This document shows positions 1 through 64,000 of a stretch of 64,000 bases of DNA, one piece after another. The notes below the pieces were generated by a model. It saw only the letters and a list, made by a program, of their open reading frames with translations. It was not told where the DNA came from and ran no database searches. Both the position numbers and the translations under genes were made by a program. Location of the stretch: the IMG/VR virus record IMGVR_UViG_3300044797_000098, positions 310,001 through 374,000 of that record. One strand, written 5' to 3'. Positions within the stretch are counted from its first letter, which is position 1, and each line of letters opens with the position of its first letter.

Positions 1-79
1 TTATATCACCAAGTTTTTCGATTGATGCTACGAATTGTGAGGTTTTAGTTAGTAAATCCATTAGTAAAATACTGAATTA

Positions 80-742
80 TTAGATATCGATTACTCTCAC
101 TGGATTGACAACTTCGTATTTGGCATTCAAAATTGCACAATTAGCGAATACGATATCGTTAATTACTTTAACCCCGCTGCTTGGATGACAATGCCCGAAA
201 AGATGAGCCTTCAATGATTTTAATTGTTGGATGCGTTTTGCAAGCATTTCGCATCCGATATTACGAATAATCTCTTCTCCAAACCAAACCTCTCCTGTTG
301 GAACCCGATCGAGAATGTCATATGGCGGTGAATGTGTTATGAGTATATCAACATCATTAGGGATAGCATTCCATCTTTTTGCAATATCTTCACCTCTCGA
401 AGCCATGAACCAATACTCACCATATGCAGGTGTCCAAGGCGAACCATAAAACTTTACTCCATCAATTACATCTTCGTTATCTTCCAGATATGTGATGCCA
501 GCATCTTGTAAGTATGCCAGAGCCGTATCACGATAGTATGATTGTGCTTGGAACCGATCATGATTACCGAATATGACATACTTCTTTTTATGAGGAAGTT
601 CTCCCATCCATTCTGCAAAATCATTCATAATTTTTAATTGACCGCTAATGGTAATATCACCACAACACACCGCAACATCTCCATCGGGAACATCAATACC
701 CCTATGATGTCCATGCATATCTGAAAAACTACATATTCTCAT
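80..742 (-). CDS. Calcineurin-like metallophosphoesterase (MPPED/239FB-like)
   Basis: Motifs SDMH, CGD, GNHD, THSPP, GHCH in canonical order. Confidence 0.9.
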   Translation of the reverse strand: MRICSFSDMHGHHRGIDVPDGDVAVCCGDITISGQLKIMNDFAEWMGELPHKKKYVIFGNHDRFQAQSYYRDTALAYLQDAGITYLEDNEDVIDGVKFYGSPWTPAYGEYWFMASRGEDIAKRWNAIPNDVDILITHSPPYDILDRVPTGEVWFGEEIIRNIGCEMLAKRIQQLKSLKAHLFGHCHPSSGVKVINDIVFANCAILNAKYEVVNPVRVIDI

Positions 743-1416
743 TATACACCAAAAAACATTTTTATTTTTTCAATAATTTCATTACGAAACTCTAACGTTA
801 TTTTTTTCCATTTTATGCGTAAAATAATCCAACCATTATCTATTAAAAATCTATCTTTCTTTTCATCTGAAAGCTTTCGTTCTAATATTTCGTGTTGTTT
901 TCCGTCAATTTCCATCGCTAATTTTTTATCTATATTGGCAAAATCAATAAACCATTTCCCTACTTTGTATTCACGTTGATATGAAACATTAAGTTCGTCC
1001 AACATAGATATAATATATTTTTCTGGGTAGGATGGTTCTATTTTAGATCTTGATGTCCATCCAGTATGGGTTCCATTAGCCACACGTTCTTTGGCTTTAA
1101 TTGAAAGACGTTTTCTAGTTTCTGGGTTTGTAGGAGCTTGTGATTTACACTTGGTAGAGCAGTATTGTTGTGTTTTTCTATGTTTAATAACGAAGACTTT
1201 ATTACAAAATAAACAGTTTCTTTCTTGTTTTGGTTTCTGCAACGCTAATGATGTTTTTAATTTGGATGAATCTGTATGTCGTAAGTTAGAAAAATATGTA
1301 TTAGAACATCCTAATGAACATGTTGTTTTCTCTTTCGGACTACCTTGTGTAGTAGTAAATACTTTATCGCAGACTGGACAGTTTTTATTTATTAATTTAT
1401 ATTTTCTTACACCCAT
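742..1416 (-). CDS. Zinc-finger + DUF559/Vsr-like PD-(D/E)xK endonuclease (probable homing endonuclease)
   Basis: CPVC..CSxxC repeats then YQREY..FIDFAN..LAMEIDGKQH..D..L...GW.ILRI; start placed at MGVRKY (1416) downstream of a terminator. Confidence 0.75.
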   Translation of the reverse strand: MGVRKYKLINKNCPVCDKVFTTTQGSPKEKTTCSLGCSNTYFSNLRHTDSSKLKTSLALQKPKQERNCLFCNKVFVIKHRKTQQYCSTKCKSQAPTNPETRKRLSIKAKERVANGTHTGWTSRSKIEPSYPEKYIISMLDELNVSYQREYKVGKWFIDFANIDKKLAMEIDGKQHEILERKLSDEKKDRFLIDNGWIILRIKWKKITLEFRNEIIEKIKMFFGV

Positions 1417-1433
1417 TAATTCCAATATAGTAT

Positions 1434-1468
1434 AAAAACTCACCCAGCATTTTGACATACTGGGTGAG
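1434..1468 (-). terminator. Intrinsic terminator
   Basis: 9-bp stem CTCACCCAG/CTGGGTGAG followed by TTTTT on the minus strand. Confidence 0.75.
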
Positions 1469-1525
1469 CAGACCAACGAACAACACAACTAACAACGAAA
1501 GGAAACAAACAATGAAACGAACGAA

Positions 1526-1867
1526 TTAAACTTTTGGAAGATTAATCTTCGATGCTACCCATTGATAGATAGTTTCGAATGATTGAACTGGGCAGAAAAA
1601 CAAGTTTTGAAGAAAGGCTTCGAGATATTGTAATTTATTTGGCATGAATGGTGTTTTATCGATGAACAATGATTTTAGTGTAAGTGCAACACCGAGACAA
1701 CCACCAACGAGAAAATATAAACCTGTGTGGAACAATACACCAAACGCTCCACCAAGAACAACTACTGCATGGGCAAGCAACCAAGGAATTGGTTTTGAGC
1801 GATCTACCATGAAAAATACATAAACTGCGTATAATGCAAGGAAAACGAAGTGAAGGATGTTAGGCAT
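1526..1867 (-). CDS. Hypothetical membrane protein
   Basis: Three hydrophobic N-terminal segments; GGAG RBS. Confidence 0.65.
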   Translation of the reverse strand: MPNILHFVFLALYAVYVFFMVDRSKPIPWLLAHAVVVLGGAFGVLFHTGLYFLVGGCLGVALTLKSLFIDKTPFMPNKLQYLEAFLQNLFFCPVQSFETIYQWVASKINLPKV

Positions 1868-1936
1868 TGATTTGACTCCCTGTATATTTTGGGATTAGTC
1901 CCAGATTACTAATGTATGCAGGATTATGCCTATTTA

Positions 1937-3031
1937 CTATTGCCCTTTTTTAAAGAATGACTTTATACAAGGCAATATATCATCATCAGATCCGATTGTT
2001 GCGACATTGATTTGATCATTATCCCCGAAGTCTTTTTCGAGATATCTGGCAAAATCACCGCTACCAGCATTGGTTTTTGTTTCACCAAAATTGAACGCAT
2101 TACAATTTGGCAAAATACGATCTCTTAATAATTGACCACACAAACGATTGTCTTCATCACTAAAATTATCTCCATCACCCCCAGCGAATACATAAGAATT
2201 ATATTCCGAAAACGGAAACTCTTCTTCAAGTAATTTCGCTACCAATTTGAATGCGGAAGATATTTGAGTTCCGCCGGAGGAATTGATTTTGAAAAAATCA
2301 TCGCGTTCAACAACCTTGGCTTTCGTGTCATGAATAATAAAAATACTTTCGATGTTTTTATATGTTTTACCGAGAATGAGATCAATCCAAAAACATATTT
2401 TTTGAAACCTTTGACGGGCCTCATCACTCATGGAACCGCTACAATCGAGAGTGTATGCGATGAAACAAGATGTTTCTGGTTTAGGCTGAACACTGGAAGT
2501 TTTATATCTCACATCTTTTCTAATAGGAATTACAATCGATGTGTCTGGTGAATAAATGCCAGACGCAATAGATCTCTGCAATGCGTTTTTATATGTTCTT
2601 TTAAAATTCCGAATGACGCCGTTGTCTCCAACTTTATTGTATTTTGCTTTTTCTGAATTGACCCCGCCTTTACCTTTTGGTAAAAGATCGGGTAATTGTA
2701 ATTCCTCTCGGATCATGTCTGCCAATTCATCCCTATCAAACTCAATGTATGAATGCTCTCCTTCATCATCCCCGGCCTCTTTACCGCCTTTTCCTTTGCC
2801 TTTACCTTGTCCGGGCATCGGATCGCCGATTTCTCCATCACCGCTTCCAGCCCCACCATTCTGCCCGCCAAACGAAAATCTCGGTAAGTCAATGCTTGCT
2901 AACGGCACTTTAATAATTTTGCCTGAAACTTGTGCTGTCATAGCGTCTGATGTAGCAAACTTTTTGAGATCTTTTCGAACTTTACCTTTAATAATCGAGT
3001 GAAACCGATCAACATCATTACCGATTTTCAT
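1937..3031 (-). CDS. yeaH: YeaH/YhbH (DUF444) family vWA-domain protein
   Basis: N-terminal D.DRF..IIKGKVR..LKKF, Gly-rich linker GSGDGEIGD, EL.LP.L.PKG, MIDAS LDCSGSM, GGTQISSA, DGDN. Confidence 0.88.
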   Translation of the reverse strand: MKIGNDVDRFHSIIKGKVRKDLKKFATSDAMTAQVSGKIIKVPLASIDLPRFSFGGQNGGAGSGDGEIGDPMPGQGKGKGKGGKEAGDDEGEHSYIEFDRDELADMIREELQLPDLLPKGKGGVNSEKAKYNKVGDNGVIRNFKRTYKNALQRSIASGIYSPDTSIVIPIRKDVRYKTSSVQPKPETSCFIAYTLDCSGSMSDEARQRFQKICFWIDLILGKTYKNIESIFIIHDTKAKVVERDDFFKINSSGGTQISSAFKLVAKLLEEEFPFSEYNSYVFAGGDGDNFSDEDNRLCGQLLRDRILPNCNAFNFGETKTNAGSGDFARYLEKDFGDNDQINVATIGSDDDILPCIKSFFKKGQ

Positions 3032-3055
3032 AGCAGCATCCTTTGGTTAAATGCT

Positions 3056-3084
3056 ATAATAATCACCGCCAGCCAACCTGTCAA
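3056..3084 (-). promoter_or_regulatory. Sigma70-type promoter for yeaH
   Basis: TTGACA-17 bp-TATTAT. Confidence 0.75.
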
Positions 3085-3097
3085 GGCTTACATTGTC

Positions 3098-3433
3098 CTA
3101 CATCAGCAACTGATATTTATCCCATTCTTCTTGTGGTAAAAACACATACCCATCATTTTGTAATTCTTTATCAAGCAAGTTCTGTAAATCTACTAGTGAG
3201 TTAGAATAATCCCTGTGCCCGCCAAACACTGTTATACCTTCATTTGGCCAAACAACTCTTCCCTCATATGAAAATCCACTTAAATGCCCGTCAGGATTCG
3301 GCGATACCCAACACAATGTCGTTCTCATATTTTTATTTTTTCTATACCTAATATGATATCTTCGCCATCTTACAATTCCCCTGATTTCTTCGGGTGTCCA
3401 AGGCGACACTAATTTTGTTATATCCATAATCAC
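3098..3433 (-). CDS. Small protein, family A (LSPW/LTPY), C-terminal tag DKYQLLM
   Basis: Paralog of the next five ORFs: L.SPW...DKEL...GY.F. Confidence 0.75.
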   Translation of the reverse strand: MIMDITKLVSPWTPEEIRGIVRWRRYHIRYRKNKNMRTTLCWVSPNPDGHLSGFSYEGRVVWPNEGITVFGGHRDYSNSLVDLQNLLDKELQNDGYVFLPQEEWDKYQLLM

Positions 3434-3660
3434 ACCAGCAACCTATACTTATCAAACCCATCTTCCGAAGAACACAATTTATACCCGGCACTTATTAGTT
3501 CCCTATCTATACTACCCATAACAATCCAAAACTCATGATTGGAATTATGCCCCACAATATGTTCTGCTCGAATGATATTATTTAACGATATTCTGTAATA
3601 TCGCGTGTAATAGTCAAACTTTCGTGCTCGCCAAGGTGATAGTATATAACTTTCTTTCAT
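3430..3660 (-). CDS. Small protein, family A, C-terminal tag DKYRLLV
   Basis: ILSPW...DRELISAGY; ATGA coupling. Confidence 0.75.
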   Translation of the reverse strand: MKESYILSPWRARKFDYYTRYYRISLNNIIRAEHIVGHNSNHEFWIVMGSIDRELISAGYKLCSSEDGFDKYRLLV

Positions 3661-3971
3661 ATCAATAACGAATACTTATCCCATTGTTCCTGATCGCATA
3701 ATATATAACCAAGATCAGTTAGTTCTTTATCAATCAGATTCTGTCCCTCTTGTATAGAGGAAAAATCAATCATCCTATTATGAGATGAGCGTATTATATA
3801 ATGTATCGCACGACTAAATGATTTATCAAAACCGTAATAAGCCACCCACGCACCCCACAACTCTGGCTGTAAATCGTTTCCACCAACTCTCCATCTAACA
3901 AAAATATTTGCATCGATCTGTTGTTCATCAACAAAAACTGACCAAGGTGATAGTAATTTACTTTCTTTCAT
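3657..3971 (-). CDS. Small protein, family A, C-terminal tag DKYSLLI
   Basis: LLSPW...DKELTDLGY; ATGA coupling. Confidence 0.75.
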   Translation of the reverse strand: MKESKLLSPWSVFVDEQQIDANIFVRWRVGGNDLQPELWGAWVAYYGFDKSFSRAIHYIIRSSHNRMIDFSSIQEGQNLIDKELTDLGYILCDQEQWDKYSLLI

Positions 3972-4231
3972 ATCAACAACACCTGCTCTTCTGTCAAAAG
4001 AATATAATCATTATTGACTAACATTTTATCCATGCTCGTCATTGCGCTTTCCATTGTATTGAAAATCCTTCTATCGTGGTATTTTTGATTGAACTTATCA
4101 CCTATATAGGTATGAGACCACTCGTTAGAGACTAATTCATATACTAATCCAATACACACGTTATCCAACGAATATCTTGCATAACTATCATCTAATTTAT
4201 AATAGGGTGTTAGACATTTTCCTTTATTCAT
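3968..4231 (-). CDS. Small protein, family A, C-terminal tag EEQVLLI
   Basis: LTPY...DKMLVNNDYILLTEEQ. Confidence 0.75.
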   Translation of the reverse strand: MNKGKCLTPYYKLDDSYARYSLDNVCIGLVYELVSNEWSHTYIGDKFNQKYHDRRIFNTMESAMTSMDKMLVNNDYILLTEEQVLLI

Positions 4232-4476
4232 TAGATTAATAACATTTGTTCTTCTGTCAAAAGAATATAACCTTTATTCACAAGCAATGTATCCATACTT
4301 GTAATCGCGCCTTCTTTTGTGTCAAAATATCTTTGCTTCTCAGTATAAAATGAATGCGTCCATTCTTTACCTATTGTTTGATACACTACACAAACAAAAC
4401 TATAATTTTCTAAATTGCGTCTGCGATGATATCCATCTATCGAACTATATGGCGTGAGGTATCTGGATTTGTCCAT
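4231..4476 (-). CDS. Small protein, family A, C-terminal tag EEQMLLI
   Basis: YLTPY...DTLLVNKGYILLTEEQ. Confidence 0.75.
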   Translation of the reverse strand: MDKSRYLTPYSSIDGYHRRRNLENYSFVCVVYQTIGKEWTHSFYTEKQRYFDTKEGAITSMDTLLVNKGYILLTEEQMLLI

Positions 4477-4477
4477 T

Positions 4478-4777
4478 TTATATTAACAATGCTTGTTCTT
4501 CTGTCAGAATGACATAACCAAGTTTAATTAGATTCTTATCTAAATCTACCATTGCTTCTCGTAATGAATAATATTGTTTATGTCTACAAGGTGTTATAAA
4601 CCAGTATTTTCCTATGTCAAACTTTGTCGAATATAATATATGCCCATCATATATTGGATCTAATTCTTTTCCTGATAAAAACCTACGAATATATCTATGC
4701 GTATCGAGCTTTTTATCAAGTGAAAATTGAACTTTTTCATATGGCAACAAGTATTTAGAACGACTCATCTGTTTCAA
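4478..4777 (-). CDS. Small protein, family A, C-terminal tag EEQALLI
   Basis: YLLPY...DKNLIKLGYVILTEEQ. Confidence 0.75.
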   Translation of the reverse strand: MKQMSRSKYLLPYEKVQFSLDKKLDTHRYIRRFLSGKELDPIYDGHILYSTKFDIGKYWFITPCRHKQYYSLREAMVDLDKNLIKLGYVILTEEQALLI

Positions 4778-4973
4778 TAACCTTTTTTAATTCAATCTTT
4801 GCCAACCATTCTTTTTGCCAAGATTTTGTTTCTTCAATGTATTGTAATGCTTCTTCTTTTGAATCGAAGTGTTTCGTTCTGGCAGTTCGATCGTCAAGAT
4901 CATTTGTTATATTGCCAAGACTATCTGGAAGCCAACATATAAAATATACTTTATAGTAAGTTTTAGTATCCAT
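4755..4973 (-). CDS. Hypothetical protein
   Basis: ORF tiling the minus-strand run. Confidence 0.6.
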   Translation of the reverse strand: MDTKTYYKVYFICWLPDSLGNITNDLDDRTARTKHFDSKEEALQYIEETKSWQKEWLAKIELKKVIETDESF

Positions 4974-5220
4974 AGTATTCTGCTGTTGCCTCTTTACACA
5001 TAGTTATATAATTCGCCATATGCGTTAGCGCTTCTTCCAAGCCAATACATCCGTCGAAGTCATCACCAACTTCCATTCCGCATTCGGTTTTACCATCGAT
5101 ATCCAACCGAAGATACCCGCCACGGTATCTAATATAAATATCGTGGTCATCAACTGTTTTTCCTTCCCATTGTGATGGGCAACCAAAACAAGTCTGTTTT
5201 ATTGTTTTTATTTGATACAT
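4963..5220 (-). CDS. Hypothetical phage protein (TCxxCPSQWEG...YIRYR)
   Basis: Cys-containing motif seen in uncharacterised phage proteins; tiling. Confidence 0.65.
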   Translation of the reverse strand: MYQIKTIKQTCFGCPSQWEGKTVDDHDIYIRYRGGYLRLDIDGKTECGMEVGDDFDGCIGLEEALTHMANYITMCKEATAEYYGY

Positions 5221-5522
5221 TCTGTTTTAATCTCCGTGTATAATTTATCGTATTCTTTTCCGAATACCTTTTTTGCTTCGCCAATCAATAACTCCAAAAA
5301 CTTTTCTTCATCCTTTGGTTTTGCCACGGTATGTTTGTTTTTAGTTATATGCTGGATGAACCGCTCTTGTTCAATAATAAATCTAAATACCGCATCAACT
5401 GCAAACTTATTTTTTTGTTCTTCGAGATTGGAACGAAACTGTTCCAATGATATTTTACGATTGTAAAAATAGTTTTCTCGATGAAGAACTATATCAATGG
5501 GGTCTGCTCCGCCTTGTTTCAT
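5208..5522 (-). CDS. Hypothetical protein
   Basis: Start at MKQGG overlaps upstream stop (ATGA). Confidence 0.6.
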   Translation of the reverse strand: MKQGGADPIDIVLHRENYFYNRKISLEQFRSNLEEQKNKFAVDAVFRFIIEQERFIQHITKNKHTVAKPKDEEKFLELLIGEAKKVFGKEYDKLYTEIKTECIK

Positions 5523-5698
5523 TTGTGTTCGGGGCAAAATGCTTTGATTACTTTGGCATCTTCCATATCAAGTTTCCAACCAGCATCATACAACGCTTTA
5601 ATTAGATCTCCCCAAGTTTCCTCAAACTGATCGAATCCAATTGATTGACATAATTTGCAGCCATCATGATCGCATACGACATTTATATGTATTGCCAT
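5519..5698 (-). CDS. Small putative Zn-binding protein (59 aa, not in ORF track)
   Basis: MAIHINVVCDHDGC...AGW...FCPEHK; fills the gap exactly with ATGA coupling. Confidence 0.7.
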   Translation of the reverse strand: MAIHINVVCDHDGCKLCQSIGFDQFEETWGDLIKALYDAGWKLDMEDAKVIKAFCPEHK

Positions 5699-5699
5699 C

Positions 5700-6218
5700 T
5701 TATACTCCGAGATATTCGTTCAACATAGTATCAATTTGCAATTTGACAAAAGAATCACTAATTAATTCTGCTGGTAAATCATAACCTTGGAATGGATTCA
5801 TCCATAAATATATTGCAGAATGAAAATTGTAATCGACTATTTCTTTCCAATTAGCAACAACATCAAAACTTGGATTTATTCTTTTATTAGCATAACATTG
5901 CGCCAAGTATGCTTTCTTTTCATAATTGGCACGAAACAAAAATGGAAACGGCAAAAGGTATAAAAACGAATAGAATATGTTCCTGCTACGATCCATTACA
6001 TGAACGCTCTCATGCAATATTCTGGCTGGGTCTTGTTCAACTTGGTCGAGTGATACCACATAAATTGTATTTCCGATTGTTGTCCAATAATTGGTCATAA
6101 ATGCATTTGTTTGCCAAAACATTATTGCTGCAATGGCTTTCATGAACCACGAAGATTTTTTCTCAACTATATTCACTTGTGGGAAGTGTTCCTTCACAAT
6201 ATTAACTATTGATGCCAT
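5700..6218 (-). CDS. Putative HExxH zinc metallopeptidase-like protein
   Basis: TTIGNTIY...ILHESVHVMD...YEKKAY. Confidence 0.6.
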   Translation of the reverse strand: MASIVNIVKEHFPQVNIVEKKSSWFMKAIAAIMFWQTNAFMTNYWTTIGNTIYVVSLDQVEQDPARILHESVHVMDRSRNIFYSFLYLLPFPFLFRANYEKKAYLAQCYANKRINPSFDVVANWKEIVDYNFHSAIYLWMNPFQGYDLPAELISDSFVKLQIDTMLNEYLGV

Positions 6219-6229
6219 AATAGTTTCCT

Positions 6230-6619
6230 TTATTTCAATATCTCTAATCTATCCACATTAGAAAACTTCTTTAAATCTTCTAAATCAATTTTAAATCTTG
6301 CTGTTTTATTCATTGTATAATGGTCTTCAATATATGGTATTTCGCTATTATCTAATTCTTGTCTAATATAAGGAAGCATCTGATCATATACGCTGGTTCT
6401 TTCATGAGGCGGGTAATTACCAGAATATGATGATACAATAAAATCATCAACAACTATTTCTTTTCTACCTGATTTTATCGCAGACTTGCAACTATCGAAT
6501 ATATTTTTCCACATCACGCGAATAAAATTAGCAACGAACTTATTATCGATATAAGCATACTCGTATTTGGTTTCGGAAAATATCTTTATTAATTCTAATT
6601 TAGCGTCTCTTTTTTCCAC
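6230..6619 (-). CDS. Hypothetical protein
   Basis: Tiling ORF. Confidence 0.6.
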   Translation of the reverse strand: MEKRDAKLELIKIFSETKYEYAYIDNKFVANFIRVMWKNIFDSCKSAIKSGRKEIVVDDFIVSSYSGNYPPHERTSVYDQMLPYIRQELDNSEIPYIEDHYTMNKTARFKIDLEDLKKFSNVDRLEILK

Positions 6620-6620
6620 A

Positions 6621-6938
6621 TTATCCTAATATAAAAAATATCTTACTATCCTTTACGCATAATTTATATAATTTATTTTTTGGTAATTTAGATTTCTTCA
6701 CAATAGAATTAATAATCGCCATCGCAATTTTCAATTCCTCATCTGGAAGAAAAAAATTATTCGTTTTATATCTTAATATTTTTTCTTTATTATGAGGGTA
6801 TTCAAGACTTGGATTATAGCAAACTGCTTCAATTATTAATGATTTACCACGAATGAACTCTAAATTAAGCACACGAAACTCGAAGCGCTGCTTCTGGTAG
6901 CGACATTCGCCAGATGATGCTGTGCTCGGTGAGTTCAT
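6621..6938 (-). CDS. Hypothetical protein
   Basis: Tiling ORF. Confidence 0.55.
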   Translation of the reverse strand: MNSPSTASSGECRYQKQRFEFRVLNLEFIRGKSLIIEAVCYNPSLEYPHNKEKILRYKTNNFFLPDEELKIAMAIINSIVKKSKLPKNKLYKLCVKDSKIFFILG

Positions 6939-6959
6939 AATAATTATGCCATTTTATTG

Positions 6960-7003
6960 TTAGTAATTAACTTTATTTTACTTAGTAATTAACTTTATTT
7001 TAC
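6960..7003. repeat. 22-bp tandem duplication over the NRDE stop codon
   Basis: TTAGTAATTAACTTTATTTTAC x2 (6960-6981, 6982-7003). Confidence 0.9.
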
Positions 7004-7859
7004 TTAGACATTTATCTAAGAACTCTAATGCAGCGAATGGTGAGGCCGTTTCTTCCTTGTCCTCATCCTCATCGTCTATTTCTTCTGAAACTTGTTTTTC
7101 ATTTGAGTTTCTGAAAAGATCGATGTAATCTTTGTATTTTGGAATACTTGGTTCATCTGGCTTTCTTGGCAATCGTTGTATGGTTCTATCATAGAGTTTA
7201 TATCTTGCTAATCCTTGTTCTGAAAAGGCTAATATAGACGATGATTTTGTGCATACACCAGTGATTTTGTCATCTTTTTTAGATGGTTTTATTCTTAAAT
7301 AATCTTTATTTGCAAGAGTTCTTTTTAATATTTTGTAATATGCAAGCCAATCTTTATCTGTGATTGCATCAAGTTTAGAATGGACATATTGATTTTTTGC
7401 TGGTATTCTACTAAATACCATATCATTTGATATGACATGCACCCCATGAGTTAATTCTTTTATTACCATTGAATGCAAAATATATGAATGTGCTATGAAA
7501 ACTTTATCCTGATTCCCGAATATTAAATTGAAACCGTTATACAACAACGGATCAATTTCTTCAACGAACTGAATAAGATCATTAAGCTTTGTGGATTTCA
7601 ACGCTTCCATTACAATTTTACCGCGAGTTTCTAATACCGGATTTGTATTACCTTGGTTAGTTATTCCAACGAATAAGGAATGACCATTTACCGCAAGCCA
7701 AGTTCCACCTTTTAATTCGTCTCTTCCGCCCATAATCAACGGGTTTGTTGATAGTAATTGAACACCGGATGATGGGCGTGCAATATCTTCATCCCGATTG
7801 GACGCGATTACGAGCGGAAAACCTTTGTAGTGATGATTTATTACTATGATGGAACACAT
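6978..7859 (-). CDS. NRDE/TANGO2 family protein (Ntn-hydrolase-like)
   Basis: N-terminal MC; LVIASNRDE...RP; GRDELKGGTWL; TNQ; YNGFNLIFG. Confidence 0.88.
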   Translation of the reverse strand: MCSIIVINHHYKGFPLVIASNRDEDIARPSSGVQLLSTNPLIMGGRDELKGGTWLAVNGHSLFVGITNQGNTNPVLETRGKIVMEALKSTKLNDLIQFVEEIDPLLYNGFNLIFGNQDKVFIAHSYILHSMVIKELTHGVHVISNDMVFSRIPAKNQYVHSKLDAITDKDWLAYYKILKRTLANKDYLRIKPSKKDDKITGVCTKSSSILAFSEQGLARYKLYDRTIQRLPRKPDEPSIPKYKDYIDLFRNSNEKQVSEEIDDEDEDKEETASPFAALEFLDKCLSKIKLITK

Positions 7860-7869
7860 TATGTTCGGA

Positions 7870-8097
7870 TTAGCCTCGTGTTGCTTGTATTACTTTATTA
7901 CCTTCAATGATGAGATTGACTCTGTCTGAACGATGTTCCGCAGTATATGGTGCTTTTGGATCTTTCATAACTCTGATATTATCGACGCCGTTCAATTTTA
8001 ATGTCCTAACTGCTTGTTCTTCTGTCATACCGACAATATGATCAATTACATCATCGTGTGATGCTTTTACTGTTGTTGTGTGTTTAATTGTTGTCAT
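7870..8097 (-). CDS. Peptidase inhibitor I78-like protein
   Basis: VGM...RV.....T.EHRSDRVNLIIE.NKV..A.RG. Confidence 0.7.
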   Translation of the reverse strand: MTTIKHTTTVKASHDDVIDHIVGMTEEQAVRTLKLNGVDNIRVMKDPKAPYTAEHRSDRVNLIIEGNKVIQATRG

Positions 8098-8900
8098 TAT
8101 GCTACCCTCTTTAATACCATATCAACTCTACTGGATTTCAGTTTTATTAAATGATCTCTTACTTTGTTCAGAAAATAACTTCTCTCTTTTAGATTTTCTA
8201 AATCTTTTGTTGCTTCGAGCAGACTAACCATAACTGGTATATTGATTTTATCGATCATAATCATACGCAACGCATCATCTACTATTGATTGTTTGTTTTC
8301 TTTATTCATTTTACTTACTGTTTCAGATATAAAATCTGTTGCTTGTGCGGTTTTATTTGCTTTTACAAGATCGTTTATTTTATCAATGAATGCTTCGCGT
8401 TCCTTATATGCTGGGCTCCCGTAATAATTGTTATTATTATAGGTTTGCGTTTGGTGTGATTGTTGTGATTGATATGGTTTATCATACGGCGCATATGATT
8501 GCGTGGACTTTGGTCTATCGTTATATTGTTGGGAATATGGATATGTGGCGTTTGACAATTCTTTTATATTCAATGCGAAAAAATTATAGATACTACTTTC
8601 TACTTCTTTACACCATTCTATAATGCCAGTGGATTCATTTATTCTATCGCCAGTGATATAGTCTTTGATGTCAAAAGAATAAAACTGAACTTTTCTATTA
8701 ATAACATCCACATGAACATAAAACTCTTCCTTTGTATAATGCTTATGATATACAAGTGGAAGTGATTTTAGTTTTTCACCCATAACAATGAACTTCTTGG
8801 CTTCATCGAAGAAAAAATAATTTACATCCTTTTTAGGATGTTCTTTGATTAAATCAAGAAAATTAAGTATCTTGTTGTAATTTGTCAGATCATTAATCAT
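8097..8900 (-). CDS. Hypothetical protein with Q/Y/N-rich linker
   Basis: 267-aa tiling ORF. Confidence 0.7.
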   Translation of the reverse strand: MINDLTNYNKILNFLDLIKEHPKKDVNYFFFDEAKKFIVMGEKLKSLPLVYHKHYTKEEFYVHVDVINRKVQFYSFDIKDYITGDRINESTGIIEWCKEVESSIYNFFALNIKELSNATYPYSQQYNDRPKSTQSYAPYDKPYQSQQSHQTQTYNNNNYYGSPAYKEREAFIDKINDLVKANKTAQATDFISETVSKMNKENKQSIVDDALRMIMIDKINIPVMVSLLEATKDLENLKERSYFLNKVRDHLIKLKSSRVDMVLKRVA

Positions 8901-9385
8901 TGTGTTGGCTCTGGTGGTGTTTCTGGTTTAATTTCTGGCTCTGTTGTTTCTTGTGCTACCGGTGTTTCTTCCTCGATATCTTCCTCAACATCTTCTTCAC
9001 TGTCTTCGTCTTGTGTAAATTTAACCAATTTAAGATGCGTTGCCTTAGCCTTTTTTGTGGATGAACCAATATCTGTTTTTGCTGATGTGCTTTGGGTCGA
9101 CCAAGCAAAACGCGATCCTCCAACGCTAACTGAAACAATGAATGTATAAAAAGGAATGTTGCTCTCGACTAACATAGATACCAATGTTGTTCTAATTTCT
9201 TCTGCATCTATATTGTCATTGGAACTAACCAATAATGCGAATAGTGCCGTTGGACAATTTTGATCTGTAAGCAGATGGCTTTTGCCGAATGGCGCAATAC
9301 CATATCCAGCCCTGAAAATCAGCGCAACAACTTTATCTATTGATGTATCGTTTGGCACACACATAAAAACTGCACAAGTATTCAT
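8897..9385 (-). CDS. Hypothetical protein, acidic tail; probable paralog of 9387-9761
   Basis: IDKVVALIFRAGY vs VDKAIVAFVKKGY; HLKLVK vs YLKVLK. Confidence 0.6.
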   Translation of the reverse strand: MNTCAVFMCVPNDTSIDKVVALIFRAGYGIAPFGKSHLLTDQNCPTALFALLVSSNDNIDAEEIRTTLVSMLVESNIPFYTFIVSVSVGGSRFAWSTQSTSAKTDIGSSTKKAKATHLKLVKFTQDEDSEEDVEEDIEEETPVAQETTEPEIKPETPPEPTQ

Positions 9386-9386
9386 T

Positions 9387-9761
9387 TTAGTTTTCCAACT
9401 TTTCTTCTTTTGTTTCTGGTTTCAATACTTTGAGATATGGAATATCTCGTTTTATTTTTGGTTTTCGTGTTAGTGTTATATTTGAACGGATGATGGCGTG
9501 GAAACTTCCATCTATATAATAGATGGAATGATATTTAGTATCACTAAGCATTTGCTTTATTTCAATTAAAGTTTTGTCAGCATTTTCTTGATTATTTGTC
9601 AACTGGTTTTCTAACAAAAACTCAATAACATATGAGGGTGAATTGGACTGATCTTTAATAAATAATTGTTTTGAAACCTTATATCCTTTTTTAACAAAAG
9701 CAACAATTGCTTTATCTACATAACTTTCTAATAAAAAAGTTATCGTTAATCTTATTTGCAT
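9387..9761 (-). CDS. Hypothetical protein; probable paralog of 8897-9385
   Basis: Shared motifs as above. Confidence 0.6.
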   Translation of the reverse strand: MQIRLTITFLLESYVDKAIVAFVKKGYKVSKQLFIKDQSNSPSYVIEFLLENQLTNNQENADKTLIEIKQMLSDTKYHSIYYIDGSFHAIIRSNITLTRKPKIKRDIPYLKVLKPETKEEKLEN

Positions 9762-9764
9762 AGT

Positions 9765-10520
9765 TTAATTGCTTTCTCTAATACAAGATGATTTTATCGC
9801 ATCCAGCATAGCAACCGGATCACATCCATATATACCAGATGCATATATTGGATTTTCTTCAATGATAGTATATCTATCTTTGTCGAACCTGCCAACATCA
9901 ATGGTGCAACTATTCACACATTCAACCCTATCATCTTTTAGCATTTTATTCACAAAATTAACTACATCGTGAAATTTGTTATCATAATTTTTAGAAAGAT
10001 TAAGTTCTGCTGCTTGGTTTAAGTTTTGCATTTGTTTTGTATGAAGCCAATAACAACACGATGATATAACTTGTCTGTTTTTTACAATACACCTATATTC
10101 CGAAGTAAAACTCATTACATCCGATATTAAAACCGGTATATTATCCTCTAATGAATTAGTTAACTCACTCCCAGAATTATATATTTTAGCCTGAAACAAT
10201 TTATTATCTGCTGGCTTGATGAACTTTCTTTCTGTTAACCTTCTTGCTTCGCCTAAATTAGTGAAAACAACTTTACGATTGACATATTCTTCTGGAAGTT
10301 TTGCAAGCCAATTTAATGGATTTCTTTGCAACTTATATCCTGTTTGTTCTGCAACGGTTTCGCAAAACAACCATTCACCATAAATTGCTATATCTGTATT
10401 GGTTTTCAACCGATCTGGAATACGCCAACTATCATTATACACCGCCCAACCTAATCCTTGGGCAGCGTTAATTATTTTTCTTGTTTCTGATTTTACATTT
10501 GGTGTTGTAATTAATAGCAT
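9765..10520 (-). CDS. ATP-grasp domain protein (DUF4343/R2K-like)
   Basis: KFIKPADNKLF, ISD..SF.SEYRC.V, TIDVG, IIEEN....SGIYG. Confidence 0.82.
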   Translation of the reverse strand: MLLITTPNVKSETRKIINAAQGLGWAVYNDSWRIPDRLKTNTDIAIYGEWLFCETVAEQTGYKLQRNPLNWLAKLPEEYVNRKVVFTNLGEARRLTERKFIKPADNKLFQAKIYNSGSELTNSLEDNIPVLISDVMSFTSEYRCIVKNRQVISSCCYWLHTKQMQNLNQAAELNLSKNYDNKFHDVVNFVNKMLKDDRVECVNSCTIDVGRFDKDRYTIIEENPIYASGIYGCDPVAMLDAIKSSCIRESN

Positions 10521-10528
10521 TTATTTAC

Positions 10529-10903
10529 TCATACTAATAGCAGATACTTTTCTATTTCATCCGCATACTTTGCGTATTTTTCTGGATTTCCTGTTTGACA
10601 CTCAAAACTTGCATATTTAATGTTATAGTCAGTATAATTAAAATTATTAATTAGGTAATCCACATACCATTTTAATACTCTGATTATATTTTTAGCAACT
10701 GGAAGATTACGTTTTTCATACGTATCAAAACATGAATACCATATCCCTATCCCATATTCTATGCCTTCTTCTGTAAAATCATCATCAACAATTTTATATT
10801 TCCATCTATTAATATGATTTTCAGGATCCTCACCGAGGTTCTCAATATATTCATAACGAATGAACATAACTATACCAAGTGGGAAAATGTCGGCGAACTC
10901 CAT
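10529..10903 (-). CDS. Small protein, family B (DDDF), tag EKYLLLV
   Basis: IVDDDFTE...IW....YEKRNLPVAKN. Confidence 0.75.
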   Translation of the reverse strand: MEFADIFPLGIVMFIRYEYIENLGEDPENHINRWKYKIVDDDFTEEGIEYGIGIWYSCFDTYEKRNLPVAKNIIRVLKWYVDYLINNFNYTDYNIKYASFECQTGNPEKYAKYADEIEKYLLLV

Positions 10904-11607
10904 ACAAACTCACTCATTGCTTTTTTATCGAGGTAATGCGTATGGATTTCTTTCTGCTGGAATGTTTTATCTATAAAACAATCATACGATTTAGATTGAC
11001 CGTTGATTGAAACGCTTCGGATTGGATCTCCATTAACGAAGTGAAGCGCTGCATGATCATCAATTGCATATCCACTTCCGATACGGCCAATAACCATTTC
11101 TTTTTCGTATGCTTCTCGTCGTTTATCTGAACTATAATGAGGACAATTGCTAAATGGCAAAATACCAAGGCAAGGCATCACACTTAATTTTCCGGGCACG
11201 CTATCAGTGATGCATTCTTTGAACCATACTACGCTACCAGCGCTTCCACCTGATAGGATGACGCCGTTGTCATAAGCCTTGCGAAGTATGACATCAAGTC
11301 CCCAAGATTTCCATAAAACTAATGCGTTGCGTGAATGTCCGCCCGATACGAAAACAATATCGTTCTCTAATACAATGCTTTCTAAGTCTTTATTTGGCGG
11401 GCTGAACAATGAAAGATATGATGGCTCGCAAGAAAAACGATCGAAGTATTCCATAAAATATTTTATGTAGCCACCGTCATCTCCTGACGGCGTTCCAAGG
11501 AATAATATTTTTGGATTTTGCTTCTTTGTTTGTGCCAATATGTATAATTCGATGGATGGATTTTTACCGTCCATTCCACCAGAACCGATTGCAATTATTT
11601 GCTTCAT
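10870..11607 (-). CDS. Peptidase S51 family (dipeptidase E/cyanophycinase-like)
   Basis: IAIGSGG, IVFVSGGH, nucleophile elbow GGSAGS, CPHY; start at MKQII. Confidence 0.88.
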   Translation of the reverse strand: MKQIIAIGSGGMDGKNPSIELYILAQTKKQNPKILFLGTPSGDDGGYIKYFMEYFDRFSCEPSYLSLFSPPNKDLESIVLENDIVFVSGGHSRNALVLWKSWGLDVILRKAYDNGVILSGGSAGSVVWFKECITDSVPGKLSVMPCLGILPFSNCPHYSSDKRREAYEKEMVIGRIGSGYAIDDHAALHFVNGDPIRSVSINGQSKSYDCFIDKTFQQKEIHTHYLDKKAMSEFVWSSPTFSHLV

Positions 11608-11617
11608 TTGATTTCTT

Positions 11618-11914
11618 TCATAGCAATACCATGTTCTTAACAATCTTATCTAAATACTCACGTAAGTCTTGTGGAACGAATACACTGATCATACCTTGCT
11701 CATCTCGTTCCTTATTTTCCCAATAAATTATACCTGCAATAGGATCATAGTATGGTGCTATTGCATATACTCTGTCATCACCTGAACCATCATCACGACA
11801 TCTGATTGGATCGCCTTTTATGATTTCAAGGTAAAATCTATTATCTTCCAACCAAGAATATCTTCTGTTGAAGTCTGCTTTGTATGTGCGACCATTGGAA
11901 GACTTAAAAATCAT
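11618..11914 (-). CDS. Small hypothetical protein, tag KNMVLL
   Basis: Tiling ORF. Confidence 0.65.
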   Translation of the reverse strand: MIFKSSNGRTYKADFNRRYSWLEDNRFYLEIIKGDPIRCRDDGSGDDRVYAIAPYYDPIAGIIYWENKERDEQGMISVFVPQDLREYLDKIVKNMVLL

Positions 11915-12035
11915 AATAGATTAGAATGGCTTCCTATTCAATAGGTGTTTCCTAACAAGATTACTCGTGCGAATATAATACACCGCCGAATATTTCATTA
12001 GATATTTACGAACAATCAACACAAAATATGTCGGA

Positions 12036-12335
12036 CTATATTTTGGTGGGTTCGGTAGCAATGACTGTCCGTGTTTCTGTTGGTTTTGTAAGTCGTGCAT
12101 CGTGCTCATCCTTAATCCTTTGTAAATCAACCACAATCGTGTCTATTGACTTTGACGCATTAATGAATGTTGCTCCCCACGAATGAGCAACTTTGTCTTG
12201 TGTTGTGAAGGCGTAATCTTGCCACTCTTTACCAAGGGTTTTCAATACACTCGAAACTGTATCGAAAAATCCCACAAAACTATTATGAAAACGAACCATG
12301 TAAGAACGCATAATTAGGTGATCAATCATCGTCAT
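12036..12335 (-). CDS. Hypothetical protein (start uncertain)
   Basis: Open frame in the minus-strand run. Confidence 0.45.
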   Translation of the reverse strand: MTMIDHLIMRSYMVRFHNSFVGFFDTVSSVLKTLGKEWQDYAFTTQDKVAHSWGATFINASKSIDTIVVDLQRIKDEHDARLTKPTETRTVIATEPTKI

Positions 12336-12396
12336 AATATAATGACGGAATCTGCCCGTGTCAAGGTGCGTGCTGGTAATACAACGGCATACATAT

Positions 12397-12618
12397 GCGA
12401 TGGATGATCTTCTAAAACTTGCCGATCTATTCAATAAGGAAGTATCTAAGGATATGTTCGGAACCGTTTCATATGCCGATGAGGCGAAACAATTATCCTT
12501 ATTGGCAGGGAAACTTCATTATCGTTCGGCTGAACAAGCAGATCCTGAAAAGAAAAAACAACTGGGACATATTGCTAAATTGGTATTGGAAGCAAGTGAT
12601 ATGTTGAAGAGGGTGTAG
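12397..12618 (+). CDS. Small helical hypothetical protein on the opposite strand
   Basis: MDDLLKLADLF...; convergent with the helicase stop. Confidence 0.55.
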   Translation, partial: AMDDLLKLADLFNKEVSKDMFGTVSYADEAKQLSLLAGKLHYRSAEQADPEKKKQLGHIAKLVLEASDMLKRV

Positions 12619-12621
12619 TGA

Positions 12622-15117
12622 TTATTTTACTAAGAATAATTTAGATTTACTGCGGGTTATTGCCACATATTCGCAATTTTTCTCTTCTTGACTCATATCT
12701 CTGCGAAGCGTTCTTGTCAAAAGAAACACGCGTTCTCTCTCATCTCCCTTGGCACGATGAATACTACTAAGGATTACCATATCTTGATCTTCACCATCTG
12801 TAAATAATTCTTTTAGATTATTTTTTACTTCTTCCAAACTTTTTGCATCATTTAATAATGCTCGCAAACACGATGCTTTATCGGTGCTTATTATTGGGTC
12901 TCGTCCTTTTTCTTGAAGTCTTTTTATCTCGTTTCGCTCCCATTTATCAAGCCATTCTTTAAACTCTGGTATAGTTTTAGCCTCTGATTTTTTAATCATA
13001 TAAGATAGGCTTGCCCCAATATCTCTTCCTTTTATATTTGCTCTAACGCCTTTTTTAAGTAAGGTTAAACAATGGTATATTAGTGGGGCATTTATTCTTG
13101 ACAATATAAAATCACCAGTCTTTACTTCATCTAAAAAATCATCCTCTGATATGGATATAATTTCACCTTCTTTGGCATCTGAATGATATTCAATTTCTGG
13201 CACAAGTTTTTGCGCAAGTCTAACTATATTTTTTGCACATCTATATGATATAGATAGTGGTAAAACTTTTGCATTTAATTGTTTAATTACATTATTAACT
13301 GCATTACTATCTGCTCCACGAAACGCATATAATGAATTATGACTTAATATATCATTGCCAATAAAATTATGAGTATCTGCTACTTCAATATCGTAAAAAA
13401 CTCCATTTATTTTTTCTATATTTATGATTTCATCATCAATTATTTCGCCATTAATATTTGACAAAACTTTCATACCAATAAATAATCCTGATGCGGTTAT
13501 TAACTTAAAATCTCTTTCCGGTGCATTTCTAATGTTTATATTTTCGGTTAAATTTGCTCCAAGCAAGCTACTTATTCTCTGCGCAATATCTAAAATAACT
13601 GAATAATTTTTATTACATTTTCTATAACTAAAATGCTCTCTGTCAGTTTCTCGTCTTTTATATCTTTTAAAATTATTAAATCCATTATCCATCAATAATT
13701 GATATGTTGCCGGATCACTAAATTCAAAGTTAATTGTAGAATATCGTTTTGATATTGTATGAGCATTAATTCTTACTACATATCTACTATGTTCTGCAAC
13801 TGATGAGTTTCTTTGTGTCCAATGAGGATACTCTAATAATAATCCCTTGTATTCTAAAACTTTAAAGCCATTATGACCAAAAACTTTAAATATCATATTA
13901 ATTCTATCTTGATTTAATCCTCTTTCTGTTCCATTAAAAACCGCCGTTGGCACACCAAAGCTTAATGAGTACCATTCCTCAAACCATATTGCTTCTTCAT
14001 TTGAATCTACAACCTCCAAAACCCATAATTTATCTGCTTGTTCACTGACTGCTCTATTACCAAGTGGGGCAGTTTTTGCTTTCCATTTATTAGTTTTTCC
14101 AACCCTGAACCCCAAGTCTGATCTATACATTAAATAAACTAAAAACTTTCCATCAACACATTGTTGCTCTGCCCATATTTTATGATTCGGGCTCATTGTT
14201 AATGACTTACCTAATTTTGTAGTTATCTTTATGCCGTTTTCCCACGAGCTCTTTACTTTATTAACGACTGGTTTAAAAACTAAATTACCATTTTCATATG
14301 ATAAAATCTTTTCACCAACTTCAATATCTTTTATTAGTTTTGTTCCGTCCTCTATTTGTAGAATTGTATTTTCATCCACACATTGTTTTGGGTCTCCCAC
14401 CGCTAATATACGACCACCCGTTTTACACGCTGACAATGCCATATGTATTTGTGAGGCATTTAAATCCTGAGTCTCATCGATGCAAACTCTATGCCATTTA
14501 CCAACTGGTAAATTGAATATAAACGGAAAATATACCATATCATCATAATCGATTACGTTTTTTATATTTTTACATTCCCTTAATGTTTGACAAACATTTC
14601 GTATAAATACATCTCTATCAAGCAATCCATTATCAATATCGAAACGATCCATCAATTCATCTATTTTTGATGGAATATCGAAAAGATATCCTTTACACAA
14701 TGATACCGTTCGTTTTAATGAATTGATGGTATCGAATGTATTTTTGTCGGTTCCTTTATATCCTTGTGTTGCAAGAATAGATTTTATTATATCTTGTGTT
14801 TTATCAGGATTTAACTTGACGTCTTTACCGAATGAGTTTTTTATTGCCCTAAATCCCAGCGAATGAAGTGTCATACAATCAACATAACTCGGTGCTCGTT
14901 CGCGTAATTCATCTGCTACGCTTTTATTGAAAGCAATCATTAGCGTTTTTACACGCTCATTACCTATCTTTTTAGGAATATGTTTGAACCCTTCAACAAG
15001 TGTTGAAGTTTTACCCGATCCAGCGACTGCTATAACAACGGTATGACCTTGTCCTTCACGAATGTCTTTGAATATATTTTCTTGATATGACGACCAAACT
15101 CTTTTAGGCTTTTGCAT
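12622..15117 (-). CDS. uvrD: UvrD/Rep-like SF1 helicase interrupted by an intein
   Basis: Walker A AVAGSGKTS, IDETQD, GDPKQ/SLYAFRGA, SYRC, SIHRAKGDE, YVAITR. Confidence 0.92.
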   Translation of the reverse strand: MQKPKRVWSSYQENIFKDIREGQGHTVVIAVAGSGKTSTLVEGFKHIPKKIGNERVKTLMIAFNKSVADELRERAPSYVDCMTLHSLGFRAIKNSFGKDVKLNPDKTQDIIKSILATQGYKGTDKNTFDTINSLKRTVSLCKGYLFDIPSKIDELMDRFDIDNGLLDRDVFIRNVCQTLRECKNIKNVIDYDDMVYFPFIFNLPVGKWHRVCIDETQDLNASQIHMALSACKTGGRILAVGDPKQCVDENTILQIEDGTKLIKDIEVGEKILSYENGNLVFKPVVNKVKSSWENGIKITTKLGKSLTMSPNHKIWAEQQCVDGKFLVYLMYRSDLGFRVGKTNKWKAKTAPLGNRAVSEQADKLWVLEVVDSNEEAIWFEEWYSLSFGVPTAVFNGTERGLNQDRINMIFKVFGHNGFKVLEYKGLLLEYPHWTQRNSSVAEHSRYVVRINAHTISKRYSTINFEFSDPATYQLLMDNGFNNFKRYKRRETDREHFSYRKCNKNYSVILDIAQRISSLLGANLTENINIRNAPERDFKLITASGLFIGMKVLSNINGEIIDDEIINIEKINGVFYDIEVADTHNFIGNDILSHNSLYAFRGADSNAVNNVIKQLNAKVLPLSISYRCAKNIVRLAQKLVPEIEYHSDAKEGEIISISEDDFLDEVKTGDFILSRINAPLIYHCLTLLKKGVRANIKGRDIGASLSYMIKKSEAKTIPEFKEWLDKWERNEIKRLQEKGRDPIISTDKASCLRALLNDAKSLEEVKNNLKELFTDGEDQDMVILSSIHRAKGDERERVFLLTRTLRRDMSQEEKNCEYVAITRSKSKLFLVK
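13336..14382 (-). mobile_element. Intein (349 aa) in helicase motif III
   Basis: Starts with Cys after GDPKQ, ends DIEV..THNFIGNDILSHN followed by Ser; removal restores GDPKQ-SLYAFRGA. Confidence 0.93.
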
Positions 15118-15176
15118 CACAACAATATAAACCCACCACCATTTTCGCACAACCCACAACAAAATAATTTAATATC

Positions 15177-15440
15177 TCACATCAACAATAAATATTTTGC
15201 AATATCTTCTCTATATGGATCTAATTTTTGGGTCCTCGGTAATCCGTGTCTTTGAAAATAAAAATGTTTATATGCCAATACGAAGTTAGCCGCAACATCT
15301 AATCCACGAGATTTGTATAATTCAATGAATTCATCTGTCCATGAATCCCAAAAATCATCTTTACATTTAATTAATTCCGTAAAATTAGTATCTACTATTT
15401 CATATGTATGCGATCCAATATAAATACTGTTTTTAAACAT
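15177..15440 (-). CDS. Small protein, family B, tag AKYLLLM
   Basis: IVDTNFTE..W....LYKSRGLDVAANF. Confidence 0.75.
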   Translation of the reverse strand: MFKNSIYIGSHTYEIVDTNFTELIKCKDDFWDSWTDEFIELYKSRGLDVAANFVLAYKHFYFQRHGLPRTQKLDPYREDIAKYLLLM

Positions 15441-15446
15441 ATGATC

Positions 15447-15746
15447 TCATACCAATATTAAATACTTTTCAATATCATCTTTATATTTAAATAAATCTTC
15501 ACTATCAAGTAATTGTCGCAATTGCGAAAGATTAAGTTCTTTCATCCATCCTGATTTTTTCAATGCAAAAAATACATTTTTAACAACACTATCTGGCGTA
15601 TGTGTTTCATATGCATGAACAATCCCACCCCATACCATTTCACTTGTAAGGTCTTCTGCTCTCCTACAATTTTTTACAATACACATAGTAAAATCACTAT
15701 CTACCATAAATAAATCTCCATTGTTTTCAACTGTATGACTAAACAT
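15447..15746 (-). CDS. Small protein, family B, tag EKYLILV
   Basis: VDSDFT...VW...KYKDDIEKY. Confidence 0.7.
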   Translation of the reverse strand: MFSHTVENNGDLFMVDSDFTMCIVKNCRRAEDLTSEMVWGGIVHAYETHTPDSVVKNVFFALKKSGWMKELNLSQLRQLLDSEDLFKYKDDIEKYLILV

Positions 15747-16074
15747 CTTCTAATTCCTCATACAAGAAAACTTCACTTTCAACAAGGTCTCTCATCACGA
15801 GTAATCCTTTATCGAGCAATTCTCCCTCATTCTCCTCGGGAATGTTCCACAACCCGGCGCTAATTGCCCTAACCAATTTTGGATTTCTCGTATCTTTCAG
15901 TTCAATTAGATATTCGCCAAGCGTTTTATTCAACTTTGTTTTATCAATCCAAAAATTGCGGAATGTTGGAAGATAGATATTTAGAATATGAAAAATATCA
16001 TTCCAATAAGCATCTACTATATTCCAATACTCTGTGGGATTTGTGGGACTTCTATATATCTTTTCGCTCGTCAT
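15739..16074 (-). CDS. Hypothetical protein
   Basis: Tiling ORF. Confidence 0.6.
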   Translation of the reverse strand: MTSEKIYRSPTNPTEYWNIVDAYWNDIFHILNIYLPTFRNFWIDKTKLNKTLGEYLIELKDTRNPKLVRAISAGLWNIPEENEGELLDKGLLVMRDLVESEVFLYEELEDV

Positions 16075-16240
16075 AGTATCTGTTCATATAATTTATATAC
16101 GTATCCTGTAAATCTTTTATTAATTGATTTAGATACTCTTCTTCATTATTTTCATTTATATCTTTAACGATGGCAATTAAATCCTCTAATATTCTTTGCA
16201 TACCATAATTATAGATTAATTTTTTAATATCTTTTCTCAT
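16052..16240 (-). CDS. Hypothetical protein
   Basis: Tiling ORF. Confidence 0.55.
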   Translation of the reverse strand: MRKDIKKLIYNYGMQRILEDLIAIVKDINENNEEEYLNQLIKDLQDTYINYMNRYYDERKDI

Positions 16241-16428
16241 ACATCAATCTTCTTCTTTTTGCCAGCGGTTTTCATTTTTACAATTTCCGCCATCAATGTA
16301 TCTGTTATGGTATTAGCGAACTCTTGTATCCACGCTTTATATTGCTCGGGCGTGATATTGATTTCTTGTTTTACTGGTTTTGTTTCTTTGATTGATTTTT
16401 TAGATTTTATCGTTTTCTTTTTGGGCAT
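16237..16428 (-). CDS. Small basic hypothetical protein
   Basis: Lys-rich ends; ATGA coupling. Confidence 0.55.
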   Translation of the reverse strand: MPKKKTIKSKKSIKETKPVKQEINITPEQYKAWIQEFANTITDTLMAEIVKMKTAGKKKKIDV

Positions 16429-16437
16429 ATTAGTCTT

Positions 16438-16746
16438 TCACATCAATAGTAATATATTTTCAATTTGTTGTTTTGCTTTTTCTAAATCGAAACTAATCCA
16501 TTTGTTCAGTTCAACTTCGTGTCGTTTCTTATTTGGATTAAATATAACAATACGACATTTATTATTATGACTAAACCAAGTGGTAGGATATTTAAAATGC
16601 AGGCTGGAAAGATTATCGTAATAATAAAAACTATTACTACGCTTAACTAGATCTAACCCACAATCACAACCATACCATTCGTAAGATTGTTCTTTCTCAT
16701 TTTTCTCTGACCACTCAATATTACATCGTGGGCAGTGAGTTTCCAT
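16438..16746 (-). CDS. Small Zn-ribbon protein, family C, tag ENILLLM
   Basis: CPRC...CDC. Confidence 0.7.
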   Translation of the reverse strand: METHCPRCNIEWSEKNEKEQSYEWYGCDCGLDLVKRSNSFYYYDNLSSLHFKYPTTWFSHNNKCRIVIFNPNKKRHEVELNKWISFDLEKAKQQIENILLLM

Positions 16747-17466
16747 TTACTTCTTGTCTGGTGTGCCAATTACGACTGGTGGAACAACTACTGCTGGTGT
16801 TTGCGTTGTTTGATCGAGATTGAAAAACCCAACACCTTCGCTAATTTCATTAGCGCTCAATGATGAGGATCTATAACTTGTTATATTACGGCGCAACGAG
16901 TTATACATTTGACCAACACCAGCGCTTGTCGGGGCGAACTTCATTGTGTTGCTTGCATACATACCAAGTGATTTAGCATTAGAGAATGCATCAATTCCTG
17001 ATGAACCTATGAATACGAATAGCCAACTATATTTATTGGTTTGATGCTCAATCATTTCTTTGATTTTTGCTAAATTATATTCTGTTCCGAAGTGATGACT
17101 ATAATTTTCCTCACCATCTGTGATCAGGACATTTAAGACACGTGATGGCCTATCTTCTTCTGGTAATGCTGCTAATTTTTGACCAACGGAAGTAATAAGA
17201 TTTGAGGCCGAATATAACAACGCCGTGTTTCCATTTGTTCTATATGATAGTGATGTTAGTTCTGGAACGCTTTGTAAATCAACGAAGTCATGTATTAGTG
17301 TATAATCACTTGCGAATGTGGCAAGAGATAGTGTTGCTTTTCCATCTAACGCTTTTTGTTCCCGTATGAAACTATTAAACCCACCTATTGTATCATTAGC
17401 AATAGATGTCATTGATCCAGAACGATCAAGTAAAATTGATATATGCGTATAATTTGGATTTGTCAT
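16747..17466 (-). CDS. von Willebrand factor A domain protein
   Basis: MIDAS LDRSGSM, GNTAL, ITDGEEN. Confidence 0.88.
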   Translation of the reverse strand: MTNPNYTHISILLDRSGSMTSIANDTIGGFNSFIREQKALDGKATLSLATFASDYTLIHDFVDLQSVPELTSLSYRTNGNTALLYSASNLITSVGQKLAALPEEDRPSRVLNVLITDGEENYSHHFGTEYNLAKIKEMIEHQTNKYSWLFVFIGSSGIDAFSNAKSLGMYASNTMKFAPTSAGVGQMYNSLRRNITSYRSSSLSANEISEGVGFFNLDQTTQTPAVVVPPVVIGTPDKK

Positions 17467-17488
17467 TGTGTATATTTTCCTTTATAGT

Positions 17489-17791
17489 TTAAATTATATG
17501 TCGAATATTTTTCGCGATGCCAGAAAATCTGCTTGGCTCCCCCAATATATATCCTGCTTGTTTTTGATCAACTGCAAAATAATCATTTGAGTTTCCAACG
17601 GTGCAGACTAAAAAATCGGAATAAAACGCTTCCCATATAATCTTTTCAATTTGAACAACCGAAAGATCAATGGATAGTTTATCGAATATCTTTTTCGCAG
17701 CACGATCATATTGATTATGGTCTGCTCCTGCTTTTATGAAACCGAGGACATCGGCGTCTTCGAGCAATTCTTGTATGATTTGTAATGACAT
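17489..17791 (-). CDS. Hypothetical protein
   Basis: Tiling ORF. Confidence 0.6.
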   Translation of the reverse strand: MSLQIIQELLEDADVLGFIKAGADHNQYDRAAKKIFDKLSIDLSVVQIEKIIWEAFYSDFLVCTVGNSNDYFAVDQKQAGYILGEPSRFSGIAKNIRHII

Positions 17792-18019
17792 TAGATTAGC
17801 ACCATTAGTTTGTCAAGTTTTTCAATTAGATGAGGTCTCGTTGTTTTGATTGAATAATATAGAGGTTCAATTGCATCTCTGTCTTTTAGAGCAATTTGCA
17901 CAAAATCTTTTATTACTTCTTCATCACTATCTTTTGATCGGCTTCCAATTTTTAAAAACCTATCTAAAAGACAAAAATTAATATAATCGACTTGACAAGC
18001 CTTACGATTTCCGTAGCAA

Positions 18020-19397
18020 GAAAGCCCCAATGATTTATCTTGGGGATGAATTGCGTTATTAGAAATATTTTCGTAGTAATGTCGATTTTCTTAAAAAACT
18101 ATACATAATCTGATATATACTATAAGATGTATAATAAAACATATTCCATTCGCCTCTTTCCAACCGCTGATCAACAAAATCAACTAATGGAACTTATTGC
18201 TATTCGCAATGACATTTGGAATACACTAATCGATGTAGCAAACGCGTTTTATACTGATACAAAGAAAACGCTAAATAATTATGCAATGCATAAAGAAATA
18301 ACAATTCTAAAACAAACAATAGAAAAACAACACTGGTCAAAACTAAACGCAAAAGCAGCACAACGAGTGGCAACAGGGTTATTCGCTTCATATCAACAAT
18401 TTTTCAACAATATCAAAAAGAATAAACCAGCATCGCTTCCGAATAAACTTGAACCAACAGTCAAAAAATCAATCATATTCAATCAGTCAGGTTGGAATAT
18501 TTTGAAACAAAATAATTCAATCGATGGCAACATAATCGTAATAAATAAAATACCGTTTCAATATAAATCACATATCAAAAATCTCGATGAACTGAATGTC
18601 AAAGAATTAAAAATAAAATACAGAAACGATAAGTGGTTATGTGATTTATGCGTTGAATATAACGAAACCTATCCAGAAACTATCGAACCTAAACGAGTAT
18701 TAGCCATTGATCTCGGATTGAAAAATCTTGGAACAGGTATCGACAGTAATGGCACCATTGTAATAATTCCAAACAAAGCAAAGAAAGTATCCAAACACTT
18801 TGGAGAACAAATAGCAAAAATAGATACAAAAATATCAAAAAAGAAAAAAGGTAGCAGACGATATAAAAAATTGAGAGCAATACGAAGAAAATTATTCAAT
18901 AAAAAGAACGCACAGGTAAAACAAACTCTACATATTCAGAGTAAAAGAATTGTGAATATGAACTATCATACGATAGTAATTGGTGATCTATCCGTAAAAG
19001 AACTAATGAACAAGCAGAACAATAATAAAAAAGGTGTAAGAAAATCTTTCGGTCAATCGAATGTCAGTATGTTTCTAACATATCTATCATATAAAAGCAT
19101 TGGCAAAACCAATATCATAAAAATAGATGAGCGACATACGACGCAACTAAACTCGCTAACAGGTAAGAAGTTTCCAGAAAAAATTGAATTAAAAGATCGA
19201 ACAGTAAAACTAACGGATAGTATTGAGATCGATCGTGATCTCAACTCGGCTATAAATATCTATAACAGATGGTATAGCAACCAAATTGTGCCACTGACAG
19301 CGCCACTGGATTTATTCAGTGTGCTTGAAAAGAGTAATCTTTTCAAGAAAACTTGAAACATAAGAACCCCCGAACATTTATGTCGGGGAGTATGTCA
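18020..19397 (+). mobile_element. Non-autonomous IS200/IS605/IS607-type element carrying tnpB only
   Basis: Left hairpin CCCCAA..TTGGGG (18025-18045), right hairpin CCCCGA..TCGGGG-AGTATGTCA; no TnpA; junctions ambiguous by a shared GA. Confidence 0.88.
18127..19356 (+). CDS. tnpB: RNA-guided endonuclease TnpB
   Basis: HTH start IRLFPT..Q; RuvC LAIDLGLK, VIGDL, IDERHTTQ, IDRDLNSAINI. Confidence 0.92.
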   Translation: MYNKTYSIRLFPTADQQNQLMELIAIRNDIWNTLIDVANAFYTDTKKTLNNYAMHKEITILKQTIEKQHWSKLNAKAAQRVATGLFASYQQFFNNIKKNKPASLPNKLEPTVKKSIIFNQSGWNILKQNNSIDGNIIVINKIPFQYKSHIKNLDELNVKELKIKYRNDKWLCDLCVEYNETYPETIEPKRVLAIDLGLKNLGTGIDSNGTIVIIPNKAKKVSKHFGEQIAKIDTKISKKKKGSRRYKKLRAIRRKLFNKKNAQVKQTLHIQSKRIVNMNYHTIVIGDLSVKELMNKQNNNKKGVRKSFGQSNVSMFLTYLSYKSIGKTNIIKIDERHTTQLNSLTGKKFPEKIELKDRTVKLTDSIEIDRDLNSAINIYNRWYSNQIVPLTAPLDLFSVLEKSNLFKKT

Positions 19398-19425
19398 GAT
19401 AATCTTATATTTGCACCTGCACATT

Positions 19426-19701
19426 TCATATCAATACCATCAACTTATCTATTTTTTCAATTAGGTGAGGGCGGTCAATTTTAATTGCATTGTATAAAAA
19501 ATATAATAACTCACTATGAATACCAAGTGATTTTAGTTCATCAAAATAACATTTCATTATTTCCGCATCTCTAAAAGATTTAATATATTCTCTCTGACCT
19601 TTAAAATAACATCCTTCATATTCATCTGAACCATAATTTTCGCACGCGAGACATATATCTAATCCTGATTCAACGCAGTCTTCTATTGCTATAAAACTCA
19701 A
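19426..19701 (-). CDS. Small protein, family D, tag DKLMVLI
   Basis: Cys-rich start; RPHLIEKIDKLMVLI. Confidence 0.75.
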   Translation of the reverse strand: MSFIAIEDCVESGLDICLACENYGSDEYEGCYFKGQREYIKSFRDAEIMKCYFDELKSLGIHSELLYFLYNAIKIDRPHLIEKIDKLMVLI

Positions 19702-20045
19702 AACAACACCATCAATTTATCAAAACGCTTTATGAAAGTATCCTTATCAAAATTATCTAATGAATAGATTGTATTCTGTTTTGTTGTGTGTATGAAACGA
19801 TTTTCTTTTGTCATTGCGAAGAATGTATTCTCATCATCATAATTTACATCAACAACATATCCAATATCATTTACAACATTATACACCATAACTTCTTCCG
19901 AAAACAATGCTCCATTATCTTTTATGATGATTGAATAATTGTGATCTGCTGGAAGAATGAAAATATCATTTCCAGCGCAAGACATTAGATTTTTTGACAA
20001 TGCTGATAGTTCTTTATTACATACCTTGCAGGTATATGTTTTCAT
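19698..20045 (-). CDS. Small Zn-ribbon protein, family C, tag DKLMVLF
   Basis: CKVC...C. Confidence 0.7.
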   Translation of the reverse strand: MKTYTCKVCNKELSALSKNLMSCAGNDIFILPADHNYSIIIKDNGALFSEEVMVYNVVNDIGYVVDVNYDDENTFFAMTKENRFIHTTKQNTIYSLDNFDKDTFIKRFDKLMVLF

Positions 20046-20176
20046 ATAAGTAATAGATATTTTTCTAATTGTTCAGATGTAAATTGCGTCCTATGGATGA
20101 AGTTATATATTTCAATAAAATCATTCAGTGATGTTATGATGCTTGTTGCTTTATATGTTTCCAATAAATGTTTCAT
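20042..20176 (-). CDS. 44-aa protein (not in track), duplicate of the 3' half of the next gene, tag EKYLLLI
   Basis: MKHLLETY...FIEIYNFIHRTQFTSEQLEKYLLLI; ATGA-coupled on both sides. Confidence 0.65.
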   Translation of the reverse strand: MKHLLETYKATSIITSLNDFIEIYNFIHRTQFTSEQLEKYLLLI

Positions 20177-20397
20177 GTTAGTAATAGATATTTTTCCAAT
20201 TGTTCGACTGTAAAATGTGTATGACGAATAAAATTATATGTTTCAATAAATGTTTCTGTCTTAACGTATAAATGTTTTGATACAACATAAGTATCCACTA
20301 ATAATTTGATTTCGTGTTTTAGATTTGTCATATCGTTGTTTAGATCTACACCTAATTCACCAGCAATAAACGCTATATATAATGCCACAAAATACAT
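20173..20397 (-). CDS. Small protein, tag EKYLLLT
   Basis: FIETYNFIRHTHFTVEQLEKY. Confidence 0.7.
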   Translation of the reverse strand: MYFVALYIAFIAGELGVDLNNDMTNLKHEIKLLVDTYVVSKHLYVKTETFIETYNFIRHTHFTVEQLEKYLLLT

Positions 20398-20403
20398 TTA
20401 TTT

Positions 20404-21354
20404 TTATGGATTATCACCTAAATAATATGATTTTACAATTTCTGAAACAAACCTCATTGTATCTCGTGCTTCTGATATTTCAATATATTCGTTAGTCTGC
20501 GCTCCGCGCGAATTATGGTATCCGCATGTAAGATTAACTGCATTCTTTGCGTATCCATTCTTGTATAACGCATACACATCAGTGCTCAATCCGCATACAA
20601 TTTCTCGTGGCATTCCTAAATTAAAAGCAAGTTCGAGCATATGCACAACCTTTTCGTATGTGCATATTACTGTGTTGCTAATTTTTGGAACCAATTGATT
20701 GCTATGATTTCCACGATCGACCTGAACCAATAACTCAAACTCCTTCAATTTATCCATTTTGCAAGCACTTGCGCTTTGCAACCCAATCTCTTCATCGGTC
20801 GGGAAAAACAATCCCATATCATATCCAGTATTCAGCGCAATCCAAGTATTGATTGCGACACCAAGCCTGTCATCACCGCCAACTTGCAATTTGCAGTCTT
20901 TATCCTGAATAATTCTTCGTATCTCACCCTCGTGTTCAATCATTTTGATCACTGGTTCAACTTTTTGGCTGGACAATTGGCTTCGATTTTCAATCGTGCT
21001 TTCTTCCTTATCCGTTAGCCAAGAATACTCGCCAAGCATACTGTATCGACTACTCTCATGATCACGACAAACATCTGTATGTGCAACGAGGCAAACTTTC
21101 GGCTCGCCTCTAATTGCAAGCATATTATGCACCGTCGAATAACGCTTGTCTTTCTTTACGCGATCCGTCTGATACCCATCTTCGTAGATAGTGAAACCTG
21201 CTCGTCCAAGGACTTTATGTAGCCATTTTCTCAGCGTCCATTCATCTGATTTGCAGCATTGAATGATATGGTATTCAAACGCTGACATATCTTTTGATTT
21301 CATTTCTTCTTTAACAATTTGTTCAACTTGTTCGCTACCTGATGAATATGACAT
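20404..21354 (-). CDS. M20/M28/M42-clan zinc peptidase
   Basis: AHTD, GGDDRLG, DEEIG, QVDR, GYHN metal ligands. Confidence 0.85.
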   Translation of the reverse strand: MSYSSGSEQVEQIVKEEMKSKDMSAFEYHIIQCCKSDEWTLRKWLHKVLGRAGFTIYEDGYQTDRVKKDKRYSTVHNMLAIRGEPKVCLVAHTDVCRDHESSRYSMLGEYSWLTDKEESTIENRSQLSSQKVEPVIKMIEHEGEIRRIIQDKDCKLQVGGDDRLGVAINTWIALNTGYDMGLFFPTDEEIGLQSASACKMDKLKEFELLVQVDRGNHSNQLVPKISNTVICTYEKVVHMLELAFNLGMPREIVCGLSTDVYALYKNGYAKNAVNLTCGYHNSRGAQTNEYIEISEARDTMRFVSEIVKSYYLGDNP

Positions 21355-21430
21355 TTGTTTTTCTTAACTTTCTTCCCGCTTTGGGAATGGTTTTTCACGC
21401 TACCCAAAACACCTGTTCAGGGCAACCACT

Positions 21431-21459
21431 AATGTAAGGCTTCCGACGCACGAAGTCAA
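21431..21459 (-). promoter_or_regulatory. Sigma70-type promoter
   Basis: TTGACT-17 bp-TACATT. Confidence 0.75.
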
Positions 21460-21587
21460 GCCTACATCCACTTATACAATACTACATCAACTTTATGCAA
21501 TTCATTTGCAATAATCTCGAAGTTTTCGAGCATCTTATAGTAATGTTCCCAATTACCATTTGCTAAACCGCAACCTATGTATAATTT

Positions 21588-22310
21588 TTGCATAACGATA
21601 TGCAATACTTAATATATAAAATAACCAACACAATCAACAATAAAATATATATCGGGCAGACTAAAAATTTAAAAATGAGAATTGCAAGGCATAAATCCGA
21701 AGCATTAAAAATACATAACACTAAACCTTTATATAGAAGTATAAGAAAAAACGGATTTAAAACTTTTTTATTTTCTATAATAGAGGAATGTAGCAACGCT
21801 AATGTTGATGAACGAGAGATATTTTGGATTAATTATTATAAATCGACTAATAAAAAATATGGTTATAATCTTAGCACAGGCGGTAAAGGGTATGTTGGCA
21901 CAATAAAACCACGAATTTCACCAATGAAAGGCAAAAAACACTCGAAAAAAACTAAAAGAAAAATGTCCGAACAAAGAAAAGGATCTAAAAATCCATTTTA
22001 TGGAAAAACACACACACAAGAAGTGAAAGAAAAATTATCAAAAAATCCTAATAGGAAACATTTTGGAGAGGAAAATCCATTTTACGGTAAAAAACATTCG
22101 AAAAAAACAAAAAATGCTATATCGAAAATGGCATCAAAAAGAGTGGGTGAAAAAAATCCATTCGCAAAATTAAATGCAGTCACCGTATTAGAGATACGGG
22201 AAAAATTTAAAAATAATAAAATATATATGGCCCAGTTAGCAATAGATTATAATATCAGTGAAACAACCGTGGCTAACATAATCAAAAGACGAACTTGGAA
22301 ACATATATAA
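21588..22310 (+). CDS. GIY-YIG homing endonuclease with NUMOD3 repeats and C-terminal HTH
   Basis: LIYKITN..NNKIYIGQT..R; GYN; repeated NPFYGKKHS. Confidence 0.9.
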   Translation: MHNDMQYLIYKITNTINNKIYIGQTKNLKMRIARHKSEALKIHNTKPLYRSIRKNGFKTFLFSIIEECSNANVDEREIFWINYYKSTNKKYGYNLSTGGKGYVGTIKPRISPMKGKKHSKKTKRKMSEQRKGSKNPFYGKTHTQEVKEKLSKNPNRKHFGEENPFYGKKHSKKTKNAISKMASKRVGEKNPFAKLNAVTVLEIREKFKNNKIYMAQLAIDYNISETTVANIIKRRTWKHI

Positions 22311-22312
22311 AA

Positions 22313-22777
22313 TTATAATTTATAAATAACAACATTTGTTTTTTGTTTATCATAAACAATTTGATCAAACCATTCTAACATTTTATAGTATTTTCCCCAG
22401 TTTCCAGCAGAAAGTCCACAACCTATACGGAACGGGAATGCTATGCTTTCCAAGTTTTCAATCTTTGCAATCTGACGAAGACATTGCCAAAAATATCCTT
22501 CTCTAACAATTGAACTATCAATCAATGATTTTTCATTGGATCGTCCGGGGTAATATTGGGCTAATAATCCTATTACATTGCCTCTAATAACTATATGTCC
22601 GGGCAAGTCATCACCTTTTGCGACATAAGGATATGGTCGATGCGAGTATATATTTGACTGTGGAAAGCGGTCGAATAAACTCTTCGCCAATCCTAATGCT
22701 CCTCGTGAAACACAATTACATTGATGTCCAATAAATTGTTCTTTTGCGTCCAGTATATTGCCATTGATTGTTTTCAT
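22313..22777 (-). CDS. Macro domain protein (ADP-ribose hydrolase-like)
   Basis: GNIL..IGHQCNC...GLAK; FPFRIGCGLSAGNW. Confidence 0.85.
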   Translation of the reverse strand: MKTINGNILDAKEQFIGHQCNCVSRGALGLAKSLFDRFPQSNIYSHRPYPYVAKGDDLPGHIVIRGNVIGLLAQYYPGRSNEKSLIDSSIVREGYFWQCLRQIAKIENLESIAFPFRIGCGLSAGNWGKYYKMLEWFDQIVYDKQKTNVVIYKL

Positions 22778-22784
22778 TTTATAC

Positions 22785-23057
22785 CTATACTAAAATTAAA
22801 TACCTCTCTAATTTATCCGTATTTATTCCCAAGTCTTCATTTATATATTTTAACATATGTGGAATATTTCCTTCTTTGCAATAATTAATAAAACAACGAG
22901 CAAAATTACTCCACACATCCAATTCTCTTTTAGAATAAACTTCAATCATTGCTTCCCATATAGAACTTACACGTCTACTATCTACATGCTCTACAAAATC
23001 ATCATCTATTATCGTAAATAATTTATCATACGGATCATGTGAAAAAGACTTGAACAT
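22785..23057 (-). CDS. Small protein, family B, tag ERYLILV
   Basis: IIDDDFVE..IWEAMIEVYSKRELDVWSN. Confidence 0.78.
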   Translation of the reverse strand: MFKSFSHDPYDKLFTIIDDDFVEHVDSRRVSSIWEAMIEVYSKRELDVWSNFARCFINYCKEGNIPHMLKYINEDLGINTDKLERYLILV

Positions 23058-23062
23058 TTTAT

Positions 23063-23395
23063 TTATACCAACATTAAATATTTTTCAACTTCATCAATGT
23101 TTATATTTAAATCTGAATAATGTTTATCAGTGGCAAGCATACGGATCATATCTTCATATATTGAAAATTTATTTTCAATACAATATTTTTTTAACGCAAT
23201 TGCTAAGTTTCCATATACGTTTAATTCTTTTTTAGAATAAACATGAAAAATAGCGTGCCATATTGAATACCCTTCCCAATCATCAGTAAAATCTGAATCA
23301 GTTATTACATAATGATACGGGGCAATATATAATGGATCGTCCTCATCAGAATATGATATTCCATCAATATATTTGGATTCGAATTTAATAAACAT
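23063..23395 (-). CDS. Small protein, family B, tag EKYLMLV
   Basis: ITDSDFTD..IWHAIFHVYSKKELNVYGN. Confidence 0.78.
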   Translation of the reverse strand: MFIKFESKYIDGISYSDEDDPLYIAPYHYVITDSDFTDDWEGYSIWHAIFHVYSKKELNVYGNLAIALKKYCIENKFSIYEDMIRMLATDKHYSDLNINIDEVEKYLMLV

Positions 23396-23673
23396 TATTC
23401 TCTAATCAATCTCTGTAAAACAATATCCACAATATAACTAACACTTGCCCCAGCCAATCCGAATAATATAAAATCGCGAAAACTAAATTGATCGAATGAT
23501 AGCAGATATACTAAATATCCTGCATGGAATCCAACACATGCGTAGCAAGAAAATAATTGGTAAAATAGTGGGTGCTGACGGATTAACCATATACGAGGCT
23601 TATCAAAAAGACTACTGTCTTTTATAATAAATGTCAATCCATAGAACGCGAATAAAATTATTACTATATTCAT
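23395..23673 (-). CDS. Small membrane protein (DUF1360-like)
   Basis: TM segments around LF..PR..L...CYAC.GF. Confidence 0.65.
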   Translation of the reverse strand: MNIVIILFAFYGLTFIIKDSSLFDKPRIWLIRQHPLFYQLFSCYACVGFHAGYLVYLLSFDQFSFRDFILFGLAGASVSYIVDIVLQRLIRE

Positions 23674-23675
23674 TT

Positions 23676-23891
23676 TTACATCAACACAAGTAAATGTTCC
23701 ACTTCTTCAAGTTTTATATTATGCAATTGTCTTCCGGTTCTAACAAGTCTATGTGCTTCAATCCATAAATCACCATTGAAAATTTCAATCAATGTTTTTA
23801 TTGGGAATAGGTATTCTTCATTTAGTCTCGCCGTAGTCCATACAAGATCAACAAAATCTAAAAACTCTTTGATTTCTTCTGGCGTGCTCAT
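23676..23891 (-). CDS. Small protein, tag EHLLVLM
   Basis: Tiling ORF. Confidence 0.65.
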   Translation of the reverse strand: MSTPEEIKEFLDFVDLVWTTARLNEEYLFPIKTLIEIFNGDLWIEAHRLVRTGRQLHNIKLEEVEHLLVLM

Positions 23892-24222
23892 ATTAGCATC
23901 AAGTATTTCTGCACATCGTCTGCATATTTTTTATATTTTACACAACGATCTATATTGAATTTAATTAAATCATTCATATTATTCATATGAGTTTTACAAA
24001 AATATCTAAACGCTCTTACTAAATTGGCACCAACATTTAGATTTCGTTTTTCATATACCTCTATAACCGCTTCGCCAATACCACCGCTCCCGACCCAATG
24101 AAGTATAATGTTTTCCACAAAATCTGTATCAATTATCGTATAACGAATACATTTATTTACCTCGTAAATGGAACGATCTGTATCATTATATTTATGTAGA
24201 TCATCAGCACGAAAAAGAACAT
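23888..24222 (-). pseudogene. Family B gene with a frameshift in a T5 run just after the ATG
   Basis: ATG at 24222 is out of frame with RADD...IIDTDFVE...YEKRNLNVGAN...QKYLMLI; no in-frame start upstream of the DTDF motif. Confidence 0.6.
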
Positions 24223-24231
24223 ATAAATACT

Positions 24232-24378
24232 AATGGGAAGTTCTCTTCAATAGAAATTAAATTAATTAGAAATGATTATGCTACTGGCAAATACACTTAT
24301 TCTGATTTAAACGAAAAATATAATACGACAAATGCATATAATATAGTTAATAAATTAGCCTATGCACATATAATATAA
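24232..24378 (+). pseudogene. Relic C-terminal HTH of a homing endonuclease
   Basis: Startless NGKFSSIEIKLIRNDY..YTYSDLNEKYN..IV...YAHII-stop, similar to the ends of 21588-22310 and 51508-51888. Confidence 0.6.
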
Positions 24379-25179
24379 CTATATATAAATGGTTTCATCT
24401 TCGGATATTTTATAGTATGATCCGCGACCAACACGACATTCTACATTACGTTTTATTGTTGTGCTTGGTGTATGTATGTGTCCCGTTAGCAGAATTAGAT
24501 TTCTCTTTTTATGTTTTTCCATAACCTTCTCTAACTCTTCTCCCAAAATTAGATTACAATTATATGGTTCCCAAAACTTTTCAGGCAACCAACCATCTGA
24601 TCTGTTCGCACTTCTGACCGTCGGGTAATGAGTTAAGCAAAATATTGTCTTATGTGTTTCGATTGCTTTTTCTAATTTTGCAACTGCTTTTTTAGCACTT
24701 TGTTCTGCCATACTTTGAAACATTTCAATTCTGTGTTTCATTGTTGGAAGATCTCTCAACTCTTTAATAAATATCCAATCCAATGTGTATGTTAGATATC
24801 GTGAATCACCTACCCTTGCATCATACCAGCCCTCCACTCCAATACAAGCAGTTTCTTCATTTAATGATATAACGCCCTCATCTTCCATCCATATGAGATT
24901 TTTATATTGTTTGCATAATTCTCTAACTTTTTTATATATTTCTTGGAAAGAAGAAAACCATATGCAATGATTTCCGAGATTAAAATAGAATGGGCAATTA
25001 ATATTTTTTCCAATATATTCAAGATCAGATATGGCTGTTAGCCCTGACTGAGATATATCCCCAGTATGAAAAACACCTTTTGAGGCTTCATCAAGAATGA
25101 TATTTAATACTTTACGCCTATCGAATGGCGTAGTAATATGTGTATCTGTTAACCATATGTATTTTGATTTTTGTTTCAT
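24379..25179 (-). CDS. Calcineurin-like metallophosphoesterase
   Basis: TDTH, TGDI, LGNH, THYP, GHIH. Confidence 0.88.
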   Translation of the reverse strand: MKQKSKYIWLTDTHITTPFDRRKVLNIILDEASKGVFHTGDISQSGLTAISDLEYIGKNINCPFYFNLGNHCIWFSSFQEIYKKVRELCKQYKNLIWMEDEGVISLNEETACIGVEGWYDARVGDSRYLTYTLDWIFIKELRDLPTMKHRIEMFQSMAEQSAKKAVAKLEKAIETHKTIFCLTHYPTVRSANRSDGWLPEKFWEPYNCNLILGEELEKVMEKHKKRNLILLTGHIHTPSTTIKRNVECRVGRGSYYKISEDETIYI

Positions 25180-25200
25180 ACAATTATTCCAATTTAGTAA

Positions 25201-25470
25201 TCACAACAACATCAACAATGCTTCTAATTGTTCTAATGTTATATCATAAGGAAACTTAATGTTTGTTGATATAAATCCTATATAATCTTCCCAGACTGTA
25301 CATCTATCATCAGCATACCAATATATAGTATATTTAGTGCCACCCAATCTTCTATGAATACATTCTGCGTTTTTGTTTATATAAATAAAATGAGTGATTT
25401 CGCAATTGACACAATACAGTCCGTTGTATTGCCAATCTTTATTGCATACTGGACAATTATGGAAAAACAT
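25201..25470 (-). CDS. Small Zn-ribbon protein, family C, tag EALLMLL
   Basis: CPVC...CVNC; start MFFHN. Confidence 0.7.
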   Translation of the reverse strand: MFFHNCPVCNKDWQYNGLYCVNCEITHFIYINKNAECIHRRLGGTKYTIYWYADDRCTVWEDYIGFISTNIKFPYDITLEQLEALLMLL

Positions 25471-25471
25471 T

Positions 25472-25756
25472 TTAGTATAATGCCCTATACTTCTCGCAAT
25501 AAAACATAGCCGTTTCATTAAGATTATTGGCTACACATATTCTATATTCTTTTTCCGATCCACCATATCGTCCAAGGATTATCATAATATCACATATTTT
25601 ACATTTTAAATCCATACGACATCGATATGAATCATTAAATGAATATTCGGTTTTATAATTGAGAACTAAACTGTGTCCATACTTCTGTAAAAATTCAATC
25701 GCTTCATTAGCGTCTTCTGTATATGGAATTGAAGCCCAAGTAATCATTTTGACCAA
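25472..25756 (-). CDS. Hypothetical Cys-containing protein
   Basis: CKIC; tiling. Confidence 0.6.
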   Translation of the reverse strand: MVKMITWASIPYTEDANEAIEFLQKYGHSLVLNYKTEYSFNDSYRCRMDLKCKICDIMIILGRYGGSEKEYRICVANNLNETAMFYCEKYRALY

Positions 25757-25953
25757 CCAATAATAACACCATCAATTATAATAAAATTATTATCAGAATG
25801 ATCGGATGGGTATGCGTAATCATGTTCGATTACTTCACCAAGTAAATTAATAAATTCATCATAACCAATGAGTATCTTTTTTGGCTTATTTCCAGTTCCA
25901 CTATGGAAGTTAGATATCATTGTGCGAATGGCGAGTAAGATTGTGTTGTTCAT
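25744..25953 (-). CDS. Hypothetical protein
   Basis: Tiling ORF. Confidence 0.55.
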   Translation of the reverse strand: MNNTILLAIRTMISNFHSGTGNKPKKILIGYDEFINLLGEVIEHDYAYPSDHSDNNFIIIDGVIIGWSK

Positions 25954-25994
25954 CTTTTATACCAATGTTTAATATTGGGCTGGAAACCGAATGG

Positions 25995-27875
25995 CTATTC
26001 CTCAATCATTGACATTAGTTCGTTTTCACTAATAATTTTAACACCAGCAGATCGTGCTTTATTTGTTTTCAATGATGTGCTGTCTTCCGAGGCGCATACT
26101 AAATGTGTGCTTGCTTTTCCAATTGTTTTAGCATATTTACCGCCAGCCTCTTCAATCATAATTGCAAGATCATCTCGTTTCACCGAAGTTTTTCCAGTTA
26201 TGGTTATAACAAACCCATTCAGTTTTCCAGTATTACTCATCGTCTTTACCTTTATTCCTAATTCTAATAACTCTTCAATAATTTTTCTATTCTTTTTTAA
26301 TCCATCAAAAAGATTTTTAGCCTTCACAACTCCAAGCCCTTTCACTGCTTGCAAGCAATTTTCAGGCGCGTTCATAATTTTGTCAAGCGTATCCAAACCA
26401 GCATTCATTACCATTTTAATCGAGGATTTTCCAACAATTGGAATGCTCAAACTTCCAAGGAATGTATCTAATGGTATTTCCGTAATGCTCCACAATGACT
26501 TATAAACATTCTCTGCCGACTTCTTGCCCATCCGTTCCAGCCCTGCCAAGTCGTCCAGCGTCAATTTATACAAGTCCGCGGGCGTGGCAACGAGACCTGC
26601 CTCGACCAACTTGTCAATCAATCCATCACCAACTTCCAAGACATTCAATCCGCTAATCCAATTAGATATACGACCTTTTATTTGGGCAGGGCAATTATCA
26701 ACATTCGTGCATTGAAGATTTTCACCATTCATTACCAAGTCGCCATTGCAAGTCGGGCAATGTTTTGGTGCTTTGAATACTGTTCCAGTTCCTTCAATCA
26801 CTTCTTTAACGCTTGGTATGACATCGTTATTTCTTGCAACAATTACTCTTGCTCCAATATCGATTTCCATAGTTTCAAGAAACGACATATTGTAGCAACT
26901 TGCGTTAGTAATTTTTGCACCAGCAAGTTCTACTTCATCGAAAACTGCTACCGGTGTTATACGACCCGAGTTCCCGCACTGTGGGCGAATGTCTCTAACT
27001 GTTGTTTCTGCTTCTTCGTTTTCAAACTTTGCTGCTATGGCTGCTTTTGGCTTGTTATTCGTCATACCATAACTATCAAACTTATCCATATTATTATTTG
27101 ATATAACCAATCCATCAAGATCATATGGTATAGTATCTCTTATCTCATTTTGAAAACGAGTGAAGTATGCATATGTATCTTTGGCAGTATCGAATAATGA
27201 ATAATCAGGGATATTAAATCCTAATTGTCTTAATCTAACAAACTGATCTACCAATGTTTTATTGTCGAGATCATCTGTCTGTATTTGATATGTTAGGATT
27301 TCTAAATACTTGCAGCCTTCACCGTCATAGGCTCTGGCAATACCACTTGCACTATTTCGTGCATTAGAATAATTTTGGAAGTATTTTTGGTGATTTTCTT
27401 TTGATAGGACTATTTCACCACGAACTGTTGCAGTAATTTTATTAGGAAGTGTTTTTGGAACACCTTGCATTTTTAATACATTGACCGTGATATCTTCTCC
27501 AATCCCTGACTTTCCTCCACGTGTTGCAGCAACAACTAATTTTCCGTCCTCATACACAAGACTTACACTCAATCCATCAATTTTCCAAGTCGTAAAAAAC
27601 TGTTCATCGGAACAATAATCATTAGCCCATTTCAAAAACTGCTGTTCTGTATTACATTTGTTCAATGAACCGAGCGGGGATTTATGTTGATACTTTTTCC
27701 ATTCACTAACTGGCTCTGCTCCAATATCAACTATCTCGTCATCATTTGGATCAAGTTTTTCAATTTCATCGTGAAGCGCATCGTATGTAGCATCTGAAAC
27801 AATCGGTTCATCGTTGTAATATGCAATACGATACTTACGAAGTAAGTCTTTCTTCGCTTTAATACTATCTGACAT
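25995..27875 (-). CDS. ligA: NAD-dependent DNA ligase
   Basis: YY...P.VSDA.YD, KIDGLS, RGEIV, N.RN.ASG, DGLV, Zn finger CPTC..C, HhH repeats, C-terminal BRCT. Confidence 0.97.
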   Translation of the reverse strand: MSDSIKAKKDLLRKYRIAYYNDEPIVSDATYDALHDEIEKLDPNDDEIVDIGAEPVSEWKKYQHKSPLGSLNKCNTEQQFLKWANDYCSDEQFFTTWKIDGLSVSLVYEDGKLVVAATRGGKSGIGEDITVNVLKMQGVPKTLPNKITATVRGEIVLSKENHQKYFQNYSNARNSASGIARAYDGEGCKYLEILTYQIQTDDLDNKTLVDQFVRLRQLGFNIPDYSLFDTAKDTYAYFTRFQNEIRDTIPYDLDGLVISNNNMDKFDSYGMTNNKPKAAIAAKFENEEAETTVRDIRPQCGNSGRITPVAVFDEVELAGAKITNASCYNMSFLETMEIDIGARVIVARNNDVIPSVKEVIEGTGTVFKAPKHCPTCNGDLVMNGENLQCTNVDNCPAQIKGRISNWISGLNVLEVGDGLIDKLVEAGLVATPADLYKLTLDDLAGLERMGKKSAENVYKSLWSITEIPLDTFLGSLSIPIVGKSSIKMVMNAGLDTLDKIMNAPENCLQAVKGLGVVKAKNLFDGLKKNRKIIEELLELGIKVKTMSNTGKLNGFVITITGKTSVKRDDLAIMIEEAGGKYAKTIGKASTHLVCASEDSTSLKTNKARSAGVKIISENELMSMIEE

Positions 27876-27896
27876 TTTGTCTTACTGCTTTCTAAA

Positions 27897-28301
27897 TTAT
27901 AGCAATCGTAATCGATTTATCGATTTACTAACACTACTTTTCAACATAGGCGATAGACTTGCGCAGGTTTCAGTTCCCGGTTCGAGTTTGCCGTTATCTT
28001 TCACAACAAAAAAATTATCTTTTCCGAACTCTGCCTTTAACTCTTCCCACTCTTTTTCGGTCGCCTTCAATATAATCTTGGTCGAGCCGTTTGTCAACCA
28101 GCGCGTAGTTAGTTCCGTATGATTTATTTCGTTTTGCGGAAGACAATGTAATTTTGCGTTTATTGCAAGGGCTTTAAAATAATGAATCAACGCATACTGA
28201 ATCGAATGACCTATCTGTTCCCCAGTCTTTCCGATGCTCATATTCAGTTCTTCTCTTACAATAACATACATAACCACTGGGTCGTAATTATTTTCAGGCA
28301 T
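27897..28301 (-). CDS. Peptidyl-tRNA hydrolase 2 (Pth2) family
   Basis: MYVIVR.EL.MS.GK...Q.GH, KIILK, V.D.G...PG..T. Confidence 0.8.
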   Translation of the reverse strand: MPENNYDPVVMYVIVREELNMSIGKTGEQIGHSIQYALIHYFKALAINAKLHCLPQNEINHTELTTRWLTNGSTKIILKATEKEWEELKAEFGKDNFFVVKDNGKLEPGTETCASLSPMLKSSVSKSINRLRLL

Positions 28302-28348
28302 TGTTTTCTACCTTCGTTTTTACATTCTATTCTTATGTGTTGGAATGC

Positions 28349-28645
28349 CTAAATTAGCATTAAATACTTTTCAATATCTTTTGCATACTTCTCATATAAT
28401 GGATTATATACTTTATTGTCTTCAATAATTTCTTCTATTGTAAGTTCATCATCGGGATAGGAACGTTCTTTTGCCCAATGTTTGAATGCTAATGCCATAT
28501 TAGCACCGACATTTAATCCTCTGTGTTCATATATACGAAACATTCCATACCATCCGCCAATCCCATTACCGGGATTTGGTATTCGACTATATTCTTCAAC
28601 AAAATCTGTATCTATAATACAACCATTATCCGTTTTTATGAACAT
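28349..28645 (-). CDS. Small protein, family B, tag EKYLMLI
   Basis: IIDTDFVE..YEHRGLNVGAN. Confidence 0.78.
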   Translation of the reverse strand: MFIKTDNGCIIDTDFVEEYSRIPNPGNGIGGWYGMFRIYEHRGLNVGANMALAFKHWAKERSYPDDELTIEEIIEDNKVYNPLYEKYAKDIEKYLMLI

Positions 28646-28646
28646 A

Positions 28647-30293
28647 TTAATTACTCTTCTTGATCATTGCTTTACAATCAGCAAGAAAATAACCCTTCAT
28701 CTGTACAAAAATCATTTCGAAAAACCTCTCACCAGATTTGGGGAAAGATTTCATCCACGATCCTTGCAAAAACTTCTTATGCGCCTCTTCTTTTACGCTC
28801 TTTGGGTTTTTCAGGAATGTCATTAGATACTTGCGATGATATTCTTCTTTGCTAATGTATTCCATATTTTCTGCGACAATGATGTTATCCAAAAATAGTT
28901 TGGCGAACGCTGTGCCTGCGTGTCCTTTTCCGTGTCGTTTTTCAATATGTGATAGCAAGTTTATTATTCCTCCACCACCGAATGCCCTTAATTCGTCATC
29001 AATTCTTGGCTGAACCATATCGAACGGTGCTAAAATTGGCTTATCTCCACCATCCGGTTCCCACTCTTGTAAGTAAGCGTTTTCTTTTTCCCATTTATTT
29101 TTTGCAGCATAATAGCCAACACTAAGTTCTGCAACTCGTTTTTCTGCTGCTTCATATAGTTCTTTCTTTACATTGATCATATTATCGAGATCGACGCATA
29201 CTTTTTTCTTGAACTCTTCTGTTAGCGTTTTTACATTTGCTGGAATAACTTTGATCGAAGATAGGTGTTCTTTTATTTCAATAGGAAAATCAGCGTATGA
29301 TGTTTCCCCTTGTTTTAGCAATTTTCTCGAAGGCTCATCTGGTATGTAATAATCTGTTGCTTTAATTTCTTGTGTAGAAAATGTATCGAGGCCAGATTTA
29401 TCTTTTAGGACCTTCTTGAATGTTGCCATTGTATCCGTATTCATATTCGGATACATATTGTCAATCAGTAATGCTGGTTTTTTAGTGGTTCTATTAATTA
29501 CGAAACGAACCATACAACGATTGAGCATCTTGCTACCATAACCCGGAACCTCATCTTTATCGGATGATATATAAATAACTCCTACATATCTTGATGATAT
29601 TGATCCTATTAATCCTCTTGATTGAGGCGCATTCCACGCTTGACACGATACAATACCACGCATAGATATAGTTCCGATATCCCAAGCGCCTTCTTCTCCA
29701 TATGAAGAAAAATTAACCATATATTTTTTATTCGGGATATTTACACGAGAAAAGTTTTTGAACTCTTGGTATTGGTCTAATTTCATTAGATTGACGCCAA
29801 GAGGCTCTAACTCCGTCCATATTTTTCCAGCAAGACGAAGAATTGCTTCATCTTTGCGGAATGTTGGGTTTTTATCACCATTGAATACATCTGATTGTAA
29901 TCTTAAAACTACTTTACCGTCTTCTACTTTGACACAATTAGCCTGTTTCATTGTATATTGAACGGTTTGTAGCAGGCTGATCATAGATTGTATTTTACAA
30001 CACAATTCGTTTCTATTTTTTTCTGTTGATTTTAATGCTGCTTCGAGAATGGGATATAATCTGCTTTGTGCTGCATACATCTCATTAAGTATTTTATTAT
30101 TGAGACGAGTTCCTTCCGTTGTTGCCTCAGCGGTATTCATAATTGTGCAAGGCTCTCGGAAGTTTGCAAGCCCAATCTTTGGAAAGACTTTATCTATTTT
30201 AGATAGGGATTTAAATACTTCGTGGTTTTTTATCCACTCTGGGAATGGTCGTTTAGTATTAACTATGTATTCGATACCTTTTGCGTTATTCAT
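28647..30293 (-). CDS. Large uncharacterised protein, family F copy 5
   Basis: EGAWDIGTISMRGIVSCQAW core. Confidence 0.85.
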   Translation of the reverse strand: MNNAKGIEYIVNTKRPFPEWIKNHEVFKSLSKIDKVFPKIGLANFREPCTIMNTAEATTEGTRLNNKILNEMYAAQSRLYPILEAALKSTEKNRNELCCKIQSMISLLQTVQYTMKQANCVKVEDGKVVLRLQSDVFNGDKNPTFRKDEAILRLAGKIWTELEPLGVNLMKLDQYQEFKNFSRVNIPNKKYMVNFSSYGEEGAWDIGTISMRGIVSCQAWNAPQSRGLIGSISSRYVGVIYISSDKDEVPGYGSKMLNRCMVRFVINRTTKKPALLIDNMYPNMNTDTMATFKKVLKDKSGLDTFSTQEIKATDYYIPDEPSRKLLKQGETSYADFPIEIKEHLSSIKVIPANVKTLTEEFKKKVCVDLDNMINVKKELYEAAEKRVAELSVGYYAAKNKWEKENAYLQEWEPDGGDKPILAPFDMVQPRIDDELRAFGGGGIINLLSHIEKRHGKGHAGTAFAKLFLDNIIVAENMEYISKEEYHRKYLMTFLKNPKSVKEEAHKKFLQGSWMKSFPKSGERFFEMIFVQMKGYFLADCKAMIKKSN

Positions 30294-30300
30294 TTTAGCC

Positions 30301-31881
30301 TCAATTTATCACTTTCGCTAATTCGAGTTTGATGAACTCTGTCATTGTTGAATATAAAAACTCTGTGAATGTTTCCATATTGACTGTTCTCGATGTGTTT
30401 GCTGACACAATCGCTTTAACATTTGCTAATACTCTTGGGAACGCCTTTCTTCTATTCATCATAAGGTCCATTAAGTATCTTCTGTAATAAGATTTACTAT
30501 CAGTAAATCCTTTACTATCTGTTTGCGGAATGTTTGTTAACATATGTAAAACTATGTTTTCACATAACGGCGTGAATGGTGTATTCATTCGTATATTTTT
30601 AATTGTTTTTTGTATTTCATCATCAACAATAAGATTACCATCATAGATATCTTCCATCTTTTTAGCGAAAAACAATGGAAGACCTACACGAAAACTTTTA
30701 ACATTTCGTTCGATTTCCTCTTTATTATTATTGAGAAAATAAAACACATTTAGATCGTGTCGTGATTTTAGCGGTGTGTCCTGATATGACCAATCTCTAT
30801 TAGATATTTGATCTCTAATTTTTTCTGGTGGTGAATAGATATGTCTTATCTTATTACCGAGTTCTGGTGCATAATACACCGGAAGTTTTGTTCTTGATTG
30901 AAGCGATTTTGTGAAAATCGTGCATACTTCTTTATCATATTCAGGATACATTTTATCGATTAAAATACACGGTGATTTTTCATCTGCATCGATTGCATAT
31001 CTAACAACACAACGACGGATCATCTTGGTTCCAAGATTAGAATAACTTGGGTGATCTTCTGATTTAACTCCTGATGTGAGGTAAATAATACCAACGAACC
31101 TCGATAGGATCGATCCTACAAGGCAACGAGGATATTCACCATCCCATCGCTGACAAGACTTTATTCCTCGCATTGACATTGTTGCAATATCCCAAGCGCC
31201 TTCTTTTCCTTCGGAAGAGAATATAACACTATACTCTTTGTTTGGCATATTTTCTTTGCTGAAAACTTTGAACTGCGTTGTTTGTTCGAGATTTATGAAT
31301 GGTATTCCAAAAGCACCACATTTATCCTTTATTGCATTCATTATGCGCAATAATGGCTCTCCCTTACGGAAAACATTCTTGCCTTTATCATCGACAATAT
31401 CACCAATTAATTTCAATACGATTTTACCATCAGCCGAAACGACTGAACCATTTATGACATTGCCATCATACGGATCCATATATGTATGAAGTCGTTTCAT
31501 AATATCAGAAAATAAGTATAAATCATTCATTCTGATTTTATTTGTTGCTCTATCTTCTTTTGAATATAGATACTGTATAGTATCAGCCATATTAAATGAT
31601 GCGTCTCTTGCTTGGGCAACCGCATCAGCCATTATTGCCATCAGATTAAATACATAACTTCCTTCTTTTTTAACATTTTCAAAAGGCTTATCGATTATTG
31701 TTTTATCAATAAAATTAGGAAGCCCAACATTACGGAAAACTTTTTTGACCTTTGTTGGATTTTTAAATAATGTATGCTCTTTTAGAAACGGTGGAATGTT
31801 TTTATCCTTAAAAAGATCTGTTGAAAGAATAACTTTACTGTCTGTGGTTTCAGACTTTTTAATTTTTGCTTCGTCTTTCAT
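30301..31881 (-). CDS. Large uncharacterised protein, family F copy 4
   Basis: EGAWDIATMSMRGIKSCQRW core. Confidence 0.85.
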   Translation of the reverse strand: MKDEAKIKKSETTDSKVILSTDLFKDKNIPPFLKEHTLFKNPTKVKKVFRNVGLPNFIDKTIIDKPFENVKKEGSYVFNLMAIMADAVAQARDASFNMADTIQYLYSKEDRATNKIRMNDLYLFSDIMKRLHTYMDPYDGNVINGSVVSADGKIVLKLIGDIVDDKGKNVFRKGEPLLRIMNAIKDKCGAFGIPFINLEQTTQFKVFSKENMPNKEYSVIFSSEGKEGAWDIATMSMRGIKSCQRWDGEYPRCLVGSILSRFVGIIYLTSGVKSEDHPSYSNLGTKMIRRCVVRYAIDADEKSPCILIDKMYPEYDKEVCTIFTKSLQSRTKLPVYYAPELGNKIRHIYSPPEKIRDQISNRDWSYQDTPLKSRHDLNVFYFLNNNKEEIERNVKSFRVGLPLFFAKKMEDIYDGNLIVDDEIQKTIKNIRMNTPFTPLCENIVLHMLTNIPQTDSKGFTDSKSYYRRYLMDLMMNRRKAFPRVLANVKAIVSANTSRTVNMETFTEFLYSTMTEFIKLELAKVIN

Positions 31882-31904
31882 TTGTCAAGTTTCTCCGATT
31901 ACTA

Positions 31905-33452
31905 CTATATTTTAGCCACTGTTTGATCGTTAGTCAAGTCGTTAGATTTATTAGTTAATAACTCTTTTAATTGCAATTTTATACCAGTCGATATTTGGTT
32001 ATGAGCTGGTTCAAGCAGTTTAGTAAGAATTGCAGAATTAATTCTTTCGTTTTTATTTAAATTGAAGTATTTGTTTATACGCTTAACAAAAGATTGTATA
32101 ACTTTTTTGTTATATTTTTTTGATAGAAAAGAAAAACATAACTGTTTATAGTAATCTGATGAACTATCGAATGTATTTTTGGATACTTCTTTTATTATCG
32201 TATCAGCAATAGAATTAAAATACTCGTCAGTCAGATATTTCATATCATTACAAACAATTATTTTTTGCAATGATTTTTTAATCTTATCGTTTTTTGATAT
32301 GCAAGATATATCTGAATTAAAACTAATTGGTTTGGAATGAGATCTAATTGCATTACGAAGTCTGGTTTCTCTATTTTTTAGATTTGTTTTGAGAGGTGGT
32401 TCTTTAATAGGCAATTTTGTAGCAACCATAGTATCCATATATGATTTTGTGCGTTCTGGAAGACTTTCTCTAATTTTATTAGGTGGAAGATATAGATTTT
32501 TAATCTGGATATAAGTATTATTATACGGATAGGCTACGACTCGTATTTTGTTATTTGTTTTATTTTCTATGAATGCCCTGAATGATTCCATCACTTTACC
32601 ATCATATTCAGGATACATTTTATCAATGAGAATAATCGGTTTTTGAGTTTGAGAATCAATTGTATATCTAACAACTGACCTTCTTATCATTTTTGATCCA
32701 AGACCATCAACATCTTTTCCTGATGTTAAATATATTATACCAACACAAGGATCAATAAGTGAGCCAACTAATTGTGTCTTAAATCTTCCACCCCAACTTT
32801 GACAAGACTTTATTCCACGCATAGACATTGTTGCAATGTCCCATAACCCTTCATTGCCATTTGATGAAAAAACTATTTGATAGTTTTTCATTGGAACATT
32901 ATCGGTGCTAAATCGTTTAAAATCTTTCATTTCTTCGAGTTTTGGAAGCACTTTACCTATGTGCAATGATTTAATTTCATTATATATTTTATTATATACT
33001 TTAAATATGCTTTCGTTTTCTCTGAAAACAATTTTGCCTTGTTGATCGAGAACATCATATGTCAATTTTATCGTTATTTTACCATCATCTGATGTTTTAA
33101 CAAAACTGGATATGTTATAGGTATCTGGCATTCTTTCAACAACATATCTCCAATAATTAAGTCTATTGATTTTTTCGATTGTTTTAGGGTTTTTATTATG
33201 ATTTTTATTTTCTAAAACATACGACTTGGCTCTAATCTTATTAGAAAGAATATAATATATTGACCAAAATAAATTATTACCAGCCTCTTTTGCAATGTCA
33301 GAATTGTCGAACTTACAAGTTTCGGAACAATTAAATAATCCTATTGATGGAAAAACTTTACTTACTTTTGTCAATGATGTAAGTTTTTTATGACTTACAA
33401 GAAACTTCGGAAGTTTTTCATTTTTTAGAAACTCTTGAATGTTAGTCCGCAT
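31905..33452 (-). CDS. Large uncharacterised protein, family F copy 3
   Basis: EGLWDIATMSMRGIKSCQSW core. Confidence 0.85.
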   Translation of the reverse strand: MRTNIQEFLKNEKLPKFLVSHKKLTSLTKVSKVFPSIGLFNCSETCKFDNSDIAKEAGNNLFWSIYYILSNKIRAKSYVLENKNHNKNPKTIEKINRLNYWRYVVERMPDTYNISSFVKTSDDGKITIKLTYDVLDQQGKIVFRENESIFKVYNKIYNEIKSLHIGKVLPKLEEMKDFKRFSTDNVPMKNYQIVFSSNGNEGLWDIATMSMRGIKSCQSWGGRFKTQLVGSLIDPCVGIIYLTSGKDVDGLGSKMIRRSVVRYTIDSQTQKPIILIDKMYPEYDGKVMESFRAFIENKTNNKIRVVAYPYNNTYIQIKNLYLPPNKIRESLPERTKSYMDTMVATKLPIKEPPLKTNLKNRETRLRNAIRSHSKPISFNSDISCISKNDKIKKSLQKIIVCNDMKYLTDEYFNSIADTIIKEVSKNTFDSSSDYYKQLCFSFLSKKYNKKVIQSFVKRINKYFNLNKNERINSAILTKLLEPAHNQISTGIKLQLKELLTNKSNDLTNDQTVAKI

Positions 33453-33460
33453 ATTATGAC

Positions 33461-35053
33461 CTATGGAAGTGGCAAGGGTTCGATTTTCATTTCGTTTCTT
33501 TTATCAACTACTTTTTTCAACTCTTCTTTTATTTCTTTTTCCATCAATGGGAAAACACTTTGCATCAATGGCACGAAGTTTCTTATACCGAAACGATGTC
33601 CTGCTTTTAGATACAACTCACCGTTTAGTTTTTTAATCAGTTCATTCTTTGACGAATGAATGGCTTTATTTCTATGATTGAAAAAACTATAATATACACG
33701 ACGAATATAAGTATCAGAATTAGTAAATTGTGTCTTATCAACATTATCAATTATTTGTTTGGCAAGACTACTACCGATAGCATTCAATGTATGATCATAT
33801 GAATAGTATCTATTTTTATTTGGAAGAATAAGCAATTTCATTGCTGGCTTTATTGTTCTTGGAACTTTTTCTATATCTATTTTTTTAATAGCATCAACAA
33901 ATGCTTTTGAAAAGATTTTTATGAACTTATTCTCTTTTTTCCTGCTATTTTTGTCGAATAAGACTGCTTGTTTGTCTTTTTTATTGCCAGATTGATTTTT
34001 AATTTTACAATCCTGATATGACTGAATCGATTCATATTCATCATACGGACGAGATTTACCTTCCCTGCTGGTGTCTTTTAGTTTCTTTCTAATTGGATTT
34101 AGTGGAAGATATGACTCTTGTAATAATTTGTAATCCATATTTTCAGCATAAAAAACATCGAACTTGTTATTGGTTTTTGTTTCTATAAACTTTTTAAATT
34201 GAGCAATAACTTTATTATCGCCCGATGGATACATTCTGTCGATTAGAATATACGGTTTATGGTTTTTACCATCAATAACGAACCTAACAACGCATCGCCG
34301 AACCATTTTACTACCATATTCATTAAACTTACCATTGGTCGTCATATAAATTATGCCAACGAATGGATCTATGACTGAACCTATTGTGCAATACTTGTAT
34401 TCTCCTCTATCCCAACTTTGGCAGGAAGATATACCACGCATTGACATAGTGCCAATATCCCAAGCACCTTCTGCACCATCGGATGAAAATACTATTTTGA
34501 ACCCATTATTCGGAATGTTGTCCGTGCTAAATGCTTTAAACGAATAAGCGTTCTCCAACGGATCTAATCCAGCAACATTTGCCTCTTGAAGCATTTCGCT
34601 TAATTTATTATATACTCGGAATAGACTTTCATTCTTTCTGAAAACTGGTCTATTATCGCCTTCTATTGTTATGTTGTCGGATAGTTTTAATGAAACTCGA
34701 CCGTTATTAACTTGAATAATATCGTTGGATTTTTTTAATTGATTGAAAACTGCTTGAAGCAGGGTGGAACAATTTTCTGTTTTTTCTTTATTGACTTTGT
34801 TTTTTATTGTCTTTTTATGCCTATTAAGTAATGTAATGCTGTATGATATTATAGCATTAATATCACCAATCAAAATACCAGCAGATTGCTTTGCTTGATC
34901 TATATTATCTACATTCGCATCCTCAATACAATTAGGAAGTCCTATTGACGGAAAGACTTTTTTGATCGTCTTTACTTCCTTGAAAATGGGATGAGACGAA
35001 AACCATTTAGGATATTTTTTGTCTTTAAAGATTTCTTTTATTGGTGTTGCCAT
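33461..35053 (-). CDS. Large uncharacterised protein, family F copy 2
   Basis: EGAWDIGTMSMRGISSCQSW core. Confidence 0.85.
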   Translation of the reverse strand: MATPIKEIFKDKKYPKWFSSHPIFKEVKTIKKVFPSIGLPNCIEDANVDNIDQAKQSAGILIGDINAIISYSITLLNRHKKTIKNKVNKEKTENCSTLLQAVFNQLKKSNDIIQVNNGRVSLKLSDNITIEGDNRPVFRKNESLFRVYNKLSEMLQEANVAGLDPLENAYSFKAFSTDNIPNNGFKIVFSSDGAEGAWDIGTMSMRGISSCQSWDRGEYKYCTIGSVIDPFVGIIYMTTNGKFNEYGSKMVRRCVVRFVIDGKNHKPYILIDRMYPSGDNKVIAQFKKFIETKTNNKFDVFYAENMDYKLLQESYLPLNPIRKKLKDTSREGKSRPYDEYESIQSYQDCKIKNQSGNKKDKQAVLFDKNSRKKENKFIKIFSKAFVDAIKKIDIEKVPRTIKPAMKLLILPNKNRYYSYDHTLNAIGSSLAKQIIDNVDKTQFTNSDTYIRRVYYSFFNHRNKAIHSSKNELIKKLNGELYLKAGHRFGIRNFVPLMQSVFPLMEKEIKEELKKVVDKRNEMKIEPLPLP

Positions 35054-35060
35054 TATGATC

Positions 35061-36464
35061 TCATAGGTATTTAGAATAGATTTTTGCGTATTTTGACTTC
35101 GGTGATTTCGGTTTCTTTGAAAGTTTTGCTAACTCTTTATTTATAATTGGAATTACTTTCTTTGATGCTTCTGATACGATTTTTTTTCTTATATTTTCAG
35201 TCTTTTTTGAAGGTGAAAAAAAACCATACCATACATCACTCATATGGTTGTTTATGGCTTTCTTTACATCTTCCACATCAGATTTAAATTCTGGTTTGGT
35301 TATATACCGCGGATTATCATTCCACAATCTTAAATCATCTAAAACATTAACATAATCGACATCTTTATTTTTTACATCTCTAATAACATTTTTATATTCT
35401 TCGGGAACATCTGCGAGTTTTAATTTTTTCACACACGATATAAAACTTTTTGCTACTGCATTATCAATTCGATCTGATATTTTTTCCAATTCTCTACCGG
35501 TCCTATCATCATAAGTTTCATCATCAGTTTCATCATCATAATCGATCTCATTATCGCGATATGATCTGCAATCGTAATCTAAATTGCTAACTACTTCGCT
35601 TGTCGGTATAACAACATTGGAACGCAACCCATTTTTTAAATCGATTATATCGAACTTGTTTTTAGTTTTTTCTTTTAGAAAAGTAATGAACTCTTTCATT
35701 ACGGCTTTATTATATTCAGGATACATAGTATCTATAACAATGCTTGGTTCTTTGCTTCGTTCTTTTACAACGAACCTAACAATACATCGACGAAGCATCT
35801 TGCTACCATAATCTGTTTTTGTGCCAGAGGTTAGATATATAATACCAGTGAATGGATCGACAATTGATCCGACTAATTTACCACAATACTCCTTACCCCA
35901 GCCCTGACACGAAGATATACCACGCATTGACATCGTAGCAATATCCCATAGTCCTTCCATACCATCGGAAGAAAAACGAACTGTATGTTTAGCGTTTGGT
36001 ATATTTATTGAACTGAATTGCTTAAAAGCACTAATGTTTTCTAACGCTGGAAGATATGATTGGTATTGTTTATGTAATTTATTATATACTTTGAATACAC
36101 CCTCGCCTTGTTTGAACACAATTTTTTTATCTTTATCCGCAATAGGTTTTGTGAGATTGAGGGATATTTTACCATCTTTTTTTACAACCGATTTAACAAG
36201 AGTATTAGATAGATTGCTTATCAATGTATAGTCTTGTTTATAAATAGGAATATAATTATGTAATGCACAACTCATATTTTCAACTAAATTTAACGCAGTT
36301 TCCTTTATTTCTTCTGTGTTATCTATGCTTACAACTTTTTCACAATTAGGAAGTCCAATATCTGGGAAGATTTTCCTTACAACTTTTACTGTTTTGAATA
36401 TAGGATGTTGTCTTATGAAGACAGGAAAATCTTTTTTAGCGAATATCTGTTTTACTGTTGGCAT
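35061..36464 (-). CDS. Large uncharacterised protein, family F copy 1
   Basis: EGLWDIATMSMRGISSCQGW core. Confidence 0.85.
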   Translation of the reverse strand: MPTVKQIFAKKDFPVFIRQHPIFKTVKVVRKIFPDIGLPNCEKVVSIDNTEEIKETALNLVENMSCALHNYIPIYKQDYTLISNLSNTLVKSVVKKDGKISLNLTKPIADKDKKIVFKQGEGVFKVYNKLHKQYQSYLPALENISAFKQFSSINIPNAKHTVRFSSDGMEGLWDIATMSMRGISSCQGWGKEYCGKLVGSIVDPFTGIIYLTSGTKTDYGSKMLRRCIVRFVVKERSKEPSIVIDTMYPEYNKAVMKEFITFLKEKTKNKFDIIDLKNGLRSNVVIPTSEVVSNLDYDCRSYRDNEIDYDDETDDETYDDRTGRELEKISDRIDNAVAKSFISCVKKLKLADVPEEYKNVIRDVKNKDVDYVNVLDDLRLWNDNPRYITKPEFKSDVEDVKKAINNHMSDVWYGFFSPSKKTENIRKKIVSEASKKVIPIINKELAKLSKKPKSPKSKYAKIYSKYL

Positions 36465-36467
36465 AAT

Positions 36468-36680
36468 TTATAGTCCTGTGATTTGTTTTCGATAGATTTC
36501 AATCTGTTCTGTTGTTAATTTATCTGAACTCTCTACACGAACTGCGAATGGAAGCCTTGCAAGTTCCCATTTAGCAACTCCTTCGTGATCATATTCCCAA
36601 TATGCAATGTCTCCACGCGACGAAGTAATCATTAGAAAATATGTTGCCATTTTTCTTCTCCTACGAGGTTTTATTAACAA
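36468..36680 (-). CDS. Hypothetical protein
   Basis: Tiling ORF; start may be MATYF. Confidence 0.55.
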   Translation of the reverse strand: MLIKPRRRRKMATYFLMITSSRGDIAYWEYDHEGVAKWELARLPFAVRVESSDKLTTEQIEIYRKQITGL

Positions 36681-37044
36681 GAAACTCTAAATCATTAAAT
36701 TTCAATAGTAATTCTCGTGTGCGAGACAATCTTGAATTATTCGCTTTGGTTTTTATTTTTTCTTCTATTTTTGTGCGCAATGCTATGTATGCTCTATCAA
36801 TCCAAGGCTGTTCCAATTTTATTCCACCGATATACACATTTGGAAACTTTGATTGTGGCTGTCCGCCAGTTCCCGAATAACTCATAAATCCAGATCGTAA
36901 TAATCTAAAAACTTTTTCTGGTCTGTAATCGCTAACGACTATTTGTTCAGGTATCTTTAAATTGTATGATGGAATTACGAATGAATACTCATTACAATAA
37001 GCCATCATTTTCATTAATTGATCCATTGTTGGCTGTGATATCAT
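36661..37044 (-). CDS. Hypothetical protein
   Basis: Tiling ORF. Confidence 0.6.
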   Translation of the reverse strand: MISQPTMDQLMKMMAYCNEYSFVIPSYNLKIPEQIVVSDYRPEKVFRLLRSGFMSYSGTGGQPQSKFPNVYIGGIKLEQPWIDRAYIALRTKIEEKIKTKANNSRLSRTRELLLKFNDLEFLVNKTS

Positions 37045-37205
37045 TTGATTAATCCAATATGTTTGAACAATTCAACATTAAATTCACCGAATGTTTTTCC
37101 TTTAATAAGGATATCTGGTTCTAACCAACGCACAATGCCTTCATCACTTTCAACTATCGTTCCCGTATATGATTTTGGTGTAAAAACTTTAACGTTCCTA
37201 TCCAT
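37041..37205 (-). CDS. 54-aa hypothetical protein (not in track)
   Basis: MDRNVKVF...IGLIK; fills the gap with ATGA coupling. Confidence 0.55.
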   Translation of the reverse strand: MDRNVKVFTPKSYTGTIVESDEGIVRWLEPDILIKGKTFGEFNVELFKHIGLIK

Positions 37206-37207
37206 AT

Positions 37208-37582
37208 TCATACCAGCGTTAAATACTTTGCTAAGTTTTCTTTGCCATATATTTTCTTGTTATCGAGAGCCTTTATATGTTTGCCATCGATATAGTATTC
37301 TGTTGTTTTGCCATGGTTTCTAATAATTGCCGGACCATCATCACGATGATTGACATATCCGGATGCCACATATTTATTGTATGTTTTTATTCCATGAGAA
37401 TACTCATTAGCATAACCATCTGGTGTTCTCCAACTTTTCGAGATACCATAACCATCTTTTCTATAAGATATGAAAAAATTAGGTAATTTTATTTCTGAGT
37501 TAATTCCGAATCGATCGGCAAGTTTATATATTTGAAACTGCGTTTCTAATACTACATATTTTATATATTCAATAGCGATCAT
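37208..37582 (-). CDS. HRxDGPA-motif protein, tag AKYLTLV
   Basis: NHRDDGPAII..EYYIDGK. Confidence 0.7.
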   Translation of the reverse strand: MIAIEYIKYVVLETQFQIYKLADRFGINSEIKLPNFFISYRKDGYGISKSWRTPDGYANEYSHGIKTYNKYVASGYVNHRDDGPAIIRNHGKTTEYYIDGKHIKALDNKKIYGKENLAKYLTLV

Positions 37583-37585
37583 AAA

Positions 37586-38575
37586 TCAATTCTCTTTACA
37601 CACATTCACATAAAAAACATTACCATCAATTTCAATCTTTTTTGCATCCTTAGGATCATCATTATATGACATCAGTGCAATTTCATTCGCGAGCAGTTCT
37701 TTTTTCAACTTATCTTTATACTTTACGATGACATTAGCGGGTTTTGGCATACAAAAGATTTCGATATATACTCGATCTGTCAATTCCAATTCGAGTTCTT
37801 TACGCACATTTTGCAATGCAGACTTAAAATCAGCAATAAATCCTCTTTCCAATAACTCATCGTTCAAGTTAGTATCAAGAATGATTACCCCTGATTTATT
37901 CGATGAGGAAGCATAACCCGCTTTTGATACGAACTCAACTTCAATATCTGCTAATGTTAGATCAATATCGCACATTCTAACTGCTTCTTTGTTTTCGAGC
38001 AGTTTATACAAGTCTTTACGATCAGCAAAACTCATCTTTGCCAGTTCAATTTTCAACGCATTACCTTGCTTGCCTCGTCCAGTTTTGCCAAGATTTCTAA
38101 AATTAGGCTTCAATACCATATCGGTGAATTGATTTGTGTCTTCGACGAATACAACTTTATCAACATTTAATTCATCGCCAAGCACATTAGCGTAATCGTT
38201 GTTCTTGCAATCAACATACACCATATAATTTTGCACTTGTTTATCTGCGAATAACACATATGCTGTGCTCAATGGTTGTCGATTACGGATTTTAACTTCC
38301 GCACGAACCTTATGTCCCATCTCGCACATATCACGAATTGACCGCATACGATAGATTAGTTCGTAATCGATATCACCAACTGGTGATTTATTTACACTAA
38401 CGATAGCGAAGTTCGGATCGTTTTGATATTCCGCCTGATATTCTTTGATCAACTGATCTGATTTATCATCAATGGAATTGAACGAGGCGAATGCAGTCCA
38501 TTGCTGAACAACACCTTCATCATTTGTGGAATTATAGCGAATTGTGTATTCACGCACGGTTTTTGTTTCCCTCAA
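37586..38575 (-). CDS. Stand-alone C-terminal part of a type-2 isoleucyl-tRNA synthetase (DUF5915-like); no catalytic core
   Basis: ID.EL..RM..IR.....G..VR....IRNRQPL and LDT.L..EL...G...DF..ALQ..RKE..LE.TDR; no HIGH/KMSKS. Confidence 0.75.
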   Translation of the reverse strand: MRETKTVREYTIRYNSTNDEGVVQQWTAFASFNSIDDKSDQLIKEYQAEYQNDPNFAIVSVNKSPVGDIDYELIYRMRSIRDMCEMGHKVRAEVKIRNRQPLSTAYVLFADKQVQNYMVYVDCKNNDYANVLGDELNVDKVVFVEDTNQFTDMVLKPNFRNLGKTGRGKQGNALKIELAKMSFADRKDLYKLLENKEAVRMCDIDLTLADIEVEFVSKAGYASSSNKSGVIILDTNLNDELLERGFIADFKSALQNVRKELELELTDRVYIEIFCMPKPANVIVKYKDKLKKELLANEIALMSYNDDPKDAKKIEIDGNVFYVNVCKEN

Positions 38576-38798
38576 TCAGTCCTGTTGCATTCCAGTCTTT
38601 ACCATTGATCCACTGCATAAGATTTGCAATACCAGTTAGATTTTCTACAACACCGGCTTTACGGAAGTTTTTACTTGGTTCTCTTGCTACATAATAGATA
38701 TGACCGCCCCAAAATTGATCGCCCATATAATTGATAGACATTTCTCTACCATTATTTTCTTCTTCCCAAGATATTCCGCCATCCATATCTATAATCAT
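38550..38798 (-). CDS. Hypothetical protein
   Basis: Tiling ORF. Confidence 0.55.
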   Translation of the reverse strand: MIIDMDGGISWEEENNGREMSINYMGDQFWGGHIYYVAREPSKNFRKAGVVENLTGIANLMQWINGKDWNATGLIEGNKNRA

Positions 38799-39277
38799 TA
38801 CAAAATCGCCTTGCTAAATTGTTTATAGTCTTTATATTGTTTAGTAATCCTATTCCAAAATCCCCACGAATTATTTTTTCTACTACCAGTGAAAAACAAT
38901 GTCCAAGGCCCATTATTTTCATCAATAAGTTCAACGCGATGAAAATCATTGTGTGTGAAAAAATTGAATGACAATGGCTTTACAAAACGACGAGTGATTG
39001 TATCATCGGGATTGCGTCGTTCTTCCCAATAACCTTGCGTCAATACGAAACTGAATGCCCACTTTGCAGGATGATGATGCAACAAGTATGTTTTTCCACC
39101 AACACCATCATTAGGATCAGTATCTAAATCGCTACTTCGGAAGTGGTGTAAAAATAGGTTTCCCAACTCTCTATCTTTCAATAATAGGTAATATCTTGTT
39201 AGATACGGATTGCCATCTGGTTTTGGAATTGTGATATTTGGGATATGTTCAATCAACGAACGAAGAATAGTAAGCAT
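38798..39277 (-). CDS. Cupin-fold phage protein
   Basis: LHHF..SD...HHHP..W..SFVL..GYWE...HRVEL...WTLFFTG; GGAG RBS. Confidence 0.65.
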   Translation of the reverse strand: MLTILRSLIEHIPNITIPKPDGNPYLTRYYLLLKDRELGNLFLHHFRSSDLDTDPNDGVGGKTYLLHHHPAKWAFSFVLTQGYWEERRNPDDTITRRFVKPLSFNFFTHNDFHRVELIDENNGPWTLFFTGSRKNNSWGFWNRITKQYKDYKQFSKAIL

Positions 39278-39297
39278 TGTTCTCTCCTAAAAATTGC

Positions 39298-39501
39298 GGG
39301 AATGACCACACTTTTGTGGTTTGGCATTTAACTTTGTCCAGTTTTCACTCTTATGAATAACGCTTTGCTATTCACCGCTTCGGGCACATTCAGCAGCGAG
39401 TGAAAGGGATTTAGTTTATTGCTTGCGGGCACGCCTCTGATGATTGGTTAGATTATCTTTCAACTTTGGACATTTACTTTAAATCTAAAAAATCCATTCC
39501 C
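39298..39501 (-). ncRNA. Candidate ~204-nt structured ncRNA (tmRNA-like topology, non-canonical)
   Basis: No ORF; predicted start site coincides with 5' GGGAATG, which pairs with 3' CATTCCC; several internal stems. Confidence 0.55.
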
Positions 39502-39508
39502 TGTTAAT

Positions 39509-39537
39509 ATTGTAAGCACTAACCCGACACCCGTCAA
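39509..39537 (-). promoter_or_regulatory. Sigma70-type promoter for the candidate ncRNA
   Basis: TTGACG-17 bp-TACAAT. Confidence 0.8.
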
Positions 39538-40037
39538 GGGGCTTTTGACTTTTTGTCCTTATTAGAAACAACTCTTGGCATTTCAACACCGAAGATAGTT
39601 CGATATATATTTGCCAAGCAAGTTTCCGAGCATGCAACTCTATTCGGTAAGTCCTGCGTTTCATATGCCTTGTTCATATTGCCAATGGGTTTTTGGCAAC
39701 TACAACATTTGGCCATACTTTTGAATGTTGATTGTGCCCATCGTTCAAGTTTTTCGAGGTCTTTTTTATTATGTGGACCGAAGTATGTTTTCGTTCCTTT
39801 ACCGTCGTGATTGACAAGTGATATGAGTTTTCGTTCATCCCAATATGAATTATTCCACTCATCTAAAATACGAATAGCAACATTTACTGCATCGATAGGA
39901 CTTAATAGATTTTTTTGTTCCCCCAAAAACTTTGCAGGAAGTATGTCTTTACCAGCATATTTTTTACCACCACAAGATATTTCAACAACTAATTGATTAT
40001 CTTCGTAATATCGTTGGCGACTCGTAAAAAAAGACAA
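39534..40037 (-). CDS. Hypothetical protein with C-terminal Zn finger
   Basis: GGAGGT RBS before TTG at 40037; CCSC...CSETC. Confidence 0.6.
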   Translation of the reverse strand: MSFFTSRQRYYEDNQLVVEISCGGKKYAGKDILPAKFLGEQKNLLSPIDAVNVAIRILDEWNNSYWDERKLISLVNHDGKGTKTYFGPHNKKDLEKLERWAQSTFKSMAKCCSCQKPIGNMNKAYETQDLPNRVACSETCLANIYRTIFGVEMPRVVSNKDKKSKAP

Positions 40038-40106
40038 AATACACCTCCAAAAAATTATCTTTGTCGATATATACATATAACCACATATGAATATATGGAG
40101 ACAAAA

Positions 40107-40949
40107 ATGACAAGAAAACAAAGATCGGATACGATTATTTTAGACAAAAACCAATTACAAAATGACTATAATGAATTAAAAAGTGTAAGGAAGGTTGGTA
40201 AAAAATACGGTATTTCTCGTGAAACGGTAAGAAAATATATACATTTATATAATCTTAATTATATTAAACCAATTAAATATAATTGTAATGAAAATTTTTT
40301 CAATGAAGAAACTGAATCTGCATATTATTTTGCTGGATTTTTAGCAGCCGATGGCTGCCTATTTAAGAAAAAAGGAGAAAGTTATGAAGTCAAACTCACA
40401 CTGAAAGACACCGACAAAGATATTTTATTTAAATTTAAACAATCAATTAATTCTGATGCACCAGTAATTGAGACGAAAAGATTGTGTAGAGTTTTTACTA
40501 GATATTTCAATATAACAACAGCGCAATTTAGAATTGCATCTAAAATTGTGTTCAATAATCTAAAACAAAAGTTTCAATTAACTCCTCGTAAATCATTAAC
40601 TCTTAAATTTCCGATAAAACTAAAAAACAACGAGTTAATTAGACATTTCATTCGTGGTTATTTCGATGGTGATGGGTCGATTTATATCAATCATACAGAT
40701 AAAAAAAGTGGTATAAAACATATGCGAATTAGTATTGTAGGAACAAAACATATGTTGGAAAACATTAGATATGTATTAATGCGTGAATGCATAATAAAAA
40801 AGGGAACAATTATAAAAATTAATAATATTTATGAACTTCGATATGGCGGTAATAATATTGTGTATGCTATATATAAATATTTATATAAAGATGCTACATT
40901 ATTTCTTGAACGAAAAAAACTTAAATTTGAATATATCTCACCAAGATAG
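40107..40949 (+). CDS. LAGLIDADG homing endonuclease with N-terminal HTH
   Basis: AYYFAGFLAADGC and HFIRGYFDGDGSI; GGAG RBS before ATG 40107. Confidence 0.9.
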   Translation: MTRKQRSDTIILDKNQLQNDYNELKSVRKVGKKYGISRETVRKYIHLYNLNYIKPIKYNCNENFFNEETESAYYFAGFLAADGCLFKKKGESYEVKLTLKDTDKDILFKFKQSINSDAPVIETKRLCRVFTRYFNITTAQFRIASKIVFNNLKQKFQLTPRKSLTLKFPIKLKNNELIRHFIRGYFDGDGSIYINHTDKKSGIKHMRISIVGTKHMLENIRYVLMRECIIKKGTIIKINNIYELRYGGNNIVYAIYKYLYKDATLFLERKKLKFEYISPR

Positions 40950-40951
40950 TT

Positions 40952-41791
40952 TTACCTCAATCTTTCGAATGTTTCAACGAACCTGTTCCAATACTTCTTT
41001 TCAAGAATGGTTTCGAACTCCATCCACTCGAACTCTTCCTTCAATGCATCAAAATCAATTTCATATTCCGAAAACTCTAATTCTTCATCTTCAATGATTT
41101 TAAACTCGACTAATTGCTTATTCAGGGAATAGTTCGCCCTGTTCTCTTCTTTGGAAAGAAACTCTGCTAACTTTTCTGGATCACTTGCAATTGCAATAGC
41201 CTTCTTCTTGCTAATCAGCGAGGGAATGTTGTCGCTCGTATCACCATTCAATGTTAGGAATGTTAGGAAGTGATAGTCTGGCGGGACAACATATGCTTTG
41301 AGTGCGTGGCTATATACTTTTAGATTATCATAACCTTTTTGCAATAACTGAATATAATCTTTATCCGACGATATGACAATTAGTTCTTCGTCTCGTAATG
41401 TAGAAACTAATGTTGCAATAACATCGTCTGCTTCGTATCTATTTGATTTTACTTGTGTAATTGGAAGATATTTTAGTAATTTTAGAATGATATTATATTG
41501 GCGAAGGAAGTCATCTCGTTTCTTTTGCTTATCATCCGATCCTACTTTGATGATACGGTTTGCTTTATATTCGGAAAATAATTCATATCGGAAGCACGAA
41601 TTGCCCTCGGTCGCAAAAAACACTTTATCGGGATCGAACTGCTCAATCAATGCACGGGTGTTGCGGAAAAAATTATATACTGCCGTGAAACTTTCTTTGT
41701 CTTCATCTTCTGGTTTTGGTTTTCCGAATGTTATATTACTGCGATATCCGAAGTTAAGTCCATCGATCAGTAATATCTTGTCTTTGCTCAT
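40952..41791 (-). CDS. 5'-3' exonuclease / T4 RNase H-like (FEN family)
   Basis: LLIDG.N, YKANR, YEADDVIA, SSDKDYIQL, GDTSDNIP. Confidence 0.92.
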   Translation of the reverse strand: MSKDKILLIDGLNFGYRSNITFGKPKPEDEDKESFTAVYNFFRNTRALIEQFDPDKVFFATEGNSCFRYELFSEYKANRIIKVGSDDKQKKRDDFLRQYNIILKLLKYLPITQVKSNRYEADDVIATLVSTLRDEELIVISSDKDYIQLLQKGYDNLKVYSHALKAYVVPPDYHFLTFLTLNGDTSDNIPSLISKKKAIAIASDPEKLAEFLSKEENRANYSLNKQLVEFKIIEDEELEFSEYEIDFDALKEEFEWMEFETILEKKYWNRFVETFERLR

Positions 41792-41908
41792 TATGATGAT
41801 GTCTCTTTACTTTCCTAACATACCCTTCAACCGACAATATAATAATAACTAACAATCCAGCGAATGCAAGTGGATGCCGTCGAATAAAATTAACCATCTA
41901 TTAGAATG

Positions 41909-42130
41909 CTACATTAGCAATAGATATTTTTCTATGCCTTCTCTGTATTTGGAATACCAATCACATTGCCTTATATAATCTAATGGCTCGTGCCCATATT
42001 CTTTCCTAATGAAAACTATCAGTCTAACAACTTCGCGTGAAACATCTAATCTCTGTTCCTCACATAATTTAATTATTTCAGACCAAGTGTTGGTTTTACA
42101 TAACTGTTTGTAATCAAGCACAATATACAA
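41909..42130 (-). CDS. Small family B-like protein, tag EKYLLLM
   Basis: W....EEQRLDV; KYREGIEKY. Confidence 0.65.
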   Translation of the reverse strand: MYIVLDYKQLCKTNTWSEIIKLCEEQRLDVSREVVRLIVFIRKEYGHEPLDYIRQCDWYSKYREGIEKYLLLM

Positions 42131-42896
42131 TCTTTCTCAACCCAAGCAATAACTCATTCTTTTTCTCATCGTCAAGTTTTTCCAATACAACATTTACCGC
42201 AATTCCAGCCCAACCAGTATTTTCATTCAAGCCTTTTGCAATAGCATTTTCGAATGCAATTTTAGACCGCTCGTCATTCCACATTGACGCCATCAGATAT
42301 GCGCCCTTGTCATAATTTCTTTCAATCAATTTAGGCAATTCTTTTGCTGCCAATTCAGGATTAGAAACACGCATACCCAAGAATGCAGGGCTCCACCAAA
42401 ATACTGAACTATTCGACCATACATTGAACCACCATTGTTCAATGGCTTCTTGTCGAGTTTGGATATATGCGAATGCAATCATACCGTCTCGATATGTTGT
42501 TTTCCATTTAAGATCTTCGCAAAACATAGCGTCTTTTTTTGCCAATAACCATTTATACAATAATGTTTCGCAACGCTTTATTCGCGAATTGGCAATTATA
42601 GAAAACACTCCCCGCAATAATTCGTGGCTTTCTTTTTCTTTGTCGTGCAAAAGATTGTGCAATAACAAGCCAACCGCAGGAACAATGACATCATTTACAC
42701 CTTTATCAATGAATGTATTGATGATATCTGTTGGTTCCTCACCATTATGATGTCTAACATATGGCCCATTTACACCCGGACTAACTATTCTTTTTTTAAG
42801 CAGTTCAACAATTTCTTCTGGTGAATTGGTTTTTTTCATACCTTTCACCCAAGGATCTCGTTTTACATAACTGTCTGTTAAATCTTGCTGATACAT
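42114..42896 (-). CDS. Hypothetical helical protein
   Basis: 260-aa tiling ORF. Confidence 0.7.
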   Translation of the reverse strand: MYQQDLTDSYVKRDPWVKGMKKTNSPEEIVELLKKRIVSPGVNGPYVRHHNGEEPTDIINTFIDKGVNDVIVPAVGLLLHNLLHDKEKESHELLRGVFSIIANSRIKRCETLLYKWLLAKKDAMFCEDLKWKTTYRDGMIAFAYIQTRQEAIEQWWFNVWSNSSVFWWSPAFLGMRVSNPELAAKELPKLIERNYDKGAYLMASMWNDERSKIAFENAIAKGLNENTGWAGIAVNVVLEKLDDEKKNELLLGLRKIVYCA

Positions 42897-42904
42897 ATCT
42901 TCCT

Positions 42905-43201
42905 CTAATAATTTTTAGTTTCTGCTTCTTTTTTAGCAAAATCAATTAAAACTTCGAGTTCTTGCGGAATTGAACTGTTCAATACACTAAAATCAATACA
43001 ACCGCCACAAGCACAACCGGCATTAAGTTTCCCATTCTTTATTAGAAAATCTTCTGCTAATTTATATGCTGGTTCTTCGGGTTTGATATAATTTTTAAGT
43101 TTTGCCGGATTTAAAATTAAATCCTTATACATAAGAATTAAAGCATCTCTTATAGCCTGAACCTTATCTGGTTCTGAAAGGTGTATATAGGCTGCCATCA
43201 A
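42905..43201 (-). CDS. Hypothetical protein, paralog of 43198-43494
   Basis: CACGGC..D...ELEVLID.AK..AE. Confidence 0.65.
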   Translation of the reverse strand: MMAAYIHLSEPDKVQAIRDALILMYKDLILNPAKLKNYIKPEEPAYKLAEDFLIKNGKLNAGCACGGCIDFSVLNSSIPQELEVLIDFAKKEAETKNY

Positions 43202-43494
43202 TAACTTTTCTTTTCTGCATTCGAACGAGCAACATCAAGCAATGGTTCAAGTTCTGGATCAATCGGAACCATTTTGATTTTTGTTGGATCGAACCGTCTG
43301 CAACATACGCAAGTTTTGGAATTGAACCTATTTACAAAATTGAGTATGGATTTTGATTGAGCGTTATCGATGAACTTTTGTGCTACATAAGTTTTTAATA
43401 CTTCTGGTGTATCAAAAATAGATTTGATCACTGCTGAAAACTCTTGTTTTAATACTGTAATTTTATCATTTGGTGAAAAATCTGAATAATGCAT
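43198..43494 (-). CDS. Hypothetical protein, paralog of 42905-43201
   Basis: CVCC...D...ELEPLLD.AR..AE. Confidence 0.65.
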   Translation of the reverse strand: MHYSDFSPNDKITVLKQEFSAVIKSIFDTPEVLKTYVAQKFIDNAQSKSILNFVNRFNSKTCVCCRRFDPTKIKMVPIDPELEPLLDVARSNAEKKSY

Positions 43495-43495
43495 T

Positions 43496-43789
43496 TTAGT
43501 TCATCTCTTTTTTGTTGTCGCTATATTCGGCGCGAACAATTAGGTTTTGACTGTCTTTTGCGGAAACGAATATGATTTTGTTTGGAAGATTAATGCGAAG
43601 TGATTTGATACGCTTATCGAGAATAAAATCGGAACATCGAATAAGGATTTTTGATCCGATATCCTCATCTGGTGCTGATACCTCGATTGAGTTATTCAAC
43701 ATAACTGCATCCTGACCAATTAATTTGAATGATACTGGTTCGTTCATCACATTATCCTCGAATACAATGTAAGGCTCGACAAGCCCCAA
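43496..43789 (-). CDS. Hypothetical protein
   Basis: Tiling ORF. Confidence 0.55.
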   Translation of the reverse strand: MGLVEPYIVFEDNVMNEPVSFKLIGQDAVMLNNSIEVSAPDEDIGSKILIRCSDFILDKRIKSLRINLPNKIIFVSAKDSQNLIVRAEYSDNKKEMN

Positions 43790-43820
43790 GTCAATGTGGA
43801 TACTTAGCTACTGATGTGTG

Positions 43821-44243
43821 CTACCGTCCTACAACCAGCGCGCCAGCAATAATCAATACCATCCCAATAACTTTCATCATCGTTATTTGCTCTCTGAAAA
43901 ATATCGAAGTCAAAATCAATGTTATTACGATTGGCATTGTTGTTGATATAGCATACAATGTAGCAACATTATTGCTATATTTTACGCCATATATGAATGC
44001 AAGTCCTGCCATCGTTGCTGATAGCGTTGCAAGCATTGCCCACATCACGCCAGTTATATTGAATGGTTGTGCTGAAACTTTCGTATTCAATATATGTAAA
44101 TATATTGGCAACAAGCATATTCCAACACAACAATTTACAATGTGGATTTGGAATGGATGTATGTGTTTTACTGCAAGTTTTAAAAAGAAACTCCAACATC
44201 CATATCCTATAATAGATAGGATTATTAGATATTTGCTATTCAT
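43821..44243 (-). CDS. EamA/DMT-family small membrane transporter
   Basis: Five TM segments; ends E.IT..K.IG.VLIIAG. Confidence 0.8.
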   Translation of the reverse strand: MNSKYLIILSIIGYGCWSFFLKLAVKHIHPFQIHIVNCCVGICLLPIYLHILNTKVSAQPFNITGVMWAMLATLSATMAGLAFIYGVKYSNNVATLYAISTTMPIVITLILTSIFFREQITMMKVIGMVLIIAGALVVGR

Positions 44244-44244
44244 A

Positions 44245-44958
44245 TCACGACCACAAGTATTTTCTAATTTTCAGCAATCGAATAAGCATCTCTTCCAATT
44301 TATCTTCGTTTCTTTTATCGATGTTTTTTAATTCTTCCCATAGTATTTTTGTGTATGGGGATTTGGATTTTTTAGCATTGTGCCATTTTGTTAATGCTTC
44401 GTCGCCTTCTTTACATTCGAGTTTTCGACCCTTATTCCACCAATTATAGATCGCAATGATTTCATTATTCTGATCTAATTGATGTTGCAAGTGCGGTTCT
44501 TTTGCAATATCTTCTTGCGTCGGAAAATACATATGCACAAGTTGTTCTTCTACGAAGTTAGTCAATAGATTGAACATCGCATATATCATTTTGGTATCCG
44601 TATCAATATATCCAGATCGATAGCAATCAACATCGAATTGCTTATTGCGTTTTGGCTGGCGAAGATCGAGCATATGATCTCGACGAATAATGAAAGATAG
44701 GAACCAGTATTTGAACTCTCGAAGTTTCCATCCAATTAATTTTAGCCAAGTATGATAAATGAACTCGGGAAGCGTTGAGGCGAAGAAAAACTTTACGGGG
44801 TAAGTCTTTTTGAGATAGTTATAGTAATAAGCCCAAGTTTTTTCACCATGATCGTCTTCTTCCTCGTCATCCCAATCCATTGCCATAGCATTGCAGTGCT
44901 TCGACATTCCTAATTGTTTAGGATTGGGGAACTTGAAAATCTTTTGGAAGTATAGCAT
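44245..44958 (-). CDS. Hypothetical phage protein (ends L.RL..IR..LWS)
   Basis: Tiling ORF; start may be at MSKHC or later. Confidence 0.7.
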   Translation of the reverse strand: MLYFQKIFKFPNPKQLGMSKHCNAMAMDWDDEEEDDHGEKTWAYYYNYLKKTYPVKFFFASTLPEFIYHTWLKLIGWKLREFKYWFLSFIIRRDHMLDLRQPKRNKQFDVDCYRSGYIDTDTKMIYAMFNLLTNFVEEQLVHMYFPTQEDIAKEPHLQHQLDQNNEIIAIYNWWNKGRKLECKEGDEALTKWHNAKKSKSPYTKILWEELKNIDKRNEDKLEEMLIRLLKIRKYLWS

Positions 44959-45228
44959 TTATGCTCTCTCACACAAAACATTTTCTTTGGCTAACCTTAT
45001 TAGACATTTTACTCCACGAACCTCATTTTCAATATATGCTTCACTTACTTTTACTTCCCACGGTGATCCCATATCACTAATAGTGTAGGAATGGTTCTTT
45101 ACAACAACTGTTTCTGTTGTTTCATCTCCATTAGCCCAACGAACTAATAATAGTTCGCCGTTTTTCAATGGTTTTTCATCCAATCGATCAATATAACACC
45201 AATTACTATAAATCTCTACCTTTTTCAT
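44959..45228 (-). CDS. Hypothetical protein
   Basis: Tiling ORF. Confidence 0.6.
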   Translation of the reverse strand: MKKVEIYSNWCYIDRLDEKPLKNGELLLVRWANGDETTETVVVKNHSYTISDMGSPWEVKVSEAYIENEVRGVKCLIRLAKENVLCERA

Positions 45229-45590
45229 TTGACCAATTCCTCTCTAATCATAACGCCCAATTCATAAGCAAAATCTTCCTGATCATATTCGGATTTTGGA
45301 TATCCGTCGAAACCTTTTTGGAATGAACGAACCCAATTTACATTTGTTTCCAAAATCTTTTCGATTGAATAACTTCTCCAATTGGTGAGGTGTGCTGGTA
45401 TAACATTTTGTTTTGCCAACATTACACACGCGAGCGCACAACAATTAGCATCCTTCTTTGGCACCCATTGTTCTTTGCCTTTGATTTTTTTGAGTTCGAT
45501 GCCCCAAGATTGAATGCCAAGTTTTACACCATTGGCCGTGATGGTTTTGATTGCATCACGAATAATCTGTTCTCGTTCTCCGTCATTCAT
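45225..45590 (-). CDS. Hypothetical protein
   Basis: Tiling ORF, ATGA coupling. Confidence 0.6.
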   Translation of the reverse strand: MNDGEREQIIRDAIKTITANGVKLGIQSWGIELKKIKGKEQWVPKKDANCCALACVMLAKQNVIPAHLTNWRSYSIEKILETNVNWVRSFQKGFDGYPKSEYDQEDFAYELGVMIREELVK

Positions 45591-45892
45591 AGTAATAGCA
45601 ACAATTTTTCTAATTGTTCCACTGTTTTAGCATCGAATAGTTTCGCCCCATACAATTCAGTTATACAGTGAATGTCGATTGCTAATCCGTTCTCCATTCT
45701 AACCCTGCTAACAATGGTTTTAAAACCTGTGTTTTCCAACTCCCATTCTATTCTATATGTCGCCCCAACTGTGCGGAATGCATACCCATTCCATTGACTA
45801 ATATCGCATTCGTGGCATTTAGAAAATGAACCACCAAAACCATTATCCCATATCAATGGCTGTTTGCAACATATACAATTTTTGTTTATCAT
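45587..45892 (-). CDS. Small Zn-ribbon protein, family C, tag EKLLLLL
   Basis: CICC...CHECDI...IEW...KLFD.KT.EQ. Confidence 0.78.
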   Translation of the reverse strand: MINKNCICCKQPLIWDNGFGGSFSKCHECDISQWNGYAFRTVGATYRIEWELENTGFKTIVSRVRMENGLAIDIHCITELYGAKLFDAKTVEQLEKLLLLL

Positions 45893-46152
45893 AGTAAAAT
45901 CAATAGTTTCTCAATTTGTTCCACTGTTCTAACATCGAATAATTTATACCCAACAAAAGACTTAATCGCTTTTGGTGAGCCACTGTGTCTTGAAAAAATA
46001 AATGTATGATTGTTTGACCACTCAATATCATATGAATATATTTGTCTGATCGAAAAAAGAGTGTAATGATAAATATCACATTGATTACAATACCTTACCA
46101 AGGCGAATGGATCCAGCGGTATATTACAAGCGATACAATTCATACGCCTCAT
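45889..46152 (-). CDS. Small Zn-ribbon protein, family C, tag EKLLILL
   Basis: CIAC...CNQCDI...IEW...KLFD. Confidence 0.78.
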   Translation of the reverse strand: MRRMNCIACNIPLDPFALVRYCNQCDIYHYTLFSIRQIYSYDIEWSNNHTFIFSRHSGSPKAIKSFVGYKLFDVRTVEQIEKLLILL

Positions 46153-46460
46153 ATCAAAATCAACAATTTTTCTAATTGTTCTTTCGTCTTTATATCGAAC
46201 AATTTCCAGCCATCGATTACTTTGATTTCATCTGGATACCATTGTTTTATGGATTCGAACCACTTATCCTTGAGTATGGCAGTTATTGGATCTGCACTAT
46301 ATTCATCCCTATTCCATTGGATCACATAATTCTCTATGTATCTTCCGCAATCATTACCATCATAATTCATATCACCAAAATATATTATATCACATTCATC
46401 ACATTTGTTTGTGGTTTGTGTTGCGTTTCGTGTTGGTTTCTTGCAAGATATACATCTCAT
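46149..46460 (-). CDS. Small Zn-ribbon protein, family C, tag EKLLILI
   Basis: CISC...CDECDI...IQW...KLFD. Confidence 0.78.
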   Translation of the reverse strand: MRCISCKKPTRNATQTTNKCDECDIIYFGDMNYDGNDCGRYIENYVIQWNRDEYSADPITAILKDKWFESIKQWYPDEIKVIDGWKLFDIKTKEQLEKLLILI

Positions 46461-47146
46461 ATTAATATAAACAATCTTTCAATCTCTTCTGGCGTTTTAG
46501 TCTTTGCCAATTTCAATATCATATCAATATGATTTATTGTTTTTACCCAAAACAATTTTAGACCATCGAATGATATAATCTCATCCCATATCTCTCTTGT
46601 GCTTTCCGGACTATCATTAATATCTTCCTGAATAACTGTTCGTATAGGTTCTCCATCGTGCCATAGCCAAGTTATTTGTAGATATTCTACTGATCGTTCT
46701 GCTTGCCCACCACCTTTTAGATAGGCAATATCGCAACTATAACACCAAGTATAACGATATTTTTCATTGAACTCAATTTTATTTCCACAACATATGCAAT
46801 CAAAACTCGTCATCGTCATCATCAATCCCACCACCAGTATTATCTTCCTTTGTTCATCTGTTAGTGATTGAAGGAGCCCCGGAGCATTTGCTATTTTCTC
46901 TACCATATCGTCATAATGCTTTTTGAACTCTGGATTTTTCATTTGTTCATCGAACCATTTAGCGAAGCCGGTTTCGTCTTCTTTATCTTCTTCCACTTCT
47001 TCGAGCAGTTCTCGCTGTTCATTCTTTTGACCACCGCGAGGTGCGTTCTTTGATTTCATTGGTGCCATTCCTGCCACACGCGAGCGCGCTGACATAACAT
47101 TGGAATTGCGAGGAACGGATTTGGTTTTCTTTTTATTTTTTGACAT
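46457..47146 (-). CDS. Composite protein: basic/acidic N-terminus fused to a family C Zn-ribbon, tag ERLFILI
   Basis: Family C module starts at MTSFDCICC. Confidence 0.65.
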   Translation of the reverse strand: MSKNKKKTKSVPRNSNVMSARSRVAGMAPMKSKNAPRGGQKNEQRELLEEVEEDKEDETGFAKWFDEQMKNPEFKKHYDDMVEKIANAPGLLQSLTDEQRKIILVVGLMMTMTSFDCICCGNKIEFNEKYRYTWCYSCDIAYLKGGGQAERSVEYLQITWLWHDGEPIRTVIQEDINDSPESTREIWDEIISFDGLKLFWVKTINHIDMILKLAKTKTPEEIERLFILI

Positions 47147-47151
47147 AATTT

Positions 47152-47547
47152 TTATATTGTTTGATTGATGCTATCCATGTCTTCAATTTTTTTATTAAGA
47201 CCGAAGTCTTTTAGGAACATTTCCACTGCATCACGGTCGTTAGAAAACACCGCATAATCATGTTCTCCAACATCCGAGTATTCGTCCGTATTAATGAGAC
47301 ATACTTCTTTACCGTTTTTTGTAGCATAATCTCCGAATAGTCTATTCCTCTTGCCTTCATGACGCATAGGTTTTTCGGCATACGCAAATGCAGCGTCGGC
47401 ATACGCAAATGCAGCGATAGTCCATCCATTACCGAGATCGCAATCTCTACCGATGTTATCAGCGTCCTCATATAGATCGATCATAGGACGAAACTTTCCA
47501 AGCATTGCTACATTTTTTACGATGTCTGAATATGTATGTCTGCTCAT
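47152..47547 (-). CDS. Hypothetical protein with an in-frame 21-bp duplication
   Basis: AGGAG RBS; AAFAYAD-AAFAYAE. Confidence 0.7.
   Translation of the reverse strand: MSRHTYSDIVKNVAMLGKFRPMIDLYEDADNIGRDCDLGNGWTIAAFAYADAAFAYAEKPMRHEGKRNRLFGDYATKNGKEVCLINTDEYSDVGEHDYAVFSNDRDAVEMFLKDFGLNKKIEDMDSINQTI
47375..47416. repeat. 21-bp perfect tandem duplication
   Basis: TCGGCATACGCAAATGCAGCG x2. Confidence 0.9.
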
Positions 47548-47613
47548 TTTTTTGCTCCTATGTAGGGAAAACTGCGAGAAACGGCTACCGCTTTGGCGCC
47601 GTTTCCTGCTCTA

Positions 47614-47642
47614 ACAATAGCCATCGATCACCGCTTCGTCAA
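47614..47642 (-). promoter_or_regulatory. Sigma70-type promoter
   Basis: TTGACG-17 bp-TATTGT. Confidence 0.7.
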
Positions 47643-47812
47643 GCCCATATTAACTTAATCTTTTATATCATAACATATGGATATTATTGCATAATAGTAT
47701 GCAAAAATATAATTATAAAATTTAATATATTATCCAAACAATAAATTATCTTTGCAACGAAAACTCGAAAAATCTCAAAAAATACTTTATTTTAGAAAAA
47801 ATATGAAAACAC

Positions 47813-47844
47813 GGGGCAACGTGTTGCTTTAACACGCGTGCCCC
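47813..47844 (-). terminator. Probable intrinsic terminator
   Basis: GGGGCA/TGCCCC plus CGTGTT/AACACG stem followed by a T-rich tract on the minus strand. Confidence 0.6.
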
Positions 47845-48155
47845 ATTTCTATATCAATAGACTATTGACTTATTATTCATGAAAACTTTTCATCTTTAAT
47901 ACTATTAGATATATCGCCTGTTTTTTGACAAAATCCCTTCCATGGATCATTTGGCTTTACTCGGATGGTTAATCCGTCTGGCGAGGTTGCATCTCTGCGA
48001 GCAGAATACCATTCTGCGTTTTTCGTGTTTTGAATGCCGTCGCATTATTTTGTTGTCGAGTCAATGCCCTTTGAGTTTATGCTCTTGGGTTCATTGCCAG
48101 CCCACAATCGGAGATACATTACATATCAAGCGATTGCGCCCGACATCTGGGTAAG

Positions 48156-48350
48156 TCAATAATCATTTCCTCTTTCAAGAGATTTTACTCTATCCCGTAA
48201 GCAATCTAACTCATTACACAAAAACCTTACACAATCTTTTATGTTTTCGTGGTCAATTTCTTTGTATCTTGGATATCCGTGAAAATCATTGTCTGGATTT
48301 TCTATCACCTGACTACACACGCTACATATTATTCCGGGCTTCGGTTTCAT
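48156..48350 (-). CDS. Small Cys-containing hypothetical protein
   Basis: CSVC...H..C; tiling. Confidence 0.6.
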   Translation of the reverse strand: MKPKPGIICSVCSQVIENPDNDFHGYPRYKEIDHENIKDCVRFLCNELDCLRDRVKSLERGNDY

Positions 48351-49051
48351 TATGGTTTCGTGCTAACCTTTTTGATTGGTTTCATTTTCTTTGTTGGGGT
48401 TGGAACTGGATTTGCTGGCATTGGAACTGGAACTGTTTTTGTTCCACTGCCACCAATATATTGTCCTGATCCTGCTGGCGGTGTAGCAGAAATACTTTGC
48501 GTTGGTTTAGTTGTTTTCAATGTTTTCAGTTGATTTACCGCATTCTTCATCTTCTCTTCGAGCGTTTTCTTTGCTTCCTTTTTCACTGTTGGCTTGGAAG
48601 ATAGATCAATTTTCTTCGGTGTATAACCGATGCTCTTATACATATCTTCTCTTGGGAACCTATAATACTTTACGTTATCTTGTTCTGCGTTTTCTGGTTG
48701 TGATATATTATCACGCACCCGAATGATTGCGTTTCCATTCTTTACATCTTTACCAATTAGCCACACTGCTTTTTGCAGCACATAATCTTTGCCCGGTGCG
48801 CTGTGATCGAATGTGCTTGGCATATCCCACATAGCATCAATCTCTGCGAGGACAATAAAAACATCCGTTGGATCAAGTGATTTAGCAATGTTTTCCATAT
48901 CGGTTAAATTTAAATCACCAGCACCAATTCGCTCGCCCGCACCATTATACCAGCCAGCATTTTTTATTATGCTGTTCCAGCGCATTTGGTTATTAGATAG
49001 ACCGAATGCTTTGCATTTGAGATCGCCGAACATTGATTTTGTGAGTTTCAT
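48350..49051 (-). CDS. Hypothetical protein with Lys/Pro/Thr-rich tail
   Basis: ATGA-coupled to gltX. Confidence 0.7.
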   Translation of the reverse strand: MKLTKSMFGDLKCKAFGLSNNQMRWNSIIKNAGWYNGAGERIGAGDLNLTDMENIAKSLDPTDVFIVLAEIDAMWDMPSTFDHSAPGKDYVLQKAVWLIGKDVKNGNAIIRVRDNISQPENAEQDNVKYYRFPREDMYKSIGYTPKKIDLSSKPTVKKEAKKTLEEKMKNAVNQLKTLKTTKPTQSISATPPAGSGQYIGGSGTKTVPVPMPANPVPTPTKKMKPIKKVSTKP

Positions 49052-50475
49052 AGTTGTGCCTTTATTCTATTCAATACTGTTTCTTTTCCGAGCACGCCCA
49101 TTACTTGGAATAGTTCAGGGCTTTGAGTTCGGCCGTATAGTGCCACACGAGTGCTTTGTCCAACATCGCGGATTGTTAGATTGTTTTGTGTTAGCCAATC
49201 ATTCGTTGCTGTCCGAAGATTGGTTTCCGTCCAATCATTTACGGATTGTAGGAATGTATTGAATGCGGATAGTTTCGTTTTGGCTTCCGGTGTTAGTATT
49301 TTTTCTACTGCGGATTGGTCAATGGAGATGTCGGAACGGAGAACTGGCTCTAACTCTACGCTGGCTTCCCGAAAATTTTTTGAACGCGTTCTGACGAGAT
49401 TAGTTAGGGAAGCAAGACGATCGCGGGAAACATCAAGCCCCAATTCTGCAACGAACGGATGTAAGTGTTTTGCATACACATCGTCAGGCGTAAGCGTCGA
49501 TGACTTTAAGTGTTCATAGTTAATGACACTGAATTTCTTGAAATCATATTTGCCGTCATTACGACCCACTGCTTCTAATGAAAACTTTTCGATCAGTTCA
49601 TCAATGCTAAATACCTCTTGGGACTTCCATCCCCATCCAAACCTTACAAGATAATTTAAAACTGCATTTGGAGTAAAACCTAATTGCCTAAATTCAGCAA
49701 CGCTTACTGCACCATCGCGTTTCGAGAGCTTCCCGCCATTGCTATTTAATAATAATGGCAGATGACAATATGTCGCACGATCAATTCCTAATGCCTCGTA
49801 TAACATCAGTTGGCTGGGTAGATTTTTTAAATGGTCAGATCCCCTGATAATATGCGTTATATGATCTATAACGCCGTCATCTATGGCGTTTGCGAAGTTG
49901 AAGAGAGGGATACCATTTTGTCTAAAAATTACGAAGTCAAAATTTTCCTTGTTTGGAATTGCTCGCTTACCAAACGCTATATCATTAAATTCGATTACAC
50001 CATCTGTTGGAGCTTTGAAACGAACAACATAATCTTTGCTTAATTGTTTCGTTATATTTCTACAAGTTCCGGGATACTTCCAAGGATTTTTAGGATTTTT
50101 CGCAAGCGCTTCTTCGCGTTGCTTATTTAGATCTTCCTCGGAACAATAGCATAAATAAGCTTTACCGCTTGCTATTAGTTCTTCTGCATACTTCTTGTAT
50201 ATTGGAAGGCGTTCCATTTGTGTATAAACACCAGCAGGCTTATTATTCGTTCCATAACCCATCGTTGGGATTAGTCCGAGCCATTTAAGATCTTCAAGTA
50301 TTTTATCTGCGCCACCTTCAACAACACGAGCCTGATCGGTATCTTCTATTCTTAATAGGAATTCGGCATTATATTTTTTGCTGAATAACCAATTGAACAA
50401 AAAACTTTTTGCATTTCCGCAATGTAAGGTGCCACTGGGCGACGGAGCACATCTAACACGAAGATTATTTGACAT
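49048..50475 (-). CDS. gltX: Glutamate--tRNA ligase
   Basis: RVRCAPSPSGTLHCGN (HIGH), LRIEDTD, AYLCYC, IIRGSDH, KLSKRDG (KMSKS), anticodon-binding C-terminus. Confidence 0.95.
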   Translation of the reverse strand: MSNNLRVRCAPSPSGTLHCGNAKSFLFNWLFSKKYNAEFLLRIEDTDQARVVEGGADKILEDLKWLGLIPTMGYGTNNKPAGVYTQMERLPIYKKYAEELIASGKAYLCYCSEEDLNKQREEALAKNPKNPWKYPGTCRNITKQLSKDYVVRFKAPTDGVIEFNDIAFGKRAIPNKENFDFVIFRQNGIPLFNFANAIDDGVIDHITHIIRGSDHLKNLPSQLMLYEALGIDRATYCHLPLLLNSNGGKLSKRDGAVSVAEFRQLGFTPNAVLNYLVRFGWGWKSQEVFSIDELIEKFSLEAVGRNDGKYDFKKFSVINYEHLKSSTLTPDDVYAKHLHPFVAELGLDVSRDRLASLTNLVRTRSKNFREASVELEPVLRSDISIDQSAVEKILTPEAKTKLSAFNTFLQSVNDWTETNLRTATNDWLTQNNLTIRDVGQSTRVALYGRTQSPELFQVMGVLGKETVLNRIKAQL

Positions 50476-50662
50476 TTTTATTGTCCTTTTTATTATTGTT
50501 TTCTGTTGCTTTTTTGCATTGTGTTTCTAATATGGCACGAATATATTCTGCCTTCGTGATATACTTGTTGGTCTTTTTGAGATACAAAAAAAACGCTTCG
50601 TCAATCATCTTCATTAGTTCAGGGGTTAGCCGAAGAACTAATTGTTTAGTCTTTTTTTTCAT
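50465..50662 (-). CDS. Ribbon-helix-helix DNA-binding protein
   Basis: KQLVLRLTPEL..MID...TKAEYIRAIL. Confidence 0.75.
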   Translation of the reverse strand: MKKKTKQLVLRLTPELMKMIDEAFFLYLKKTNKYITKAEYIRAILETQCKKATENNNKKDNKNVK

Positions 50663-50675
50663 TTTTTACCTACTA

Positions 50676-50704
50676 ATGATATAGCATACTTGTATGCAGT
50701 GCAA
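50676..50704 (-). promoter_or_regulatory. Promoter with a palindromic operator in its spacer
   Basis: TTGCAC-17 bp-TATCAT containing GCATAC-TT-GTATGC (50684-50697). Confidence 0.6.
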
Positions 50705-50735
50705 TGCATAGTTTTATTTGTGAAAAGGATTTTCG

Positions 50736-51545
50736 ATGAGCCATTATGTATATATATTGCAAAATAAAATTAACTTGAAGATTTATGTCGGATATTCCGC
50801 AAATCCAAAAATAAGATGGAATAGTCATAAAAACACCGCGAATAACCCAAAACATAAAAATCATCACGAACTAATATATAATGCAATACGCAAACACGGT
50901 TGGGAAAATTTTGACAAACAAATTATTGAAGAATGGGAAACTAAAAAAGAAGCGCTAGAAGCAGAGATGTTTTGGATAGAATTTTTTCGAACCAATATTC
51001 ATATTTATGGAAAAGAATATGGGTATAATCTTGGCCCAGGTGGAACTGGCGGTCGCGTAAAAGGTGGAAAACTTTCTATTGAACATAGGCGCAAATTAAG
51101 TGAAGCGCATAAAGGAAGAACCGCGTGGAATAAAGGGAAACCGTCCCCACTAAAAGGTCGAAAAAGAACAACACCGCTTACTGAAAATGAAAAACAAAAC
51201 CTTGCAAGACTTGCTGATTTTCATAGAGGTAGAAAACATTCACCAGAACGAATAGAAAAATCAAGACAATCACGCTTAGGAAAGAAAACAAAACCACATA
51301 CGGAAGAACATAAGCGCAAAATAAGTGAGGCTCAAAAAGGAAAAAAGAAACCAAAACACATATTTTCAGAAATAATTGAAAAACAAATTGTTCAAGAATA
51401 TAAATCTGGTAAATCTATAAATAAATTAAAAATTGAATATAAATGTAGTTGGACTGCAATCAAATCAATATTACTTATGTATATAGCGGAAAACGATATA
51501 AGAAAAGATGATGGTAAAAAAACGAGAAAAATTATTCGAAAATAA
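50736..51545 (+). CDS. GIY-YIG homing endonuclease with NUMOD3 repeats
   Basis: YVYILQN..N.KIYVG, GYN, HRRKLSEAHKG repeats. Confidence 0.9.
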   Translation: MSHYVYILQNKINLKIYVGYSANPKIRWNSHKNTANNPKHKNHHELIYNAIRKHGWENFDKQIIEEWETKKEALEAEMFWIEFFRTNIHIYGKEYGYNLGPGGTGGRVKGGKLSIEHRRKLSEAHKGRTAWNKGKPSPLKGRKRTTPLTENEKQNLARLADFHRGRKHSPERIEKSRQSRLGKKTKPHTEEHKRKISEAQKGKKKPKHIFSEIIEKQIVQEYKSGKSINKLKIEYKCSWTAIKSILLMYIAENDIRKDDGKKTRKIIRK

Positions 51546-51888
51546 CTCAACCATTGAGCAAAAAATAATAAACGATTATCTTTCTGGAAAGAGCATAAAC
51601 TATATATCAAAAATATATAAATGTTCTTGGAATGTTGTAAATAGAATAATAAAAGACGCAATAAATAATAATCTAATTATTTATAAAAAAATACGAGGCG
51701 GGGCACAGTCTAAATTGACTGAACATGATGTGTATCAAATACTAATTGAATATAATTCAACCGAAATATCACAAGAAAAACTTGCTAAAAAATATAATAT
51801 TGAAAGAAGCACTGTAAGAAATATAGTAAATGGAAAAACATGGAAAGATATTTATCTCAAATATGTTAGTGCCACCAAGACAACCTAA
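51508..51888 (+). CDS. HTH-module protein, probably the frameshifted 3' part of the GIY-YIG gene
   Basis: Repeats the Y.SGKSIN..YKCSW module; overlap spans an A7 run. Confidence 0.65.
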   Translation: MMVKKREKLFENNSTIEQKIINDYLSGKSINYISKIYKCSWNVVNRIIKDAINNNLIIYKKIRGGAQSKLTEHDVYQILIEYNSTEISQEKLAKKYNIERSTVRNIVNGKTWKDIYLKYVSATKTT

Positions 51889-51910
51889 TCATTCCACCGC
51901 ACCCCGTCAA
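51882..51910 (-). promoter_or_regulatory. Sigma70-type promoter (weak -10)
   Basis: TTGACG-17 bp-TAGGTT. Confidence 0.5.
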
Positions 51911-51912
51911 GC

Positions 51913-52125
51913 CTAACCGTTTTCTTTTCTGCCAGCCCAAACATATTGTCCCAGTAAAAACAAAACAGTCATTACAATTCCAGCGGGAAAACCAAACATA
52001 AATAACACTTCATTTATATCATGTGATGAATAGCACATACATAATATGAATAGCACGCCTAATCCAACGATAGAACTTAAAATTAAACTGCTGTCTCTAA
52101 TAACTTTTCGTTGTTCGTTATTCAT
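51913..52125 (-). CDS. Small two-TM membrane protein
   Basis: Two hydrophobic segments. Confidence 0.65.
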   Translation of the reverse strand: MNNEQRKVIRDSSLILSSIVGLGVLFILCMCYSSHDINEVLFMFGFPAGIVMTVLFLLGQYVWAGRKENG

Positions 52126-52185
52126 TGTTCTTCATCCATTCTCTACCAACAACCTTCCACCAACGAACGCGAATGTTATTACTCA

Positions 52186-52419
52186 TTATGCTTTTCTCCA
52201 ATCATAACTTTGATCTGGTAATCTCGTGTATTTTACCTTATTCCAATAACCTAACATATTAGGGTTATCAATCTCCCACTCCTCAATTGAGACAATTCTA
52301 TCACCATTATTCAGTAGATGCTTATCTCCTGCTTGTTTTGCATCATCAAGTGATTGATGAACACTAAGCATGTCATCACATTCGCCATTGCCATGGAATA
52401 ATATAAATACACTATTCAT
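52186..52419 (-). CDS. Small hypothetical protein, paralog of 52416-52667
   Basis: MNS.F...GNG...SLD.A...GD..L....I.EW. Confidence 0.65.
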   Translation of the reverse strand: MNSVFILFHGNGECDDMLSVHQSLDDAKQAGDKHLLNNGDRIVSIEEWEIDNPNMLGYWNKVKYTRLPDQSYDWRKA

Positions 52420-52667
52420 TTTGATATGATTTCTCCAAGTGTAAAAGATGGTTCTGATTTTACCCATTCTCCACCAACAACCTTCCCCCAACTCACATTA
52501 TATCTCACCGCCCCAATATACCATTCAAAAATATTTACATATTTTGATTCCCATCCAGCCAACAATATTTCATCACCATATTTCATAGCCTCATCCAATG
52601 AATAAAAACAAGGCGTATTATTACCCATATAACCATTGCCCGGAACAACTTGAAAGATACTATTCAT
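52416..52667 (-). CDS. Small hypothetical protein, paralog of 52186-52419
   Basis: Same motif pattern. Confidence 0.65.
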   Translation of the reverse strand: MNSIFQVVPGNGYMGNNTPCFYSLDEAMKYGDEILLAGWESKYVNIFEWYIGAVRYNVSWGKVVGGEWVKSEPSFTLGEIISK

Positions 52668-52836
52668 TTTTCATCTCATCCTTTACCCATTCAATCAATT
52701 CTATAATAAAATTACACTTACCATTATTCTCGTGATCGTAATCTGACATTGAGGTAATATAAGGATCGCCAGCGTTTTGAATTGAACGAAGTTCTTCTTG
52801 TAAATGTTCAAGTAATTTTTGCTGGAATGTTATCAT
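52660..52836 (-). CDS. 58-aa hypothetical protein (not in track)
   Basis: MITFQQKL...VKDEMKNE; coupled on both sides. Confidence 0.55.
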   Translation of the reverse strand: MITFQQKLLEHLQEELRSIQNAGDPYITSMSDYDHENNGKCNFIIELIEWVKDEMKNE

Positions 52837-53098
52837 TGTAATATCAATAACTCATTATGTCTTTCACAAACTGCCATCGCTTCTTCTTTTGTGTCAAACT
52901 TACAATCATCTGGCGTGCTATTGCCAAAAATAGTAATATCACTTGTACGAAGATTTTTGGTCAGAAAACGAATATTACCATTATTGACAATATATTATAA
53001 TATAATTCATTTTTTACGGAAGCAACGGAATACTTATATGGCACAAACCAAGTTTCATTCCATTTATGTTGATGCTTACCTCCATATACCCATTCCAT
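52833..53098 (-). pseudogene. Family E member with an internal frameshift
   Basis: MEWVY...; conserved tail CKFDTKEEAMAVCERHNELLILQ lies in another frame; length 266 nt. Confidence 0.7.
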
Positions 53099-53106
53099 AA
53101 TAAATC

Positions 53107-53400
53107 CTATTGCAAAACCAGTCGTTGATTATATCTTTCACAAGCTACCATTGCTTTTTCTTTTGTGGCAAACTTATGATCTGGTCGAAGACCATTGTTA
53201 TTTAGTAATGTTGTAGATACTGAACTTTTATTTAGCCAATGTATTTCGATATCGTCGATATGATTTTGACAAACCATAGTGCACCACCAACCGTTATTTT
53301 CTACACCTTGATACATCACACTGTAAGTATAGGATCCTTCGCGAGCAACAAAATAATGCAAATAACAATTATTCTCTTTTGCTATTGACCATTCTAACAT
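53107..53400 (-). CDS. Family E small protein
   Basis: MLEW...FATKEKAMVACERYNQRLVLQ. Confidence 0.8.
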   Translation of the reverse strand: MLEWSIAKENNCYLHYFVAREGSYTYSVMYQGVENNGWWCTMVCQNHIDDIEIHWLNKSSVSTTLLNNNGLRPDHKFATKEKAMVACERYNQRLVLQ

Positions 53401-53409
53401 ATCATCTCC

Positions 53410-53691
53410 TTATTGTAATATCAATAACTCATAATGTCTTTCACAAACGGCTTTTGCTTCTTCTGGCATCTTGAAAAAACAATCATCTGGCAAACTATCA
53501 ACCCTACTTGTAATACAATGCATATGAAGTCTGTTTGACACATATCCGCCCAAACTTTTTGGCGGAGTATAAACTATATACCACCCACTTTTACTATATT
53601 GTAAATACACAATGTCATACCATCCACGATCTGTATTTGATATGTATCGGTCATCACCACTCAATGCATCACTATCATTTTCCCATTCCAT
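53410..53691 (-). CDS. Family E small protein
   Basis: MEW...EEAKAVCERHYELLILQ. Confidence 0.8.
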   Translation of the reverse strand: MEWENDSDALSGDDRYISNTDRGWYDIVYLQYSKSGWYIVYTPPKSLGGYVSNRLHMHCITSRVDSLPDDCFFKMPEEAKAVCERHYELLILQ

Positions 53692-53699
53692 AATAAATC

Positions 53700-53987
53700 C
53701 TATTGAAGAATAAGCAGTCTATAATGTCTTTCACAAACTGCCATTGCTTCTTCTTTTGTAGCAAACTTATGTTCTTCTTGAATACCAGTGTTAGTATGTA
53801 AATCCGTTTTTATACTCTTTGTTATGTATAAACCGATCTTAGTGGAATTATAATCTGAAAAGAAAATAGAACACCAGCAATCTACACCTACGATATTTTT
53901 GCGAAACAAAATAACCTTATAAGATATATCACCTATATGTGATATATAATCATCTGGATGTCGAGTTCCCTGTTTTATCCAGTTCAT
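53700..53987 (-). CDS. Family E small protein
   Basis: MNW...FATKEEAMAVCERHYRLLILQ. Confidence 0.8.
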   Translation of the reverse strand: MNWIKQGTRHPDDYISHIGDISYKVILFRKNIVGVDCWCSIFFSDYNSTKIGLYITKSIKTDLHTNTGIQEEHKFATKEEAMAVCERHYRLLILQ

Positions 53988-54259
53988 TGTAAAATCAATA
54001 ACCTATAATGTCTTTCGGCGATTGCCATTGCTTCTTCTTTTGTCGCAAAAATAAGTCCAACTGAATTTGCTTGAATGGTATTTGTTCTTCTGGCTTTTAG
54101 ATTTTTAGATATAAATTTACCCATACTTCGAGGCGAATTAGTATGATATCTTATTACCCAGCCGTTATAGGTTCTTCCGTGAAATTCTACATCGTAGCAA
54201 TGAAAATTATCAACTGTTAGACACCAATGATCGAAGGTAGAAAACTGTTCCCAATTCAT
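53984..54259 (-). CDS. Family E small protein
   Basis: Start MNWEQ; FATKEEAMAIAERHYRLLILQ. Confidence 0.8.
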   Translation of the reverse strand: MNWEQFSTFDHWCLTVDNFHCYDVEFHGRTYNGWVIRYHTNSPRSMGKFISKNLKARRTNTIQANSVGLIFATKEEAMAIAERHYRLLILQ

Positions 54260-54522
54260 TGTAAAATCAATAATTTGTGATGGCGTTCGCATATCTCTTG
54301 CGCTTCTTCTTTCGTGGCGAACTCACAATTAGATTGTAGTCCTTGTGCTTCTGCTATTCCATAACCGCATTCTATGTTAAGATTATTAGATAGGAAGCCA
54401 CCAAGCATATCTGGTGGATTATATGATGAACACCACTTGCCATAATAACTGATCACACAATAATCATTTCCATCATCAAGATGAGCTTCCCAATAACCTA
54501 TATCAGTTTCTAACCAATTCAT
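54256..54522 (-). CDS. Family E small protein
   Basis: MNW...FATKEEAQEICERHHKLLILQ. Confidence 0.8.
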   Translation of the reverse strand: MNWLETDIGYWEAHLDDGNDYCVISYYGKWCSSYNPPDMLGGFLSNNLNIECGYGIAEAQGLQSNCEFATKEEAQEICERHHKLLILQ

Positions 54523-54532
54523 TTTATAAACC

Positions 54533-54796
54533 TTATTGTAAAATCAATAATTTGTAATGTCTTTCAGCAGCGCTGATTGCTTCTTCTTTCGTATGAAACT
54601 TATGTTCATCCAAAAAATGACCATAATTTGTGCTCAATGGCTTTGAGTTTTTGTCAAGCCAGTTTATTGGTAATCCGTTTCCATCTGAATATAAAACGCT
54701 CCAAGTCATATTTGATTGTAAGTAAATTACATTATATCTGTAATCACTTCCTATTGCAAGAAACTCTTTGCTTTCTATTTGTTTCCATTCTAACAT
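54533..54796 (-). CDS. Family E small protein
   Basis: MLEW...FHTKEEAISAAERHYKLLILQ. Confidence 0.8.
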   Translation of the reverse strand: MLEWKQIESKEFLAIGSDYRYNVIYLQSNMTWSVLYSDGNGLPINWLDKNSKPLSTNYGHFLDEHKFHTKEEAISAAERHYKLLILQ

Positions 54797-55047
54797 AGGA
54801 TTAGTAATTTGTGATATCGCTCACAAACCTCCATTGCTTCTTCTTTTGTTTTGAATTGACATTCTGGTAAGTTTGTAATCATTCTTCTGTTTTCTTCCAT
54901 TATATGTAAGTTTTTAGGTATCCATGCTCCACTTGGTTCTCTTCGTAAGGCTCCCCAACAACCTACAATATATGAAGCACTATATCTATGTAAGCCATCT
55001 ATATTAGCAGTTATAGTATAGGGTGATATAATCTTCCATTCCAACAT
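54790..55047 (-). CDS. Family E small protein
   Basis: MLEW...FKTKEEAMEVCERYHKLLILC. Confidence 0.8.
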   Translation of the reverse strand: MLEWKIISPYTITANIDGLHRYSASYIVGCWGALRREPSGAWIPKNLHIMEENRRMITNLPECQFKTKEEAMEVCERYHKLLILC

Positions 55048-55054
55048 ATGAATC

Positions 55055-55336
55055 CTACTGCAAAATCAGTAATCTATAATGTCGTTCTACAACTATTATC
55101 GCTTCTTCTTTTGTAGCAAAAAGATGCTTCGATGATATCAAGCCATCATTATAATCCAAGTCTATCGCCAATGAGTTTTTAGTTAACCATAATGATTTAT
55201 TGAACCTATTTCCATCTGTAATATTTACACACCAACAATTCTCTTGTTTTGAAAATCCTACTAAATACCTTATATTACCTGCTTGCGCAATAATTTCGCC
55301 ATATTTATTTGTTTCTATATTTCTCCATTTTAACAT
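55055..55336 (-). CDS. Family E small protein
   Basis: MLKW...FATKEEAIIVVERHYRLLILQ. Confidence 0.8.
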   Translation of the reverse strand: MLKWRNIETNKYGEIIAQAGNIRYLVGFSKQENCWCVNITDGNRFNKSLWLTKNSLAIDLDYNDGLISSKHLFATKEEAIIVVERHYRLLILQ

Positions 55337-55345
55337 ATTATGAAC

Positions 55346-55612
55346 CTATTGCAACAATAATAATTTGTAATGTCGCTCACAAACCTTCATGGCTTCTTCT
55401 TTTGTGGGAAACTTGCAATTATCTTTCAATTTATCGCCGTAATAAGATTCTATGCGAAGATTGCTTGATAGATAGCCAGCATACCTATTTAGATTTGGAG
55501 TATAATTAGCAACCCAGATATTATTTTTATCTTTCTCAAAAACTCTATAATTATGATCGATATCTGTGAATGGATGAGCGTAAAAATATGTAGGCTTGGA
55601 TTTCCATTCCAT
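55346..55612 (-). CDS. Family E small protein
   Basis: MEW...FPTKEEAMKVCERHYKLLLLQ. Confidence 0.8.
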   Translation of the reverse strand: MEWKSKPTYFYAHPFTDIDHNYRVFEKDKNNIWVANYTPNLNRYAGYLSSNLRIESYYGDKLKDNCKFPTKEEAMKVCERHYKLLLLQ

Positions 55613-55623
55613 GTGTTAGAATC

Positions 55624-55893
55624 CTATTGCAACAATAATAATTTGTAATGTCTCTCGCATATTGCGAACGCTTCTTCTTTTGTAGAAAATCGGCAATTTG
55701 TCGGCACACCATATCCATAATAACTTTCTAATTTCAACTTATTTGATAAGTATCTTCTTATTTTATTGTTCTCGGAATATTCTGAACTCCAAGGTATATT
55801 ATTGCCGGATGCGTAAGATACCCGATAAAATCTGTTATCGATATATGCTATGAATATTTCGTCCCCATTGCCATATGGATCAAACTTCAACAT
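55624..55893 (-). CDS. Family E small protein
   Basis: MLKF...FSTKEEAFAICERHYKLLLLQ. Confidence 0.8.
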   Translation of the reverse strand: MLKFDPYGNGDEIFIAYIDNRFYRVSYASGNNIPWSSEYSENNKIRRYLSNKLKLESYYGYGVPTNCRFSTKEEAFAICERHYKLLLLQ

Positions 55894-55967
55894 TGTATTA
55901 GAAACCTATACACTGTGCGGTGGGAAGACGGGCTTTCATAATTTTTACTGCGTCGGGGTTAGTAGTG

Positions 55968-55996
55968 AATATAAGGATGGGTGGGGCGGTTGTCAA
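55968..55996 (-). promoter_or_regulatory. Sigma70-type promoter heading the family E array
   Basis: TTGACA-17 bp-TATATT. Confidence 0.75.
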
Positions 55997-56217
55997 GCAT
56001 CCACGATAGAAAGTAATTTTTTGATTTCCTTGATTTCAAGGTTCGATGAACACACTTTGTTATAGAACGCGGTGAAACGATCTATTGTTGTGTTTTTGTA
56101 AAACTTGAATGGCTCCCAGCCAGTCAATCGAAGCACGAGACATTTACAATCTTGTGCTTCGGATCTATGTTCGATATATTGTCGAAGGCATTCGGAATAT
56201 GAAGGCTTGATTTTCAT
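55993..56217 (-). CDS. Hypothetical protein
   Basis: Tiling ORF. Confidence 0.55.
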   Translation of the reverse strand: MKIKPSYSECLRQYIEHRSEAQDCKCLVLRLTGWEPFKFYKNTTIDRFTAFYNKVCSSNLEIKEIKKLLSIVDA

Positions 56218-56519
56218 TTATTGAATTTAGGATATTTAGTAGGGTTTAGCCCATATGTTCCTCTATCATAAACTCCACCTTTGAAGGAACCATTAGTAAT
56301 CAATACGCCCCCATATGAGGCAAAATCAGTATCAATTTTATCCAGATCTCCCCTAATGACTTGTAGAAGACTTGCTTCTGGTGAAGCTGCCTTTTTTACG
56401 GCAGGCTTGTGGTTAGCATATCCTAACTGCTTCATGCGTTTCCATATATCATTATAGTTCAATGGCTGATTGGCTCTAATCAAAACTTCAATAGCAAACT
56501 CTCTCATAGTGGTTATCAT
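56214..56519 (-). CDS. HARE-HTH (winged-helix) domain protein
   Basis: A.EVL....QPL.Y.DIW......GY...PEASL...I....GTYGL. Confidence 0.65.
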   Translation of the reverse strand: MITTMREFAIEVLIRANQPLNYNDIWKRMKQLGYANHKPAVKKAASPEASLLQVIRGDLDKIDTDFASYGGVLITNGSFKGGVYDRGTYGLNPTKYPKFNK

Positions 56520-56534
56520 TTATTATTTTCCTTT

Positions 56535-57491
56535 CTATTTTTCATAGTTTTTATTCAAAAACTTTTTTGCATTTTCAAAATCTTCTATACTACGAATAGT
56601 AATTTCTAAATCATCTGGACAAAAATCTTTACTTACATCTTTCGTAAAACCCTCTATTAGGGGAAGATTAGTATTAGATTTGGTATATATTTTTATTATT
56701 TTTGTTTTAGCGTCAATCGCTATTGATGCAAAATTATCTAACCCGCGCTTGAATATAAAATATAATTCAATTTCTTTTTCTTGTAAATCATTTCCAAGAT
56801 TTAATATATAAGATTTTATATTATCGAAAAGATCTTTGATATTTTTATCCGCTTCGTGTAATTGAATATTGAATGTTTTCGGACTACTATCATCTATTGA
56901 TGCAATATCGTTTCTAATTTCTTGAAGATCGGGTATGGTAGGAGGCAGAATACTTTTCGCCATTTTCGAAGGGCGGTCATTATCAATCGCATTTATTAGT
57001 TCAAGGATCATAAACCCTTCATCGTATTTTTTATACCTAATCAGTTCTATGTTATATTGACTAATCATTTCTGCTGAACGAAGATCATATTTGGTAAAAT
57101 CCTCTGCAATACATAAAATACGCGGACTTTTCCAGTCAATATCATTTATTGAATGATCGGCTAATTGTTCTCTAACAAGTATTTTGAAGTCGCTTTTATG
57201 ATCTAATAGCCATCCTAAATAATATAACCCTTGACTAATTACATTTTCATTTATTGAACGCTTATATTCAATAATAACTGGACATCCGTTTCTGTCTATA
57301 CCAAGCGTATCAATACGACATTTATGTAGTTTCTCTTTTGGATATTCGGTAGCAAGAAACCTAACCCCAAGAAACCCTTCTAAATTAGCTTCAATTGAGG
57401 ACTGTAATGATCTTTCTAACTGAACCGATTTTCCTGTCAATTCTATTATTGAATTATCATCTTTGAACTGGAATAACTTGATATTACTCAT
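56535..57491 (-). CDS. NucS-like PD-(D/E)xK nuclease fused to DUF5655-like domain
   Basis: LE..LQ..IE.N....LGV.FL..EY...IDTLG.D....PVIIEYKR...VISQGL.Y. Confidence 0.8.
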   Translation of the reverse strand: MSNIKLFQFKDDNSIIELTGKSVQLERSLQSSIEANLEGFLGVRFLATEYPKEKLHKCRIDTLGIDRNGCPVIIEYKRSINENVISQGLYYLGWLLDHKSDFKILVREQLADHSINDIDWKSPRILCIAEDFTKYDLRSAEMISQYNIELIRYKKYDEGFMILELINAIDNDRPSKMAKSILPPTIPDLQEIRNDIASIDDSSPKTFNIQLHEADKNIKDLFDNIKSYILNLGNDLQEKEIELYFIFKRGLDNFASIAIDAKTKIIKIYTKSNTNLPLIEGFTKDVSKDFCPDDLEITIRSIEDFENAKKFLNKNYEK

Positions 57492-57553
57492 ATTTTTGAT
57501 GCCATTAGTGCCACAAAAAGATTAATCATTTGACTTAAAAATTAAATAACAAC

Positions 57554-57582
57554 ATTGGGTTATATAAAAAATATAACCCAAT
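57554..57582. terminator. 12-bp perfect inverted repeat (terminator or operator)
   Basis: ATTGGGTTATAT-AAAAA-ATATAACCCAAT. Confidence 0.6.
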
Positions 57583-57610
57583 AATAATTACTATTTTATA
57601 AAATCTCTCC

Positions 57611-57979
57611 CTACGATATCTTCGCTAAATCTTCAACACTCACATACATCTCAATCGCATTCTTTGCGCCTTTGATTAGATCACGCGATATCTTTTCATC
57701 TATTGCATACGAAAGATCTATCATGTATTTTTCAGTCAATCTCCAACCACCATCATTTTCTTTGCTAAACTCATACATAACTTCTTCTTCGGTAGGATCT
57801 CTTCGCAACCACCAACACCAACGACTGTTCATCCGCTTCTTCAATGATGCCCTAATCTTATCCATCGTCTCTTTATATCGTGTTTCTTTTCTTGCTTTCG
57901 CCCAAGCAAGATATTTTTCCGCAACATGAACAACTTCCTTCGGATCCATCTTCACGAGCGATTGATTTGGACAAGTCAT
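57611..57979 (-). CDS. Hypothetical protein
   Basis: GAGG RBS before MTCPN. Confidence 0.65.
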   Translation of the reverse strand: MTCPNQSLVKMDPKEVVHVAEKYLAWAKARKETRYKETMDKIRASLKKRMNSRWCWWLRRDPTEEEVMYEFSKENDGGWRLTEKYMIDLSYAIDEKISRDLIKGAKNAIEMYVSVEDLAKIS

Positions 57980-58110
57980 TTTATTTTCCTCGCAATTTTT
58001 CTCTGATGAAACGGTTCCGTTATCGTTATCCAAAATCCTATTCCACAAAATACCATTGATACAAAAAACCAAGTATTGACAATACTCATTAATATTGTAT
58101 ATATCATAAT

Positions 58111-58302
58111 TTATCCACCAAGCATTGTGGCACTAACTGCCATTGCTATCCATAGCACTAATGTTGCAATCGCAGTTAGCAATGTGAAACCTCCTAACAC
58201 AATTGAAACTTTGTCCTTATTTACAATAGATCGGCTCAACCAAAAAATAGTTGTTGCTAACGCAATTGAATACAAAACAATCATACATATGATCAAAAAC
58301 AT
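58111..58302 (-). CDS. Small membrane protein
   Basis: Two hydrophobic segments. Confidence 0.6.
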   Translation of the reverse strand: MFLIICMIVLYSIALATTIFWLSRSIVNKDKVSIVLGGFTLLTAIATLVLWIAMAVSATMLGG

Positions 58303-58310
58303 TTTTTACC

Positions 58311-58679
58311 TCATTTCAATAACACGCATACATCACATTCACATCGAAGCCAATAATTATTTTGTCTAATCTCGCCCGGTCTTCCGCATCTTTCACAAGT
58401 CTTTGCGCTTTGTGCTTCTGCTTCGTGTATTGCATCATACATCTCTGATGTGCCTGCCGAAAGATAGAAACGAAGCGTTGCAAACTTGGACTTGCATTGG
58501 CTTGCTCTGTGTTTTAATCGTTCTACTTCTGGTAGCGCCAGTATCATCGTTTCAAGTTTCTTACTTAACGCTTCGATCAACAAAAACCAACCATCGCCAA
58601 TACCTTCAAACCCATATCGTAGTTCTGAATATAGATTGGGATATGTTTTGATTAGTTCTTGTTCAAGTTCTTTTTTCAT
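58311..58679 (-). CDS. Conserved hypothetical phage protein with C-terminal Zn finger
   Basis: YP.LY...GDGW..LI...Q.K.KF..LRFY...CERCG.PG...C. Confidence 0.7.
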   Translation of the reverse strand: MKKELEQELIKTYPNLYSELRYGFEGIGDGWFLLIEALSKKLETMILALPEVERLKHRASQCKSKFATLRFYLSAGTSEMYDAIHEAEAQSAKTCERCGRPGEIRQNNYWLRCECDVCVLLK

Positions 58680-58960
58680 TTTGTATCTTTCATATATTCT
58701 TTTCCAATTGCATGCAAGTTCTTTGTTAGCAATTGATCTTGCGTATCATAACTTATATCGATACGAGTAAGTTTTCCTGTGTTCAACTCTCCGCGAGAAA
58801 CACAAAAATAATAACTATAACCTAAATCCTCATCATATTCTTCTTCCAACCAAGCCTTTGCGCCATCAATAACCAGTTCTGGTGAGGAATAAAATCCAAT
58901 ACTAAAATTATCAACTATTCTACTGTCGTCAATAACATCAACCCATAAATAATAAATCAT
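58676..58960 (-). CDS. Hypothetical acidic protein
   Basis: Tiling ORF. Confidence 0.6.
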   Translation of the reverse strand: MIYYLWVDVIDDSRIVDNFSIGFYSSPELVIDGAKAWLEEEYDEDLGYSYYFCVSRGELNTGKLTRIDISYDTQDQLLTKNLHAIGKEYMKDTK

Positions 58961-59562
58961 TGTAGTAAATACCCCGTTCCGTTTTGTCCAACCTTCACCG
59001 TCATCAATCGATCTCTCAACTCTGGCACCAATCGACGAATGTTATTTACTCTTCGTCCAATTGCGTCCCACCATCTTGCAGGAAGTTTTGATCCGTATTG
59101 AGGATACACAACCTTATCGCGAAGTTCTTCCAATGTAATTACTTTTTCGGGATTGGAATAAATATATTCGAACACGAAAAAATCATCATCATTCAATGTT
59201 CGCACACCATTTTTCGATCTGACTTGTCTATTGAACTTATTAATCACGAAGTCTTTTTGACATTGCTTCGTTGTATCTTGCGGAATAATTGGGCGAGAAA
59301 CCTTTACAAGTTTTTGGTTATTGATCATAATTGAGGTTTCTGGGTCTTGTATTTTTTGATCGCTCAATCGTATAAGTTTTGTTTTTATTGGGCACTCCAT
59401 ATTATTATCTTTGTATTTCTTTTTGATTTCTGATACTGCTCTTTTAATTGATTTTAGTTTTACTCGTGTAGGATCTTTGCTAAATTGAGCGAGTTCTTCC
59501 CAATATGCCTCTGGCTTATCTTTGAGAAAATTGATTATATTTTGTTCTTGTTGTGTTAGCAT
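58957..59562 (-). CDS. Winged-helix protein (OmpR-like C-terminal effector fold)
   Basis: L....F.VFEYI..NPEKVIT.EEL..KV...RVNNIRR...VKVG..GYLL. Confidence 0.6.
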   Translation of the reverse strand: MLTQQEQNIINFLKDKPEAYWEELAQFSKDPTRVKLKSIKRAVSEIKKKYKDNNMECPIKTKLIRLSDQKIQDPETSIMINNQKLVKVSRPIIPQDTTKQCQKDFVINKFNRQVRSKNGVRTLNDDDFFVFEYIYSNPEKVITLEELRDKVVYPQYGSKLPARWWDAIGRRVNNIRRLVPELRDRLMTVKVGQNGTGYLLQ

Positions 59563-59895
59563 TTAATTCACCGTTATCATATAAATTATGAACCAAACGA
59601 TTTTACAAACGATATGCAAAATCTGATCTGTATGGATGCTATATTTGCCTTCACATTTGAAAAAATCAATCCAATAATGCGCAACTGTTTCTGCAATACC
59701 GAGCCAAACATTCTGTGTGATCAATGCTACTGCACCACCATGTATTAGGGCGTGGCTTCCCAACCAGTAATAAAATGGGACGGCTTTTTGTAATGGCGTA
59801 TTAGCATTACGATTTTTGTTGATTGCTGTGGCATCGCCCTGCAACGGGAAGTCGCATAAGGCATGCGCAGCAATTAGGAAGAATAGTATTATCAT
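59563..59895 (-). CDS. DUF3307 family membrane protein
   Basis: AH.L.DF.LQ, H.LIHG, HYWID, DQ.LH. Confidence 0.82.
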   Translation of the reverse strand: MIILFFLIAAHALCDFPLQGDATAINKNRNANTPLQKAVPFYYWLGSHALIHGGAVALITQNVWLGIAETVAHYWIDFFKCEGKYSIHTDQILHIVCKIVWFIIYMITVN

Positions 59896-59901
59896 CGGGT
59901 T

Positions 59902-59930
59902 AATGTAAGTCTCCGTGGCTCGGCTGTCAA
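59902..59930 (-). promoter_or_regulatory. Sigma70-type promoter
   Basis: TTGACA-17 bp-TACATT. Confidence 0.75.
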
Positions 59931-60952
59931 GGTATAGCGTTCAATCTTTCAACAACTTCAATTAATACCTCTTTTTCCACCGCAAGATTTATCCTAACCT
60001 TACTCGCATCACCAAAACCTTCTCCATCTGCCACATTGATTTTAGCGTGTTGCAACTTTTGATATTCTTTCCCTTTTCTAAACCAACCAAACATCCCCGG
60101 AATATCAACAATATCTTCCGGCACATCAAGAATATCTTTACGAATAGATTTGATGATTGTCTTGTTTTCAATCAATCCTTCTTGGCATCGTTGAATGAAT
60201 ATATCGTATGTCTCTTTTTGTTCAAGATCGGTTAGCAATTCGAGAACAATACTTTGACTAACTGTCGATACACCGACTGTCATCATTTCCATATATTCTT
60301 GGATATCGTGGTGGAATTGTTCATTACTACAAACCGTATAACCAATCCTTAAACCTGACAAACCTAAAAACTTACTCATTGAATAAATCTGAACATCACC
60401 CAATGCAGGGAAGTCCTTATATGTCGGAAGATAGATTGGGTTGTAATACACCGCGTCATGTATGAATGGAACATTGTTGTCCTTGTGCCATTCAACAAGC
60501 GTTTTTATTCGTTCGGGACAATCGAACATATTACCACACGGATTACCCGGAAGCACTGCAAGATATGCATCATAAGATCGATCCACTGTTTCAAGACCGT
60601 GTGCTTTTAGCAACGGAGGAATTAATGGCCAAACTGGTCTCGTCAATGCTACTCGTTTTTTATTCATTTTATTGAGCGCATATGCCACTGCCCCAAGTGC
60701 ATTCTTCGCCCCATTTGTAATTACGACTGGTGCCTGATGCTTATCTTCCAAAAACTTTACAAGCGGTGGATATCCTGTTGGTGGCTGATATTCACATTTG
60801 TTATTTGAGTATAAATCAACGCTCAACTGATTTTGAGATCGATATAGGTCGAGCGTTGTTAGCAATGCATTACGAACAATATGAGCCTCGCCCACTGACA
60901 AGTCAATAAAACCCTCACCTAATTTTGGAATTGCAAGTAATAAATTACTCAT
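59927..60952 (-). CDS. PLP-dependent aminotransferase class I/II
   Basis: PGNPCG, IHDAVY, SMSK.LGLSGLRIGY, G..FG....VRI. Confidence 0.9.
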   Translation of the reverse strand: MSNLLLAIPKLGEGFIDLSVGEAHIVRNALLTTLDLYRSQNQLSVDLYSNNKCEYQPPTGYPPLVKFLEDKHQAPVVITNGAKNALGAVAYALNKMNKKRVALTRPVWPLIPPLLKAHGLETVDRSYDAYLAVLPGNPCGNMFDCPERIKTLVEWHKDNNVPFIHDAVYYNPIYLPTYKDFPALGDVQIYSMSKFLGLSGLRIGYTVCSNEQFHHDIQEYMEMMTVGVSTVSQSIVLELLTDLEQKETYDIFIQRCQEGLIENKTIIKSIRKDILDVPEDIVDIPGMFGWFRKGKEYQKLQHAKINVADGEGFGDASKVRINLAVEKEVLIEVVERLNAIP

Positions 60953-61233
60953 ATTAGCACCAAGTATTTTTCCATTTCTTTATCATACTTACCGTTCGTG
61001 CATCTACTAACGACACCATATAAATGATGTATTTGTTTTCTATCAATGCCATTGGTCATTCCTCGAACTAAATTACGAGCAACATCCAATCCCTTTTCCT
61101 CATATATTAAAACCGTTGCTTCCCAATAATTACTTGCCATTATGGTCTCGGTAAAATCATCATCAACGATTGTAATATAATATGTCTTATTTGATCCAAG
61201 TGGAGTGTATTTCCAATCATATGATTTTAACAT
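60949..61233 (-). CDS. Small protein, family B, tag EKYLVLI
   Basis: IVDDDFTE..YWEA..YEEKGLDVARNL. Confidence 0.8.
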   Translation of the reverse strand: MLKSYDWKYTPLGSNKTYYITIVDDDFTETIMASNYWEATVLIYEEKGLDVARNLVRGMTNGIDRKQIHHLYGVVSRCTNGKYDKEMEKYLVLI

Positions 61234-61535
61234 AACAACATATACTTTTCTATTTCTTTGTCGTATTTCCCGTTTGATTTTGCCATCATAAAATCATAGT
61301 ATTCCGTTTTAGACCATGCTTTGTTACAGAGTTCCATAACAATCTTATATGTCAATACCAAGTTCTTTGCAACATTCAAGTTTCGTTTTTCATATTCTTG
61401 TATTACCGCTTCCCAATAACTATTAGCGCGAACCAAGGCACAAAAATCAGTATCAGTTATTTCAAAACTGAACCTATACTTATCTGGCATAGGAGGGATT
61501 TCACGATCGTCGAGTAATCTAATTGATTTTAGCAT
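61227..61535 (-). CDS. Small protein, family B, tag EKYMLLC
   Basis: ITDTDF..YWEA..EYEKRNLNVAKNL. Confidence 0.8.
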   Translation of the reverse strand: MLKSIRLLDDREIPPMPDKYRFSFEITDTDFCALVRANSYWEAVIQEYEKRNLNVAKNLVLTYKIVMELCNKAWSKTEYYDFMMAKSNGKYDKEIEKYMLLC

Positions 61536-61825
61536 TATAGCAACATCAAGTATTTTTCGATTTCTTCATCATATATACCGCCAGTAAATTGACTGGCAAG
61601 TTTCCTGTTGTCATTAGACGAACCTTTACTGATCCATTTAATGGCACGCGCTAGATTAGCAGCAATGTTCAGGTTTCTTTTTCCATATTCTAAAACTAAC
61701 GCTTCCCACAAATTATTGGCAATCGTTGTCTCGGTAAAATCAGTATCAATAATAGTAATCATGATTGTCTTACCACCATTTACATATCTATTAGGATTAT
61801 AGTCCCAAGTTATAGATTTGAACAT
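61535..61825 (-). CDS. Small protein, family B, tag EKYLMLL
   Basis: IIDTDFTE..LWEA..EYGKRNLNIAANL. Confidence 0.8.
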   Translation of the reverse strand: MFKSITWDYNPNRYVNGGKTIMITIIDTDFTETTIANNLWEALVLEYGKRNLNIAANLARAIKWISKGSSNDNRKLASQFTGGIYDEEIEKYLMLL

Positions 61826-62112
61826 TATAGCAACATCATATATTTTTGGAGTTCGTCTTTGTATGGTTCAACGCTTGGTATATTATGAATAATATGATTA
61901 TATAAATCCGCAGTAGTTATATTGGGATTACTCCAATTAATAATGGCGCGTGCTAAGTTTTTGGCAACATTAAGATTTCGTTTTTTATACTCTATAACTA
62001 TCGTATCCCATACTGTGTGGGAGTCCGATTTTACTTCGAAGTCATCATCAGTAATAATCCATTCTTTCAAACCAGTGGATGTATTTTCTCTTAGGCTGCA
62101 TTTGATATACAT
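61825..62112 (-). CDS. Small protein, family B, tag QKYMMLL
   Basis: ITDDDFE..VWD..EYKKRNLNVAKNL. Confidence 0.8.
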   Translation of the reverse strand: MYIKCSLRENTSTGLKEWIITDDDFEVKSDSHTVWDTIVIEYKKRNLNVAKNLARAIINWSNPNITTADLYNHIIHNIPSVEPYKDELQKYMMLL

Positions 62113-62115
62113 CTG

Positions 62116-62376
62116 TTATACCAGCATCAAGTATTTATCAACTTCACTTGCATACTTTGCAAACTTTTTTTGGGTTTTATAATTATTCCATGTTTCTAAT
62201 ATCAAGCGGGGCTTCGCCCCGCTGGATCGGGCTCAGTCAATAGTCCTAACGGAAGCAATTCCAATGTATCGTCAACGGCAACGTTGGCAGATACAAGCCC
62301 TTGCCTTTAGGCAAGGGTAGTTGACCTCAATTGGAGATGTATTAGTTTTGATGATTGGTTCAGCGCGGAGGAACAT
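62116..62376 (-). pseudogene. Tagged small gene whose middle is replaced by a mini IS-like element
   Basis: 5' MFLRAEPIIKTNTSPIE (62376-62326); 3' LILETW...KYASEVDKYLMLV-stop (62205-62116). Confidence 0.65.
62206..62325. mobile_element. ~120-bp non-coding IS200/IS605-type remnant (omegaRNA/PATE-like)
   Basis: CAAGCCCTTGCC-TTTA-GGCAAGGGTAGTTGAC end; GCGGGGC-TTC-GCCCCGC hairpin at the other end. Confidence 0.7.
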
Positions 62377-62381
62377 TGTGC

Positions 62382-62762
62382 CTAAAATCTAAAATAGGTA
62401 TCAGTGTTGTTATGCGGATACCAACAACCATACTCATTGGGGCTGATAGAATAGAATACTTTCTTTACTCGTTTTGCTTTTAGTGCATTGGCACAATCGG
62501 GACAAGGACGAGCAATAGCAAGCGAATTATCACGGCGAAGTATTCTAACTACATAAAAGGTTCCGTTAAAATCCACTTTTTTCAGCGTCCTGTATTCGGC
62601 GTGGGCTTTACGATCTGGTTCTGCCACTGGCGAATTGGGAGCACCAACAAGCACGCCGTCATTTCTCACACATAGGGCACCTACTTTGAACGAGCGTTTA
62701 TCGTCTTTGGAAAGAGCAATTTTTACTGCCAGATCAAAATAGTAATGAACGGAATTGCGCAT
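62382..62762 (-). CDS. Cytidine/deoxycytidylate deaminase-like protein
   Basis: KVGAL..., HAE and RPCPDC zinc motifs; start uncertain. Confidence 0.85.
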   Translation of the reverse strand: MRNSVHYYFDLAVKIALSKDDKRSFKVGALCVRNDGVLVGAPNSPVAEPDRKAHAEYRTLKKVDFNGTFYVVRILRRDNSLAIARPCPDCANALKAKRVKKVFYSISPNEYGCWYPHNNTDTYFRF

Positions 62763-62830
62763 CAGGGATAGGTAAGGCTCGGACGCTGGTTTGTCAAGTC
62801 CAGTCAAAAAACTCAATGATATCAAGGCAG

Positions 62831-62903
62831 TCGGCGTGGTAGGGGTCGAACCTACTAATCGAAGAATATAAGTCTTCTGTCTTAACCGTTTGACGACACG
62901 CCG
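62831..62903 (-). tRNA. tRNA-Ile (anticodon UAU)
   Basis: Acceptor CGGCGTG/CACGCCG+A; D stem GTC/GAC; anticodon stem GAAGA/TCTTC with loop CT-TAT-AT; T arm GTAGG-TTCGACC-CCTAC; CCA not encoded. Confidence 0.9.
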
Positions 62904-62916
62904 GTATCACGAAACT

Positions 62917-63264
62917 CTAAAACGCCAACACTTCTTCATCAAAACTTTTTACACCAACATCAACCACTTTCTTATACTCACTAAAAACTTCTGGCAACGG
63001 ATTAGCAGCAACTACTTCAACCTTCTTCACCTCATACCCCAACGCCTTCACCAACGCTTGCCTATCCTTCTCCGCAATCTCAACACCATACTTATTCGGC
63101 AATACCTTCAATGTCTCAGCATCAAAAATCACTCTTGTATTCACTGCAAAATCAGTTAGATACAAAACAAACAACGGAGATCCAATTCTTTGCTTTGCCG
63201 AGATTACATACAATCCGTTCGACAACATCATATTGACTTTTCGATTTTGTTGCTTGTTTTTCAT
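62917..63264 (-). CDS. Hypothetical protein
   Basis: Tiling ORF. Confidence 0.6.
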   Translation of the reverse strand: MKNKQQNRKVNMMLSNGLYVISAKQRIGSPLFVLYLTDFAVNTRVIFDAETLKVLPNKYGVEIAEKDRQALVKALGYEVKKVEVVAANPLPEVFSEYKKVVDVGVKSFDEEVLAF

Positions 63265-63265
63265 A

Positions 63266-63490
63266 TCATTTATCCTTCAATAGCAAGATCATGTTTTCTG
63301 TGTCTTCATACACTTTGAGTAATTCAGGATACTTTTCTTCAACGAATGCTCTCCTGTATGGCGACTTGTCATAACTATAAATACCATAATAACGATCTTT
63401 CACCAATGCACGAATAGCGTCTTTTGGCGATAGTCCTGCTTTCTTTGCCAACTCCATATAACTAATCAATCCCTTATATCGATTACACAT
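63266..63490 (-). CDS. Hypothetical protein
   Basis: Tiling ORF. Confidence 0.6.
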   Translation of the reverse strand: MCNRYKGLISYMELAKKAGLSPKDAIRALVKDRYYGIYSYDKSPYRRAFVEEKYPELLKVYEDTENMILLLKDK

Positions 63491-63714
63491 TACGAGACCA
63501 CATTCATTCCATCAAACCAAGGTAATAGATTAGCATGACGTGTTTCCATATGCTTACGGATCATCATCATATTGTGATATATGTTTCCGTGATGGGCTTC
63601 CTTCATACGATTGCGATATGCTGTTTTAACATTGGCATGATTAATCGATAGATCATACTCCATCGCCTTATCAATATTAAGGATATCCACCGTATCCGTA
63701 TCAACAATAATCAT
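63490..63714 (-). CDS. Hypothetical protein
   Basis: Tiling ORF, TAATG coupling. Confidence 0.6.
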   Translation of the reverse strand: MIIVDTDTVDILNIDKAMEYDLSINHANVKTAYRNRMKEAHHGNIYHNMMMIRKHMETRHANLLPWFDGMNVVS

Positions 63715-63741
63715 AACTAAACCGTTTCTACTGGAACTTTC

Positions 63742-64000
63742 TCAACAACACCGGTAGTCTTTGCCAATTTCGCTCGTTGCTTCTTGGCACCTACCCCCGT
63801 CCCAAGTTTTGCGTCGAGCAGAGCAATCTTCTGCGAAGCGGAAAGGGCAAAGGCTCATGCACGCCATACCAACTTTTTCACTGATAGACATAGCAATCGC
63901 TTTCATAACTTGGCCACCATCTAACATACCTAATGGAAAGCAATTAAACAAGTTTAACATTGCCATCCATCCCGCAGCAGCAGCAAGCATTGGTAATCCA
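63742..64000 (-). CDS. Site-2 protease (M50) family, partial at window edge, aberrant C-terminus
   Basis: LNLFNCFPLGMLDGGQV is the NxxP/LDG motif of S2P. Confidence 0.7.
   Translation of the reverse strand, partial: GLPMLAAAAGWMAMLNLFNCFPLGMLDGGQVMKAIAMSISEKVGMACMSLCPFRFAEDCSARRKTWDGGRCQEATSEIGKDYRCC

Follow-up and report, generated by a model that had tools for sequence, protein, structure and literature searches.

Introduction

Short terminal peptides that address otherwise different proteins to one destination have been described in several phage and cellular systems. In phage T4, the internal proteins IPI, IPII, IPIII and Alt are a diverse, fast-evolving set of small proteins, encoded in variable loci, that share only a short terminal peptide, the capsid targeting sequence (CTS) (PMC3012670). 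The CTS is N-terminal. It is cleaved off by the prohead protease. The scaffolding protein of phage 80alpha and CpmB of SaPI1 both carry at the extreme C-terminus an 11-residue amphipathic helix followed by a hydrophobic end, or hook, which docks into a hydrophobic cleft of an HK97-fold capsid protein (PMC5644958). Encapsulin cargo-loading peptides and microcompartment encapsulation peptides direct unrelated cargo to the inside of a protein shell, and encapsulin shells also have the HK97 fold (PMC7355545). Encapsulin peptides are extended, Gly/Ser-rich and follow a flexible linker. In the ssrA-type C-degrons and the C-terminal ClpX-binding peptide of SspB, a free, non-polar C-terminus preceded by polar or acidic residues is read by AAA+ machines. 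A more remote analogy, of logic only, is provided by the poxvirus ankyrin/PRANC (F-box-like) families, in which large sets of viral paralogues combine variable target-binding bodies with a constant C-terminal adaptor element that plugs into one host machine, although that is a eukaryotic system with a folded domain of about 40 residues.

Here, we analyzed a stretch of 64 kb (referred to as the window) from a 406-kb contig of an uncultured phage (IMGVR_UViG_3300044797_000098), in which about half of the small genes, from many unrelated families, end at the stop codon in a similar short predicted helix. An earlier sequence-only reading had reported this tail on small proteins of dissimilar families and proposed that it is a common docking, sorting or degradation signal that delivers small effector proteins to one partner. 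Huge phages carry hundreds of small genes of unknown function, and here about half of the small genes in 64 kb can be grouped by one short peptide.

Results

Occurrence of the tail. The reported observation was confirmed, as all ten examples that had been given were found at their positions with the residues and codons described. We counted 42 intact tagged ORFs, all on the minus strand, and two truncated remnants (Table 1), which end in the motif [ED]-x-[IL]-[ED]-K-[YL]-[LM]-x-L-[IVLM/Q] or in variants of it. A family-weighted PSSM of the last 10 residues gave a bimodal distribution, with 41 termini scoring 10.9 or more and the next best scoring -3.8, while only 1 of 19,163 internal windows exceeded 10. 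A six-frame scan anchored to stop codons gave 45 hits on the coding strand and 0 on the other. Random tails drawn from the amino acid composition of these genes, or from AT-rich codons, passed with P of about 1e-4, which predicts 0.01 tagged genes among 123. No recognisable enzyme carries the tag, also as had been stated.

Two qualifications should be considered when referring to these counts. In leave-one-family-out scoring, families B, C, D, F, 23676 and 25201 (singletons are named by their first position) clearly share one motif (12-25 bits), family A is weaker (7-11 bits), and 37208, 11618 and 16438 are marginal (4-7 bits), whereas the E tail (ERHYKLLILQ) and the A' tail (TEEQxLLI) are variants that are not recovered by the PSSM built from the other families. 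In addition, many copies are paralogues and the independent evidence is, therefore, the number of body families (about 10 or more) rather than the 42 genes.

Table 1 Tagged genes, remnants and the associated promoter match in the window.
Positions	Strand	Feature	Tail	Observation
3098..3971	-	Family A array, three genes (3098-3433, 3430-3660, 3657-3971)	DKYQLLM, DKYRLLV, DKYSLLI	
3968..4777	-	Family A' array, three genes (3968-4231, 4231-4476, 4478-4777)	TEEQ-x-LLI	Shortened tail, counted as a variant
10529..10903	-	Family B gene	EIEKYLLLV	Lies between a peptidase S51 gene and an R2K ATP-grasp gene
11618..11914	-	Singleton	KIVKNMVLL	Weak tag (4.3 bits in leave-one-out); an orthologue in the sister contig keeps it
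15177..15746	-	Two family B genes (15177-15440, 15447-15746)	IAKYLLLM, IEKYLILV	
16438..16746	-	Zn-ribbon singleton	IENILLLM	
17791..18030	-	Family D gene	LDKLMVLI	Separated from its paralogue at 19426 by a plus-strand TnpB gene
19426..20397	-	Four tagged genes in a row: D (19426-19701), Zn-ribbon (19698-20045), two F (20042-20176, 20173-20397)		The F gene at 20042-20176 encodes only 44 aa
22785..23395	-	Two family B genes (22785-23057, 23063-23395)	LERYLILV, VEKYLMLV	
23676..24118	-	71-aa singleton (23676-23891) and short family B gene (23888-24118)	VEHLLVLM, VQKYLMLI	
25201..25518	-	Zn-ribbon singleton	LEALLMLL	
28349..28645	-	Family B gene used for the structure model	IEKYLMLI	Tail forms the end of predicted helix 84-97
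37208..37582	-	HRDDGPA-repeat family gene	LAKYLTLV	All four homologues keep the tail
41909..42130	-	Short family B gene	IEKYLLLM	
45587..47146	-	Family C (predicted Zn-ribbon) array, four genes (45587-45892, 45889-46152, 46149-46460, 46457-47146)	EQLEKLLLLL and similar	The last gene, at 229 aa, is the only tagged protein over 135 aa
52833..52994	-	Truncated E-type remnant, open frame of 53 codons, not called as an ORF	ERHNELLILQ-stop	
53107..55893	-	Family E tandem array of ten genes	ERHYKLLILQ and close variants	Q-ending subtype
55968..55996	-	Sigma-70-like promoter match, TTGACA-17-TATATT (11 of 12)		In the gap just upstream of the E array; consensus match only, total count in the region not above shuffles
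60949..62112	-	Family B array, four genes (60949-61233, 61227-61535, 61535-61825, 61825-62112)		
62116..62232	-	B-type remnant, open frame of 38 codons	VDKYLMLV-stop	

Level of selection. To determine whether the constraint acts on the peptide or on the nucleic acid, we compared tails and bodies within families. The tail is the most conserved part of every family, with 65% identity as compared to 28% for the bodies, while synonymous-codon identity shows no excess in the tail (52% as compared to 56%). The constraint thus acts on the peptide, and a conserved DNA or RNA element at gene ends was rejected. The Leu at -2 is encoded by TTG, TTA, CTA, CTG and CTT, and no purine-rich SD-like codons are found at the consensus tail positions. 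Although 18 of 42 tagged genes overlap the next start by 1 or 4 nt, and the last codon often ends in A before TGA, 15 untagged genes with the same overlaps have ordinary ends and 24 tagged genes lack such overlaps. The tail ends at the exact terminus in 113 of 120 B homologues and in 41 of 46 E homologues, that is, in more than 150 diverged homologues.

Bodies and predicted folds. The bodies are not homologous by BLAST, by profile-profile comparison and by two different predicted folds. Profiles of families A, B, C and E (apart from B-E and E-A) align only over the last 9-13 residues, and with tails removed the probability is 0.3% or less, except for E-A at 16%, which is a weak hint of relatedness. 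AlphaFold predicts an alpha-rich fold for family B (three short strands plus four helices; mean pLDDT 86.4, with the last two 10-residue blocks averaging 97) and an all-beta Zn-ribbon fold for family C (six strands plus one helix; pLDDT 90), in which the tag, at residues 77-86, is the only helix (mean pLDDT about 91 over the last 10-residue blocks). One homologous fold was rejected for B against C. Two conditions that the sequence-only reading had set for its own refutation, namely that the tail follows from AT-rich codons or translational coupling, or that all families are one fold, were examined and did not hold. No flexible linker precedes the helix. No tag-less homologue of any tagged body was found and, as such, portability of the tail is inferred only from the non-homology of the bodies.

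Distribution and consensus. The tag is specific to a clade of huge phages of up to 470 kb, in which we counted at least 126 tagged proteins in 31 body clusters. It is absent from a control huge phage, and tblastn of B and E against GenBank phages found no relative. To examine mimicry of a host protein terminus, we scanned cellular genomes GTDB-wide with the pattern, which gave only singletons; the one recurrent hit, a 137-aa ORF in Chitinophagaceae, is an antisense ORF inside a 945-aa gene, and this reading was rejected. Searches of the tagged bodies against Pfam, PHROGs, PADLOC and PDB sequences gave no match, and Foldseek against PDB and BFVD gave no hit with E below 0.1. Across the 31 body clusters, Leu at -2 is present in 100% and Lys at -6 in 72%, while -3 is free to vary. 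On a helical wheel, positions -12, -8, -5, -4 and -1 form one face, with -2 and -6 on its flank. The tag is nearly confined to small proteins (44-237 aa, median 100 aa), as in the window it is found on 41 of 84 small genes but on 1 of 34 large ones (p = 4e-7). Tagged genes form large tandem arrays, including more than 20 B copies in 20 kb of the sequence L038, a pattern typical of conflict genes.

Comparison with described systems. As in the T4 internal proteins, a short terminal peptide is the only similarity shared by otherwise unrelated small proteins, yet the T4 peptide is N-terminal, whereas the present one is C-terminal, predicted helical, anchored to the stop codon, and shows no cleavage site. 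With regard to the 80alpha SP/CpmB tail, a predicted helix and a hydrophobic end are present here and the RIIK-type basic hook is absent; the end is instead L-x-L-hydrophobic, preceded by Glu-Lys, and is found on dozens of families rather than on two proteins. In contrast to the encapsulin peptides, the tag is a confidently predicted helix with no Gly or Ser among the commonest residues at the tail positions and with no linker, and no shell genes are seen nearby. As compared to ssrA-type degrons, residue sizes and register differ, the last residues being L, I, V, M or Q rather than the exposed small residues of LAA, the tag is predicted to be structured, and it is encoded in each gene rather than added. 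The bacterial sliding-clamp binding motif (QL[SD]LF or QLxLxL) does not match, as Gln is only one of several residues at -9 and Lys occupies the position that should be Leu.

Discussion

The interpretation offered by the sequence-only reading is partly supported. Selection on the peptide, dissimilar bodies, anchoring to the exact C-terminus and absence from enzymes all hold, while the proposed signal, the effector nature of the proteins and the single partner go beyond the data. In our reading, the tail is a portable C-terminal module of 10-15 residues, an N-capped amphipathic helix ending at the free carboxylate, that has been placed on many unrelated, fast-diversifying small proteins of one clade of huge phages and is kept there by selection on the peptide. 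We tentatively propose that it serves as a common docking element, such that each variable body carries the same helix, which would fit a groove on one shared partner. What the analysis establishes is the motif, its terminal position, the peptide-level constraint, the non-homologous bodies and the restriction to one clade and to small proteins; that the tail docks at all, to what, that the proteins are packaged or act as effectors, and that one partner exists, are inferred. No partner was identified.

The leading concrete model, although doubtful when taken on its own, is docking to the inner face of the HK97-type capsid or its scaffold. In this view, a library of dozens of small, probably counter-defence, proteins would be loaded onto the thousands of identical docking sites inside a huge phage capsid and co-injected with the DNA, as with the T4 internal proteins and the 80alpha SP/CpmB tail. 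Such an encapsulin-like or T4-CTS-like system would work on a scale and with a signal not seen before. However, sigma-70-like promoter matches ahead of the E, C and D/F operons, together with the neighbouring replication and nucleotide-metabolism genes, suggest early expression, which fits capsid loading poorly, and no structural genes lie in the window. The next models to consider are tethering to an AAA+ unfoldase or protease, or recognition by a modifying enzyme. For the latter, the free carboxylate held by the helix may be the substrate of a phage C-terminal modifying enzyme, such as the neighbouring R2K ATP-grasp, although a link to this gene and to the peptidase S51 gene rests on a single adjacency that is not seen in the distant relatives and is, therefore, kept only as a lead.

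If the peptide is an address or docking element, identification of its partner would assign a common pathway to dozens of orphan families at once, and the tail would also provide a portable 10-15-residue handle for loading or tethering proteins. If the helix proves to be only structural, it is still an unusual case of one helix reused on different folds.

Of the alternatives, the one that survives best, although we consider it unlikely, is that the tail is a purely structural cap, namely an especially good amphipathic closing helix that covers a hydrophobic surface of very small domains, that spread between gene families by recombination within the arrays, and that is kept because each small fold needs it, with no common partner. 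The very high confidence with which AlphaFold places the helix in both monomers argues against a free tag and fits a structural element at least as well, and an ordinary amphipathic pattern with a variable -3 position and the restriction to small proteins, which need every stabilizing element, point in the same direction. Nonetheless, this does not explain why polar positions (Lys -6, Glu/Asp -7 and -10) and Leu -2 are the same on an alpha-rich and an all-beta body, why the chain must stop right after the last hydrophobic residue in so many homologues, or why 43 other small genes here do without it, and synonymous sites show no recent DNA transfer.

Self-association, with the helices packing into homo- or hetero-oligomers (small bundles) among the tagged proteins, is less likely still. 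The broad hydrophobic face with a conserved flank, the presence of tagged proteins of only 44-53 aa that are unlikely to fold alone, and the co-expression of many tagged genes from the same arrays are in its favor. Yet oligomerization helices do not normally need to end at the exact C-terminus, and promiscuous hetero-association of 40 or more different proteins would be hard to control.

A C-degron that marks early proteins for timed removal by a host or phage ATP-dependent protease is similarly unlikely. A free non-polar C-terminus is reported to be destabilizing in E. coli (Parsell, Silber and Sauer 1990), as with ssrA/ClpXP and FtsH, expression looks early, and a shared signal on many proteins causes no stoichiometry problem. 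However, the tail is bulky and predicted to be helical and packed, the conserved Lys -6, Tyr -5 and acidic positions are not needed for described C-degrons, and no protease gene is linked in the loci available for comparison. Finally, an artefact of AT-rich codons, translational coupling or a DNA/RNA element at gene junctions is refuted by the chance expectation, the untagged overlapping genes and the synonymous sites described above.

Genomic context

The window corresponds to bases ~310,004-374,003 of IMGVR_UViG_3300044797_000098, a 406,470-bp viral contig, is 34% G+C and carries almost all of its genes, tightly packed, on the minus strand. The recognisable genes fit a huge phage and include a UvrD-type helicase with an intein, NAD-dependent ligase, GluRS, PTH2, a FEN-type exonuclease, dCMP deaminase, DUF444, an R2K ATP-grasp, peptidase S51, TnpB, and GIY-YIG and LAGLIDADG endonucleases. 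No near relative was found among GenBank phages, and the nearest hits for DUF444 were uncultured phages of 595-642 kb at 25-30% identity.

A shared C-terminal tail

A sequence-only reading of this DNA had proposed that about 44 small proteins from unrelated families share a C-terminal tag, and this observation holds, as all of the examples it named are present and we found 42 intact tagged ORFs and two remnants. A weighted PSSM of the last ten residues separates the termini cleanly, with 41 scoring 10.9 or more and the next scoring -3.8, while only one of 19,163 internal windows exceeds 10. A six-frame stop-anchored scan gave 45 hits on the coding strand and none on the other. Random tails pass with P of about 1e-4, so that 0.01 tagged genes are expected. 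Counted back from the stop, the consensus is [ED](-10), x, [IL](-8), [ED](-7), K(-6), [YL](-5), [LM](-4), x(-3), L(-2), [IVLM or Q](-1), with Leu -2 being invariant in the window.

The constraint is on the peptide. Leu -2 is encoded by TTG, TTA, CTA, CTG and CTT, and within families the tail is 65% identical while the bodies are 28% identical. Identical residues share the same codon in 52% of tail positions and in 56% of body positions. Moreover, fifteen untagged genes with ATGA or TAATG overlaps have ordinary ends, and 24 tagged genes lack such overlaps.

It should be noted, however, that not all tails are equal. Leave-one-family-out scoring shows that families B, C, D and F and the genes at 23676 and 25201 share one motif (12-25 bits), whereas family A is weaker, the genes at 37208, 11618 and 16438 are marginal, and the tails of families E and A' are variants. 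The Q-ending variant recurs on a second, unrelated family elsewhere on the contig (…RFFKLLLLQ in the loci L005 and L028) and is, therefore, a real subtype. Two further ORFs (63266-63490 and 25472-25756) may carry decayed or extended tags. One ends …NMILLLKDK, a tag-like stretch followed by three extra residues, while the other ends …CEKYRALY, its orthologue in the sister contig ending …CEKYRVLV.

The tagged bodies

The bodies are unrelated. With the tails removed, BLAST leaves 13-26 groups. Profile-profile comparison aligns four of the six family pairs (B-A, B-C, E-C and A-C) only over the last 9-13 residues and, without tails, probabilities are 0.3% or less, except for E-A at 16%. AlphaFold models family B (58-sequence alignment, pLDDT 86) as three short strands plus four helices, with the tag ending the last helix, while family C (pLDDT 90) is modelled as a Zn-ribbon with a beta-sheet whose only helix is the tag. 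No structural neighbour was found for either model, and no tagged body matches Pfam, PHROGs or PADLOC.

Distribution of the tag

A stop-anchored, back-translated pattern finds 29 sites in all of IMG/VR, of which sixteen lie in this contig and its sister contig (157 kb), and two or three more in two contigs from one other sample, the rest being chance hits not at ORF ends. Family B has 157 metagenomic homologues on contigs of up to 470 kb, and 113 of 120 of these end exactly in the tag. Family E has 46 homologues, 41 of them exact. A 470-kb relative carries the tag on a B gene, three Zn-ribbon genes (at least two types) and four tandem 70-aa genes, while a 196-kb contig (JGI 3300080028 Ga0669116_0000239, here L038) has more than 20 tandem, head-to-tail B copies in 20 kb, interrupted by a DUF2201 (vWA/metallopeptidase-like) gene. 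Some of these copies show an internal duplication of the tail (…QKYLQKYMVLL). In about 270 kb of clade sequence, there are 126 distinct tagged proteins in 31 body clusters. Controls were negative, as 41 kb of an unrelated 595-kb phage contain no tag, and a scan of 185,579 cellular genomes, with at least 120 matching loci, gave only scattered singletons among 120 of these, the single recurrent hit being an antisense ORF.

The carriers are small proteins, with a median of 100 aa, a 5th-95th percentile range of 71-127 aa and a maximum of 237 aa. In the window, 41 of 84 small genes are tagged, as compared to 1 of 34 larger ones. The charge and pI of the tagged proteins do not differ from those of untagged small proteins. 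Sigma-70-like promoters precede the E array (11 of 12 match) and the operons holding the C and D/F arrays. This hints at early expression, although the overall promoter count is not above that of shuffles. ATA is the commonest last codon of the tag (9 of 32 non-E tails) and is read by a tRNA-Ile with anticodon TAT that is encoded in the window.

Interpretation

What the analysis shows is a terminus-anchored tail, predicted to be helical, that is under strong peptide-level selection on non-homologous bodies, from which its portability follows only by inference, whereas any docking function and any common partner are likewise inferred. A common function for the helix is the simplest reason for identical polar and non-polar positions on different folds, and for the strict chain end. 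We thus tentatively favor a docking element for one shared partner, although we hold this reading with less than even confidence. The proposal of the sequence-only reading, namely that the tail is a common docking, sorting or degradation signal delivering a library of small effector proteins to one partner, is only partly supported. The best structural precedent is the tail of the 80alpha scaffold and CpmB, an amphipathic helix plus hydrophobic end that docks in the capsid protein (PMC5644958), while the best logical precedent is the T4 internal proteins, which are diverse and share only a targeting peptide (PMC3012670). Nonetheless, AlphaFold places the helix confidently in both monomer models, there is no linker, no partner is known and expression looks early, all of which argue against docking. 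Of the alternatives, a structural cap is unlikely but survives best, self-association is less likely still, and a C-degron is the least likely of the three. We found no description of this motif or of these families in the literature. The idea of a shared terminal address is known, whereas this signal, its carriers and its scale are not.

Neighboring genes

The positions of other features are listed in the table below. The adjacency of one tagged B gene to an R2K-clade ATP-grasp, a predicted protein peptide-ligase (PMC4431377), and to a peptidase S51, which flank it, might represent a C-terminal modification pair. This should be considered only as a lead, as the adjacency is not seen in the 20-kb stretches of distant relatives. 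DUF444 (YeaH-like, vWA) recurs next to tagged arrays in three diverged members of the clade, namely in the window and in the relatives L036 and L037, and in the window has a near-consensus sigma-70-type promoter (TTGACA-17-TATTAT).

The TnpB (IS605 OrfB) gene sits between two family D paralogues (17791 and 19426), on the opposite strand, and looks like an insertion into the array. TnpB genes also lie in or next to small-gene arrays in the relatives L036, L038 and L039. The homing-endonuclease genes all lie on the strand opposite to the main transcription direction, with ORF-free gaps nearby in which Rfam finds no intron or RNA. Directly downstream of a tagged B gene are five tandem paralogues, 28-31% identical to the first, that share an invariant block, FSS-x-G-x-EG-x-WDI-x-T-x-SMRGI-x-SCQ-x-W, and have no Pfam, PHROG or PDB-sequence match.

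Positions of additional features in the window and in related contigs
Sequence	Position	Strand	Feature
Window	1937-3031	-	DUF444
Window	3032-3097		Gap containing the near-consensus promoter of DUF444
L036	6044-7159		DUF444
L037	4775-5026		DUF444
Window	9765-11643	-	R2K-clade ATP-grasp and peptidase S51 flanking a tagged B gene
Window	12622-15162	-	UvrD/Dda-type helicase interrupted by an intein (Hint and intein-splicing domains, residues about 260-610)
Window	18127-19356	+	TnpB (IS605 OrfB)
Window	21588-22310, 39993-40949, 50736-51545	+	Two GIY-YIG/NUMOD3 and one LAGLIDADG homing-endonuclease genes
Window	39278-39992, 47548-48155		ORF-free gaps of 715 and 608 nt
Window	63266-63490, 25472-25756	-	Possible decayed or extended tags
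Window	28647-36464	-	Five tandem paralogues of 467-548 aa
Window	49048-50475, 27897-28301, 37586-38575	-	Translation-related genes: a full GluRS, a PTH2 peptidyl-tRNA hydrolase and a 329-aa protein with the DUF5915 domain
Window	62830-62903	-	tRNA-Ile, anticodon TAT
L038	116-17779		Family B array interrupted by DUF2201

What the first reader, a model, noticed from the sequence alone, without database searches (positions are those of the whole stretch)
18020..19429. TnpB element with an exactly reconstructable empty site, rearranged RuvC and no zinc finger
Seen: removing 18020-19397 restores an intact, translationally coupled family D gene, so the insertion is clean with no target duplication and only a shared GA at the junctions. 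This predicts a guide of about GATAATCTTATATTTGCACC (19398 onward) and a TAM at the left flank (...TAGCAA, or up to 2 nt longer). RuvC-II reads VIGDL (G in place of E), with a Glu 49 residues later (IDERHTT), and the C-terminal CxxC pairs are absent. Established: a Gly at RuvC-II with a displaced catalytic Glu characterises Fanzors and a subset of TnpBs. Inference: a compact (409 aa), possibly active Fanzor-like TnpB that homes into element-free sister phages.
Basis: partly seen in the sequence, partly recalled or inferred. Interest (0 to 1): 0.62.

Follow-up and report, generated by a model that had tools for sequence, protein, structure and literature searches.

The report
Phage TnpB transposon, ends re-mapped

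Summary
The ORF 18127-19356 (+) is a TnpB (NCBIfam guided_TnpB 145.6 bits against a cut-off of 100). The motif reading is correct. Gly286 replaces the RuvC-II Glu, Glu335 lies 49 residues later, and no CxxC pairs remain. All of this is invariant in 120 homologues.

The insertion is real, but its ends are 18006 and 19398, not 18020 and 19397. A second copy with 0 differences in 1393 bases sits at a different site in a related phage (L002). The window holds that site empty at 48230|48231.

- The target and TAM is TTAC (18002-18005), not TAGCAA. TTAC precedes the left end in 25 of 25 related viral loci.
- The guide starts at 19399 (ATAATC...).
- Correct excision restores MKCAGANIRLCKACQ..., with the CxxC seen in paralogues.

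Both ends carry subterminal hairpins and there is no target duplication. The same end type occurs next to Y1 TnpA genes in other viral contigs. So this is a non-autonomous, IS608-like IS200/IS605 element. Its omegaRNA is supported by covariation.

The protein belongs to the known alternative-Glu class, in a zinc-finger-less branch. It has DLG rather than the DPG of pro-Fanzors. Nuclease activity and homing are inferred, not shown. It is a new member of a known kind.

The parts
18002..18005 (+). TTAC: target tetranucleotide of the insertion and predicted TAM
   Evidence: It is present in the empty site (window 48227-48230) and directly 5' of the element in L002. TTAC lies 9-10 nt upstream of GCAAGAAAG in 25 of 25 viral loci with this left end.
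18006..19398 (+). Whole element, 1393 bp, carrying tnpB only (IS1341-type member of IS200/IS605)
   Evidence: It shows 0 mismatches to the copy in L002 at 572-1964. Identity ends at TTAC on the left and after GTCAG on the right.
18006..18053 (+). Left end: GATTTCCGTAGCAAGAAAG, then the hairpin CCCCAA/TTGGGG (18025-18045), then GATGAATTG
   Evidence: Read from the sequence. The motif is conserved in 25 viral loci, with compensating changes in the stem. AAAG (18021-18024) lies 5' of the stem, where IS608 has its DNA guide (recalled from memory, not tested).
18127..19356 (+). tnpB, 409 aa, with D195 / G286 (canonical Glu position) / E335 (alternative Glu) / D371 and no zinc finger
   Evidence: Family assignment. 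The residues are invariant in 120 homologues. Alignment against canonical TnpBs. AF2 model has mean pLDDT 84.7. Best fold matches are ISDra2 TnpB, ISFba1 TnpB and ApmFanzor2.
19284..19398 (+). omegaRNA scaffold (5' end approximate). Helices: 19288-19291/19300-19303; 19294-19299/19393-19398 (long-range); 19304-19310/19315-19321; 19324-19332/19339-19347; right-end hairpin 19368-19373/19383-19388
   Evidence: Across 15 family members, 97.2% of cells are paired against 30-42% in slid controls, and 10 of 17 pairs show compensatory changes. Per-sequence folds keep the same hairpins. The window fold has z = -3.4. Rfam HgcC gives a sub-threshold match over 19284-19411.
19367..19398 (+). Right end: subterminal hairpin, then AGTATGTCAG. 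The cleavage-site motif TCAG is 19395-19398
   Evidence: 54 viral loci share GAACCC-hairpin-GGGAGTATGTCAG, and their flanks diverge immediately after it.
19399..19418 (+). Predicted guide part of the omegaRNA (ATAATCTTATATTTGCACCT). It equals the 3' flank of the empty site
   Evidence: Inferred from the right-end boundary and the established TnpB mechanism. The guide length is not determined.
19399..19429 (-). 5' piece of the interrupted gene (MKCAGANIRL plus the first base of a Cys codon). Its ATG overlaps the stop of gene 19426-19701
17791..18005 (-). 3' piece of the interrupted gene (..KACQVDY...RPHLIEKLDKLMVLI)
   Evidence: The true rejoining gives LCKAC, a CxxC like those in paralogues 19698-20045, 45587-45892, 45889-46152 and 46149-46460.
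48227..48250 (+). Empty counterpart of the L002 insertion: TTAC|ACAATCTTTTATGTTTTCGT, inside the intact 64-aa gene 48156-48350 (-)
   Evidence: L002 235-571 aligns to window 47918-48230, and L002 1965-2084 aligns to window 48231-48350. The L002 orthologue of the gene is truncated after ..HENIKDC.

Best explanation
Window 18006-19398 is a non-autonomous insertion sequence of the IS200/IS605 family. It is IS608-like in its target and ends, and IS1341-type because it carries only tnpB. It has inserted 3' of a TTAC in a small gene of a roughly 406-kb phage genome.

Shown:
- The exact ends, the TTAC target and the absence of a target duplication.
- Hairpins at both ends.
- An identical copy at another TTAC site in a related phage, with that site empty here.
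- A structured RNA with covarying helices that runs from the 3' part of tnpB to the right end.
- A TnpB of the alternative-Glu class without zinc ligands.

Inferred:
- The element moves as single-stranded DNA by a Y1 TnpA supplied in trans. The element has no TnpA, but the same end type is found next to TnpA genes in other viral contigs.
- TnpB with its omegaRNA cuts DNA that has TTAC followed by ATAATCTTATATTTGC... . That sequence is the joint left after excision, or the element-free allele in a co-infecting relative.
- Recombination with an element-bearing copy would then restore or spread the element.
For: Protein identity:
- NCBIfam guided_TnpB scores 145.6 bits against a cut-off of 100, and Pfam OrfB_IS605 matches.
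- Best fold matches are ISDra2 TnpB 8H1J, ISFba1 TnpB and ApmFanzor2.

Ends and target:
- The L002 copy is 0/1393 different while the phage flanks are 73-81% identical.
- The empty site lies at 48230|48231.
- TTAC precedes 25 of 25 related left ends. 54 right ends stop at GTCAG.
- A 79-nt right-end remnant lies next to another TTAC in the same 406-kb contig.

TnpA in trans:
- Y1 TnpA ORFs with the HUH motif occur in 17 loci fetched by these end patterns. In 12 of them TnpA lies within 2.3 kb upstream of the right end, beside a canonical TnpB.

omegaRNA:
- Covariation, per-sequence folds, and an Rfam HgcC-like match.

Catalytic residues:
- D195, E335 and D371 are invariant in 120 homologues.
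- E335 lies six residues before the position of the first zinc-finger Cys, as defined for E-alt TnpBs.
- Active E-alt enzymes are documented: TvTnpB and ApmFanzor2.

Mechanism of donor-joint cleavage.
Against: - No TnpA was found in the window (motif scan only), and the rest of the contig could not be read.
- No transcript data exist, so the 5' end and guide length of the omegaRNA are unknown.
- Nuclease activity of a zinc-finger-less E-alt TnpB has not been shown in the papers I read.
- I could not measure whether E335 sits at the active site in the model, because coordinates are not exposed.
- No element-free allele of this particular site exists in the databases searched.
Confidence: 0.8

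Rival explanations
1. The element is 18020-19397, with a TAM at ...TAGCAA, a guide starting at 19398, and a shared GA at the junctions.
For: Deleting 18020-19397 leaves an open frame.
Against: - The identical L002 copy includes 18006-19019 and ends at G19398, and the empty site shows TTAC|ACAATC.
- GATTNNCGTNGCAAGAAAG is conserved inside elements whose TnpBs are only 44-45% identical, and TTAC precedes it every time.
Confidence: 0.02
2. The TnpB is a degenerate or domesticated, nuclease-dead protein. On this view, loss of the canonical Glu and of the zinc finger reflects inactivation, and the protein acts at most as an RNA-guided DNA binder.
For: - The canonical RuvC-II Glu and all four zinc ligands are missing.
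- Inactivated, exapted TnpBs are known.
Against: - D195, E335 and D371 are invariant across 120 homologues at 50% identity or more.
- The E-alt arrangement is catalytically active in TvTnpB and Fanzor2.
- The gene still sits between intact transposon ends, and identical copies occupy two different sites. That is the opposite of an immobilised, exapted gene.
Confidence: 0.12
3. It is an IS607-type element moved by a serine recombinase, with a short shared core at both junctions.
For: - NCBIfam IS607_TnpB gives a weak partial match of 57 bits against a cut-off of 350.
- E-alt pro-Fanzors are IS607-borne.
Against: - The ends have IS605-type subterminal hairpins in the same orientation, with a TTAC target on the left only and no shared core at the true junctions.
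- The same ends accompany Y1 (HUH) TnpA genes.
- NCBIfam IS200_TnpB scores higher, at 96.7 bits.
Confidence: 0.02
4. New sites are not chosen by TTAC alone. The omegaRNA guide of a resident copy biases where the next copy lands, either through a TnpB R-loop or break at a near-cognate TTAC site, or through short-homology repair.
For: - Of 574 TTAC sites in the window, the one matching the L002 insertion is the single best match to the 12 nt after the window's right end (10/12, next best 8/12).
- L002's own flank matches 9/12, while 1071 unrelated flank pairs reach at most 8.
Against: - The test was made after the similarity had been noticed.
- The other nine pairs of closely related copies at different sites score only 1-5 of 12, and this includes the remnant in the same genome at 4/12.
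- No flank sequence was visibly imported at the L002 junctions.
- Classical IS608 insertion needs only TTAC.
Confidence: 0.08

Closest known systems
IS608 of Helicobacter pylori (IS200/IS605 family) and tnpB-only IS1341-type elements
   Same: - It inserts 3' of TTAC, with no terminal inverted repeats and no target duplication.
- Both ends have subterminal hairpins.
- The right end stops at TCAG, compared with TCAA in IS608 (the IS608 value is recalled from memory).
   Different: - It carries no tnpA, so it is non-autonomous.
- It resides in a large phage genome.
- Its TnpB is of the alternative-Glu, zinc-finger-less type.
ISDra2 and ISGst TnpB-omegaRNA systems (donor-joint cleavage and transposon retention)
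   Same: - The layout is the same: the omegaRNA overlaps the 3' end of tnpB and the right end, the guide is the 3' flank, and the TAM is the TnpA target.
- One end type is shared by elements with different TnpBs, as in G. stearothermophilus.
   Different: - Identity to ISDra2 TnpB is only about 20%.
- The TAM is TTAC rather than TTGAT.
- The RuvC-II Glu is displaced and there is no zinc finger.
- Activity has not been tested.
Alternative-Glu TnpBs ('TnpB2', e.g. TvTnpB; RIIr clades of Altae-Tran et al. 2023)
   Same: - Gly occupies the canonical RuvC-II position.
- An invariant Glu lies 49 residues downstream and six residues before the first zinc-finger position.
- The protein falls inside one E-alt clade in the tree (SH-aLRT 96).
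   Different: - It belongs to a sub-branch in which all CxxC ligands are lost (13 of 26 E-alt representatives).
- I could not map it to a named RIIr branch.
Fanzor2 (ApmFz2, PDB 9B0L) and cyanobacterial pro-Fanzors
   Same: - It shares the alternative Glu.
- ApmFz2 is among the top three fold matches and has the highest identity of them, 22%.
   Different: - RuvC-I is DLG, not DPG.
- There is no zinc finger.
- The ends are IS605-type, not IS607-type or eukaryotic.
- There is no N-terminal extension.
Rfam HgcC RNA (RF00062), an archaeal ncRNA family with a right-end-like tetraloop hairpin, linked to IS1341-type tnpB 3' ends
   Same: - The full-length model aligns to 19284-19411.
- The consensus GAACCCCCG..UUUA..CGGGGAGGAGGUCAG is nearly the window's right end.
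- The link to right-end hairpins is noted in PMC4615843.
   Different: - The score is 24 bits against a gathering score of 50, so this is not a family member by Rfam's rule.
- The middle helices do not align.

Membership tests
TnpB (RNA-guided endonuclease, NCBIfam NF040570 / Pfam PF01385+PF07282) | Profile score above the curated cut-off over the full length | tested here: met
   NF040570 scores 145.6 bits against 100, covering residues 7-381. PF01385 scores 56.3 against 30.5. PF07282 scores 26.4 against 26.3.
TnpB (RNA-guided endonuclease, NCBIfam NF040570 / Pfam PF01385+PF07282) | RuvC D-E-D triad conserved | tested here: met
   D195, E335 (at the alternative position) and D371 are invariant in 120 homologues. 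Spatial proximity could not be measured.
TnpB (RNA-guided endonuclease, NCBIfam NF040570 / Pfam PF01385+PF07282) | Structured omegaRNA overlapping the 3' end of the gene and ending at the right end | tested here: met
   97.2% of cells are paired and 10 of 17 pairs show compensatory changes, against 30-42% pairing in slid controls.
TnpB (RNA-guided endonuclease, NCBIfam NF040570 / Pfam PF01385+PF07282) | RNA-guided, TAM-dependent DNA cleavage | not testable with these tools
   This needs a biochemical or plasmid-interference assay.
IS200/IS605 family (IS608-like) | No terminal inverted repeats and no target-site duplication | tested here: met
   Comparison of filled and empty sites: TTAC|element|ACAATC against TTAC|ACAATC.
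IS200/IS605 family (IS608-like) | Subterminal hairpins at both ends, in the same orientation | tested here: met
   Hairpins at 18025-18045 and 19368-19388. The stems covary across loci.
IS200/IS605 family (IS608-like) | Insertion 3' of a fixed tetra- or pentanucleotide (TTAC for IS608) | tested here: met
   TTAC is seen at 25 of 25 left ends, at the L002 site, and at the remnant in L236.
IS200/IS605 family (IS608-like) | Y1 (HUH) TnpA transposase encoded in the element | tested here: not met
   tnpB is the only ORF between the ends, and no TnpA motif occurs in the window. The element is therefore non-autonomous (IS1341-type). The same end type lies next to TnpA in 12 or more other viral loci.
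Alternative-Glu TnpB (TnpB2 / RIIr) | Non-acidic residue at the canonical RuvC-II Glu, plus a conserved Glu about 45-50 residues downstream and six residues before the first zinc-finger Cys position | tested here: met
   G286, and E335 with N342 at the first Cys position. The protein lies inside the E-alt clade.
Pro-Fanzor / Fanzor | DPG motif at RuvC-I | tested here: not met
   The motif is DLG, invariant in 120 homologues. Definition taken.
Pro-Fanzor / Fanzor | CxxC...CxxC zinc finger between RuvC-II and RuvC-III | tested here: not met
   N342, T345, L362 and S365 occupy the ligand positions.
IS607 family | Serine-recombinase TnpA, with ends lacking IS605-type hairpins | tested here: not met
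   The element holds no second ORF. Its ends are IS605-type and accompany Y1 TnpA elsewhere. IS607_TnpB scores 57 bits against a cut-off of 350.
Rfam HgcC (RF00062) | Score at or above the gathering threshold | tested here: not met
   24 bits against 50, with E = 8.5e-4 in a 251-nt search.

The most novel reading that the evidence does not exclude
The choice of a new insertion site by this TnpA-less element may be biased by its own guide RNA. The only other known site of the identical element is the best match, among all 574 TTAC sites in the window, to the 12 nt of guide next to the window copy. If real, a TnpB-omegaRNA complex would be helping to direct transposition or short-homology copying to near-cognate TTAC sites in related phages. 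That would be a natural step towards RNA-guided transposition outside CAST systems.
Probability: 0.08. Interest if true: 0.8.

Novelty: new member of a known kind. Interest (0 to 1): 0.35.

Why it matters
The finding gives a fully specified natural TnpB system. The ends are exact, the TAM is TTAC, the guide register is known, and the omegaRNA helices are supported by covariation. The nuclease is compact (409 aa), of the alternative-Glu class, and lacks the zinc finger.

Identical copies in two diverged phages show that the element was mobile very recently. That makes it a reasonable candidate for biochemical testing and for asking what the zinc finger contributes.

It also documents IS608-type elements moving between large phages. 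One type of transposon end is shared there by autonomous (TnpA plus TnpB) and TnpB-only elements.

None of this changes current understanding. The rearranged RuvC site, loss of the zinc finger in some branches, TnpB in viral genomes and the homing model are all published.

Tried and rejected
- Near-identity DNA search of 17000-20500 against GenBank phages found nothing.
- A tblastn of the TnpB against GenBank phages gave at best 27% identity.
- The search for an uninterrupted orthologue of the broken gene returned only the window's own fragment among 5.8 billion proteins.
- An exact scan for the true empty junction in viral contigs gave 0 hits.
- An exact scan for this element's right end in metagenome contigs gave 0 hits, so that collection seems not to hold either sample.
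- Look-ups of homologues seen on many contigs (P0063, P0068) returned the same site in many samples, not several sites. They could not test site choice.
- Cluster look-up for NCBI-sourced homologues gave no organism names.
- The scan of 185,579 species genomes found nothing above 28% identity.
- RNAalifold on the MAFFT alignment found only two helices, because the 3' hairpins are misaligned by indels. These were judged from per-sequence folds instead.
- A possible covariation between the 4 nt before the right-end stem and the terminal TCAN is suggestive but depends on where the stem foot is placed, so I make no claim.
- Promoter and terminator scans were no better than shuffled sequence.
- Supplementary tables of the TnpB classification paper are not held, so no named branch could be assigned.
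- No complex prediction was run, because no protein-protein claim is made.
Full report
**What is there.** The window is part of a 406,470-bp viral contig (JGI Ga0480565_0000007, also IMGVR_UViG_3300044797_000098). Almost all of its genes lie on the minus strand. They include an intein-containing UvrD-type helicase, an NAD-dependent ligase and a Glu-tRNA synthetase. Against this background one plus-strand ORF, 18127-19356 (409 aa), is a TnpB. NCBIfam guided_TnpB scores 145.6 bits against a cut-off of 100 over residues 7-381. Pfam OrfB_IS605 and Cas12f1-like_TNB match, as does PHROG 506. An AlphaFold2 model built on 27 homologues has mean pLDDT 84.7. Its best fold matches are ISDra2 TnpB (8H1J), ISFba1 TnpB (8IAZ) and mimivirus Fanzor2 (9B0L).

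I aligned the 120 closest homologues, all at 50% identity or more.
- D195 (AIDLG) is invariant.
- The position of the canonical RuvC-II Glu is an invariant Gly (G286, IVIGDL).
- E335 (IDERHTT) is invariant and lies 49 residues later.
- D371 (DRDLN) is invariant.
- The four zinc-ligand positions read N342, T345, L362 and a variable residue (S365 here).

Against 114 more distant representatives, G286 lines up with the Glu of I-x-x-E-D-L. E335 lines up with the Pro or Asp of 'VDPxxTSQ'. TTQLNSLTG lines up with TSQxCSxCG.

The literature describes exactly this rearrangement:
- Gly or Pro at RuvC-II with a conserved Glu about 45-50 residues downstream (PMC10530073; PMC10691335).
- The Glu lies six residues before the first CxxC (PMC10711439).
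- The arrangement is active in TvTnpB and in Fanzor2, where E467 is catalytic (PMC11832414).

Loss of the zinc finger in some TnpB branches is also noted there.

In a quick maximum-likelihood tree the alternative-Glu proteins form one clade (26 rows, SH-aLRT 96). Within it the zinc-finger-less ones form one group (13 rows, support 82). The window's clade within that group is fully supported.

RuvC-I is DLG, not the DPG that defines pro-Fanzors and Fanzors. 'Fanzor-like' is therefore true only of the displaced Glu.

The same 409-aa protein is encoded on a 2,845-nt contig from another sample (L002).
- Its DNA matches window 18006-19398 with 0 differences in 1393 bases.
- The DNA on either side matches a different part of the window at only 73-81% identity. 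L002 235-571 aligns to 47918-48230, and L002 1965-2084 aligns to 48231-48350.
- So a related phage has the identical element at another site, and the window holds that site empty...AACCTTAC|ACAATCTTTT....
- In L002 the sequence reads ...ACTTTAC|GATTTCCGTAGCAAGAAAGCCCC...GGGGAGTATGTCAG|ACAATCC... .

The element therefore begins at G18006, directly after TTAC (18002-18005), and ends at G19398, with no duplication.

Independent support comes from viral contigs. A scan for the left-end motif found 25 loci, and every one has TTAC 9-10 nt upstream of GCAAGAAAG. This includes elements whose TnpB is only 44-45% identical to this one. A scan for the right-end motif found 54 loci whose flanks diverge immediately after GTCAG.

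True excision restores MKCAGANIRLCKACQVDY....

- The TAM and target is TTAC, not TAGCAA, which lies inside the left end.
- The guide starts at 19399 (ATAATCTTATATTTGC...).
- The 'shared GA' is an artefact.

**What kind of element.** Four features define IS200/IS605, and TTAC is the IS608 target. All four are present:
- no inverted repeats;
- no duplication;
- a fixed tetranucleotide on the left only;
- subterminal hairpins in the same orientation at both ends (18025-18045 CCCCAA/TTGGGG and 19368-19388 CCCCGA/TCGGGG).

The hairpin stems differ between loci by compensating changes.

The element contains no transposase gene, and a motif scan finds no Y1 TnpA in the window. However, the same left and right end types occur in other viral contigs next to typical Y1 TnpA ORFs (...YHLIWCPKYRR...MPDHVHLFV...). 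In those loci TnpA is followed by shorter, canonical TnpBs that keep the Glu and the zinc finger. None of the roughly 30 loci carrying the window's TnpB clade has a TnpA.

The simplest reading is a non-autonomous, IS1341-type element mobilised in trans. This parallels one TnpA serving several IS families in G. stearothermophilus.

A 79-nt fragment identical to 19320-19398 lies directly after another TTAC elsewhere in the same contig (L236 2464-2542). In the full element the bases before 19320 are TTCAG, which resembles the right-end cleavage motif. The fragment may therefore be a product of aberrant cleavage, but that is inference.

**The guide RNA.** I aligned fifteen family members from the last about 220 nt of the element.
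- A long-range helix covaries between CUGACA (19294-19299, inside the ORF) and UGUCAG (19393-19398, the last six bases of the element). Other subfamilies show AUGACA/UGUCAU, AUGAAC/GUUCAU and GUGAAC/GUUCAC.
- Two further helices covary: 19288-19291/19300-19303 and 19304-19310/19315-19321.
- Overall, 97.2% of cells are paired against 30-42% when partners are slid, and 10 of 17 pairs show compensatory changes. None of 500 shuffles reaches the observed values.
- Per-sequence folds also keep a hairpin at 19324-19347 and the right-end hairpin in every member, despite different sequences.
- The window RNA folds better than every shuffle tested (0 of 200, z = -3.4).
- Rfam has no passing match. HgcC (RF00062) aligns over its full length to 19284-19411 at 24 bits (gathering score 50, E = 8.5e-4), and its consensus 3' part is almost the window's right end. 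HgcC was earlier linked to right-end-like hairpins of IS1341-type elements (PMC4615843).

This is the expected omegaRNA. Its 5' end and guide length remain unmeasured.

**How it most likely works.**
- Shown: the anatomy described above and recent mobility.
- Inferred from the established model: a trans-acting Y1 TnpA excises the top strand and inserts it 3' of TTAC. TnpB bound to the omegaRNA recognises TTAC followed by the 3' flank sequence. That sequence is the scarless joint left by excision, or an element-free allele in a co-infecting relative. TnpB cuts it, and recombination with an element-bearing genome reinstates the element.

Homing between phages is plausible but untested. I found no element-free allele of this site. 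The one documented movement is to a new site.

**Distribution.**
- At 50% clustering, the library of 1.84 billion representative proteins holds only three full-length representatives of this clade. Scores then drop from 308 to 127 bits.
- Relatives at 41-60% identity occur in 14 IMG/VR contigs, several of them 147-361 kb long.
- Nothing above 27% appeared in GenBank phages.

The clade looks virus-enriched, but that is not proven.

**An unexplained detail.** Among all 574 TTAC sites in the window, the empty site at 48227 is the single best match to the 12 nt that follow the window's right end (ATAATCTTATAT against ACAATCTTTTAT, 10/12; next best 8/12).
- L002's own flank matches 9/12, and 1071 unrelated flank pairs never exceed 8.
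- Nine other pairs of closely related copies at different sites score only 1-5, including the remnant in the same genome. The test was also made after the similarity had been seen.

I therefore treat this as probably chance. A small possibility remains that the guide biases site choice.

**Verdict.** This is a real, well-delimited, recently mobile TnpB-only IS608-like element.

Noticed in passing
window 48227-48242 versus 19399-19410: [quoted passage not shown] Nine other related copy pairs show no such similarity.
   Followed up: partly
L236 2460-2542 (same 406-kb contig, outside the window): A solo 79-nt right-end fragment, identical to window 19320-19398, lies directly after a TTAC in an intergenic region beside an IscA/HesB-like gene. 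It lacks the 5' strands of the omegaRNA helices.
   Followed up: partly
window 12622-15162 (-): A UvrD/Rep-type helicase is interrupted by an intein (Intein_splicing and Hint hits at residues about 260-610).
   Followed up: no
window 21588-22310 (+): A free-standing GIY-YIG/NUMOD3 homing-endonuclease-like gene is another of the window's few plus-strand ORFs, about 2 kb from the TnpB element.
   Followed up: no
window 28647-36464 (-): Five consecutive ORFs of 467-548 aa. The two that were scanned have no Pfam hit. The similar sizes suggest a tandem paralogue array.
   Followed up: no
The TnpB element has broken one member.
   Followed up: partly
window 49048-50475 (-), 25995-27875 (-), 1937-3031 (-), 62830-62903 (-): The phage encodes a Glu/Gln-type class I tRNA synthetase, an NAD-dependent DNA ligase, a DUF444 protein and a tRNA-Ile(TAT).
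   Followed up: no
L088 about 5234-5290: In one family locus a second left end (AAAGAAAACC-hairpin-GGATGAATTTGG) starts 12 nt after the first element's right end and directly after a TTAC. One element appears to have inserted into the guide region of another.
   Followed up: no
L170-L179 (P0068 loci): In this subfamily the tnpB stop lies inside the right end, and a T5orf172/MUG113 (GIY-YIG-like) gene starts 3 nt after it.
   Followed up: no
viral loci L180-L252: One right-end type (GAACCC-hairpin-GGGAGTATGTCAG) is shared by elements with very different TnpBs: E-alt without zinc finger, canonical DRDxN, and 'derived' NADxN types. This suggests that end modules and nuclease genes are exchanged.
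   Followed up: partly

What the first reader, a model, noticed from the sequence alone, without database searches (positions are those of the whole stretch)
28647..36464. Five tandem ~500-aa paralogs with an invariant Ser-Cys motif (7.8 kb)
Seen: five adjacent genes of 467-548 aa share an N-terminal (F/I)P.(F/W)...H..(F/L)...KVF..IGL.N block and a highly conserved core, FSS.G.EG.WDI.T(M/I)SMRGI.SCQ.W...GS...G(I/V)IY...G(S/T)KM..R..VR(F/Y).I...P..LID.MYP...SY.D. The insertion after the N-terminus and the helical C-terminal third are divergent. The invariant Asp, Ser, Cys and Arg residues look catalytic. I cannot assign a family; the motif recalls uncharacterised phage proteins with TMS...SC motifs. 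Inference: one enzyme chemistry (Cys nucleophile or acyl/nucleotide transfer) retargeted by variable domains to five substrates. Spending about 12% of the window on this suggests strong selection.
Basis: partly seen in the sequence, partly recalled or inferred. Interest (0 to 1): 0.78.

Follow-up and report, generated by a model that had tools for sequence, protein, structure and literature searches.

The report
Five-gene GNAT-like array, jumbo phage
A 406-kb phage from peat carries five ancient, side-by-side copies of an unannotated ~500-residue protein whose core is predicted to fold like an acetyltransferase (GNAT) but lacks the usual coenzyme-A site and instead has an invariant cysteine-containing loop, which points to a new, untested branch of this enzyme superfamily.

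Summary
Five co-directional ORFs (467-548 aa, minus strand, 28647-36464, 7-23 nt apart) are paralogs at 28-31% identity. They share the signature WDIxT(M/I)SMRGIxSCQxW; Cys, Arg212, Gly213, Trp220 and Arg259 are invariant in all 251 homologs aligned there.

No Pfam, PHROG, NCBIfam or PADLOC model matches. The family was not found in cultured phages or in GTDB species genomes. A full-library profile search found 584 clusters (50% identity), many on 350-470 kb contigs.

Arrays of 3-5 copies recur in five other phage contigs, in the same order. Each position forms its own orthologous group. dN/dS is 0.12-0.27.

Best reading (confidence 0.4): a new GNAT-fold transferase family with a non-canonical donor site, in which paralog-specific helical domains direct one chemistry to different targets. 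Catalysis is not shown.

The parts
28647..30293 (-). Paralog P1 (548 aa), the last gene of the array and the lineage best represented among homologs
   Evidence: ORF. AF2 full-length model has pLDDT 91.6. The orthogroup has 100/100 support in six phage contigs. 99 of 222 retrieved homologs are closest to P1.
30301..31881 (-). Paralog P2 (526 aa)
   Evidence: The orthogroup is present in all six phage contigs. dN/dS is 0.16 against L006.
31905..33452 (-). Paralog P3 (515 aa)
   Evidence: The orthogroup is found in the window, L006 and L012. dN/dS is 0.27.
33461..35053 (-). Paralog P4 (530 aa)
   Evidence: The orthogroup is found in the window, L006 and L012. dN/dS is 0.15.
35061..36464 (-). Paralog P5 (467 aa), the first gene of the array
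   Evidence: The orthogroup is present in all six phage contigs. dN/dS is 0.24.
29265..29729 (-). GNAT-like core of P1 (about residues 189-343): beta1-alpha1-[signature loop]-alpha2-beta2-beta3-beta4-alpha3-beta5...
   Evidence: Secondary structure of both models. GNAT matches over model residues 70-196 of the domain model, which are residues 188-314 of the full protein.
29634..29684 (-). Signature loop WDIGTISMRGIVSCQAW in P1 (residues 204-220; Cys217 codon at 29643-29645). Equivalent loops: 31144-31194 (P2), 32793-32843 (P3), 34412-34462 (P4), 35898-35948 (P5).
   Evidence: In the models the loop lies between helices 199-207 and 223-233.
36468..36650 (-). 60-aa ORF directly upstream of the array, possibly in the same transcription unit; association uncertain
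   Evidence: It is 90% identical in L006 at the same position. It was not found in L012-L014.

Best explanation
The five genes encode ancient paralogs of a previously unnamed phage protein family. The conserved unit (about residues 1-346) is an N-terminal segment, a helical bundle, and a GNAT-fold (acyl-CoA N-acyltransferase superfamily) domain.

Inferred mechanism. Each protein is a group-transfer enzyme that uses the GNAT cleft but not the canonical acetyl-CoA pyrophosphate loop. The invariant alpha1-alpha2 loop T-x-S-M-R-G-I-x-S-C-Q-x-W, an acidic residue at the end of beta4 (D/E278), Y281, R259/R263 and Y333/D335 would form the active site. Cys217 would act as a nucleophile or as an essential ligand. 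The paralog-specific helical hairpin and C-terminal helical domain would direct the same chemistry to different macromolecular targets during infection. These targets could be host or phage protein, tRNA or DNA.

The genes are co-transcribed with replication and nucleic-acid-metabolism genes.

Shown: paralogy, the invariant motif, the predicted GNAT-like fold, absence of the CoA motif, conservation of the array, and purifying selection.

Inferred: enzymatic activity, the role of the Cys, the donor, the targets and the timing.

For: Site. About 25 polar or aromatic residues are conserved at 98% or more in 251 homologs. By the secondary structure of the models they fall on beta1, the alpha1-alpha2 loop, beta3, the end of beta4, the beta4-alpha3 loop and the segment before the last strand. 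From established GNAT structural knowledge, these are the elements that line the substrate and donor cleft. All five paralogs, and the divergent short copies L008-L010, keep every one of these residues. That argues that each copy is functional rather than a decayed pseudo-enzyme.

Specificity domains. Every domain is more conserved within an orthogroup than between paralogs. dN/dS is 0.12-0.27, and the C-terminal domains are included in this constraint.

Context. The array lies between an NAD-dependent ligase with PTH2 on one side and DUF5915 with a flap endonuclease on the other. The wider window holds a helicase and nucleases. The same block recurs in relatives.

Precedents. Mu Mom is a GNAT that uses Gly-tRNA rather than acyl-CoA to modify DNA, with essential Arg, Ser and Asp residues (PMC13219725). 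Jumbo phage PA5oct is reported to carry five Mom enzymes, and jumbo-phage GNATs are predicted to modify RNAP or ribosomal proteins (PMC7824862).
Confidence: 0.4

Rival explanations
1. The paralogs are subunits of one hetero-oligomeric assembly, for example a scaffold or machine of the replication or takeover programme. The GNAT-like domain would serve as an interaction or ligand-binding module, and the invariant residues would bind a common partner or cofactor rather than catalyse a reaction on five different substrates.
For: Each array position is a separate orthogroup with 100/99 or higher support, and the order is collinear in six phage contigs. The genes are 7-23 nt apart. Lengths are similar, and the paralogs share no DNA similarity outside the motif, so there has been no recent expansion or turnover. 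This pattern is not the lineage-specific churn typical of arms-race gene families. P1, P2 and P5 are present in all six contigs.
Against: Copy number varies: three full-length copies plus a fragment in L014, four in L007 and L013, five in the window, L006 and L012, and three extra dispersed copies in the complete 428-kb phage. All copies, including solitary short ones of 300-341 aa (L009, L010), keep the full set of polar invariant residues. Paralogous subunits often lose such residues. A family of about 366 aa lacking the C-terminal domain exists on its own, with 253 members.
Confidence: 0.25
2. They are divergent PcfJ-domain proteins (PF14284), the uncharacterised Cys-containing domain of conjugative plasmids and phages, and may act in anti-defence as PcfJ's plasmid neighbourhood hints.
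For: In the protein-language-model feature search of the core, 78 of the 100 nearest named clusters fall in the PcfJ set, at score 0.86. By eye the motif layout is similar: PcfJ has EG-x2-L-x-HC-VG, then a helix, then three strands, against EG-x-WDI...SCQ-x-W, then a helix, then three strands here. pCF10 PcfJ lies next to an AcrIIA9-family gene.
Against: The PF14284 HMM gives no hit on the paralogs at E <= 10, or in two related phages. Pfam scans of 63 members find none. hhalign gives probability 0.2% for full-length profiles and 0.4% for core against core. No bridge through the L011 family was found. PcfJ's structural neighbours in the Atlas are only PcfJ, whereas this family's neighbours are GNATs. 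The His of PcfJ's invariant HC is Ser here. Feature scores below 0.9 are leads only, by the tool's own calibration.
Confidence: 0.12
3. They are virion-packaged or ejected proteins. The shared N-terminal block would be a capsid-targeting or processing signal, as in T4 internal proteins or phiKZ inner-body paralog families. The proteins would be delivered with the DNA to act on the host at once.
For: The N-terminal 50 residues are conserved across all paralogs. All five proteins are basic, with pI 9.1-9.7. Paralog families of packaged proteins are known in large phages (general knowledge, not tested).
Against: The N-terminal block is modelled as folded at pLDDT 92-94 and includes a strand (45-51), rather than as a free signal peptide. 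The genes lie among replication and nucleotide-metabolism genes and not next to recognisable structural genes. No prohead-protease site could be defined. This reading is compatible with the best explanation rather than exclusive of it.
Confidence: 0.1

Closest known systems
GNAT superfamily small N-acetyltransferases (e.g. RimI 7n1l, S. aureus GNAT 3t9y, aminoglycoside acetyltransferase 5f46, GNA1 6yug, Hat1)
   Different: No sequence-profile similarity was found. The Q/R-x-x-G-x-G/A CoA pyrophosphate loop is missing in all 252 homologs. A 15-residue invariant Cys-containing alpha1-alpha2 loop is present. The domain is embedded in a ~500-aa protein with an N-terminal helical bundle and a C-terminal helical domain, and it occurs as 3-5 tandem paralogs.
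Phage Mu Mom (PF25680, PDB 8bv8): a GNAT-fold, tRNA-dependent DNA adenine-modifying enzyme
   Same: It is a phage GNAT-fold enzyme that does not use acyl-CoA as donor, carries a family-specific helical insertion, and has essential Arg, Ser and Asp residues (PMC13219725). A jumbo phage with five Mom enzymes has been reported (PMC7824862). Here a PTH2 peptidyl-tRNA hydrolase is adjacent to the array in the window and L006, and lies two genes away in L012.
   Different: The Mom HMM finds nothing in this genome at E <= 10. hhalign probability is 0.7%. 8bv8 is not among the 50 best structural matches, whereas generic GNATs are. Mom is 241 aa in this record and forms a homodimer. The Cys signature was not identified in Mom (no Mom alignment was examined here). 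So it is a functional analogy only.
PcfJ domain (PF14284)
   Same: It is an uncharacterised domain of mobile elements and phages with one invariant Cys in a loop after an EG-containing helix, followed by a helix and strands. It is the commonest named neighbour in the language-model feature search.
   Different: It fails all sequence and profile tests. Its motif is HCVG, not SCQxW, and it shares no structural neighbourhood with this family.
Uncharacterised AlphaFold-DB clusters (A0A7W1CJV7, A0A1F7WCV8, A0A373VQA6, A0A7W1MCP8 and others)
   Same: These are the best structural matches to the core, at Foldseek E 7e-7 to 1e-4 and probability 1.0. They suggest a wider unnamed superfamily that also occurs in cellular organisms.
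   Different: TM scores are only 0.36-0.47. Their architectures differ (fusions to DUF4116 repeats, WG repeats or a reverse transcriptase). They have no annotation, and their sequences could not be retrieved here to test for the motif.

Membership tests
GNAT / acyl-CoA N-acyltransferase superfamily | Mixed alpha/beta fold beta1-alpha1-alpha2-beta2-beta3-beta4-alpha3-beta5-alpha4-beta6 | tested here: met
GNAT / acyl-CoA N-acyltransferase superfamily | Match to a GNAT sequence model (e.g. PF00583 Acetyltransf_1) | tested here: not met
   No Pfam hit in the 5 paralogs or in 63 members at E <= 1. PF00583 gives nothing in the whole genome at E <= 10, while it rings in all 14 control genomes.
GNAT / acyl-CoA N-acyltransferase superfamily | Motif A, Q/R-x-x-G-x-G/A, the pyrophosphate-binding loop at beta4-alpha3 | tested here: not met
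   0 of 252 homologs have it in residues 268-300. 210 of 253 have no Gly in residues 278-290. The loop carries the near-invariant Y281-P282 instead.
GNAT / acyl-CoA N-acyltransferase superfamily | Acyl-group transfer activity | not testable with these tools
   This needs biochemistry.
PcfJ (PF14284) | HMM match above 25 bits | tested here: not met
   There is no hit on the paralogs even at E <= 10.
PcfJ (PF14284) | Profile-profile similarity and the invariant H-C-V-G motif | tested here: not met
   hhalign probability is 0.2-0.4%. The motif here is S-C-Q-x-W. The PcfJ alignment was shallow (15 sequences), so the test has limited power.
PcfJ (PF14284) | Shared fold | tested here: inconclusive
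The nearest structures to an Atlas PcfJ cluster are only PcfJ. The feature-space search gave 78 of 100 named hits in the PcfJ set at score 0.86, which is a lead only.
Mom (PF25680) | HMM match, or closest structural match to 8bv8 | tested here: not met
   8bv8 is absent from the top 50.
   The only conserved His (H24) is 89% conserved, with Asn as the main substitute. No papain-like or amidoligase structure appears among the listed fold-search hits.

The most novel reading that the evidence does not exclude
This is a new catalytic class built on the GNAT fold. It has lost the CoA site and gained a Cys-centred active loop. Like Mom, it may use a non-CoA donor such as an aminoacyl-tRNA or another activated metabolite. 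It is deployed as a fixed toolkit of three to five enzymes that covalently modify distinct host or phage macromolecules in a clade of 350-470 kb soil and peat phages.
Probability: 0.22. Interest if true: 0.82.

Novelty: new variant of a known kind. Interest (0 to 1): 0.55.

Why it matters
About 584 sequence clusters have no annotation at all. This work gives them a fold and a sharply defined candidate active site. They form the only large tandem paralog array in this 406-kb genome and a conserved feature of a clade of very large environmental phages.

If the proteins are enzymes, they would extend the recent finding that phage GNATs can use unconventional donors to modify nucleic acids or host machinery. 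They would also provide five natural specificity variants of one chemistry.

If they are not enzymes, they are an example of a GNAT fold recruited as a structural module. Either answer is reachable with ordinary expression and mutagenesis experiments.

Tried and rejected
- HMM libraries: Pfam, PHROGs, NCBIfam and PADLOC scans of the five proteins and of 63 family members gave nothing meaningful.
- Cultured phages: tblastn and megablast against 50,697 records gave no match, or only E=1 noise.
- Cellular genomes: a pattern scan of 185,579 species genomes found no relative.
- PDB sequence-profile searches gave nothing significant.
- PcfJ was tested by HMM on three genomes, by hhalign full-length and core-only, through a possible bridge family (L011 homologs), and by Atlas neighbourhood. 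All were negative. The homolog search with the L011 ORF was wasted, because its relatives carry LRV repeats and not PcfJ.
- Mom was tested by HMM, by hhalign and by its absence from the structural top 50. It was rejected as a family and kept as an analogy.
- The promoter and terminator scan was no better than shuffled sequence.
- Guessed Pfam models for capsid, terminase and DNA polymerase B found nothing in this divergent genome.
- Neighbourhoods of the dispersed copies gave no common partner.
- The flanking small ORFs are conserved only in the closest relative.
- No RNA run was listed.
- Literature searches for PcfJ function or for similar arrays found nothing.
- Read laying was not used, because the only holders are assembled contigs of DNA runs.
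Full report
**1. What is there**

The window is bases 310001-374000 of a 406,470-bp IMG/VR virus record (CheckV completeness 95%, about 33% GC). A peat metagenome run holds all of the sampled 31-mers from the array.

- P1, 28647-30293, 548 aa
- P2, 30301-31881, 526 aa
- P3, 31905-33452, 515 aa
- P4, 33461-35053, 530 aa
- P5, 35061-36464, 467 aa

They are separated by 7-23 nt. They align end to end at 28-31% identity to P1, with 63 invariant columns. A profile of the five finds only these five places in the genome. An all-against-all comparison of the genome's ORFs shows this is its only tandem array of large paralogs.

At the DNA level the copies share only short patches around the motif, 64-88% over 26-331 nt. 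There has been no recent duplication or gene conversion.

**2. The family**

No Pfam, PHROG, NCBIfam or PADLOC model matches any of the five proteins. Pfam also matches none of the 63 aligned members. Nothing was found in 50,697 deposited phage records. A signature-pattern scan of 185,579 species genomes also found nothing.

A word-indexed search returned 84 relatives, all unnamed or labelled 'hypothetical protein', many on contigs of 300-470 kb. An exhaustive profile search of 1.84 billion representatives found 584 clusters at E <= 1e-3, of which 396 are at E <= 1e-30.

After aligning 253 sequences to the family HMM:
- C217, R212, G213, W220 and R259 are present in 251 of 251.
- K35, N44, N185, T208, S210, G253, Y281, Y333 and D335 are above 98%.
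- Position 278 is Asp or Glu in 250 of 251.
- The signature is WDIxT(M/I)SMRGIxSCQxW. It also survives in divergent short copies of 300-341 aa.
- H24 is only 89% conserved, so there is no strict Cys-His pair.

**3. Structure**

The AF2 model of full-length P1, built with a 63-sequence alignment, has mean pLDDT 91.6 and pTM 0.58. Its layout is:
- a short N-terminal segment ending in a strand (45-51);
- a long helical hairpin (54-115) that, with helices 151-165 and 176-184, gives generic helical-bundle matches;
- an alpha/beta core (about 186-345);
- a helical C-terminal domain (356-547).

Foldseek and VIA-align on the whole model gave weak GNAT hits on residues 188-314, and the ESM-Atlas shape search agreed.

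Large models blur single-domain matches, so I modelled residues 119-350 alone (pLDDT 87.3, same secondary structure).
- All 12 Foldseek PDB hits at E <= 1e-3 are GNATs, the best at 1.5e-4.
- Atlas GNAT clusters align over about 110 residues at rmsd 3.8-4.0 A.

No single score is high, but the unanimity makes the fold assignment credible.

The best AlphaFold-DB matches are unnamed proteins (E 7e-7 to 1e-4) with varied fusions, which hints at a wider unnamed superfamily.

The element order is beta1 (189-196), alpha1 (199-207), signature loop (208-222), alpha2 (223-233), beta2, beta3, beta4 (273-277), alpha3 (286-300), beta5. The invariant loop therefore sits where GNATs have their alpha1-alpha2 substrate loop. 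D/E278 and Y281 sit at the end of beta4 and in the beta4-alpha3 loop.

The canonical CoA-binding motif Q/R-x-x-G-x-G/A is absent there in all 252 homologs, and 210 have no glycine in that loop.

I had no access to model coordinates. The spatial clustering of the invariant residues is therefore inferred from topology and not measured.

**4. Evolution and context**

Five other phage contigs carry the array in the same orientation within a syntenic replication block:
- L006: five copies, then PTH2 and a 626-aa ORF the length of the window's ligase.
- L012: five copies plus a fragment, then PTH2 and ligase.
- L013 and L007: four copies each.
- L014: three copies plus a fragment.

The block includes a flap endonuclease and, in some contigs, a UvrD helicase or a GluRS-type synthetase (tRNA-synt_1c). 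The complete 428-kb relative also has three dispersed copies.

In a maximum-likelihood tree every array position forms its own clade with 100/99 or better support, and the order is collinear. P1, P2 and P5 occur in all six contigs. The duplications are therefore older than the divergence of these phages.

Every domain, including the 'variable' hairpin and C-terminus, is more conserved within orthogroups than between paralogs. dN/dS against the closest relative is 0.12-0.27, with dS near saturation. The 222 retrieved homologs distribute over all five lineages.

In the window the array lies between an NAD-dependent DNA ligase with a PTH2 peptidyl-tRNA hydrolase on one side and a DUF5915 protein with a 5'-3' exonuclease on the other. 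A helicase and several nucleases are elsewhere in the window. No RNA run was listed, and the promoter scan was uninformative.

**5. Comparison with known families**

*GNAT.* The fold test is met. The sequence-model test and the CoA-motif test are not met. I file it as a new variant with the GNAT fold, not as a canonical GNAT.

I fetched pCF10 PcfJ and its relatives. The PcfJ HMM, full-length and core-only hhalign, and a candidate bridge family were all negative. PcfJ's structural neighbours are only PcfJ. The PcfJ alignment was shallow, so a very distant relationship is not excluded, but membership is not supported.

*Mom.* The literature gives a striking functional precedent. Mom is a GNAT that transfers glycine from Gly-tRNA to DNA adenine, with essential Arg, Ser and Asp residues and a family-specific helical insertion (PMC13219725). 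A jumbo phage with five Mom enzymes has been reported, and jumbo-phage GNATs are predicted to modify RNAP or ribosomal proteins (PMC7824862). However, the Mom HMM, hhalign and structural ranking give no specific link here. Mom is an analogy and not a relative.

*Papain-like and amidoligase folds.* Neither was seen among the listed fold-search hits.

**6. Interpretation**

The best-supported reading (confidence 0.4) is a new GNAT-fold transferase family with a non-canonical donor site and an invariant Cys loop. Paralog-specific helical domains would aim one chemistry at different targets.

The main rival (0.25) is a hetero-oligomeric assembly. Fixed order and 1:1 orthology favour it. Variable copy number, solitary short copies and full retention of the polar invariant residues in every copy count against it.

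A PcfJ relationship (0.12) and a packaged or ejected role (0.10) remain possible. The latter is compatible with the enzyme reading.

**7. Verdict**

This is a real, widespread, unannotated family with a known fold but without that fold's defining cofactor motif, so I class it as a new variant of a known kind. Interest is moderate (0.55). It is a well-defined, testable target, but no function is demonstrated. If a new Cys-dependent, non-CoA GNAT chemistry were shown, the interest would be high.

Noticed in passing
window 36468-36650 (-): A 60-aa ORF directly upstream of the array is 90% identical in the closest relative (L006 3698-3880). That is more conserved than any of the five array genes (55-74% identity). 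It was not found in the more distant relatives.
   Followed up: partly
window 18127-19356 (+), 39993-40949 (+), 50736-51545 (+), 21588-22310 (+): 183 of the genome's 207 large ORFs are on the minus strand, and the plus-strand ORFs look like mobile elements. They are a transposase (phrog_506), an HNH-type endonuclease and a GIY-YIG homing endonuclease. 21588-22310 clusters by BLASTP in the same dispersed five-member paralog family as the GIY-YIG gene.
   Followed up: partly
window 27897-28301 (-), 37586-38575 (-), 62830-62903 (-): Translation-related genes lie around the array: a PTH2 peptidyl-tRNA hydrolase (also near the array in L006 and L012), a stand-alone 329-aa protein that matches DUF5915 (PF19302), and a tRNA-Ile with anticodon UAU. 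Given that Mom uses charged tRNA, the PTH2 adjacency may be worth a look, but it is absent in L013 and L014.
   Followed up: partly
G000:C1:213442-213717 (outside the window; locus L011 982-1794, minus strand): A protein with a weak PcfJ-like N-terminus (16.5 bits, motif GTKWCIT) is fused to LRV/HEAT repeats. The PcfJ match begins upstream of the first start codon of the ORF, so the gene start or frame may be miscalled.
   Followed up: partly
window 28349-28645 (-): The 98-aa ORF just downstream of the array belongs to a small paralog family, with four copies near the array in L006. It has no family match.
   Followed up: partly
L015 35873-37983 (plasmid pCF10): The founding PcfJ gene lies next to a gene annotated as Cas9 inhibitor AcrIIA9 family, with a DpnD/PcfM gene a further gene away. 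This hints that the uncharacterised PcfJ domain sits in an anti-defence neighbourhood.
   Followed up: no
window 38798-39277 (-): A 159-aa protein matches the PHROG family annotated as cysteine dioxygenase (phrog_4786, E 1e-21), which is an unusual auxiliary gene for a phage.
   Followed up: no
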